Virus record (IMG/VR): IMGVR_UViG_3300045988_131623
Length of the DNA: 13,240 bases
Direction: 5' to 3' (one strand)
From: a virus
In this document: positions 1-13,240 of the stretch, piece by piece
How positions within the stretch are numbered: position 1 is the first letter of the stretch
Layout: every line of letters starts with the position of its first letter
Made by a program: the position numbers and the translations under genes
The notes under the pieces: model-generated
The model's database searches: none
Seen by the model: the letters and a program-made list of their open reading frames with translations, nothing else
Told to the model about the DNA's origin: nothing

Positions 1-251
1 GTGTGTGACGGACACTTTTCCCCAATTTGTCCGCGAGTGACGGACACAGCTCGAACATTCTGTCCGCGACAGACAAACACAAACCGCCCAGTCTGTCCGC
101 GGCGAACGCACACTAAACCAAACATATGTTCGAAATGGCTCCGCTCCCTCCGGTCGCTCCGCCCATGAGTTAGTAGCATTTAACTCTGACGGGAACAAAG
201 TTAGTTCCAACTAACTCACTCGCGAAAAAAGAGGGCAACCGAAGTCACCCT
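1..251. repeat. Left inverted terminal repeat (ITR) of a linear protein-primed genome
   Basis: Positions 1-251 are the exact reverse complement of 12991-13240, verified base by base, except A6 (225-230) versus A5. The ITR begins 5'-GTGTGTG. It contains gtgacggacac at 5-15 and 37-47, and TGTCCGCG(A/G) at 28, 61 and 94. Confidence 0.95.
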
Positions 252-253
252 CT
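225..253 (-). terminator. Intrinsic terminator for the leftward (early) transcript, embedded in the inner edge of the left ITR
   Basis: The minus strand reads 5'-AGAGGGUGAC-UUCG-GUUGCCCUCU-UUUUUU. That is a roughly 10-bp stem with two G-U wobbles, a UUCG tetraloop and a U6 tract, about 140 nt downstream of the DNA polymerase stop. Confidence 0.6.
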
Positions 254-389
254 CACAGAAAATCACTTTTCAATTTCTTTTCTAAGTTCTATATCATAAC
301 TAAGAAGTTCCGCACAAACACTCACAAACAGTCTGTCCAACTCTTCATTAGTTTTTACATATGTCATAGCGTCAAGAGTTCCCTTTAAG

Positions 390-2486
390 TTATCCCTGAT
401 TTTCAATAATTTTCTGTTCATCCCACTTTAACCTTTCCTGTGTTATAAATCTGTCCCAATTTCCAACAGATGCCAAAAGATACATGTACTCCAACGAAAG
501 ACCTATTTCATACGTTGATTCTCGTAGCACAACATTTGAACGAATTTCAATTCGATGTTCTGATGAATCATCTGTATAGTAAGTTCCATAGTCACTGTCA
601 TTGTACACTGATTCCAACTTACCCGAATTACGGAATACGAAACCAACATTGAAGTTTTCGATTGTTCCCATTTCTCTCGCTCCTGCTTTCTTGGGTACTC
701 CTGCGATTGTAATTTTAAATGTCCCGTCTTGTCTAGTGTATGCATACTTTTTCGCTCCTAATGTTTTAAATTGTTTATATGTTTCTTCATATTCATATAC
801 ACCTAAGTAGTGTGTAATGCCTTTTTTGTCATCGGCATATCCTTTATTCGATATGCTGAGTTCTTTCAGACCCTGATTGTATTCCTCTATCCTTGCCACA
901 ATTCTTTTATAATCATCACGAACAAGGAACTTGACAGAATCAGTGTCACAATATACAAAATTATCTCCAACAATGTTTATCATTTCTTTCAATTTTAATC
1001 TAGCCCATGCAGTCACCCAACAGCCCCACGCATATAACAGGAATGCTTTCTTGTTGTATTTTTCCAACTTTTCACCGATATCAACTATATCTTCTAGTGT
1101 AAAAGCTTGGTCTGGTTCATCCATATAGATAACATCTGGTTTCACTGGATTCTGAGCGCACATACCATATAATGAGTTGATAAGTTCCTTACTTCTCATG
1201 TAGTTTAATTCCTGACCATCAACATTCTTGAGTGATGTTTTTTTATGAAACAAGTCAATGACTAAATCACGAAATGCTTGCGGTAAATATCCATATTTCG
1301 CAATATATACCTGACTAATTTCAACCTCTCCAACATACTCACTCTTAACTATTTTCCAGTCTATATCGTTGAATACATATACAGCCTTGTTAGCACTCAA
1401 TATTCTACCATTATCAACAACCTGACCTGATATCTTAACAGCCTTATCGAGACTCAAGTAAGGTGCGCCATAGTAAATATCTCTCTGTTGTAAGTTGGTT
1501 ATTGTAAATACAGCTATAAAACAACAGTCTCTTATCTGGCACTTCTTTTCTAGTTCACCAATATCTGTTATCATTCTAGGAGTAAAAGCACTCATAGGAA
1601 AACGATAGTTTAACATAACATCTGGATAACTGCTCGCCCTGTCATAACTAGCCACATTCTCAAGAATCTTATTGACATGATATCTGTTTGCGTGTGTGTC
1701 ACCACCGCGGAACTCAAGTCTCAACAGCTTATACACATCAACATCACACATCATAGCTTGTAGTTGGTTATGATTAAATTTTCGCATTGCTTCTTTGGCG
1801 AGTCTTCTAACATAACCCGTGGAAGTTAATGGTAAAGAATACAAAGTGTCATTTTCCATTCTCATTCGCACTTGCATAGATTCCAACAGACCAACAACGT
1901 CATTACAACAGTACTGCAATTCTTCTGTTGTCATTTCAGTCCACGGGTAACGCTTCTTTGAATAGTCAAATTCAACACCACTAAGCTTTTGGTGAACAAC
2001 ACCCATATCCCTAGTGAAAGCGTCCAGACTCTTGTTGGTCTGTATATAAGAACATCGAAACTGTACTCCGTCAATATCGGCTCTGACAACCTTTCTAGAC
2101 TTTAGGGCAAATATTTTGTCTTTTTGGAAAGGTAACCAGTGACGCATGAATTGGAATTCATAACTGAGGTTATGTACCCAAACCAAAACCGTAATCCCCT
2201 CATGGTAAAAACTGTCAAGTAACTTAGTGAATTGTTCCCATGTTCTACCAAAACAGTACCATATATTCCCGTTTCTTAAATCCATGACAGCAAATTGCCA
2301 TATATACATAATACTCTGTTCAACATCGTCAAGATAAGTTGTTTCAATATCGAAAGCACACATGCAGTTGCGGAATAATGTCTTATCTGATTTCTTTCTT
2401 TTACTGTAGTTTCTTGCAATTGGTATACTTTTGATAATGTCAGAAACGCACTCTCTTTGGACTTCTTTTACGGAATTCTGATTCAT
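390..2486 (-). CDS. Protein-primed family B DNA polymerase (phi29 gp2-like)
   Basis: Exo I FDIETT, Exo II HNLSYEFQF, Exo III YCCNDV, pre-motif A ASSYP, motif B KELINSLYG, motif C YCDTDS and KxY GAKKYAY are all present in phi29 order. The start is ambiguous: TTG 2537, ATG 2525, ATG 2486 (GGAGAG 13 nt upstream, chosen here) or ATG 2363 just before DIETT. All but 2363 overlap the upstream ORF in another frame. Confidence 0.9.
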   Translation of the reverse strand: MNQNSVKEVQRECVSDIIKSIPIARNYSKRKKSDKTLFRNCMCAFDIETTYLDDVEQSIMYIWQFAVMDLRNGNIWYCFGRTWEQFTKLLDSFYHEGITVLVWVHNLSYEFQFMRHWLPFQKDKIFALKSRKVVRADIDGVQFRCSYIQTNKSLDAFTRDMGVVHQKLSGVEFDYSKKRYPWTEMTTEELQYCCNDVVGLLESMQVRMRMENDTLYSLPLTSTGYVRRLAKEAMRKFNHNQLQAMMCDVDVYKLLRLEFRGGDTHANRYHVNKILENVASYDRASSYPDVMLNYRFPMSAFTPRMITDIGELEKKCQIRDCCFIAVFTITNLQQRDIYYGAPYLSLDKAVKISGQVVDNGRILSANKAVYVFNDIDWKIVKSEYVGEVEISQVYIAKYGYLPQAFRDLVIDLFHKKTSLKNVDGQELNYMRSKELINSLYGMCAQNPVKPDVIYMDEPDQAFTLEDIVDIGEKLEKYNKKAFLLYAWGCWVTAWARLKLKEMINIVGDNFVYCDTDSVKFLVRDDYKRIVARIEEYNQGLKELSISNKGYADDKKGITHYLGVYEYEETYKQFKTLGAKKYAYTRQDGTFKITIAGVPKKAGAREMGTIENFNVGFVFRNSGKLESVYNDSDYGTYYTDDSSEHRIEIRSNVVLRESTYEIGLSLEYMYLLASVGNWDRFITQERLKWDEQKIIENQG

Positions 2487-2946
2487 ATTCGCGATATCTC
2501 TCCAATATTTTTTGTGATGGTTCATTAGTGTGTTCAAGGTATATATCGGCGGCTTTATCGCTGTCGTATATGATATCTTCGGAATGTGTTCTTACAAGAT
2601 TCATAAAATCATAGAACTTTGATGCTTGTCTCCAATTCTTGAACTGATTAGTCCCAAACGTAATATTTAGTCTTTCAACTGCCGCCTTACGCTGTCGTTT
2701 TCTCTCAGCTATCACAAATGTCTTGTTCTTCAATGCCGCTTCTACTTCACGAATTGCCATTTCCAAGTTACGTTTAGACTTAATCTTTGAAACAACTGGA
2801 ATTCTAGGTTCAATATAAGCCCTCGCCGCTTCTACGTCTTTCGCGTAAGCACTTTTAGAAACTTTTGCTATTTGACCTGTAAGTTTCTTTCTCAACTCTC
2901 TGTATTTGACTTCTAGTTGTATTCTACTTGCAGATTTCTTTGCCAT
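2440..2946 (-). CDS. Short basic protein immediately upstream of the polymerase; putative terminal protein (TP)
   Basis: The ATG at 2946 is preceded by AAAGGAG. The protein is K/R-rich, about 168 aa. The segment NQFKNWRQASKF resembles the phi29 TP segment QFNKWKEQASSF as recalled. Its position directly 5' of the polymerase is canonical for a TP. It is shorter than known TPs, hence moderate confidence. Confidence 0.5.
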   Translation of the reverse strand: MAKKSASRIQLEVKYRELRKKLTGQIAKVSKSAYAKDVEAARAYIEPRIPVVSKIKSKRNLEMAIREVEAALKNKTFVIAERKRQRKAAVERLNITFGTNQFKNWRQASKFYDFMNLVRTHSEDIIYDSDKAADIYLEHTNEPSQKILERYREYESEFRKRSPKRVRF

Positions 2947-3097
2947 ATTTTCCACACTCCTTTCCTATTAAAGAGAGTATCACATTCTCTCTCAATACTA
3001 TCATTAATGCATTACTTCTTGAAGTACCCAGTTTAAAAGCAAGTTCATCAAGGTTTTTCAAGATATCCTCTTGAAAATTAACACTCACTGTTTTCAT
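2924..3097 (-). CDS. Ribbon-helix-helix (CopG/Arc/MetJ-type) transcriptional regulator, 57 aa
   Basis: This ORF is not in the supplied track. ATG 3097 is preceded by AAAGGAGAAAACT. The protein is MKTVSVNFQEDILKNLDELAFKLGTSRSNALMIVLRENVILSLIGKECGKYGKEICK, with a beta-strand followed by the G-T-S-R-S turn and helix typical of RHH. Its 3' end overlaps the TP-like start by about 20 nt in another frame. Confidence 0.6.
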   Translation of the reverse strand: MKTVSVNFQEDILKNLDELAFKLGTSRSNALMIVLRENVILSLIGKECGKYGKEICK

Positions 3098-3119
3098 AGT
3101 TTTCTCCTTTCATTCTTGA

Positions 3120-3139
3120 AATGTTTCACGTGAAACATT
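3120..3139. promoter_or_regulatory. 20-bp perfect palindrome AATGTTTCACGTGAAACATT, copy 1; candidate operator
   Basis: The palindrome is perfect. It lies 23 nt upstream of the RHH start codon and downstream of a TGG-TATAAT element on the minus strand. An identical copy is at 7871-7890. Confidence 0.5.
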
Positions 3140-3212
3140 AGTCATCGTGAAGTCCGTCTATGACGAACCCTACAATTATACCAACACATAACCCTAACAA
3201 GAATAGGCTCAT
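3138..3212 (-). CDS. 24-aa hydrophobic micro-ORF (MSLFLLGLCVGIIVGFVIDGLHDD)
   Basis: ATG 3212 overlaps the TGA of the upstream 86-aa gene (ATGA coupling). GAGGTGA lies 6 nt upstream. The product has a single TM-like segment. It is too short to be confident. Confidence 0.25.
   Translation of the reverse strand: MSLFLLGLCVGIIVGFVIDGLHDD
3175..3183 (-). promoter_or_regulatory. Extended -10 element (TGG-TATAAT) upstream of the RHH gene, minus strand
   Basis: The minus strand reads GTTGGTATAATTG. The candidate -35 (TTCTTG at 17-nt spacing) is weak. The palindromic operator sits at about +30 to +48. Confidence 0.3.
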
Positions 3213-3469
3213 TCTCTCACCTCAATAGTTATCTTTTCAATGTTGTCTCCCATAATGGCAGTTACTACCGAACAACCCGCATATAAGAATACCCAGTACT
3301 GGCTGTCATCCACGCAAGGTTTTTTAACTTCGAATCTAACTTTTTCTGTCAGACCTAAGCTAAAGTTGTTAGTCAGCATAACGTTATTGATATAGACAAA
3401 CATTTTACTTCCTTTTTCAATTTCATCGGCTAACCTTTCCAGTGTCTCAACTATTTCTTTCTTAGTCAT
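3209..3469 (-). CDS. Early protein of unknown function, 86 aa, mildly acidic
   Basis: It is the first gene of the leftward operon. The internal ATG at 3469 is preferred because AAAGGAG lies 8 nt upstream; the track start at 3487 would place that SD inside the coding sequence. No recognisable motif. Confidence 0.6.
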   Translation of the reverse strand: MTKKEIVETLERLADEIEKGSKMFVYINNVMLTNNFSLGLTEKVRFEVKKPCVDDSQYWVFLYAGCSVVTAIMGDNIEKITIEVRE

Positions 3470-3515
3470 TGTTAAAACTCCTTTCATATAAGTAGTTATC
3501 TATTGGAACACTTAT

Positions 3516-3544
3516 ACAATACCACATATATTGTTGAATGTCAA
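3516..3544 (-). promoter_or_regulatory. Leftward early promoter (sigma-A type)
   Basis: The minus strand reads TTGACA (3544-3539), a 17-nt spacer, then TGG-TATTGT (-10 at 3521-3516). This gives a transcription start near 3508 and a leader of about 40 nt before the 86-aa gene. Confidence 0.5.
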
Positions 3545-3673
3545 TAATCAAAATGAAAAAATTATTGAAAACATGAAAATATTATGTTACTATAATAATG
3601 TCCTTGAGAGAAATACTTTCACAGGGCAGAAGTCCAAAAACAATTATAATATAAGAAAGGAGATTCCGGTACA

Positions 3674-3982
3674 ATGGTAAGAACAATTACAACTACAGTT
3701 ATGATACTGAGCATTAAAGAAAAAGACAGTGATGACATTAAGCTTGTAACAAAGGAATTCATCGGAACGGGTTGGACGCAGGTAAAAATGTATAATAATA
3801 TGAAAAAAGATGTTGAACTCGTCCCCGCAGGAGCAACTGTTGAAAATATCACTACAGAAACAAAGTTCAACACTTACAAGCTTTCTGACGAGGGTTTTGT
3901 AAGAGCCGCTATTGCAGAGATGGACAGCACAGTGGATGAACCAGAGATTCCAGACGACATGAAACCAGTCGTAACAGAGTAA
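3674..3982 (+). CDS. Small protein with acidic C-terminal tail; possible p6-like dsDNA-binding protein
   Basis: AAAGGAGA lies upstream. The protein is 102 aa. It shares length, a hydrophobic/T-rich N-terminus and an acidic C-terminus (DSTVDEPEIPDD) with phi29 p6 as recalled. The pattern similarity is weak to moderate. Confidence 0.5.
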   Translation: MVRTITTTVMILSIKEKDSDDIKLVTKEFIGTGWTQVKMYNNMKKDVELVPAGATVENITTETKFNTYKLSDEGFVRAAIAEMDSTVDEPEIPDDMKPVVTE

Positions 3983-4052
3983 CAGTAAAAACCTTTTATA
4001 TCTTGTATTGCCATACTTTTCGAATCACTTACAACTGAATATAGAACTATAG

Positions 4053-4063
4053 CGTGAAACATT
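4053..4063. promoter_or_regulatory. Half-site of the palindrome (CGTGAAACATT) abutting the RBS of the SSB-like gene
   Basis: It matches the right arm of the 20-bp palindrome exactly over 11 nt and lies immediately 5' of AAAGGAG at 4064-4070. Confidence 0.25.
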
Positions 4064-4074
4064 AAAGGAGAACA

Positions 4075-4437
4075 ATGAATATGAATATTATTAAAACAAA
4101 TATCAAAGACAATGAGTGGGACATGAATCTGAGTTATGACATGTTTGAGTCCCCGGACAGATTACGTGGTGCTGATTTGAAAGGAAAACAGGTTCACATT
4201 GACAAATTCTGTTTATATGAAGAAGAAAACGCAGATGGTGAACTGGTAAAAGTTCTTACCGTATCTACCAACGAAGGTCATGTTTTCGCAACAACTTCAG
4301 CGGCATTTGTTCGCACATTCGACAGAATTATGGAACTCGCAAAACGTTGCAACGTTGTAGATGTGTGTATCGAAATCGTTACAGAACGTAGCAAGAACAA
4401 CCGGGAGTACATCACCGCAAAATATGTCAAAGAATAA
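4075..4437 (+). CDS. Putative single-stranded DNA-binding protein (phi29 p5-like)
   Basis: The protein is 120 aa. The segment LTVSTNEGHVFATTSAAF closely resembles the phi29 p5 segment TTIFAADGSLYSAISKTV as recalled. Size and context fit. Confidence 0.5.
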   Translation: MNMNIIKTNIKDNEWDMNLSYDMFESPDRLRGADLKGKQVHIDKFCLYEEENADGELVKVLTVSTNEGHVFATTSAAFVRTFDRIMELAKRCNVVDVCIEIVTERSKNNREYITAKYVKE

Positions 4438-5488
4438 ATCCAAGAGCCTGTACACGATGCACGGTTATCTGGACGTTGAGGGGATAGTCAAAAAAGGCTA
4501 TCCCTTTAACTTTATATGGGGTGGACGTGGCACGGGTAAGACATATGGTGGTCTGAAATATGTCGTGGAGCACAACAAGACTTTCATGTATTCTAGAACA
4601 AAACAAACTCAACTCGACAAGATTAAGAACGTTGAGTTGTCCCCATTCAAACCGTTAAATGCAGATAATGATTGGAATATACAGCCATTCCCTGTAGATG
4701 ATATTGCAGGATTCTACCACACAGAACTTAATGAGAAAGACCGACTTGTGCCAGTTGGTTCACCTGTTGGTTATGCGTCAGCTATCACCACACTAGCGAA
4801 TTTACGTGGATTTTCCGCTGAGGATGTGTCTGTGTGGATATGGGACGAGTTCATTCCGCAGAAAGGTGACCGTGTTCCGAAAGGAATTGCAACGTCTTTT
4901 CTTCACGGCTATGAAACTATGAATCGAAATAGGGAGTTGAAAGGACTGCCGCCGCTACAGGTGTTGTGCTTTTCGAACTCAGATAATGTAGGCTGTGAGT
5001 TGTTCGCCAGTCTAGGACTTATCCGCAAAGTCGCGGATATGTCACGGAAAAGACAGGAAACAGCTTTCCTCAAGTCAAGGGGCATCGCTCTGTATAACTT
5101 ATGTAATAGTCCTATCTCACAGGCGAAAAAAGAAACAGCACTCTATAAGATGGTAGGCGAACACAGCGGCTTTTCTCAAATGGCTTTAGGAAACGAATTC
5201 TATAATACTGACTATTCGGATGTAAGATCGCAAAACCTATCGGAATATCTTCCGCTAGTATTTTTCGAAGAAATCGCAATCTATGAACACAAGTCCTCAG
5301 ATATGCTCTACGTGTGTAAACATAAACAGGGTACACCAATTCGAGCATTTACCGGAATTAACGAGAAGAACATCAAAGCTTTTAAAAGGTACTATTCATG
5401 GATATGGAATGTAAATTATCTCGAAGACAAAATCTTTTTCGAGGACATAGAATCTAAATTTCTACTTGACAGCTATTTTCATATGTAG
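4423..5488 (+). CDS. DNA encapsidation (packaging) ATPase, phi29 gp16-like FtsK/HerA-type
   Basis: Walker A is FIWGGRGTGKT (phi29 gp16: VIGARGIGKS). Walker B is VWIWDEF (phi29: IVFDEF). RNRE and CFSNS match the phi29 RNRE and CLSNA. The N-terminal KSLYT matches phi29 KSLFY and supports the ATG at 4423. Confidence 0.9.
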
Positions 5489-5497
5489 TACAATGTT

Positions 5498-5592
5498 CGT
5501 ATAGGGAAAACAAAAGTCCGTGGCACAAGGACATACAGCGGAACTGTAGTGCGAGGATTCGTCCAATCCATGATACGGACTTTCCCTATATT
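5498..5592 (+). ncRNA. Candidate structured RNA element in the 128-nt gap after the ATPase gene
   Basis: The 5' segment 5499-5522 pairs with the 3' segment 5574-5591: TATAGGGAAA/TTTCCCTATA (10 bp), a 6-nt bulge, then GTCCGT/ACGGAC. That is about 16 bp enclosing roughly 50 nt that contains further short helices (GGAC..GTCC, GGATT..AATCC). There is no ORF and no obvious promoter or terminator. Confidence 0.2.
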
Positions 5593-5625
5593 TCACAGTT
5601 CCAAAAAAGAAAGTGGGTGAATAAA

Positions 5626-5823
5626 ATGGACATTAATTCATTAAGTACAATTTTTGCAAATTTGGGTGTGCCTGTGGCATGTCTCACTGTGACATTCTAT
5701 CTGTGGTATCAGGAGATGCAGTCGCACAAAGAAGAAGTGAGTAAGTTGCAGGATGCGCTCAACAACAACACGCTTGTCTTACAGAAAATTCTTGACAGAC
5801 TGGGAGAGGGTGATTCGCATTGA
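5626..5823 (+). CDS. Small single-pass membrane protein; putative holin
   Basis: The protein is 66 aa from ATG 5626, with a GGGTG RBS. The N-terminal hydrophobic helix STIFANLGVPVACLTVTFYLWY is followed by a charged, coiled-coil-like tail. Its stop overlaps the next start. Confidence 0.45.
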   Translation: MDINSLSTIFANLGVPVACLTVTFYLWYQEMQSHKEEVSKLQDALNNNTLVLQKILDRLGEGDSH

Positions 5824-6146
5824 ACATATCAGCAGAAATCATTGCAAAAACATCTGAAAGCGTAAAGGGATATATGCTTCATCCGCACACGGATGTATAC
5901 GGCGAATTAAAAGTTGATACCAAAAACCTTGACTTGATGTTACGCGATGCGCCGACTTATGACAGCAATGTGATCGCTTCTATGCCGAAAGGCAGTATAT
6001 TTTTTGGATATGGATTTACTGATTCCACCCTTAAATGGGTACTCGGACAGTATACCATGCCGAACGGAAAAATGATTGCAGGATTCGCCCACATTGACTA
6101 TTTAATCAGAATTAGAAAGGAGAATAAAAGACATGACAATGGATGA
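5820..6146 (+). CDS. Stand-alone bacterial SH3 (SH3b) domain protein; putative cell-wall-binding module
   Basis: The segment LKVDTKNLDLMLRDAPTYDSNVIASMPKGSIFFGYG...KWVLGQYTMPNGKMIAGFAHIDYL matches the SH3_3/SH3_5 pattern (LNVRsgPs..s.vig.l.kG..v....ngW.kv...G..Gyvh..Yl). A TTG start at 5820 is coupled to the upstream stop. An alternative ATG at 5874 is preceded by AAAGGGA. Confidence 0.6.
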   Translation: MNISAEIIAKTSESVKGYMLHPHTDVYGELKVDTKNLDLMLRDAPTYDSNVIASMPKGSIFFGYGFTDSTLKWVLGQYTMPNGKMIAGFAHIDYLIRIRKENKRHDNG

Positions 6147-6642
6147 TATTATCGCACTCGCGGGTGCGGGATTTACGAAAAATGACATTATTTCATTAAT
6201 TAACACAGCACCAGCACCAGCACCAGCACCAGCACCAGCACCAGCACCAGCACCAGCACCAGCACCAGCACCAGCACCAGCACCAGCGGTACAGCCAAAC
6301 ATGGGAATGCCGCCAGTTCCAGTGGGAGCGATGGCACAGCAGACAGTCACACCACCAGAATTATTACAGGCACAGCTCACAAGTCCGGCAATGGCAGGAC
6401 AGGCTCAGAGTCAGATGTTAGACTATGCTTTTCAGCAGGGAAATTATGCAGGGAGTCCAACACAGAATGTAGTAGGGCGGCAGTTTCCGAACAGTGATCA
6501 GTTGACAAATTCCATCAATGCGCTTACCAGAGCAGTACAGGCGAATGGAATCACACAGAATCTTGCAGGAGTTAATCATGTTCCGACTGTCGACGAAATG
6601 ACAGCGGCTATTATTAATCCACCTAGTGTGGTGAAAGGATGA
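6133..6642 (+). CDS. Protein with a (Pro-Ala)13 linker in the scaffold position upstream of the MCP gene
   Basis: AAGGAGA lies 10 nt upstream. The N-terminal helical motif is DDIIALAGAGFTKNDIISLI. A 26-residue (AP)n tract follows, then a Q/A/N-rich C-terminal half. The gene lies immediately 5' of the MCP gene, as the scaffold gene gp7 does in phi29. Confidence 0.65.
   Translation: MTMDDIIALAGAGFTKNDIISLINTAPAPAPAPAPAPAPAPAPAPAPAPAPAVQPNMGMPPVPVGAMAQQTVTPPELLQAQLTSPAMAGQAQSQMLDYAFQQGNYAGSPTQNVVGRQFPNSDQLTNSINALTRAVQANGITQNLAGVNHVPTVDEMTAAIINPPSVVKG
6208..6285. repeat. Perfect hexanucleotide tandem repeat (GCACCA)x13
   Basis: The repeat was counted directly: 78 nt with no interruptions. It encodes (Pro-Ala)13 in the plus frame. 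Confidence 0.95.
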
Positions 6643-6646
6643 TATA

Positions 6647-7840
6647 ATGGGAACAATAAATACCTTAGAATACTCGAAGCCGTCTATCTGTAGTTTTGAC
6701 TCTTCTAAAATTCTTACCAGTATTGTTAAACAGGCAACAGGAATTTCCGATATTGCAATTATTAATGGTGGTTTTGTGTCTATCGCTACTACTGCGTTAG
6801 GAATTGCACCAGATACATTACTTAGTGCTATGTCACAGGTTATTTCGCGTACTATTTTTTCTGTCAGACCGTATAATCGTAAGTTTGCAGGACTTTTTGT
6901 AGATAACATGAAGTGGGGAAACCATGTTCGTAAAATTAACATCGGAGATAAAGACTGGGAGATAAATGTTTCCTATGATCTGGCAGACGGAGAGAGTGTA
7001 GATGCTGATATTGTAAGCAAGCCGGACATTTTACAGACCAATTTTTATGGACAGTGTGTGTACAGTAAGCATTATACAATTTTTCGGGATCAGTTGAATA
7101 TCGCTTTGCAGAATGAAGAAGAATTTGAGAGATTCTACACAATGCTCGTTCAGAACACAATGGACATGATCGAACAGTGCCATGAAAATACAGCACGCGC
7201 GACTATCGCTAATCTTATTGGCGGAAAAGTTAAAGGTGATGTCAATAACGTTATTCACTTAGTCACAGAATATAACGATGTGACAGGACTCGCACTTGAC
7301 AGTGACACAGTGAAAAAACCAGAAAATTTTGTTCCATTCTACAAGTGGGCATTCTCTAGAATTAAAACAATTTCAGGACTTATGACGGAAAGAAGTTTGC
7401 AGTATCACATTAATATCACAGGGCATAACATCATGCGTCACACTCCTGTTCAGAACCAGAGATTATATTTATACACACCAGAAATGAACAACGTCGAAAG
7501 TTCTGTATTTTCAAGCGTTTTCAATGAACAGTACTTGAAAATGATGGACTATGAGGGTGTTAATTTTTGGCAGTCCATTAAAACACCAATGGGAATTAAC
7601 GTGAACGCACGTTATATTACTGCGACAGGTACTTTAACAACGGACGCTACAGGCACAGCAACTTCAAACATTCTCGGAGTCCTCATGGATGAAGAAGCGG
7701 CAGGGGTCACTACCTATGGTGCAAGAACTGCCGTTACTCCTTACAATGCAAGGGGTGAGTACACTAATGTTTGGTGGCACTTCAACGATCGGTATTGGAA
7801 TGACTTCACGGAAAATGCAGTTGTTTTCCTGTTAGATTGA
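6647..7840 (+). CDS. Major capsid protein (phi29 gp8-like, lacking the C-terminal Ig-like domain)
   Basis: The protein is 397 aa. It lies between the scaffold-position and tail-knob homologues. The C-terminal GEYTNVWWHF..FTENAVVF resembles phi29 gp8 GLYWNYYYHV..FANAVAFV as recalled. AAAGGATGA RBS upstream. Confidence 0.7.
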   Translation: MGTINTLEYSKPSICSFDSSKILTSIVKQATGISDIAIINGGFVSIATTALGIAPDTLLSAMSQVISRTIFSVRPYNRKFAGLFVDNMKWGNHVRKINIGDKDWEINVSYDLADGESVDADIVSKPDILQTNFYGQCVYSKHYTIFRDQLNIALQNEEEFERFYTMLVQNTMDMIEQCHENTARATIANLIGGKVKGDVNNVIHLVTEYNDVTGLALDSDTVKKPENFVPFYKWAFSRIKTISGLMTERSLQYHINITGHNIMRHTPVQNQRLYLYTPEMNNVESSVFSSVFNEQYLKMMDYEGVNFWQSIKTPMGINVNARYITATGTLTTDATGTATSNILGVLMDEEAAGVTTYGARTAVTPYNARGEYTNVWWHFNDRYWNDFTENAVVFLLD

Positions 7841-7848
7841 TATTTTTG

Positions 7849-7860
7849 GTTTCACGTGGG
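7849..7860. promoter_or_regulatory. Partial copy (TTTCACGTGGGA) of the palindrome core, 25 bp upstream of full copy 2
   Basis: It shares TTTCACGTG with the full site. Centre-to-centre spacing to the full site is about 25 bp. Confidence 0.3.
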
Positions 7861-7864
7861 ACGT

Positions 7865-7873
7865 TGTTATAAT
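7865..7873 (+). promoter_or_regulatory. Extended -10 promoter element TGT-TATAAT for the tail gene block
   Basis: TG is at 7865-7866 and TATAAT at 7868-7873, with no good -35. The element overlaps the first 3 bp of the palindrome. The implied transcription start is inside the palindrome and about 27 nt before the gp9-like ATG. Confidence 0.4.
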
Positions 7874-7890
7874 GTTTCACGTGAAACATT
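7871..7890. promoter_or_regulatory. 20-bp perfect palindrome AATGTTTCACGTGAAACATT, copy 2; candidate operator, with a possible weak hairpin-terminator role after the MCP gene
   Basis: It is identical to 3120-3139. It overlaps the -10 element and transcription start of the tail-gene promoter. On the plus strand it is followed by TTTTCT. Confidence 0.5.
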
Positions 7891-7906
7891 TTTCTGAGGT
7901 GATGTT

Positions 7907-9334
7907 ATGAGTTTTGAAGTTAAATTATACAGAGTCAAGAAAAGGAAAAACAGCACTTTCATTCCAGACGGTGAAGCAGGAAGAACCTTGAATTGTGTAG
8001 TAAAAGAGGGAACAGGGGTGCTGACTCCTGTTATTACAATTGCTAATTCAGCGGAGACTTTCAATCCGTCCGTGTACAACATGGCATATATTGAAGCATT
8101 TTCAAGGTGGTACTGGATTACTGACTGGAAAAATGAAGATAATATGTGGACTTGTTCTCTTCGGGTTGATGTTCTGGCAACATATAAGACGGAAATAGCT
8201 GACTATAATTATTATATTTTACGCTCATCAACTTCTTTTGACGGTGATATTATGGATACTTATTATCCGTATAAACCACAGGTTAATCGACATATTTCAA
8301 CAGGAGAACCATTATGGCAATTGGAAAGTGGTCTTGATACAGCAGGAACGTTTGTGGTGAGTATTGTTAATAAATACGGTATCTCAAATTTTTATGCATT
8401 CACACCGCCTCAGTTTAAGGCATTTGCACAGGCAGTATTCGCAAATATCACTTGGATGTTAGGTGATGGGATTAGTGGAATAACAGATAATTTTGCTAAA
8501 TTGTGTGTTAATCCAGCTCAATATATAACATCTGTTCATTGGTTGCCATTTTCAATAGGCGGAACTGATATGGTTGGAATGACAATAGGTTGGTGGGACA
8601 TTGAATTGCCGTCTGGTCTTAAAAAACTTGATGATTCATTATTCAAACGTTTCACGAGTAGCGTTACCCCTGTAGTTCATCCTCAAAGTGCGACGAGAGG
8701 TAACTATCTTAATTCAAGTCCTTATAGAAACTTGAGAATATGGATTCCGGCTTTTGGCGTAATGACAATAGACAGTGCTAAAGTTCCAAGTGGCAACACG
8801 ATTAATATTACAGCATGGGTAGACTCTCGAACAGGTTACGCAATGTGTACCGCTACTACACCTTTAGATACTGGTAACGTAAATGAATTATTAGGGGTGT
8901 TGTATACTAATGTCGCTGTCAACTATCAAGTGAGTGATATAAAAACTAACTATACCGCGATAGCGGACAAAGCTACGTCTGCTTTAGGAAGTCTTGCAAG
9001 TTCTGTGTTGAATCCTATCGGAGGAATCAGCGGCTTCATCAAAAATGGAATCGGCGCTATACAAGCTACAGGTTCAGCAGAGGTCAGCACACGCGGAACT
9101 ATAGGTAGTACAATCGGATTAACGTCTGGTATTTATTGTTACTCAGATTGTCAGTTATTAGTTGACGAGGACAGAGCAGACAATGGGAGACCTTATTGTA
9201 AAAACGGAAAATTTAGTACCCTAGGAAACGGTTTTTACACTGTTGAAAACGGTTCTACTCCTCTGAATGGGGCATATGAAGCTGAAATTGATGAGGTTAA
9301 GAATTTTCTGGAAAGTGGGGTGTATTATGCGTAG
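7907..9334 (+). CDS. Tail knob / distal tube protein (phi29 gp9-like)
   Basis: GAGGTGA RBS upstream. The N-terminal region YNMAYIEAFSRWYWITDWKNEDNMWTCSLRVDVLATY resembles phi29 gp9 [41 protein letters not shown] as recalled. The syntenic position after the MCP gene fits. Confidence 0.7.
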   Translation: MSFEVKLYRVKKRKNSTFIPDGEAGRTLNCVVKEGTGVLTPVITIANSAETFNPSVYNMAYIEAFSRWYWITDWKNEDNMWTCSLRVDVLATYKTEIADYNYYILRSSTSFDGDIMDTYYPYKPQVNRHISTGEPLWQLESGLDTAGTFVVSIVNKYGISNFYAFTPPQFKAFAQAVFANITWMLGDGISGITDNFAKLCVNPAQYITSVHWLPFSIGGTDMVGMTIGWWDIELPSGLKKLDDSLFKRFTSSVTPVVHPQSATRGNYLNSSPYRNLRIWIPAFGVMTIDSAKVPSGNTINITAWVDSRTGYAMCTATTPLDTGNVNELLGVLYTNVAVNYQVSDIKTNYTAIADKATSALGSLASSVLNPIGGISGFIKNGIGAIQATGSAEVSTRGTIGSTIGLTSGIYCYSDCQLLVDEDRADNGRPYCKNGKFSTLGNGFYTVENGSTPLNGAYEAEIDEVKNFLESGVYYA

Positions 9335-9977
9335 TTACTATAATGATAATGGAAATATGTTGCTTTTTTATATTCTTGGGAAACAACAGGGTGGTACTGT
9401 TCCACCTATCATACCCGCAGGTGAATGGAAAACTGTAGTTACTGATACATCGGCAGGTTATCTTAACGATGCAGACATGAAAAGTAATGCCACAATTATA
9501 TGGGATTATTTTCGTCAGAAACTTGGATGGAATGTAAACAGCGTTGCGGCACTCCTTGGAAATATGCAGGGTGAAAGTACACTAAATCCGGGTCTGATTG
9601 AAGTTGGTGGTGGAACTACATCAGCAGGGGCAGGACATGGACTGGTACAGTGGACACCGGCTACTGATTTGTACAAAGTGCTTGATATTTTATACGGTGG
9701 TCACGAGGACTGGTACGATGGAAACAAACAGCTCGGAGTGATATATGCTGAATATCAAGAGAGCGTTGGTGAAGCACACAGAGGAATTGAACCGCAGTGG
9801 TATAAGACCACTAAATATCCATGCGATTTCAGACAGTGGGCTTTTAATCAGCTTAATTATGATTTGGAAAAATTAACCTATGCTTTCGCGGCAAATTACT
9901 TGCGTCCGGCGGTAGTGGAACAGCCACGGAGAGTTGAGTATACGCGGCAATGGCTTGACTATTTCTTAAAGGGGTGA
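9327..9977 (+). CDS. Tail-associated peptidoglycan hydrolase, lysozyme-like domain only (phi29 gp13 N-domain-like)
   Basis: LLGNMQGESTLNPGL and GHGLVQWTPAT resemble phi29 gp13 MLGNMQSESTINPGL and GFGLVQWTPAS as recalled. ATG 9327 follows a GGGGTG RBS, and ATGCGTAG overlaps the gp9-like stop. There is no C-terminal M23 peptidase domain. Confidence 0.8.
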   Translation: MRSYYNDNGNMLLFYILGKQQGGTVPPIIPAGEWKTVVTDTSAGYLNDADMKSNATIIWDYFRQKLGWNVNSVAALLGNMQGESTLNPGLIEVGGGTTSAGAGHGLVQWTPATDLYKVLDILYGGHEDWYDGNKQLGVIYAEYQESVGEAHRGIEPQWYKTTKYPCDFRQWAFNQLNYDLEKLTYAFAANYLRPAVVEQPRRVEYTRQWLDYFLKG

Positions 9978-9978
9978 T

Positions 9979-10899
9979 ATGATGAATGTTTTTAGCACAA
10001 ATGTTCCTGTTAGTTATGACATGATTAACTTGTATACTTCCAGTTATTCCCCGTCTACATTGCATTGCAAGAACACTCAGTTATATTCCTATTTTCTGAG
10101 ATACCTTTTGCAGAAATGTATGTCAGTATTCAAGTGGGATTTGCCGGAAGAGTGGGACAAGAATTATTTTCTGTACACCTTGTACTGTTGGGGATTCTTA
10201 TGTGTTTTTGAAACTGACAAATACGGTGTGATTCCGCAGGCTTGTGGTTTACAGGGATATAATATTTTTTATCAACCTACAGAGGTCAATATTGCAAACC
10301 CGTTGCTGAGAGGTATTAATATAAAAAGAATAAACAAAGACTGTGTAATTCTCAGATTGCAACCAGACTGGCGTGGTGTTATGGACATATGTTCTTACTA
10401 CGCTGATAATATGGCACTGACAGCAGAAACTTGTGAGATTAACATTGCAAACAGTAAATTAACTTATATGTTTGGTGTTGATGGAAAAGTACAGGCAGAG
10501 GCATTGAAGAAAACGTTTGACAAAATTATGTCTGGGAATACCGCAGTATATTATGGTAACAATCTCAGACGTAGGGATGCTATGGGAAATACTACAGACC
10601 CATGGACAACGTTTGCTAATAAGCTGAAAGAAAACTTCATTGCACCAGATTTACAGGATACACTCAGACGGTGGGAAGAAATGTTCTGCAATGATGTTGG
10701 TATTCCGAACGTGAGGTCAGACAAGAAAGAAAGGTTGATTACAGCTGAAGCTGAGAGTAACGATTTCGAAACACAGAGTAAATGTGACTTGTGGCTTGAA
10801 GAATTGCAGAAAAGCTGTAGAAAGATTAATGCTATGTTTGGTGACAAACTGAGTAGTGCCGTGTGGGTTGACTGGAGGAAAGGTAGGGAAGATGGTTAA
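9979..10899 (+). CDS. Head-tail connector / portal (phi29 gp10-like)
   Basis: The protein is 306 aa (phi29 gp10 is 309 aa). KKERLITAEAESNDFETQS and SCRKINAMFG resemble phi29 gp10 KKERMVTDEVSSNDEQIES and ACEKINELYG as recalled. The N-terminal FKWDLPEEW resembles phi29 FEWENLPPT. Confidence 0.85.
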   Translation: MMNVFSTNVPVSYDMINLYTSSYSPSTLHCKNTQLYSYFLRYLLQKCMSVFKWDLPEEWDKNYFLYTLYCWGFLCVFETDKYGVIPQACGLQGYNIFYQPTEVNIANPLLRGINIKRINKDCVILRLQPDWRGVMDICSYYADNMALTAETCEINIANSKLTYMFGVDGKVQAEALKKTFDKIMSGNTAVYYGNNLRRRDAMGNTTDPWTTFANKLKENFIAPDLQDTLRRWEEMFCNDVGIPNVRSDKKERLITAEAESNDFETQSKCDLWLEELQKSCRKINAMFGDKLSSAVWVDWRKGREDG

Positions 10900-10966
10900 G
10901 ATAACGATTGCTTTTCTGGTTGCTGTTGCTATTATTGTGTGGGCAGACTGGACAAATAGAAAGTAG
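10892..10966 (+). CDS. 24-aa hydrophobic micro-ORF (MVKITIAFLVAVAIIVWADWTNRK)
   Basis: The ATG overlaps the connector TAA (ATGGTTAA). GGAGGAAAGG lies 11 nt upstream. The product has a single TM-like segment. It fills the gap between the connector and lower-collar-position genes. Confidence 0.25.
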   Translation: MVKITIAFLVAVAIIVWADWTNRK

Positions 10967-10974
10967 GTGAGAAT

Positions 10975-11640
10975 ATGAGTGCTTATGTTTCTGTAATAGG
11001 GTTGCTTAACTGGGATGAAAATATCATTGACAACACGTTTCTTGATGTATTCATAGCGTTGTTCAAGACCGAAACAATAGCAATGAATATGTTGGAACGG
11101 TTGGAAGATTTGCTTGTGTATGAGTGTGGGGAATTGGAAGTTACATTACCTAACCCAACATTCTTCAAAAAGATTGTCAAAAGTTGGGCAGACAATCAGA
11201 CAGGAGTGTGGAAAGCGTACTACTCCGCACAACAGGCTGTAGAGGTAGATGTGAGTAACATTTTACTGGGAAGTACACAGGAAGTATTGACAGGAAAAGA
11301 TGATACAACAAAGACAAGAAATCTTTCTCATAACGAAACTACCACCTACGACAATGAGGATAACGTAGTCAGTGATAACTCTGTATATGGTTTCAATGAA
11401 AGCGGAGCGAAACCAAAAGACCACTCTGTTGTAACTGATAATACAATCGGTAATAATACTGTCAAATATACAGACGATGAAACCGGTAAAGACGAAAAAA
11501 GTCTAAGTCATACAAAAGTTTTCACAGATTACGGGAAATTTTTTGACTCAGCTGGCAGATTGAATATGGTAGCTGAAATGAATGTCATCAACAAAATTAT
11601 AGTTGATTTCAGAGATAAGTTCTGTTTGAACGTTTATTAA
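10975..11640 (+). CDS. Putative lower collar protein (gp11 position), 221 aa, with a D/T/N-rich central region
   Basis: GGTGA RBS upstream. The call rests on synteny: it lies between the connector and appendage genes. No sequence motif was recognised. Confidence 0.45.
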   Translation: MSAYVSVIGLLNWDENIIDNTFLDVFIALFKTETIAMNMLERLEDLLVYECGELEVTLPNPTFFKKIVKSWADNQTGVWKAYYSAQQAVEVDVSNILLGSTQEVLTGKDDTTKTRNLSHNETTTYDNEDNVVSDNSVYGFNESGAKPKDHSVVTDNTIGNNTVKYTDDETGKDEKSLSHTKVFTDYGKFFDSAGRLNMVAEMNVINKIIVDFRDKFCLNVY

Positions 11641-11653
11641 AGGGGGTATAAAT

Positions 11654-12985
11654 ATGGCATTTTGGAATAAGTTCCCATTTACCAATTTTCACGAAATGAA
11701 TCTGGACTGGTTGATTTCAACCATGAAAGAATTGACGGACGGTTTTAATGTTCTTGACAATAGTGTTAAACAGCAGTTAAAAGACTTTAACACCACAATG
11801 ACTAACACGCTCACTTCTCAGAATACGAAGATTAACGACTTTGTTAATAATTATGAAGCGAAAGTTAATGATATTCCGAATCAGGTGTTGAAAGACGTTA
11901 GAACTGTTATGCATGACTATGAAACTGCTGGCGTTTTTCAAGAAATTATCAAAGATACATATGGAGCAGTCAGTTACCTAAATGACATGCAGAACAAAAA
12001 AATTGTACTTCTCGGAGACAGTTTAACAGATGAGAGCAGATCGGTAAGTTGGGTTAAAAGCTTTAAGACCATGCTGACGGGTACAGGCTGTACCGTATTA
12101 AGTTATGCTAAGTCCGGAGAAAAAATGGAAGAACAGGCTACAAGATTCGAAGCCTGTACCGTAAAACCAGATATTCTGTGGATATGGTGTGGTATTAATG
12201 ATGTGAGAGATCAGACAAGTTTATCTGCATTAAATACCGCTCTACATAAGATAAGAACAAAAGTACAGACACTTAATCCAAAATGTCAGGTGTATCTAAT
12301 GAGTACGTACAAAAATAAGAGAGGTATGCCGTCAGGGTGGGTTATTCCGCAAACGGCATATTGGCGTTATATGAGTCAGTACGCTATAATCAACGGATGG
12401 ACTTTTATTGATGGATTTTCAAGTGCGCCTGTTATTACACCAGAGACATCAATTATGCAGAGTACTTTTTATTCTGAAACCGACAAACAGTATTTACATT
12501 ACACAGCCGCTTACACCGATATTTTAGCAAGGTGGATTTTAAATTGCATGATTAATCAGTCGCCTGTTCCATTAGGAGACTATAAAGAACTTGTTCCATC
12601 GGCTAACTTTTCAGCAAAAATCAATGCGACCTCTAAGTTTGTACCTAACAGTGGTGGCACGTTCTGTGAATTCGGAACGCATATGGTTCATGTAAGATTA
12701 GTGGGTGCTTTCACGCCAGGCTCTAATAGTCCGCAGTACACTAAAATTTGTACGTTACCAGAATTTTGCAGACCAAAACAGACTTTAGGACATGAACTTG
12801 CTTTTCGTGGTGGTGGTATTGGTTCTGATGGTGGTCAGTATGTAGTTCCTGTTTATCTTGATACTGATGGTAGTGTTTATTTTTATAACAGGTCATTGAC
12901 ATTAGAAAGTTTCACTTCTGCCACATTGTCGTGTGATATTTATATTCACGACCTTAAAACTGATTGGGAGAGAACAGCTTCCTAA
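11654..12985 (+). CDS. Tail appendage / receptor-binding protein with a central SGNH (GDSL) hydrolase domain
   Basis: AGGGGG RBS upstream. SGNH block I is IVLLGDSLTD and block III is WCGINDV. An N-terminal roughly 110-aa probable virion-anchor region and a C-terminal roughly 140-aa domain flank the hydrolase core. It is the last gene before the right ITR, as gp12 is in phi29. Confidence 0.7.
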   Translation: MAFWNKFPFTNFHEMNLDWLISTMKELTDGFNVLDNSVKQQLKDFNTTMTNTLTSQNTKINDFVNNYEAKVNDIPNQVLKDVRTVMHDYETAGVFQEIIKDTYGAVSYLNDMQNKKIVLLGDSLTDESRSVSWVKSFKTMLTGTGCTVLSYAKSGEKMEEQATRFEACTVKPDILWIWCGINDVRDQTSLSALNTALHKIRTKVQTLNPKCQVYLMSTYKNKRGMPSGWVIPQTAYWRYMSQYAIINGWTFIDGFSSAPVITPETSIMQSTFYSETDKQYLHYTAAYTDILARWILNCMINQSPVPLGDYKELVPSANFSAKINATSKFVPNSGGTFCEFGTHMVHVRLVGAFTPGSNSPQYTKICTLPEFCRPKQTLGHELAFRGGGIGSDGGQYVVPVYLDTDGSVYFYNRSLTLESFTSATLSCDIYIHDLKTDWERTAS

Positions 12986-12990
12986 ACGTT

Positions 12991-13016
12991 AGGGTGACTT
13001 CGGTTGCCCTCTTTTT
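12991..13016 (+). terminator. Intrinsic terminator for the rightward (late) transcript, embedded in the inner edge of the right ITR
   Basis: The plus strand reads AGGGUGAC-UUCG-GUUGCCCU-C-UUUUU. It starts 6 nt after the appendage gene stop. It is the mirror image of the left-end terminator. Confidence 0.6.
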
Positions 13017-13240
13017 CGCGAGTGAGTTAGTTGGAACTAACTTTGTTCCCGTCAGAGTTAAATGCTACTAACTCATGGGCGGAGCGACCGGAGGGAGCGG
13101 AGCCATTTCGAACATATGTTTGGTTTAGTGTGCGTTCGCCGCGGACAGACTGGGCGGTTTGTGTTTGTCTGTCGCGGACAGAATGTTCGAGCTGTGTCCG
13201 TCACTCGCGGACAAATTGGGGAAAAGTGTCCGTCACACAC
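12991..13240. repeat. Right inverted terminal repeat (ITR)
   Basis: It is the reverse complement of 1-251 except for one A fewer in the homopolymer run. Confidence 0.95.

Follow-up and report, generated by a model that had tools for sequence, protein, structure and literature searches.

The window, the whole 13,240-nt stretch of DNA analysed here, is probably (at about 0.88) an almost complete genome, linear and double-stranded, of a small, protein-primed, phi29-like podophage with a pRNA-like RNA in packaging. Protein-primed replication of this phage is almost certain. The window encodes the full set of six phi29 hallmarks (pPolB, the gp16 ATPase, the gp8 capsid protein, the gp9 tail knob, the gp10 portal, and the gp11 lower collar), along with a gp13-type lysozyme, a p5-like single-stranded DNA-binding protein (SSB), and an appendage with an SGNH-esterase domain (Table 1). 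The six genes and the inverted terminal repeats (ITRs) bear out the first-pass annotation in describing a linear, ITR-bounded genome of a small phi29-like podophage. Its “full complement of phi29-like genes” stands for the polymerase, ATPase, capsid, tail knob, portal, gp13-like lysozyme, p5-like SSB and appendage, but not for its TP-like and p6-like proteins, which were positional assignments; like it, we detected no gp8.5, M23 domain or separate endolysin domain. The gp11 lower collar, a ribbon-helix-helix (RHH) regulator, a holin-like protein and the pRNA-like RNA had been missed.

The source is a human-gut-type metagenome, and the genome belongs to an already catalogued gut phage group. 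About 20 syntenic, near-identical relatives of 11.8–13.5 kb are found in IMG/VR, and an independent assembly identical to the window exists. More than 2000 phi29-like entries are public, many of 12–15 kb, and the group has been reviewed (PMC11476376); no public contig with these genes is longer than about 14.5 kb, and related phage records in the collection span 10,390–12,320 bp (isolates of 10.4–12.3 kb). The size is typical for the reviewed group, and “among the smallest tailed phages” was an overstatement. The gene order does differ from that of phi29, as had been proposed, but is not peculiar to this genome: it is shared with public gut contigs, roughly 20 of them near-identical and hundreds more related, and an ATPase gene ahead of the head genes (also in AD70P3, L004–L009 and L030) is the normal layout for the whole clade. 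A scan of genome contigs, bearing on host and lifestyle, gave no match.

Table 1. Features of the window, with strand and supporting evidence.
Feature	Position	Strand	Basis or remarks
Left ITR	1..251	.	Truncated; ~17 nt (AAAGTATATACATGTCC) absent upstream of base 1
Hairpin + T-run (AGGGTGAC-TTCG-GTTGCCCT TTTTTT)	232..251	-	Outward-facing, inner ITR edge; read from sequence
Small ORF, 52 aa	263..421	-	Downstream of polymerase gene, overlapping it
pPolB DNA polymerase	390..2537	-	PF03175 4e-17; phrog_1907 1e-65; hhalign
Candidate terminal protein, 168 aa, pI ~10	2440..2946	-	Directly upstream of polymerase gene, overlapping
RHH (CopG-like) putative transcription regulator, 57 aa	2924..3097	-	Weak matches only
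Perfect 22-bp palindrome AAATGTTTCACGTGAAACATTA	3119..3140	.	Upstream of RHH gene; candidate operator
Accessory ORF, 92 aa (orf92)	3209..3487	-	In only some close relatives
Divergent intergenic control region	3488..3673	.	Consensus matches only
Acidic 102-aa protein (orf102), pI 4.6	3674..3982	+	No family match; earlier called p6-like
p5-like SSB, 118–120 aa	4075..4437	+	phrog_6243 5e-4
gp16-type packaging ATPase, 343 aa	4457..5488	+	PF05894 8e-7; phrog_2150 2e-21; gene call
Sigma-70-type promoter TTGACA-17-TACAAT	5466..5494	+	11/12 matches; within ATPase gene 3′ end
pRNA-like structured RNA, 93 nt	5499..5591	+	Just after ATPase gene; own conserved promoter
Single-pass membrane protein, holin-like, 68 aa	5617..5823	+	Putative function
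108-aa protein	5820..6146	+	No matches in profile searches
Acidic 169-aa protein with (Ala-Pro)n tract	6133..6642	+	(GCACCA)n repeat at 6194–6293
Major capsid protein, gp8 type, 397 aa	6647..7840	+	PF25622 4e-15; hhalign to gp8 94.8%
Hairpin/palindrome region GTTTCACGTG..TATAAT..TGTTTCACGTGAAACA, then TTTTT	7849..7891	+	After capsid gene
Tail knob, gp9 type, 475 aa	7907..9334	+	AF2 fold + Foldseek
Tail-associated lysozyme, gp13 N-terminal-domain-like, without M23	9327..9977	+	PF18013 8.5e-23
Portal/upper collar connector, gp10 type, 306 aa	9979..10899	+	PF05352 1.4e-19; phrog_2038
Lower collar/proximal tail tube, gp11 type, 221 aa	10975..11640	+	Profile comparison
Appendage/receptor-binding protein, SGNH (GDSL) esterase domain	11654..12985	+	PF13472 9e-10
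Right ITR	12991..13240	.	250 nt, one A fewer than left copy; ~17 nt truncated likewise
Hairpin + T-run, twin of left copy	12991..13016	+	Scored computationally

A 93-nt Structured RNA

The RNA downstream of the ATPase gene is preceded by a conserved TTGACA promoter. Its 5′ and 3′ ends pair (P1); beyond P1 the 5′ strand has an A-rich bulge of 6 nt, after which P2 (8 bp) leads to a three-way junction. In one arm, P3a (GCAC/GUGC) and the P3b hairpin (loop CGGAA) flank a 7-nt bulge, AAGGACA; the other arm is the P4 hairpin (loop CGUCC), and the GGAC of the arm-one bulge is complementary to the GUCC of the P4 loop. Structure and covariation were computed here: the minimum free energy is -31.3 kcal/mol (z = -3.8), and RNAalifold, run on close relatives, yields the three-way junction, in which 6 pairs are compensatory. 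Covariance models recover the RNA at 67 of 71 further loci; in every case it follows closely on the ATPase gene, on the same strand. In the alignment 94% of cells are paired (vs. 62% when shuffled and 30–44% when slid), with changes on both sides in 32 of the 35 pairs. The bulge-loop helix, left out of the model, is 97% paired and all four of its pairs covary; at least 4 contiguous Watson-Crick pairs can form between bulge and loop in 54 of 59 distinct RNAs, against 5.4% for cross-pairings, and the 21 pairing types among distinct RNAs include phi29's own AACC/GGUU.

The phi29 pRNA has the same topology: 8 bp separate a 5′-strand bulge from the junction above it, arm one has a 5′-side bulge and distal hairpin, and the 5-nt loop of arm two pairs through its last four bases. 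Neither the Rfam pRNA model nor any other Rfam family matched the RNA, and our covariance models found no match in phi29, AD70P3, astrithr or HM2. In the literature searched, pRNA is reported only in phi29 and related Bacillus phages; the pRNA-like RNA is the one new feature of this genome.

The RNA might instead act in cis as a 5′ leader of the late operon, or be some other small RNA, with its bulge and loop pairing within one molecule in pseudoknot fashion, for example to control late-gene translation or transcript stability. We consider this rather unlikely. A leader is conceivable because there is no terminator here between the RNA and the next gene, whose ribosome-binding site follows within 25–45 nt of the RNA, again without a terminator, in many relatives as well; moreover, L004 has its ATPase gene on the other arm, yet the RNA still immediately precedes the block of holin-like, scaffold and capsid genes. 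P3a (4 bp) and P4 (5 bp) are short and alike in length, so that bulge and loop could meet intramolecularly; the covariation fits inter- and intramolecular pairing alike, and the lack of an Rfam pRNA match is compatible with a leader. Yet the correspondence with phi29 pRNA extends element for element, and in one subclade (L007, L030, L060, L061, L082, and L089) a hairpin and U-run follow the RNA, which there resembles a stand-alone gene equipped with a promoter and terminator of its own. It is also always found in genomes with both gp16 and gp10; on such criteria new pRNAs have been accepted (PMC12670572). As a packaging RNA, it would most likely form a ring acting with the gp10 portal and gp16 ATPase, the covarying 4–5-nt bulge-loop complementarity joining neighbouring RNAs.

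Genome Ends

Positions 1–229 are 100% identical to the reverse complement of 13012–13240. Because the match resumes beyond a single-base indel in an A-run (A6 in the left copy, A5 in the right) and runs on to 251 / 12991, the ITR is 251/250 nt at 99.6% identity; inverted repeats are indeed present at both ends, but are not the perfect 250-bp copies first described. The same indel is present in L032, an independent assembly from the same sample. TGTCCG motifs occur in the left ITR at window positions -4, 28, 61, and 94 (spacing 32–33 nt), along with a conserved AAACATATGTTCGAA block.

Both physical ends had been thought present. Contig ends of relatives, however, terminate uniformly at 5′-AAAGTATAYACATGTCC: nine ends among six related IMG/VR contigs start exactly AAAGTATA[TC]ACATGTCCG, with AAAGTATAYACATGTCCG as their stop point, and in L025 AAAGTATATACATGTCC runs straight on into base 1 of the window. 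Each end of the window is therefore about 17 nt short. The true ITR would be about 268/267 nt and the full genome about 13,274 bp. The relatives' termini, 5′-AAAGTA…, are phi29's own (PMC11476376); the window itself is without AAAGTA, which is presumed for its genome from these relatives. The ITR is long, as had been noted, but lengths of 240–311 nt are a clade trait, found with differing sequences in independent contigs (L016, L018, L024, and L027).

Short-read assemblers can produce inverted duplications at contig ends, and both assemblies of this sample are symmetrically truncated, by 17 nt and 174 nt. That the ITRs are an artefact of this kind, and the real molecule circular, circularly permuted or concatemeric, is nevertheless barely credible. 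Symmetric truncation is expected, because both ends contain the same k-mers. An artefactual duplication would not yield copies that differ, as they do here (one indel) and, by up to 17%, in L021, nor does it sit well with ITRs of differing sequence in four independent contigs or with the identical stop base of the nine related ends at a phi29-type terminus; profile searches of the window proteins found pPolB, but no terminase nuclease or integrase. It is also highly unlikely that, instead of an autonomous virulent phage, the window represents a linear plasmid, phage-plasmid, or defective or satellite element. Phage-plasmids with ParA/RHH and toxin-antitoxin genes do occur among phi29-like sequences (PMC11476376), and a small RHH protein is encoded in the window; profile searches, however, detected no ParA, toxin, integrase or other maintenance genes. 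Replication, head, tail, packaging and cell-wall-hydrolase genes form a full set at 91% coding density, and cultured relatives with the same module set (AD70P2/P3, Astrithrvirus) form plaques.

Transcription and Replication

Transcription would run outward from central divergent promoters of the host sigma-70 type. The divergent region, where GC skew changes sign, contains consensus matches to a leftward (TTGACA-17-TG-n-TATTGT, 3544–3516) and a rightward (TTGAAA-17-TACTAT, 3565–3593) site. The leftward unit would comprise orf92, the RHH regulator, the terminal protein (TP) candidate and the polymerase, and the rightward unit orf102, SSB and the packaging ATPase. The conserved promoter in the ATPase 3′ end, whose -35 box precedes the RNA in almost every lineage examined, is predicted to divide the latter unit from the RNA and the late genes, which encode the holin-like protein, scaffold candidate, capsid, tail knob and lysozyme as well as the portal, lower collar and esterase appendage. 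The left hairpin and T-run, conserved in relatives, is likely the intrinsic terminator of the leftward operon, and its twin likely that of the rightward (late) operon; one terminator type at the inner ITR edge would close both. The region after the capsid gene may act as a terminator/attenuator, as an operator-flanked promoter, or as both.

The RHH protein matches PF01402 (E = 0.008, below the curated cut-off), phrog_4738 (4e-4) and RHH-type NCBIfam models. The palindromic element found upstream of its gene recurs in L107, where it separates the -35 and -10 boxes of the RNA promoter; in L018 and L043 it is downstream of the RNA.

The polymerase aligns with phi29 gp2 over residues 5–549 (hhalign 99.6%), and its translation shows ExoI FDIET, ExoII NLSYEF, KELINSLYG, YCDTDS, and KKY motifs. 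The small basic helical protein encoded upstream is a reasonable guess for the terminal protein, although homology and fold comparisons with phi29 gp3 gave no significant similarity and the earlier TP-like label reflected position. Its model is all-helical, with a conserved [YF][DP]S[DE] motif (YDSD, residues 127–130) at a loop/helix boundary, and relatives have basic tails. The orf102 product resembles phi29 p6 in size and charge (104 aa, pI 4.5), but similarity to it was not detected in sequence or fold (hhalign 1.2%), and “p6-like” was likewise a positional guess. The SSB family profile matches phi29 gp5 (hhalign 81%, E = 1.2e-5).

The polymerase and candidate terminal protein would prime synthesis from both ends, the latter becoming covalently linked through a putative priming residue. 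Since the termini would read 5′-AAAGTA… as in phi29, initiation may occur opposite an internal T of 3′-TTTCAT and be followed by sliding back, a mechanism described for this sequence (PMC4974454). The p5-like SSB would coat the displaced strands.

Packaging, Structural and Putative Lysis Genes

The ATPase and portal match gp16 and gp10, respectively (hhalign 99.7% each); a longer ATPase ORF begins at 4361. The 68-aa membrane protein, without a family match in profile searches, has conserved counterparts throughout the wider group, astrithr gp05 among them. From its position upstream of the capsid gene, the acidic 169-aa product is a possible scaffolding protein, with no similarity to phi29 gp7 by hhalign; its (GCACCA)n repeat falls in an N-gap of the independent assembly, which leaves the repeat length uncertain.

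The tail knob model (AF2 pLDDT 80) matches phi29 gp9 (5fb5) in Foldseek with E = 4e-12, probability 1.00 and TM 0.51; its low-confidence segment 347–401 may be gp9's long flexible loop. The lysozyme aligns with gp13 residues 5–158 (hhalign 99.4%). The lower collar is shortened (221 aa vs. 293 aa in phi29); its profile of 81 homologues matches gp11 (hhalign 87%, E = 3.9e-6) and, as top match in the PDB, 6qz9, “Proximal tail tube connector protein” (E = 0.0015). The appendage protein has a conserved N-terminal anchor, the rest being highly variable among relatives (43–99% identity).

A conserved structured RNA behind the packaging ATPase gene

The 128-nt gap between the ATPase gene and the next gene is highly conserved, with compensatory changes evident on alignment. 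RNAalifold, applied to 20 relatives, gives a three-way junction of 26 pairs, 6 of them compensatory, and a 98-nt segment of the window folds at −31.3 kcal/mol (z = −3.8). The RNA itself, 93 nt long, has two terminal helices (P1 and P2); arm one consists of P3a, a 7-nt bulge and the P3b hairpin, and arm two of the P4 hairpin. A strong promoter match lies just upstream, and its TTGACA box and a −10 element are kept in nearly all lineages.

A covariance model of the RNA finds it in distant relatives, at E ~1e-9 in L005 and 1e-5 in L004, and weakly in L008, L009, L030, and L007. Of 80 further loci gathered with a profile of the ATPase, 71 were left after removing duplicates, and 67 of these have the RNA on the ATPase strand; in nearly all loci it starts 10–55 nt past the ATPase stop codon. 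Among 38 distinct sequences, 94.2% of cells are paired (shuffled, 62%; with partners slid, 30–44%), and 32 of 35 pairs have changed on both sides, but this alignment was fitted to the model, which favors the modeled helices.

The interaction we regard as decisive is not part of the model: the bulge of arm one is complementary to the 5-nt loop of arm two (GGAC/GUCC in the window). In the same 38 sequences this outside helix is 97% paired, with all four positions covarying. In 54 of 59 distinct RNAs, bulge and loop can form at least four Watson-Crick pairs in a row, vs. 5.4% for bulges and loops taken from different sequences. There are 21 pairing types, including GGAC/GUCC, AGUCA/UGACU, GUACA/UGUAC, GCACA/UGUGC, GGGUA/UACCC, GCUA/UAGC, and AAUCA/UGAUU; another, AACCA/UGGUU, is phi29's own pair.

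A prohead RNA or a leader?

The minimum free energy (MFE) fold of the phi29 pRNA has its elements in the same order. Both RNAs have a long terminal 5′/3′ helix and a 5′-strand bulge 8 bp below the three-way junction, then an arm that carries a 5′-side bulge (in phi29 AACC, called the CE or right-hand loop) and ends in a hairpin (E in phi29). In phi29 a short junction leads on to a hairpin with the 5-nt loop UGGUU (D, or left-hand loop); the second arm of the window RNA also has a 5-nt loop. In the phi29 family, as here, bulge and loop are complementary over 4–5 nt and covary, and gp10 and gp16 are encoded in the same genome. The two phi29 loops pair between molecules, forming a ring on the prohead (PMC5066667).

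A 2025 survey, which added 12 pRNAs and whose named phages are Bacillus phages, accepted candidates on a three-way junction, covarying paired loops, and gp10 with gp16 in the same genome (PMC12670572). Here, RNAalifold (on relatives) and the MFE fold both give the junction, with one bulge-hairpin arm and a second hairpin arm; the loops are complementary over the 3–4 nt looked for in such RNAs and covary between phages (PMC12670572; PMC5066667); and the gp10 channel and gp16 ATPase are both encoded. These features suggest that the RNA is a genuine prohead (packaging) RNA, a putative role to which we would give a probability of about 55%.

A cis-acting leader is a possible but rather doubtful alternative. 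In the window no terminator parts the RNA from the next gene, the short arms might let the loops pair within one molecule, and in L004 the RNA stays with the head genes, not with the ATPase gene. Nor is it tied to the phi29 pRNA at the level of sequence or covariance models. Apart from a chance snoRNA match, Rfam gave nothing on the whole window (E ≤ 1) or on 5470–5620 (E ≤ 10), and the Phage_pRNA model, taken here as a test for a pRNA of the Salasmaviridae, does not find it; two models built on the RNA (R1 and R2) had no significant match on phi29, AD70P3, astrithr, or HM2. The best score on AD70P2/AD70P3 (10.6 bits, E = 3.6, not significant) does lie in the gap 3′ of the packaging gene. The window RNA is also shorter than that of phi29 (93 vs. 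120–174 nt) and follows the ATPase gene, where the phi29 RNA is at the left end, and its hosts are presumably not Bacillus. On the other side stand the phi29-like topology and one subclade (L007, L030, L060, L061, L082, L089) in which a hairpin and a U-run lie 3′ of the RNA, so that it would be an independent gene there.

The RNAs of this subclade have two hairpins instead of P3b. Their downstream hairpin has a conserved loop, GUGUCAnAGC, and with the U-rich run behind it may act as a terminator or form a second domain of the RNA.

No report of a pRNA outside phi29 and related Bacillus phages was found in the literature searched. If the packaging role is correct, this would be the first pRNA family beyond the Bacillus-infecting Salasmaviridae, present in hundreds of 12–14-kb gut podophages; an RNA motor component would then be an ancient and widespread phi29-like trait, not a peculiarity of phi29 and its near relatives, that has diverged past sequence recognition while retaining three-way-junction architecture and interlocking loops. 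By origin, pRNA may be an RNA-world relic, a stand-in for a terminase domain that was lost, or a cellular vestige; with its 21 natural loop-pair variants, a second, very divergent family would make this question testable. If confirmed, this unexpected part of the genome would be of real interest to the packaging-motor field and would offer it, and RNA nanotechnology, new compact self-assembling three-way-junction RNAs.

Gene complement

Genes were identified with Pfam and PHROGs, and family profiles built from relatives were compared with each phi29 protein by hhalign.

Features of the window, with the evidence for each
Feature	Position	Strand	Evidence or remark
Inverted terminal repeat	1–251; 12991–13240		blastn: 251 vs. 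250 nt, 99.6% identity, one gap
TGTCCG array and its mirror	1–125; 13116–13240		kept in relatives
Protein-primed pPolB	390–2537	−	PF03175 4e-17; phrog_1907 1e-65; hhalign to gp2 99.6%
Candidate terminal protein (orf168)	2440–2946	−	directly upstream of, and overlapping, the polymerase gene
Ribbon-helix-helix (RHH) protein	2924–3097		
TGTTTCACGTGAAACA palindrome	3119–3140		perfect; upstream of the RHH gene
Region of divergent promoter-like sites	3488–3673		186 nt
gp16 ATPase	4457–5488	+	PF05894 above curated cut-off; hhalign to gp16 99.7%
Promoter match	5466–5494		TTGACA-17-TACAAT, within the ATPase 3′ end
Structured RNA	5499–5591	+	
Small membrane protein	5617–5823		single-pass, holin-like
(GCACCA)n hexanucleotide repeat	6194–6293		gives an (Ala-Pro)n tract in orf169, the scaffold candidate
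phi29-type major capsid protein (MCP, p8)	6647–7840	+	PF25622 4e-15; hhalign to gp8 94.8%
Partial palindrome copies	7849–7862; 8639–8665		
TGTTTCACGTGAAACA palindrome, second copy	7870–7891		after the MCP gene, by TATAAT
gp9-like protein (orf475)	7907–9334		fold match, see text
Tail lysozyme, gp13 N-part	9327–9977	+	PF18013; hhalign to gp13 residues 5–158 only, 99.4%
gp10 connector/upper collar	9979–10899	+	PF05352 1.4e-19; hhalign 99.7%
SGNH/GDSL protein	11654–12985	+	Pfam/PHROGs

The hallmarks of phi29-like phages are p2, p16, and p8 to p11 (Evseev et al., 2024; PMC11476376). The ATPase is of the gp16 type, without a nuclease domain. Family-profile hhalign gave no signal against phi29 gp3, gp4, gp6, gp7, gp8.5, gp9, gp11, gp12, or gp15, and phmmer searches of the PDB with orf475, orf221, and orf171 gave nothing useful; gp9 was recognized only via a fold search and gp11 only via a profile search. 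The AlphaFold model of orf475 (pLDDT 80) matches crystal structures of the phi29 gp9 tail knob (5fb5) at E = 4e-12 and probability 1.00, and on this predicted fold orf475 is the tail knob protein p9, which is without signal at the sequence level (hhalign; PDB phmmer). A profile of 81 orf221 homologs aligns with phi29 gp11 (hhalign 87%, E = 3.9e-6), and its best match in the PDB is 6qz9 (E = 0.0015), the “proximal tail tube connector protein” of phi29, giving moderate support for orf221 as lower collar/tail tube p11. With these two gaps closed by fold and profile, all six hallmark proteins are present. The central claim of the first-pass annotation, a small, protein-primed, phi29-like podophage genome bounded by inverted terminal repeats (ITRs), stands.

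Similarly, hhalign of the orf120 family profile with phi29 gp5 (81%, E = 1e-5) gives moderate support for a p5-type single-stranded DNA-binding protein (SSB). Since gp13 residues 5–158 alone could be aligned, the lysozyme has no M23 domain. The scaffold candidate orf169 showed no similarity to gp7 by hhalign, no tRNAs were found in the window, and NCBIfam added only weak RHH-type matches.

The sole low-confidence stretch of the orf475 model, residues 347–401, is long and part helix, part coil. The phi29 gp9 protein has a flexible membrane-active loop, to which this stretch may correspond. The small membrane protein is conserved far beyond the close relatives (AD70P3, astrithr gp05, L004, L005, and L009) and is invariably close to the ATPase and head genes.

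Terminal protein and p6 candidates

The first-pass annotation had also listed TP-like and p6-like genes, for which no homology was detected. From the ATG chosen by the gene callers, the candidate terminal protein (TP) orf168 has 168 residues and a pI of 10. Its family counts at least 427 members, 168–224 residues long, in which the motif [YF][DP]S[DE] is conserved (here YDSD, residues 127–130) and relatives have basic tails. Its model is all-helical (pLDDT 86), with the motif where loop meets helix, between helices five and six. It was not accepted as a homolog of phi29 gp3: hhalign gives 0.9%, and in Foldseek the phi29 TP ranks second with E = 1.9 and a TM score of 0.21. TPs are not recognizable outside the Salasmaviridae (PMC11476376), and we retain this ORF as a candidate TP, with covalent attachment to the 5′ ends putative.

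Three homologs of it (P0009, P0060, P0063) carry the JGI name “acetyl-CoA carboxylase alpha subunit,” which looks like a misannotation, as no Pfam, PHROG, or NCBIfam match lies behind it.

The orf102 product resembles phi29 p6 in length and pI only, an agreement that was not counted as evidence of homology; with an hhalign value of 1.2%, the “p6-like” label is a guess.

Genome ends and inverted terminal repeats

The ends had been described as perfect 250-bp repeats with both physical ends present. Positions 1–229 are complementary to 13012–13240 at 100%, and the repeat continues past an A-run that is one base longer on the left (A6) than on the right (A5). The same one-base indel is present in L032, an ENA entry assembled independently from this sample; it is 100% identical to the window across their common sequence, shortened by 174 nt at each end, with an N-gap at the (GCACCA)n repeat. 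Since it is read at both ends with the indel and reproduced in this assembly, the ITR is real, though not perfect.

As for the physical ends, the longest ends among some 20 close IMG/VR relatives all start AAAGTATA[TC]ACATGTCCG; L025 (IMG/VR 3300045988_097681) has AAAGTATATACATGTCC and then agrees with the window from base 1. Since the ends of these relatives extend upstream to a common stop, about 17 nt are absent from each end of the window, and the stop would be the true molecular end, because independent contigs stop at the identical base. Reckoned from the relatives, the true ITR is ~268/267 nt and the genome ~13,274 bp. A jumping-back terminus at the GTGTGTG of window base 1 was ruled out by the 17 further bases that relatives carry upstream.

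The terminal 18-mer, scanned against all IMG/VR contigs, gave nine matches in six related contigs, each exactly at a contig end. That it might be a chance 18-mer was weighed and rejected: the sole internal match is at 1674–1691 of an unrelated 26.5-kb viral contig (L114, IMGVR_UViG_3300045988_071245), and is probably itself due to chance. In L114 these 18 nt are followed by a GTCCG..CGGAC hairpin.

The sequence 5′-AAAGTA is phi29's own 6-bp terminal repeat (PMC11476376), and terminal reiteration is required for sliding-back initiation on 3′-TTTCAT (PMC4974454). The AAA reiteration is present at nine contig ends of relatives, from which a 5′-AAAGTA terminus is predicted for the window genome; its A-triplet would provide the reiteration for sliding-back initiation. 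A linear genome with ITRs and terminal nucleotide reiteration is a hallmark of the group; the ITR is seen in the window, the reiteration in its relatives. Relatives retaining both ends have ITRs of 240–311 nt, with 83–100% identity between copies, so that the long ITR is a trait of the clade.

TGTCCG motifs are phased from the terminus (reconstructed positions 13, 45, 78, and 111) at a spacing of 32–33 nt, about three helical turns, and each of the first two is then followed by an inverted CGGACA. The array possibly serves an origin-binding protein. The GTCCG/CGGAC words of these motifs also make up helix P2 of the structured RNA.

Gene order and candidate regulatory sites

GC skew reverses at ~3500, in the region of divergent promoter-like sites, and the two outward operons end at identical hairpin and T-run elements, each making up the inner border of an ITR. 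In more distant relatives (L005, L007, L008, L009, L030, AD70P3) all genes lie on one strand, in the order TP candidate, polymerase, (SSB), ATPase, (small membrane protein), (scaffold candidate), MCP, gp9, (lysozyme), portal, gp11, appendage; in L004 the replication and ATPase block is convergent with the structural block. An ATPase gene ahead of the head genes is therefore ancestral for the clade, and the window lineage has simply inverted the block of RHH, TP, and polymerase genes. Rearrangements are frequent among phi29-like phages (PMC11476376).

A perfect palindrome with the core TGTTTCACGTGAAACA occurs twice in the window, with two partial copies. In relatives it is found 3′ of the RNA (L018, L043), within the −35/−10 spacer of the RNA promoter (L107), and also in L061, L082, and L089; it adjoins promoters and the starts of gene blocks. 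It is likely an operator, with the RHH protein as an obvious candidate for its binding partner.

Comparison with named phages

The window lineage shares with phi29 (Salasvirus phi29, Salasmaviridae) a linear genome with a 5′-AAAGTA terminus; pPolB, gp16, gp8, gp9, gp10, gp11, the gp13 lysozyme domain, and a p5-type SSB; a divergent early-left/late-right layout; and an RNA of pRNA topology with complementary bulge and loop. It differs in genome size (13.3 vs. 19.3 kb) and ITR length (~268 vs. 6 nt), in an ATPase gene placed ahead of the head genes where that of phi29 closes the late operon, in an SSB gene on the rightward strand, and in having no detectable homologs of phi29 gp3, gp4, gp6, gp7, gp8.5, gp12, gp15, or M23. 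With no profile match and with ATPase and SSB placed differently, it has neither the gene order of the Salasmaviridae nor their accessory set (p4, p6, p7, p8.5, p12, p15).

The Amedibacillus phages AD70P2 and AD70P3 (12.2–12.3 kb; Guelinviridae per NCBI) are cultured podophages of gut Firmicutes, similar in size to the window, which have a homologous polymerase (33%), ATPase, MCP (32%), gp9, and portal, and an ATPase gene upstream of the head genes. Unlike the window, they have all genes on one strand, a polymerase module that is not inverted, and a GC content of 26.5% (39% in the window); no ITR is visible in their records. The window polymerase is 37% identical to that of Clostridium phage HM2 and 33% to that of AD70P3, and its MCP matches AD70P2/P3 at 32% and no Clostridium phage.

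The Astrithrvirus group from Gram-negative hosts (Salmonella phage astrithr, 11.6 kb; Phanie; DU_PP_III; Vibrio K58 g2, 10.4 kb) also consists of small phi29-like podophages, with polymerases at ~34–36% and MCPs at ~23–27%, and keeps the small membrane protein. Unlike the window, these genomes are smaller and have the portal before the MCP; in them the next gene follows the terminase gene without an intergenic gap, and the RNA models find no match.

Streptococcus phage Cp-1 (Madridviridae) has an ITR of ~236 bp. Like the window, it is a protein-primed podophage whose ITR is long and whose ends have a terminal reiteration, 3′-TTT (PMC4974454). It is absent among the listed tblastn matches for the window polymerase or MCP.

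Close relatives

The size and gene order of the genome had been thought exceptional. Related isolates in a phage collection have 10.4–12.3 kb (Vibrio K58 g2, Shigella vB_SHGBLB0004, Astrithrvirus, Phanie, AD70P2/P3), there are more than 2000 public phi29-like entries, with many human-metagenome genomes of 12–15 kb (PMC11476376), and the ATPase-first layout is common across the clade; the genome is not very unusual and belongs to an already catalogued kind. It can serve as a clean, near-complete reference for a large, catalogued, and almost unstudied group of tiny phi29-like gut phages, with defined termini, full annotation including gp9 and gp11, and a testable TP candidate. A search of genome contigs with the MCP gave no relative that would point to a host.

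In public assemblies, the window's protein clusters run from hundreds to thousands of members. Contigs with window-type genes reach a maximum near 14.5 kb, and many comprise just the left half (~6.1 kb) or the right half (~6.7 kb), the point of breakage in assembly evidently being the hexanucleotide repeat. Its copy number in the window is uncertain, given the N-gap in L032 and the many contigs ending there.

About 20 close IMG/VR relatives of 11.8–13.5 kb have exactly the gene order of the window. So do uncultivated human-gut phi29-like phages (such as L025; L022, IMG/VR 3300029529_000073; GenBank “Bacteriophage sp.” MT837434, MT837693, MT835998, and MT836263), for which no annotation or published description was found in the literature searched. 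Their MCPs are 82–88% and their polymerases up to 99% identical to those of the window, their ITRs are 240–311 nt long, and they share its terminal sequence, pRNA-like RNA, and terminators. They differ in modules swapped mosaically and in an accessory ORF, orf92, found in some relatives only. Across L010–L028, identities to the window range over 85–99% for the polymerase, 60–99% for gp9, 54–99% for gp11, and 43–99% for the appendage protein, a mosaic pattern that indicates frequent modular recombination within the clade.

Follow-up and report, generated by a model that had tools for sequence, protein, structure and literature searches.

Palindromic boxes at the ends of a phi29-like gut phage genome and their possible role at a protein-primed origin

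Introduction

Where does the genome of a small gut phage physically end, and what is the function of the repeated boxes found next to that end? These questions are raised by IMG/VR record IMGVR_UViG_3300045988_131623, a small phi29-like gut podophage genome that is complete or nearly so. The whole stretch of 13,240 nt that was analysed is termed the window, and its positions are counted from the first recorded base. The record begins gtgtgtg at both ends. In a preliminary description, this (GT)3 was taken as a terminal reiteration on which a protein-primed polymerase would move in a 2-nt step, and boxes recurring behind it were taken as phased protein-binding sites.

The genome and its inverted terminal repeats

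The setting of a protein-primed origin, as proposed earlier, is borne out by the gene content. One gene specifies a protein-primed polymerase of family B (PF03175, E = 4e-17, a match above the gathering score; phrog_1907, E = 1e-65). Homologues of a packaging ATPase of the gp16 type, the major capsid protein (MCP) of phi29 type, a connector, a tail lysozyme and a tail protein resembling GDSL esterases are also encoded in the window. The early genes are read leftward and the late genes rightward, and both operons point outward.

The inverted terminal repeat (ITR) measures 251 nt at the left end and 250 nt at the right. It consists of 229 identical nucleotides, a one-A difference in an A run (A6 versus A5) and 21 more matching nucleotides. 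The genome is thus organised in the manner of phi29-type protein-primed genomes, as linear double-stranded DNA with inverted terminal repeats. When the outer nucleotides missing from the record are included (see the next section), the full ITR comes to about 268 bp. The ITR had been described as more GC-rich than the rest of the genome, which is correct: GC content is 52.6% both in positions 1–135 and in the ITR, compared to 38.7% in the genome body. The features of this section are as follows.

390–2537, minus strand: protein-primed family-B polymerase, identified from the PF03175 and phrog_1907 matches
1–251, no strand assigned: left ITR copy as recorded, with the outer 17 nt AAAGTATATACATGTCC missing, from the end-to-end match and the extension in relatives
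12991–13240, no strand assigned: right ITR copy, 250 nt, stopping at the same base as the left copy, from the match to the left end

The true genome end

Related genomes were collected from IMG/VR by a search with the polymerase, which gave 24 related loci; a second search, made with the last gene, supplied right ends. In ten ends, belonging to eight related contigs, the sequence goes on for exactly 17 nt beyond window position 1, and each of these ends starts AAAGTATA. Six are left ends (L002, L003, L007, L008, L010 and L019, which are all those of the 24 loci that outreach position 1) and four are right ends (L031, L033, L035 and L039); in three contigs both ends are represented. The outer sequence that they share is 5′-AAAGTATA(T/C)ACATGTCC, followed by GTGTGTGACGGACAC or a variant of it. 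L003 (the same as L384; ERZ773157 NODE_2712) encodes a polymerase 99% identical to that of the window, and about 130 nt after its extension equal the window. A separate ENA assembly, 93% identical overall, contains 14 of the 17 extra bases and then passes into a chimeric join. Contigs that run on beyond the first base of the extension do so into Nextera adapters, chimeric joins or unrelated sequence. The only related record among GenBank phages, the partial MT837434, is 78% identical, keeps the boxes described below and ends some 19 nt before the window does. Because ten related ends and a near-identical relative reach 17 nt further, the genome must be taken to continue beyond the record at both ends, and the record appears to lack the last 17 nt of the genome on either side. 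True positions, counted from the extended end, are therefore 17 higher than window positions at the left end.

The true end 12-mer is 5′-AAAGTATATACA, and its first six bases, AAAGTA, are the same as the 6-bp ITR of phi29 (PMC11476376). The template 3′ end in this lineage is 3′-TTT (3′-TTTCATATATGT). Complete ends of the lineage all start AAA, which means that the template carries a 3′ reiteration of at least two identical nucleotides, visible through the relatives and invisible in the record itself. Given a true end of AAAGTA, and hence a template end of 3′-TTT, initiation would be expected to proceed by 1-nt sliding-back of the ordinary phi29 type. Sliding-back on 3′-TTT has been documented for phi29, GA-1, Nf and Cp-1, in the last of these stepwise (PMC4974454).

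The bases that open the record thus do not open the genome. The (GT)3 occupies true nt 18–24, within the 7-nt spacer of a palindrome (box 0, TGTCCG-TGTGTGA-CGGACA) that the record edge cuts after its fifth base. In relatives this spacer reads CCGTACA, TCTCACA or TGTGTCA, and the hexamers on either side are invariant (alignment A2, 12 termini). The idea of a terminal (GT)3 reiteration with a 2-nt step had been made to depend on conservation of a terminal (GT)n in relatives, and comparison of the ITRs finds none. No dinucleotide reiteration of the kind proposed for a 2-nt step is present at the physical end or conserved among the relatives.

The box array

Four 19-bp boxes of the form TGTCCG-N7-CGGACA begin at true nt 13, 45, 78 and 111 (window positions −4, 28, 61 and 94), at spacings of 32, 33 and 33. 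The array starts directly after the AT-rich terminal 12-mer. Boxes 0 and 1 are perfect palindromes, and boxes 2 and 3 have degenerate right halves. Within each box, the centre-to-centre distance of the half-sites is 13 bp, which is not a whole helical turn. The positions of the boxes in the window are listed below.

1–14, plus strand: remnant of box 0, in which G1 is the end of the left arm, 2–8 (TGTGTGA) the spacer and 9–14 (CGGACA) the right arm; the complete box spans true nt 13–31, from alignment A2 and from the nt-13 start in 34 distinct ends
28–46, plus strand: box 1, perfect palindrome TGTCCG-CGAGTGA-CGGACA, from pattern match and alignment
61–79, plus strand: box 2, left half conserved and right half CAAACA (2 mismatches), from pattern match and alignment
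94–112, plus strand: box 3, right half CGCACA (1 mismatch), from pattern match and alignment
13129–13213, minus strand: mirror boxes 3, 2 and 1 in the right ITR (13129–13147, 13162–13180 and 13195–13213), from pattern matches
13227–13240, minus strand: mirror remnant of box 0 at the right end, from the right-end sequence

The recurrence is far above chance. TGTCCGCG, with its mirror copies included, is matched six times against 0.14 expected, and none of 200 shuffles reaches six. In the window, copies of the box with up to two mismatches are restricted to the ITR except for one 2-mismatch match at 5515; elsewhere only 2–3 mismatches are found.

The repeats that had been listed for this region are all real, and the comparison with relatives shows which of their bases matter. 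The 33-bp periodicity holds, in the form of three 27-nt tandem units that recur at 33-nt spacing and are 70–74% identical. The motif TGTCCGCG(A/G) is indeed present at 28, 61 and 94, and the 11-bp direct repeat GTGACGGACAC at 5–15 and 37–47. Only TGTCCG of the former and ACGGACA of the latter are conserved, however; the CG(A/G) that follows the former and the 11-mer as a whole vary by strain. The inverted GTCCG and CGGAC pairs are likewise present, as the halves of the 19-bp palindrome TGTCCG-N7-CGGACA. What the preliminary description overlooked is that its boxes are halves of such palindromes and that a fourth box spans the record edge.

Conservation and spread among relatives

The boxes are conserved in the ITRs of related phages, a comparison that had been suggested earlier as a check. 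A scan of IMG/VR with the pattern TGTCCG-N7-CGGACA-N10–16-TGTCCG yielded at least 120 stretches, which were dereplicated afterwards. Most of the pattern matches listed lie at the ends of contigs of 12.5–17.5 kb. Among the matches listed, 34 distinct ends have the first base of box 0 at nt 13 and 41 truncated ends have it at nt 1–12; in none does it fall at nt 14–16. The terminal 12-mers themselves differ by lineage (AAAGTATATACA, AAACATATATAC, GCG(A/T)TTATCTCA, CGCCTATATACA, GTGGAATACTCA, GTGATAATCACA and GGGTACAATACA). A position of box 0 that stays constant despite differing terminal 12-mers is strong evidence that nt 1 of those contigs is the physical end.

The lineages that bear the boxes are diverse. 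Their polymerases are 33–65% identical to that of the window, and the GC content of their genomes ranges from 28 to 45%. Moreover, an alignment-based scan confirmed at least 548 relatives of the polymerase in IMG/VR. Across 24 distinct termini, TGTCCG and CGGACA are invariant or nearly so, and both spacers vary freely. Over the 11 stem pairs of these 24 termini there are 0 compensatory changes; 7 cells break pairing and 3 cells contain G-U. The absence of compensatory changes, together with the freely varying spacers, argues that selection acts on the sequence of the half-sites and not on pairing ability alone.

The spacing of the boxes is also regular. GTCCG recurs at 32/33/33 in the window's group and at 32/33/33/33/32 in L085, and CGGAC recurs at 31/34/33 in L111 and at intervals that include 32 and 33 in L070. 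In other lineages the box spacing is 21–23 bp. Spacings of 31–34 or 21–23 bp are met repeatedly in lineages independent of one another and correspond to about three or two helical turns.

Some relatives keep this layout with another box. The L024 lineage, whose polymerase is 44–45% identical, has a palindrome, a C-run and palindromes every 31 bp, but its box is TTTGTGCA-N3-TGCACAAA. L254 and L044–L048 have yet other box types around the same C-run, and in L045–L047 the repeats are direct instead of inverted. Similarity of the polymerase or terminal protein was considered as a predictor of box type and was rejected, since the L024 polymerase is closer to that of the window than those of group B are, yet the boxes differ.

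A pattern scan of bacterial genomes gave mostly chance matches in GC-rich genomes and did not point to a host. In one Lachnospiraceae MAG the palindrome is part of an intergenic repeat present in several copies, a finding that is a lead only. No description of this box architecture was found in the searchable literature.

Other elements of the ITR

Three further elements share the ITR with the boxes.

18–26, plus strand: C-run motif TTCCCCAAT between boxes 0 and 1 (true nt 35–43), with C20–C22 invariant in alignment A2
119–132, no strand assigned: LexA-box-like palindrome CAAACATATGTTCG, with ACATATGTTCGA invariant in alignment A2
225–251, minus strand: intrinsic terminator with a UUCG-loop hairpin and T6 at the inner ITR edge, from folding (−16.8 kcal/mol, z = −2.4)

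The C-run motif is also present in lineages with other box types. Its counterpart in Cp-1 is TTCCCCCAAT at nt 34–43, and C-runs are found at about 30–45 in phages C1 and Av-1. The palindrome at 119–132 matches the Firmicute LexA (Cheo) box, CGAAC-N4-GTTCG (PMC4551915), at 13 of 14 positions. Within the window alone, the count of LexA-box-like matches is not above chance. In group-C relatives, one to three copies of TTTTCGAACAT(A/G)TGTTC (TTTTCGAACATATGTTC repeats) are found upstream of the early promoter.

At each end of the genome, the outward operon is closed by this terminator. A promoter scan placed no sigma-70-like site in the ITR; the scanner's promoter count for the whole region equals that of shuffled sequence, and the scanner missed the ITR terminator. 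In addition, no pRNA or other known RNA is matched in Rfam at E ≤ 1 anywhere in the window.

Candidate terminal protein and box binders

Two small genes next to the polymerase bear on the question of which proteins act at the ends.

2440–2955, minus strand: candidate terminal protein, 171 aa, immediately upstream of the polymerase, from an iterated HMM family and the invariant Ser132
2924–3097, strand not given: RHH-like ORF, 57 aa, just upstream of the terminal-protein-like gene, from weak RHH_1 and PHROG repressor matches

The 171-aa family, as found with an iterated HMM, adjoins the polymerase in 88 of the loci fetched and in all lineages examined. It has no significant similarity to the terminal proteins of phi29 and Cp-1 or to PDB sequences. 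Its sole invariant residue is Ser132, which lies in an (I)YDSD motif, and because of this residue the 171-aa ORF is a good candidate for the terminal protein, with Ser132 as the putative priming serine. The terminal-protein-like proteins of phages that share the boxes are only 13–28% identical. Such extreme conservation of the boxes despite the divergence of these proteins argues for a slowly evolving reader, either a protein of the host or a surface of the polymerase/terminal protein complex that has stayed conserved. Given that phage GC content ranges from 28 to 45%, any host factor would need to be broadly conserved.

The 57-aa ORF has a weak match to RHH_1 (E = 0.008, with a score that does not reach the gathering score) and also matches a PHROG repressor; phmmer detects it in no group but that of the window. 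In L134, L149 and L024 the corresponding slot is filled by RHH-like ORFs. This ORF was considered as the box binder and rejected, as it is missing from box-sharing lineages (group C) and an RHH-like ORF is present in L024, which has different boxes. Its slot corresponds to that of phi29 gene 4, so that a transcription regulator is the more likely assignment. No small ORF of the window matches a p6 family in Pfam or PHROGs.

Function of the boxes

We infer that the boxes bind protein and have a role in replication. In the preferred reading, to which a probability of about 0.6 is given, the ITR, with its AAAGTA end and four palindromic boxes, is a protein-primed origin that carries an array of binding sites for a dimeric factor with sequence specificity. 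The boxes would be double-stranded sites for this factor, which would sit on roughly one face of the helix, with sites three turns apart, and so mark the origin. The bound protein would position or recruit the complex of terminal protein and polymerase and might help to open the terminal 12 bp. The array would then serve as an auxiliary origin, comparable to the NFI/Oct-1 sites of adenovirus or the p6 nucleation sites of phi29. The factor could be the terminal protein/polymerase complex, some phage protein that has escaped recognition, or a conserved factor of the host.

Several observations, taken together, make duplex sites for a dimer at an origin the best fit: the distance of the boxes from the end is fixed, they are present at both ends and restricted to the ITR, they are helically phased, and the ITR is without predicted promoter-like sites. 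The earlier proposal of phased protein sites is retained in part by this reading. In their helical phasing and their conservation among relatives, the boxes act as functional recognition sites would; no homologue of the p6-like binder that had been suggested was detected. Several points count against the preferred reading. The evidence as a whole is comparative and stems from metagenome assemblies, the 13-bp distance between half-site centres departs from a whole helical turn, and neither the search for p6 nor the distribution of the RHH-like ORF yielded a binder. Box type does not follow the similarity of the polymerase or the terminal protein in any simple way, and invariant arms are compatible with a hairpin too.

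The latter point leads to the first alternative, in which the boxes would act as single strands. In the displaced strand or at the template 3′ end, boxes 0 and 1 would form hairpins of 6–7 bp beside a 12-nt single-stranded 3′ tail, and this structure would either be recognised by the terminal protein or polymerase or shield the end. This arrangement would be loosely comparable to the telomere palindromes of Streptomyces. DNA hairpins are predicted at both boxes on both strands, and the 130-nt terminus folds better than shuffled sequence (z = −3.2 for the top strand, −2.1 for the bottom). Palindromy is also kept where the box sequence is different (L024, L254), and the loop sequence is free to vary. 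However, the few changes in the arms are uncompensated, the right arms of boxes 2 and 3 are degenerate next to left halves that are conserved, the repeats of L045–L047 are direct, and the stems are short and marginally stable. A hairpin function is therefore considered unlikely, though it is the main rival of the preferred reading.

It is distinctly improbable that the boxes are regulatory or RNA elements, either operators for a phage or host repressor or parts of a small RNA read outward, for example an analogue of pRNA. A conserved LexA-box-like palindrome does adjoin the array, and operators could couple to this box at 119–132. Moreover, the Cp-1 record annotates an outward promoter within its ITR, and the phi29 pRNA gene lies 147–320 nt from the left end (PMC11476376). 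Against this, the ITR is devoid of predicted promoter-like sites, the strong terminator at 251–225 would block outward transcription, Rfam gives no match in the window at the threshold above, and the stem pairs do not covary. In addition, the constant 12 nt that separate box 0 from the physical end in every lineage point to a function tied to the end.

The array could also be viewed as the neutral, functionless by-product of a 33-bp tandem duplication, of which the three similar 27-nt units would be the trace. This is very improbable, because the half-sites are conserved over very divergent lineages, including a genome of 28% GC, whereas flanks and spacers diverge, and because the position relative to the end is fixed. 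Least credible of all is a genome that truly ends 5′-GTGTGTG and uses its dinucleotide reiteration for 2-nt jumping-back: both record ends do start in this way, but the related ends and the near-identical relative continue for 17 nt to AAAGTATA, the cut falls within a conserved palindrome whose (GT)3 is not conserved, and tagmentation libraries often lose ends. Jumping-back as such does exist, in adenovirus and in Bam35 (PMC4974454; PMC5175343).

The reading of the boxes as dimer sites can be extended, tentatively and with the balance of probability against it, to a large uncultured clade of gut phi29-like phages that would have a modular origin with sequence-specific recognition. The modules would be the 12-bp AT-rich end, the 19-bp palindrome at nt 13–31, the C-run at about nt 35–41 and the boxes at 2- or 3-turn spacing. 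The recogniser might be a conserved host DNA-binding protein, comparable to NFI/Oct-1 in adenovirus, or an unrecognised surface of the terminal protein/polymerase complex that reads DNA. Through the LexA-like box next to the array, replication might be linked to the SOS state. If true, such a modular origin would imply a sequence-specific recognition that the phi29 paradigm lacks.

Comparison with known protein-primed origins

At its very end, the element behaves as a protein-primed origin of the phi29/Cp-1 type. Its internal organisation resembles that of the adenovirus core-plus-auxiliary origin or the phi29 p6 nucleation regions. It is neither a p6-type complex nor a dinucleotide jumping-back origin.

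The origins of phi29, Nf and GA-1 are similar in several respects: the terminal AAAGTA is that of the phi29 ITR, a PF03175 polymerase has a terminal-protein-like gene directly upstream, and, as in phi29, the gene set includes the gp16 ATPase, the MCP and the connector. The phi29 ITR differs in being 6 bp long, compared to about 268 bp here, and in having no counterpart to the 19-bp palindromes at nt 13. The window, for its part, yielded neither a p6 homologue nor an Rfam match to pRNA. Cp-1, with a 236-bp ITR, shares a long ITR starting AAAG and the C-run at nearly the same place. Its ITR, however, is AT-rich and without TGTCCG palindromes, its polymerase is marginally similar, and its terminal protein has no detectable similarity.

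The adenovirus origin has a short terminal core, followed by a palindromic dimer-binding site and further ITR sites that stimulate protein-primed initiation. The same core-plus-auxiliary-site logic is seen here, in that a palindromic, dimer-type site lies inside the ITR at a fixed distance from the end. Adenovirus differs in being a eukaryotic virus with known host binders (NFI, Oct-1) and a 3-nt reiteration with jumping-back, compared to the four boxes at about 3-turn spacing in the window. The p6 complex of phi29 is comparable as a set of periodic multi-site arrays near both ends that is thought to help open the terminus (PMC4974454). In contrast to p6, which reads bendability at a sequence-independent period of 24 bp, the period here is 32–33 bp and is marked by invariant hexamers.

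The dinucleotide end is an artefact of assembly, and its recognition as such averts a false mechanistic claim of a new priming step. Genomes with ITRs that are assembled from metagenomes can be truncated symmetrically at both ends, and box 0 at nt 13 can serve as a marker for true genome ends in assemblies. Moreover, conserved and precisely placed boxes in widespread, uncultured protein-primed phages offer testable sites for origin recognition outside the phi29/p6 paradigm.

A last parallel concerns sister lineages of the window. [quoted passage not shown] The ends of some sister lineages, which start GCG, CGC or GTG, are Bam35-like in that base 1 equals base 3, whereas the lineage of the window has AAA.

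Genome ends and priming

At the contig ends of sister lineages, related phage contigs from IMG/VR (L084, L127, L134, L193, L198, L149, and L070), the terminal triplets are AAA, GGG, GCG, CGC, GTG, and again GTG, so that the first base equals the third in every lineage. [quoted passage not shown] A 2-nt step had been proposed for the window in the preliminary description, and these sister-lineage ends are the only place where such a step might occur.

Some contigs run beyond the phage end. In the ENA contig L385, positions 1–1311 are 1.3 kb of unrelated sequence fused to the phage end, with the junction ...AAT|GTATATACATGTCC. Here the assembly is chimeric, joined at the physical end of the phage genome, and similar joins are found in L018, L022, and L135. 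Nextera adapters are present on L142, L150, L196, and L224.

Close to the end, the inverted terminal repeat (ITR) contains a C-run:

18–26, C-run TTCCCC(C)AAT, ~35–43 nt from the true end

The Cp-1 ITR (L178/L263, 34–43) has the same motif at an equal distance from the end, and C1 (L260, 22–43) and Av-1 (L261, 34–47) have C-runs near that distance. C-runs also occur in lineages that use other types of box (L024, L044–L048, L053, and L254).

Genes near the polymerase

Two small genes are of interest here:

2440–2955, minus strand, 171-aa terminal protein (TP)-like ORF
2924–3097, minus strand, 57-aa RHH/CopG-like ORF, overlapping the TP-like gene at its 5' end

The 171-aa ORF family adjoins the polymerase in all lineages examined, and its sole invariant residue is Ser132, in an (I)YDSD motif. 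Because this serine alone is invariant, the 171-aa product is a candidate TP, with Ser132 as the putative priming residue. The 57-aa ORF occupies a slot equivalent to that of phi29 gene 4. RHH-like ORFs fill this slot in L134, L149, and L024, and an unrelated small protein fills it in group C, a set of relatives that shares the window's boxes.

Other sequence elements of the ITR

Inward of the C-run, the ITR contains:

119–132 and 13109–13122, conserved palindrome CAAACATATGTTCG, with one mismatch in 14 positions to the LexA box of Firmicutes (CGAAC-N4-GTTCG)
138–162, GC-rich tandem repeat with a 9-nt unit (GCTCCGCTC), copy number about 2.8
166–218, inverted repeats GAGTTAGT...ACTAACTC
225–251 (minus strand) and mirror 12991–13016, intrinsic terminator at the ITR inner edge, with a UUCG tetraloop and T6 tail

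LexA-like sites also lie in the first ~140 nt of relatives L215, L223, L235, and L242. The GAAC-N4-GTTC core is perfect in L021, the left end of L134 has GTTCT, and in group-C relatives a consensus early promoter is preceded by one to three copies of TTTTCGAACAT(A/G)TGTTC. Tectivirus GIL01 is coupled to the SOS response, and by analogy these palindromes may provide such coupling here.

The tandem repeat varies strongly in copy number and sequence between close relatives. The inverted repeats keep a GTTAGT-N4-ACTAAC core in relatives, with variable loops. The terminator, which a consensus terminator scan did not pick up, is common to both outward-pointing operons.

Arrays of the box palindrome, TGTCCG-N7-CGGACA, also occur inside a multi-copy intergenic repeat of one bacterial genome, the mouse-gut Lachnospiraceae MAG MGBC119923 (L287, L331, L338, and L343). 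This could be coincidence or a hint at a host protein of such specificity.

Other ORFs

4075–4437, plus strand, 120-aa ORF with weak phi29-type SSB similarity (Pfam PF17427, E = 0.058; PHROG SSB, E = 5e-4)
6206–6287, perfect (CAGCAC) repeat of 13.7 units, inside ORF 6133–6642

The repeat encodes an (Ala-Pro)n linker, and the capsid gene lies directly downstream of its ORF.

Follow-up and report, generated by a model that had tools for sequence, protein, structure and literature searches.

A ribbon-helix-helix regulator gene in the early operon of a phi29-like phage adjoins a putative host-ParB parS site

The window, by which we mean the whole stretch of 13,240 nucleotides that was analysed, spans the whole genome of a phi29-like gut phage (13.24 kb, terminal inverted repeats included). 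A small gene for a ribbon-helix-helix (RHH) protein lies there next to a perfect 20-bp palindrome, and the locus raises the question of whether the palindrome is the operator of that gene. The original prediction took it to be an autoregulatory operator. We consider it likely instead that two separate elements stand side by side, an RHH regulator gene in the early operon and an adjoining putative parS site for ParB of the host. The operon reads leftward from a 92-aa ORF through a 24-aa membrane peptide and the RHH gene to a terminal-protein-like gene and the DNA polymerase, with the following features:

3516-3544, minus strand: site resembling a leftward early promoter, TTGACA-17-TATTGT plus an upstream TG, conserved in relatives
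3138-3212, minus strand: ORF for a 24-aa hydrophobic (membrane-type) peptide, whose ATG overlaps the stop of the 92-aa ORF (ATGA)
3101-3110, minus strand: Shine-Dalgarno sequence of the RHH gene, AAAGGAGAAA, conserved in leader-bearing relatives
2924-3097, minus strand: 57-aa RHH (CopG/Arc-like) gene with an ATG start, product MKTVSVNFQEDILKNLDELAFKLGTSRSNALMIVLRENVILSLIGKECGKYGKEICK
2440-2955, minus strand: terminal-protein-like ORF of 168-171 aa, overlapped by the 3' end of the RHH gene and followed by the polymerase gene
390-2537: protein-primed DNA polymerase B gene, 3' of the terminal-protein-like ORF

The RHH gene is real. The strong ribosome-binding site predicted for it is present at 3110-3101, with GGAG 6 nt before the ATG, and with a pN/pS of ~0.19 the gene is under purifying selection. 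It had been called unannotated, which holds for the first ORF track only: 32 public contigs have a gene call for an identical protein, under the JGI name 'metal-responsive CopG/Arc/MetJ family transcriptional regulator'. Across 33 sequences T3, V4, S5, N7, F8 and the S-R-S-N turn (residues 26-29) are invariant and K2, G24 and T25 nearly so; the GTSRS motif at residues 24-28 is the helix-2 N-cap turn G-x-S/T-x-S. Structure prediction bore out the proposed fold, giving a strand-helix-helix topology similar to solved RHH proteins. The AlphaFold2 monomer model (pLDDT 90) has an extended segment at 1-9, in which the N-terminal strand itself is unformed, helices at 10-23 and 27-43, and, beyond these, residues 44-57 as a C-terminal segment in which a short helix spans 50-55. 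With this model Foldseek found CopG as the best match. Arc and Mnt were among the RHH proteins retrieved by the sequence and structure searches. CopG also came first by sequence when the PDB was searched with the family profile (E=0.0076; NikR, 0.11), which, like the match to PHROG 4738 'transcriptional repressor' (E=4e-4), gives sub-threshold support. A homologue in the relative L037 was recognised with an hhalign probability of 95%, and the diverged RHH proteins of L037 and L038 retain the strand as K-T-[VI]-S-[VI].

We conclude that the ORF is a genuine conserved gene whose product is predicted to be an RHH DNA-binding protein, closest to the plasmid repressor CopG. The protein would most likely work as a dimeric or tetrameric repressor of transcription from phage promoters, and it is the only recognisable DNA-binding regulator in the 13-kb genome. 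A tblastn search of known phage records with the RHH protein found no match; the genome as a whole matched a single known phage record, an unannotated 6.9-kb fecal contig that covers its right half only. In bacterial genomes, scanned once with the polymerase and once with the tail lysozyme, no relatives turned up, and no Rfam family matched anywhere in the window.

Like CopG (RepA of plasmid pMV158) and Arc and Mnt of P22, proteins of ~45-57 aa, the window protein has an N-terminal strand, a helix, a G-x-S/T-R-S turn and a second helix, and its gene stands at the head of the replication genes, as copG precedes repB. Unlike CopG, to which it is ~27% identical over 37 residues, it has the extra C-terminal segment, which overlaps the next gene (the last ~8-11 RHH codons overlap the start of the terminal-protein-like ORF); its gene is not the first in the operon, and its match to Pfam RHH_1 (PF01402; E=0.0084, 16.5 bits) lies below the curated cut-off of 20.5. 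SvtR of the Sulfolobus rod-shaped virus SIRV1, a 56-aa viral RHH repressor of its own gene and of a structural gene, is likewise a very small virus-encoded regulator, with the type of function originally proposed for the window protein, but it comes from an archaeal virus and has no detected homology to it.

The gene order RHH, terminal-protein-like, polymerase is that of phi29 genes 4, 3 and 2, and like gene 4 the RHH gene lies directly upstream of, and overlaps, the terminal-protein gene in a leftward early operon; the label 'terminal protein' is itself taken from position, because the 2440-2955 ORF has no family match. The p4 protein of phi29 has 125 aa, differs in fold and contacts DNA by means of an N-terminal hook, whereas the window protein matches RHH families only (Pfam, PHROGs) and has a predicted RHH fold. 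The suggested analogy with p4, compared by position only, therefore stands for gene position and for structural unrelatedness, and neither homology to p4 nor binding sites of the p4 type were found. Given that position and overlap, 'positional analogue of p4, structurally unrelated' is a reasonable description, and the RHH protein becomes a candidate p4 substitute.

Within the leftward early operon the RHH gene is internal and not the first gene. The site at 3516-3544 is the likely promoter of the 92-aa ORF, the 24-aa peptide, RHH, terminal-protein-like and polymerase genes, and between it and the RHH gene we found no terminator-like site on the minus strand. A homologue of the 24-aa peptide precedes RHH, or lies one gene further upstream, in all relatives examined. 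In the more divergent L011, L014 and L028 (RHH 75-84% identical) the stop codon of the membrane-peptide ORF in front of RHH overlaps the RHH ATG, which leaves the gene there without a leader. Two further features bear on how the gene might be transcribed and repressed:

3175-3183, minus strand: extended -10-like element TGGTATAAT, inside the 24-aa ORF
3531-3547: 7-3-7 inverted repeat TTGTTGAatgTCAATAA, which covers the -35 box of the leftward promoter

The TGG-TATAAT element had been read as part of the arrangement of an autoregulated gene. It is present (3183-3175, minus strand), but we rejected it as RHH's own promoter: relatives with a 96-98% identical RHH have TTTAAT, TCTAAT or TCTGAT in place of its TATAAT, and in other relatives RHH is translationally coupled to the upstream ORF. 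The element is probably fortuitous. The palindrome starts 35 nt downstream of this only nearby -10-like element, and the conserved operon promoter (3544-3516) is ~400 nt upstream of it, so the palindrome does not overlap a promoter of the gene in the way expected of an operator. The inverted repeat at 3531-3547, with its CopG-like geometry, would be the best candidate for an RHH operator. It occurs once, does not stand out statistically and is confounded with the -35 box that it covers, and no further copies of TTGTTGA-N3-TCAACAA were found beyond chance.

The palindrome and its copies in the window are as follows:

3120-3139: perfect 20-bp palindrome AATGTTTCACGTGAAACATT, 'site A', whose core at 3122-3137 is the exact consensus parS TGTTTCACGTGAAACA
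4053-4063: parS half-site CGTGAAACATT, the remnant of 'site B', just before the SSB-like gene
7846-7865: degenerate copy of the palindrome TTGGTTTCACGTGGGACGTT, 25 bp upstream of site D
7871-7890: second perfect copy, 'site D', lying between the gene for the major capsid protein and the 475-aa gene

Both perfect copies are thus in the sequence as originally described, and two matches to the palindrome occurred in 0/200 dinucleotide-preserving shuffles. Site A is separated from the RHH start codon by 22 nt and is overlapped by the TAA stop of the 24-aa ORF (3140-3138). Each perfect copy holds the exact 16-bp consensus of chromosomal parS, the universal centromere sequence of bacteria, TGTTTCAC-GTGAAACA, at 3122-3137 and at 7873-7888; the consensus, a binding site for ParB/Spo0J, was taken from the literature. 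All but one of the papers listed for the 16-mer concern ParB, parS or chromosome organisation. To our knowledge, none of the sites for CcpA (cre), Rex, LexA, TnrA, PadR and others fits the palindrome. Since the match to parS is exact, the palindrome is most likely a docking site for host ParB and not RHH's own operator. We found no ParA or ParB gene in the phage.

The distribution of the sites among genomes bears directly on the operator proposal, according to which an RHH tetramer at 3120-3139 would autoregulate RHH, terminal protein and polymerase, and at 7871-7890 would repress or roadblock the late genes, making an early/late switch. Short palindromes are typical targets of RHH repressors, and one of 20 bp could physically fit a tetramer; a TATAAT at 7868-7873 overlaps the left end of site D, a repressor-type position. 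All 22 RHH-encoding genomes carry at least one copy of the palindrome somewhere, and the leader of RHH itself has it in the window and eight relatives (9/22). L037 and L038 retain both the RHH strand and the palindrome, while L039-L041, with polymerases at 45%, have neither RHH nor a perfect copy. We considered this covariation as a link between protein and site (the small protein of L039-L041 is a different one, that of L039 looks RHH-like, but hhalign, with a probability of 0.2%, does not support this), but it is undone by the many phages that have the palindrome without RHH. A scan of IMG/VR found the 14-bp core at least twice on each of at least 29 contigs, and contigs that carry it range from 30 to 72% GC. 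At least 13 of the multi-copy contigs, from divergent phi29-like gut phages, share the protein-primed polymerase B cluster with the window (tblastn identity 23-47% for eight of the 13), and searches with an RHH-family HMM and a general RHH seed HMM found no credible RHH in them; in L147, the region upstream of the terminal-protein gene holds none. Unrelated phages at 50-72% GC also carry the core, and the terminase/portal-type tailed phage L102 has five copies in ~1 kb.

Within the RHH-encoding genomes, too, site and gene come apart. The leader site is missing in 13/22, L011, L014 and L028 having no RHH leader at all, whereas parS stands before the SSB-like gene (site B) in 19/22, before the 475-aa gene (site D) in 19/22 and before orf68 in 7/22. 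In L001-type genomes site D directly follows a separate GC-rich terminator, leaving no room for a promoter, and L037 and L038 have no site D before the 475-aa gene, which is expressed there without it. Together with the unconserved TGGTATAAT element and a sequence that is the exact consensus site of another, universal protein, ParB, these observations make the autoregulatory operator unlikely. All-against-all ORF clustering of the 29 multi-site contigs, the window and L037 found no common phage protein able to bind the site: the phi29-like set shares polymerase and structural genes only, and has nothing in common with the second phage group.

The sites are strongly conserved yet shuffled between intergenic slots. 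The window has two perfect copies and relatives up to four, and clean indels mark gain and loss, with a 14-bp difference between L037 and L038 and, in the window as compared with L001, a deletion between repeats. At site D, the core has an identity of 1.00 against 0.70 in the flanks, across two unrelated upstream contexts.

A palindrome 5' of a ribosome-binding site could also act as an RNA hairpin that terminates, stabilises or processes transcripts. All copies in the clade lie in transcribed leaders, and on its own the 24-nt RNA forms a hairpin of 8 bp (-6.4 kcal/mol, z=-4.1). At 7849-7887, a stretch picked up by the terminator scan, the degenerate and perfect copies together give an 18-bp hairpin (-23.1 kcal/mol, z=-4.5) followed by AUUUUUCU. 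In the context of 3100-3160, however, a structure other than the hairpin has the minimum energy, and folding does not surpass that of shuffles (z=-0.85); the hairpin is weak, no U run follows 3120-3139, and the terminator pattern failed there. The sequence is invariant and does not covary. Where an arm has changed, as in AACGTTTCACGTGAAACATT, the other arm does not compensate, which argues against a simple RNA hairpin. Half-sites are kept, other phages have the identical sequence within coding regions and within terminal repeats, and the L001-type genomes have their separate terminator directly upstream. We therefore regard a primary role in RNA as very improbable. The degenerate and perfect copies at 7849-7887 may nevertheless double as an intrinsic terminator after the capsid gene.

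Taking the palindrome as parS, one may still ask whether its chief role is that of a transcriptional gate, in which ParB-CTP clamps of the host, loaded by gene starts, would shut off phage genes depending on the state of the host, and segregation would come second. Every parS of the window's clade lies 11-25 nt upstream of a ribosome-binding site, namely those of the RHH, SSB-like, orf68 and 475-aa genes, and a passage in PMC5521831 reports that Pseudomonas aeruginosa ParB represses promoters next to high-affinity parS. Against this, other phages have sites in coding regions and terminal repeats, three of the four copies that we found in phi29 are inside genes, and occupancy of single leaders differs among near-identical genomes. 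The position in leaders is also what a tightly packed genome would give, because a palindrome of 16-20 bp fits there, and in a genome this densely coded any inserted palindrome would be expected to be intergenic. A chiefly gating role thus appears highly unlikely.

Returning to the reading of a parS site that docks host ParB, the closest precedent is phi29 itself. Its genome is described, in a passage of PMC2731898 citing Meijer et al. 2005, as having five parS sites which, together with host Spo0J, favour trapping of the phage DNA in the forespore. Our scan of phi29 (EU771092) found TGTTTCACGTGGAACA four times, at 10445, 15903, 17243 and 18760. The two phages are alike in having a small linear protein-primed genome with several host-type parS copies and no par genes of their own, and the two site sequences differ at one position (TGTTTCACGTGAAACA in the window, TGTTTCACGTGGAACA in phi29). 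Unlike those of phi29, the window copies are perfect consensus sites in intergenic leaders only, and there are two of them against the five reported. The window also differs in having no evident Spo0A boxes, which make up the second half of the phi29 strategy: it is not enriched for them, with one TGTCGAA against ~2 expected by chance.

By analogy, host ParB/Spo0J would most likely nucleate on the 20-bp palindrome and, as a sliding clamp that depends on CTP, spread until it coats the small linear genome; such spreading is established for ParB generally, and we assume it for this phage. DNA coated in this way would be tied to the chromosome-segregation machinery of the host, as reported for phi29, and would end up either trapped in spores or stably inherited in a carrier state.

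In the literature searched, use of host-type parS by phages is documented for phi29 and its relatives only, and a 2024 review on the diversity of phi29-like phages has nothing on parS or on RHH proteins. The present data widen the phi29 precedent to exact consensus parS in multiple copies in many uncultured gut phi29-like phages. A small repressor with a perfect palindrome in its leader invites an attractive misreading; what lies here is most likely a regulator gene beside a mimic of the host centromere. As a tentative extension, possible though somewhat doubtful, perfect parS may be widespread and repeatedly gained and lost in small virulent gut phages (phi29-like and at least one unrelated tailed group), where it would load host ParB-CTP clamps onto the phage DNA and, by way of these, SMC or ParA, and so give phages without lysogeny genes spore entrapment or carrier-state inheritance in gut Firmicutes, while placement at gene starts could let ParB gate transcription, with RHH modulating. 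The conserved multi-copy sites make testable the hypothesis that gut podoviruses regarded as 'strictly lytic' may maintain themselves by hitch-hiking on sporulation or on chromosome segregation of the host, and parS density offers a simple sequence marker for finding such phages. Counting against the reading as a ParB docking site, the 11-25 nt spacing before ribosome-binding sites would also suit a transcriptional or translational control element.

The 57-aa ribbon-helix-helix (RHH) ORF with its ribosome-binding site, the perfect palindrome at 3120-3139, its twin at 7871-7890 and the TGGTATAAT element were all found in the sequence as originally predicted. The palindrome had been read as an operator through which RHH regulates itself, and we asked where else it occurs. 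Two exact 20-mers arose in none of 200 shuffles, and the window also contains two imperfect versions:

7846-7865, degenerate palindrome copy
4053-4063, palindrome half-site

Across 22 RHH-encoding genomes, the palindrome occupies up to four intergenic slots.

Occupancy of the palindrome slots in RHH-encoding genomes
Slot A, RHH leader: 9/22
Slot B, before the SSB-like gene: 19/22, often doubled
Slot C, before orf68: 7/22
Slot D, before the 475-aa gene: 19/22

In two unrelated upstream contexts, identity was 1.00 in the 16-bp core versus 0.70 in the flanks. Changes in one arm were not compensated in the opposite arm, and sites were gained or lost among relatives through clean indels. Two sister contigs with diverged RHH genes (L037 6963-7000, L038 6860-6900) differ before orf68 by the exact presence or absence of 14 bp, GTTTCACGTGAAAC, bordered by a short AAAC repeat, which argues that copies come and go cleanly.

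Scanning IMG/VR for the 16-mer yielded at least 29 contigs in which the core occurs more than once. Among the matches listed are phi29-like phages with polymerases only 23-47% identical, an unrelated group of terminase/portal-type phages, and contigs with GC contents up to 72%; neither the window-family profile nor a general RHH profile detected an RHH protein among these. In the distant phi29-like phages, some core sites are found in leaders or following terminators, others in terminal repeats or even within polymerase coding sequence. Perfect copies inside polymerase genes or terminal repeats were seen in four such gut phages (L147 3051; L047 9224, 9575; L061 2628, 2979; L141 133, 11580), the last carrying one in both terminal repeats. 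Unrelated tailed phages (terminase, SU10-type portal, GC 50-54%) have 3-5 perfect cores in about 1 kb, mostly non-coding and beside terminase genes:

L102 10536-11461, clustered cores
L062 2658-3443, clustered cores
L114 241-960, clustered cores

Because the core is common to phages of hosts with 30% to 72% GC, whatever reads it must be universal. In sequence, TGTTTCACGTGAAACA is identical to the chromosomal parS consensus, on which ParB/Spo0J nucleates. This identity, the multiple copies in phages with no detectable RHH and the occupancy of slot A in only 9 of 22 genomes speak against an RHH operator. In the phi29 genome we located four copies of TGTTTCACGTGGAACA, the form that parS takes in B. 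subtilis. The palindrome belongs to the parS class, and its arrangement is already known from phi29, which is reported to have five parS sites and to bring its genome into the forespore with the help of Spo0J (PMC2731898). No ParA or ParB genes were found in the window phage. Since RHH belongs to the CopG/Arc class and the palindrome to the parS class, the flagged finding is ordinary in kind and was wrongly assigned in function; the corrected reading is of moderate interest. The abundance of perfect parS sites in uncultured phi29-like phages of the gut seems undescribed: parS and RHH proteins are both absent from a 2024 review of this group, and our literature searches found published work on phage parS for phi29 only.

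We propose that host ParB would nucleate on the two perfect parS sites and possibly, weakly, on the degenerate copy. ParB is a CTP-dependent sliding clamp, and it would then spread across the 13-kb phage molecule; this coating would tether phage DNA to the machinery of host segregation or sporulation. If phi29 is a guide, the phage might gain by being trapped in spores or by being inherited while an infection is stalled. The window shows no enrichment of Spo0A boxes. That parS lies beside ribosome-binding sites has its simplest explanation in how little non-coding DNA there is. ParB is reported to repress promoters adjacent to parS (PMC5521831), so parS-bound ParB could possibly also silence neighbouring phage genes as a secondary role. 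The degenerate and perfect copies directly 3' of the capsid gene stop can pair as an 18-bp hairpin (7849-7887(+), -23.1 kcal/mol, z=-4.5) with a U run, AUUUUUCU, on its 3' side (to 7895); the whole is probably a terminator assembled from parS copies. L001-type relatives have a separate GC-rich terminator at the same position.

The RHH gene itself, on sequence and modelling grounds, is real and encodes a ribbon-helix-helix protein. Its homologues (n=54) are 72-100% identical and nearly all 57 aa long, and pN/pS was 0.19 (pooled pairwise, 16 distinct nucleotide sequences). No variation is seen at T3, V4, S5, N7 and F8 in the N-terminal strand or in the S-R-S-N turn (26-29), and almost none at K2, G24 and T25. 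JGI names an identical protein a CopG/Arc/MetJ-family regulator. Pfam RHH_1 matched below threshold (E=0.008, 16.5 bits; cut-off 20.5), and the best PDB sequences for the family profile were CopG (E=0.0076) and NikR. In an AlphaFold2 model (pLDDT 90), helices 10-23 and 27-43 come after an extended N-terminal segment, and Foldseek ranked a CopG-DNA complex first. Profile, model and structural ranking thus converge on an RHH fold, and the predicted CopG/Arc-type identity holds. RHH directly precedes and overlaps the terminal-protein-like ORF, as phi29 gene 4 (p4) overlaps gene 3, so that a positional analogy with p4 is reasonable; it is a new, divergent CopG/Arc-class member in a phi29-like genome, where it takes the place of p4.

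Two features upstream bear on its transcription:

3544-3516 (-), leftward early promoter, consensus-like TTGACA-17-TATTGT, conserved
3138-3212 (-), hydrophobic peptide ORF, 24 aa, between the 92-aa ORF and the palindrome

The TATAAT element had been taken for the RHH promoter; in relatives sharing 96-98% RHH identity it is replaced by TTTAAT, TCTAAT or TCTGAT, and the conserved promoter is the one at 3544-3516. With no terminator-like site between that promoter and RHH, we infer that RHH is an internal gene of the leftward early operon. The TGGTATAAT element falls within the 24-aa ORF, whose stop codon overlaps the palindrome. A promoter of its own (TGGTATAAT/TATAAT) was rejected, being unconserved in near relatives; three others (L011, L014, L028) lack the leader, the RHH ATG overlapping the stop codon of the membrane-peptide ORF. 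Three more (L006, L013, L016) have an additional ORF between the two genes. Across the wider clade, RHH thus appears to have neither leader nor promoter of its own. The peptide ORF (MSLFLLGLCVGIIVGFVIDGLHDD, 24-27 aa) is conserved, is coupled to the preceding ORF through ATGA, and lies upstream of RHH in every relative examined.

We favour the reading that RHH represses transcription from early promoters of the phage, though our confidence in the target is low. The -35 box of the leftward early promoter is overlapped by a 7-3-7 inverted repeat, TTGTTGAatgTCAATAA (3531-3547), of which relatives have a perfect version, TTGTTGAcatTCAACAA. The sole candidate found, this repeat is possibly the true RHH operator; it occurs once, does not stand out statistically and is confounded with the promoter that it overlaps. 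Just as CopG covers the -35 box of the promoter of its own gene, this repeat covers that of RHH's own operon. Binding of RHH to parS is conceivable on physical grounds, with nothing specific in its favour. Near a contig end, another phi29-like phage (L040, polymerase 45% identical) has three 19-bp palindromes, TTTGTGCAAyCTGCACAAA, at 31-bp spacing (39-119), which look like the operator array of a different regulator.

At 13,240 bp, the window represents a complete linear phage genome. Its terminal inverted repeats, perfect over 229 bp, are far longer than those of phi29 (6 bp); another perfectly complementary segment, of 26 bp, prolongs and overlaps them, extending them to about 255 bp (1-255/12986-13240), and 23-nt inverted repeats lie inside at 166-218. 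Genes run leftward left of about 3500 and rightward beyond, with a divergent promoter region at 3488-3673. Besides a tail lysozyme gene, the structural and packaging genes include:

4361-5488, packaging ATPase, gp16-type
6647-7840, major capsid protein, phi29-type
9979-10899, connector, gp10-type

Gut metagenomes are rich in close relatives; the phage collection has a single similar record, an unannotated contig from human feces. Upstream of the capsid gene, a 169-aa ORF contains about 15 tandem GCACCA hexamers (6194-6305) encoding (Ala-Pro)n and may be a scaffold-like protein. The last gene (11654-12985(+), 443 aa) has a GDSL/SGNH esterase domain (Pfam E=9e-10), and its product probably serves as a tail appendage deacetylating a polymer on the host surface. 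Where the packaging ATPase gene ends, a near-consensus promoter (TTGACA-17-TACAAT, 5466-5494(+)) precedes about 100 nt of structured RNA (5495-5600). It has no Rfam match; 13 of its 28 predicted pairs show compensatory changes in an alignment of five relatives, and its predicted fold is a three-way junction. This RNA is a candidate packaging-RNA (pRNA) analogue.

Follow-up and report, generated by a model that had tools for sequence, protein, structure and literature searches.

To our knowledge, phi29 and Nf of Bacillus subtilis are the only virulent phages whose parS sites have been studied; there the sites let the phage enter the spore and survive dormancy. The linear plasmid-prophage N15 is stably maintained; it encodes its own SopA and SopB, and plasmid-specific centromere palindromes are scattered on its genome. 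Dispersed palindromes are also present on the IncP-1 plasmid RK2, whose ParB-family protein KorB is a global repressor with a dozen OB sites, some of them at promoters. In chromosomal systems a half-site, GTTTCAC, also occurs, and the consensus of the full parS site is TGTTNCACGTGAAACA, with the perfect palindrome given as a natural parS (review, PMC7022226). Silencing at the P1 and F centromeres is cited in a passage of the same review.

For phi29, a passage in PMC2731898 that cites Meijer et al. (2005, EMBO J) gives five parS sites and involves Spo0J in moving the phage genome into the prespore. In the phi29 record (L263, EU771092) we found four exact copies of the B. subtilis-type site TGTTCCACGTGAAACA, at 10445, 15903, 17243 and 18760, and one further site with three mismatches; strand-wise matches number 12, against 0.95 expected. 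Neither does this record annotate any parS, nor does a 2024 review of phi29-like phages mention it. The site at 17243-17258 begins with the base that directly follows the stop codon of gene 16, which encodes the packaging ATPase, and lies 3 bp before the annotated bidirectional terminator TD1. Host-type parS on phi29 was thus known; what is added here, as read from the sequence, is another phi29-like phage with such sites.

Genome organization

The window, by which we mean the whole stretch of DNA analysed, is bounded by perfect inverted terminal repeats of about 251 bp (1-251 and 12990-13240; 229 nt plus an overlapping 26-nt arm). These repeats indicate that the 13,240 bp of the window make up a complete linear genome, and they fit protein-primed replication. 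Each repeat holds a GC-rich hairpin with a T-run (12991-13010). The minus strand encodes a type-B DNA polymerase (polB, 390-2537), a terminal-protein-like ORF and a 57-aa ribbon-helix-helix (RHH)-like ORF. The plus strand encodes an SSB-like ORF, a gp16-type packaging ATPase, a Phi29_MCP capsid protein (6647-7840), a 475-aa ORF, a tail lysozyme and a gp10-type connector. The RHH-like gene precedes the terminal-protein-like and polB genes and so corresponds in position to gene 4 of phi29; its assignment is as follows:

2924-3097, minus strand: 57-aa RHH-like gene; Pfam RHH_1 at E = 0.0084, short of the curated cut-off, and a PHROG transcriptional repressor at E = 4e-4

Two perfect copies of a chromosomal-type parS

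The initial annotation had drawn attention to a 20-bp palindrome, AATGTTTCACGTGAAACATT, that occurs twice and was held to do so by more than chance. The palindrome is indeed exact at 3120-3139 and 7871-7890, and none of 200 dinucleotide shuffles reaches two copies; a search of the window that allowed up to three mismatches returned the same number of matches, two, against 0.01 expected. The functional unit is the 16-mer core TGTTTCACGTGAAACA, or the 14-mer GTTTCACGTGAAAC, and the AA/TT flanks that complete the 20-mer are not kept in relatives. Judged by its sequence, this 16-mer is the canonical chromosomal parS, the nucleation site of ParB (Spo0J), and both copies in the window match the consensus without a mismatch. 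The full sites and their partial counterparts are:

3122-3137, unstranded: parS copy 1, perfect 16-mer TGTTTCACGTGAAACA (20-mer 3120-3139)
7873-7888, unstranded: parS copy 2, perfect 16-mer TGTTTCACGTGAAACA (20-mer 7871-7890)
7848-7863, plus strand: degenerate parS-like copy GGTTTCACGTGGGACG with four mismatches, the changes in its right half all A to G
4053-4063, unstranded: half-parS CGTGAAACATT, abutting the AAAGGAG ribosome-binding site of the SSB-like gene
8649-8656, plus strand: isolated half-site GTTTCACG within the 475-aa ORF

Copy 1 has a 24-aa hydrophobic ORF (3138-3212, minus strand) on one side and, on the other, the ribosome-binding site of the RHH gene with its start. The small ORF, MSLFLLGLCVGIIVGFVIDGLHDD, is unannotated and belongs to the orf92 module, and its TAA stop codon overlaps the end of the palindrome. 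Copy 2 occupies the 66-bp gap between the end of the major capsid gene (7840) and the start of the 475-aa gene of the tail block (7907). The degenerate 16-mer begins 25 bp ahead of copy 2. It contains the partial site described earlier, TTTCACGTGGGA, which is present at 7850-7861 and thus shifted rightward by one base from the position first given for it. The half-site reported beside the ribosome-binding site of the SSB-like gene was found as described. In all, GTTTCACG occurs seven times in the window against 0.48 expected. Five GTTTCAC heptamers lie outside the two full sites; the chance expectation of 2.77 counts the whole window including those sites, and the excess of half-sites in the window beyond the parS copies and their remnants is not significant. 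The half-site at 8649-8656 is probably due to chance.

The assignment to parS is borne out by where else the 16-mer is found. The literature has 27 papers with the exact string, and among the 20 matches listed every study concerns ParB/parS or replication origins. A scan of bacteria for the exact 16-mer, with one genome per species, found it in all major phyla, often clustered. Within 8 kb of it, ParA-like genes are present at 44 of 120 loci, ParB genes (identified by Pfam ParB_N and HTH_ParB) at 41, MnmG/GidA at 36 and RsmG/GidB at 35; other frequent neighbours are MnmE, YidC and Jag, which together describe the origin-proximal par neighbourhood. Unrelated viral contigs of 30-72% GC likewise have the exact 16-mer in multiple copies, which means that an operator specific to one phage family is not an explanation. 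Four such contigs, of 50-72% GC, hold three to five exact parS sites in about 1 kb (L043 2657-3444, L083 10535-11462, L095 240-961 and L110 276-910). No ParB was found in the stretches fetched for these four, and the clusters may represent arrays of centromere sites on elements that are plasmid-like or temperate.

The viral sites and those of the chromosomal ParABS systems have the same 16 bp and share the GTTTCAC half-site, and in either setting there are tandem or clustered copies 24-37 bp apart. They differ in that the chromosomal sites are near oriC, whereas here the sites are on a virus with neither parA nor parB in cis.

Conservation in close relatives

Retrieval based on the major capsid protein yielded 21 relatives of about 13 kb from IMG/VR and one fecal contig from GenBank. 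Of about 60 copies of the 16-mer in the 21 relatives, nearly all are unchanged; the ACGT centre is invariant, and there is not a single compensatory change. An unchanged 16-mer that shows no compensatory substitutions argues for a sequence-specific DNA site and not for a hairpin. In this family, over 20 related genomes of about 13 kb, the sites fall at four intergenic positions:

Position A: before the RHH gene, corresponding to copy 1; in exactly the nine genomes that have the orf92 module
Position B: before the SSB-like gene; one or two copies
Position C: after the packaging ATPase; six genomes
Position D: after the capsid gene, corresponding to copy 2; perfect or near-perfect in every genome that covers the region

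The check proposed with the initial annotation, a search for the motif at equivalent positions in related genomes, therefore gave a positive answer after the capsid gene wherever the region is covered. The motif had been taken for a dispersed regulatory element. That it is non-random, dispersed and kept in position holds good, but its identity is that of the pan-bacterial parS and not of an operator for the RHH protein.

At position B, the window and two relatives (L002 and L011) have the half-site only. In sister genomes a full parS lies 21 bp downstream of this half-site, and the three lack the roughly 44 bp in which that full site resides. Position D occurs in two architectures. In the window type, the decayed copy is followed by TATAAT, the perfect parS and a T-run. 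In the second, found in about 40% of relatives, a GC-rich canonical terminator (GAGCGGGUGUUAUGCCCGCUC-UUUU) is followed by aattaa and the perfect parS, with no T-run and no TATAAT. The flanks of position D are not homologous between the two and yet the parS is identical, which makes it an island of identity in diverged surroundings.

parS in the wider clade and in other phages

An unbiased search with a polB profile supplied a wider sample of 73 further relatives (897 kb), whose polB is 40-54% identical to that of the window. This sample contains 78 perfect parS sites and 31 with one mismatch, against 0 and 0.05 expected, and at least one perfect site is present in 35 of the 73 loci. A subclade (L288-L309) typically has two to five parS each, at conserved places of its own: two tandem sites spaced 34-37 bp apart behind the ATPase gene, one site before a gene near 11.3 kb and two within the polB reading frame. 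The in-frame copies encode the peptide NVSRET, where the polB of the window has unrelated residues. The presence of parS in this clade is therefore under selection as DNA, independently of promoters. Perfect in-frame polB copies, two per genome, were seen in a sister clade, in L022 at 1656-1671 and 1788-1803 and in L288 at 2669 and 3020, with the same places used in L289-L308; NVSRET is likewise the product of parS sites within bacterial gidB and mnmE.

A small survey of phages found parS with up to two mismatches in phi29, Nf, Clostridium phage HM2, Amedibacillus phage AD70P3 and one fecal contig. It is absent from a Salmonella relative, from the Acinetobacter, Vibrio, Streptococcus (Cp-1) and Staphylococcus (44AHJD) phages and from GA-1. 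Chromosomal par is near-universal except in the Enterobacteriaceae, Pasteurellaceae and Mycoplasmataceae, and the host family of the Salmonella relative is one without it. The nearest cultured relatives of the window infect Clostridium and Amedibacillus. So small a survey does not prove that parS goes with spore-forming hosts. Since about half of the distant relatives and GA-1 have no parS, the trait is dispensable.

Throughout these genomes the sites are unaccompanied by partition genes. Pfam detects no ParB domain in the ORFs of the window, and HMMs built from the ParB and ParA clusters that neighbour the bacterial sites find no homologue in the window, in its family or in the polB sample; a phage-encoded ParB or ParA was accordingly rejected. 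With neither parA nor parB in cis, the partition function would be borrowed and not encoded.

Comparison with phi29, N15 and KorB

With phi29 and Nf the window shares a protein-primed linear genome of the phi29 type, several exact host-type parS sites and the lack of par genes. Its polB, gp16-like ATPase, Phi29_MCP and connector, together with two perfect sites, place it in the same category. In both groups the sites lie in intergenic and in coding DNA, and the phi29 site that follows the packaging-ATPase gene beside TD1 has its parallel in the post-ATPase sites of the relatives of the window. There are differences as well. The site here is the perfect palindrome TGTTTCACGTGAAACA, whereas phi29 has the B. 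subtilis variant, TGTTCCACGTGAAACA. In size the genome falls short of that of phi29 by a third, and it is distant from it (polB about 24% identical); its source is the human gut. One of its sites, unlike those of phi29, lies within a terminator-like hairpin and overlaps a -10-like element. Spo0A boxes (TGTCGAA), which go together with parS near promoters in the phi29 strategy, were considered as a sign of a link to sporulation and rejected as such because they are not enriched: against 1.98 expected, the window has a single box, which lies in a coding region. For this reason the phi29 scheme in full is not demonstrated here.

N15 resembles the present phage in having several dispersed centromere palindromes on a linear phage genome, some beside promoters, and it is from such placement that a partition protein can also affect gene expression. 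It differs in encoding SopA and SopB of its own; here the sites are the host's own consensus sites, and the family is counted among virulent phages. A similar likeness is offered by KorB with its OB sites, with dispersed palindromes for a ParB-family protein, some at promoters. KorB, though, is a product of the plasmid, and the operators that it binds have no sequence relationship to chromosomal parS; that host ParB acts as a repressor in the present case is a possibility only.

A model for the use of host ParB

We consider it probable that host ParB is hijacked through the chromosomal-type parS sites for segregation of the phage or its entrapment in the spore, as in phi29. Four lines of evidence lead to this reading: the identity of the site with parS, its conservation and multiplication independent of local context, the lack of phage partition proteins and the precedent of phi29. 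We infer both the binding of host ParB and the payoff in segregation or dormancy. Upon injection, host ParB would load at the parS sites of the phage, and the small genome would then be handled by the chromosome-partition machinery of the host. It would be positioned and segregated together with the origin region, and so be delivered to daughter cells or, if the host sporulates, to the forespore. Copy 2 probably adds a second layer to this reading: the decayed and the perfect copy pair in the plus-strand transcript into a hairpin with a U-tract, a likely partial terminator after the capsid gene that takes the place of the canonical one in sister genomes (see below). ParB at copy 2 would also cover the -10-like element, and a damping of tail-gene expression by ParB bound there is possible. 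Accumulation of ParB in vitro requires DNA with blocked ends; that the terminal-protein caps supply such ends on this genome is speculation.

A clade-wide version of the model can be put forward tentatively, although we regard it as unlikely. In it, hijacking of ParB would be core to the lifestyle of the ~13-kb phi29-like gut phages, each with two to five consensus parS sites. ParB-CTP clamps would be kept on the linear, terminal-protein-capped DNA and coat the whole chromosome, and the phage would persist in gut Firmicutes in a dormant state, either partitioned like a plasmid or entrapped in spores. Late genes would be held off through the parS at the junction of terminator and -10 element, and ParB would replace the role that Spo0A boxes have in phi29.

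The conservation and multiplication of parS, even in coding sequence, across dozens of uncultured ~13-kb phi29-like phages of the human gut that have no par genes suggests that a borrowed host centromere is a general strategy of the group. If this is true, gut phages that pass for lytic may be able to persist, either as a carrier state or in the spores of gut Firmicutes, which would bear on virome stability, on transmission from person to person and on the assignment of phages to hosts.

Alternative functions of the palindromes

The region around copy 2 contains two further elements, each of which bears on a different account of the palindromes:

7865-7873, plus strand: extended -10-like element TGtTATAAT, located at the hairpin apex; the parS 16-mer begins with its final T
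7849-7895, plus strand: composite RNA hairpin in which 7849-7866 pairs with 7870-7887 (18 bp including 4 G.U pairs), followed by AUUUUUCU

The first element raises the prospect of a ParB-dependent transcription switch, in which host ParB would silence adjacent promoters (at copy 2 the -10/+1 region before the tail block, at copy 1 the region before the RHH, terminal-protein and polB genes) and so tie lysis to the cell cycle or to the state of ParB. Copy 2 overlaps TATAAT, as had been noted at the outset, and the degenerate copy covers the spacer and the -35 region. In P. aeruginosa, genes that neighbour an intergenic parS are repressed by ParB bound there, and the ParB-family protein KorB represses globally. 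In the close family, the distance from each site to the ribosome-binding site downstream of it is 8-25 bp; we keep a transcriptional role in play because all parS copies of this family are just upstream of ribosome-binding sites and beside promoter- or terminator-like signals. The promoter itself, which had been described as of the extended -10 class, is a consensus match only. TATAAT is kept in window-like relatives, but the TG extension is lost in 8 of 14 of them (ttacTATAAT, ttatTATAAT), the best -35 candidate is a poor TTGGTT, and there is no -10 element in the second architecture. The element is also absent from the list returned by a promoter scan. Many copies in the relatives lie within the polB coding sequence, far from promoters, and in so compact a genome intergenic DNA is the only neutral spot for a 16-bp palindrome. 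We therefore judge it quite unlikely that switching transcription is what the sites are for.

The parS sites could instead serve as a sponge. Replicating phage DNA, at hundreds of copies with two to five parS each, would titrate host ParB and with it SMC loading and the control of Soj and DnaA, and so disturb segregation, replication control or division in the host. Much of what supports the hijacking of ParB serves this proposal equally, since the sequence evidence is the same; each small genome has multiple perfect high-affinity consensus sites, and ParB is linked to SMC, to DnaA control and to division. It is phi29, the sole case studied experimentally, that points the other way, to segregation into the spore, and we think titration very unlikely to be the purpose of the sites.

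The second element suggests a purely RNA-level role, in which the palindromes would act only as hairpins in the transcript (as terminator, processing signal or stabiliser) and the match to parS would be incidental. The composite hairpin, found by a terminator scan as a stem-loop with a U-tract at copy 2, folds far better than expected. The 75-nt stretch 7836-7910 that holds it has a folding energy of -23.7 kcal/mol (z = -4.49), and none of 200 shuffles folds as well. All 18 core pairs are formed in 12 distinct relatives of the window type. The five variable positions show A/G switches only, opposite invariant U residues of copy 2, which implies that the decayed copy lost the parS consensus and kept its pairing in RNA. 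Because a classical terminator stands at this point in sister genomes, the hairpin is likely to be an intrinsic, partial terminator after the highly expressed capsid gene, a role for which folding makes it a candidate. A leaky terminator at this place had been proposed earlier on the strength of the T-run; copy 2 is directly followed by TTTTTCT and copy 1 has no T-run on either strand. The hairpin and its U-tract stand, but the stem is formed by pairing of the partial with the full copy and not by the 20-bp palindrome alone. As a hairpin or terminator in its own right the 20-mer was rejected: the RNA fold of copy 1 is unremarkable and like that of shuffles (z = -1.0), with no U-tract, and no covariation is seen in more than 100 copies. 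In these copies the 16-mer, including the ACGT that would form the loop, is invariant. In the second architecture, moreover, the motif lies downstream of a complete terminator and is therefore not needed for termination. An exact match to parS that is repeated across divergent clades cannot be incidental, and we regard an exclusive function in RNA as highly improbable.

Finally, the palindrome had been read as the operator of the phage's own RHH regulator, for autoregulation at copy 1 and control of a late, tail-gene promoter at copy 2. Copy 1 sits 22 bp upstream of the RHH start codon, and copy 2 overlaps the -10-like element. RHH proteins (Arc, CopG, omega) often bind abutting inverted heptads as dimers of dimers, and a short perfect palindrome of two abutting inverted heptads beside an RHH gene is just what the operators of Arc, Mnt, CopG and omega look like. 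Unlike these, parS is not specific to phages that encode an RHH protein and belongs to another, well-defined protein-DNA system, being identical to the universal site recognised by the helix-turn-helix protein ParB. The distribution of the two does not agree either. Position A follows the orf92 module and not the RHH gene, and 11 other relatives that retain the gene (75-98% identity) are without copy 1. An iterative search with the 57-aa protein found homologues in the close family and five other loci only. Of the loci that carry parS, 40 have no detectable homologue (two of these are fragments), while eight loci with the RHH gene have no perfect site, some of them with one-mismatch sites. Add to this the copies in the polB coding sequence and the multiple copies of the same 16-mer in unrelated contigs and bacterial origin regions, and the operator reading is scarcely credible; we rejected it. 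For annotation, the case is a caution: a palindrome beside a small regulator gene and a -10 box mimics an operator, and here it is a host centromere site. The boxes of CRP/FNR, Rex, CodY, CcpA (cre), LexA/Cheo and Noc (NBS) do not fit the half-sites in orientation and spacing, and they were set aside in favour of the exact match to parS.

Other features of the genome

A better candidate for the location of the real RHH operator, and the more plausible one, is the divergent intergenic region at 3490-3670, which separates the leftward operon (orf92, RHH, terminal protein and polB) from the rightward genes. Several promoter-like matches fall here, one of them TTGACA-17-TATTGT with TG (minus strand, 3544-3516), and this is likely the region of early and late control.

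A near-consensus promoter, TTGACA-17-TACAAT (5466-5494), lies at the end of the packaging-ATPase gene and is followed by a non-coding gap of 128 bp. On the plus strand this gap contains a closed, multi-branched fold of about 95 nt (5499-5591; -31.8 kcal/mol, z = -3.5), the outer stem of which is formed by UAUAGGGAAA and UUUCCCUAUA. Its predicted structure makes it a candidate small structured RNA, possibly an analogue of the packaging RNA. A search of the whole window against Rfam at E <= 1, which included this structure and the hairpin region, gave no match.

The scaffold-like ORF at 6133-6642 contains a perfect 6-bp tandem repeat, (GCACCA)n, at 6194-6305 that encodes about 18 Pro-Ala dipeptides, and the length of this ORF differs among relatives.
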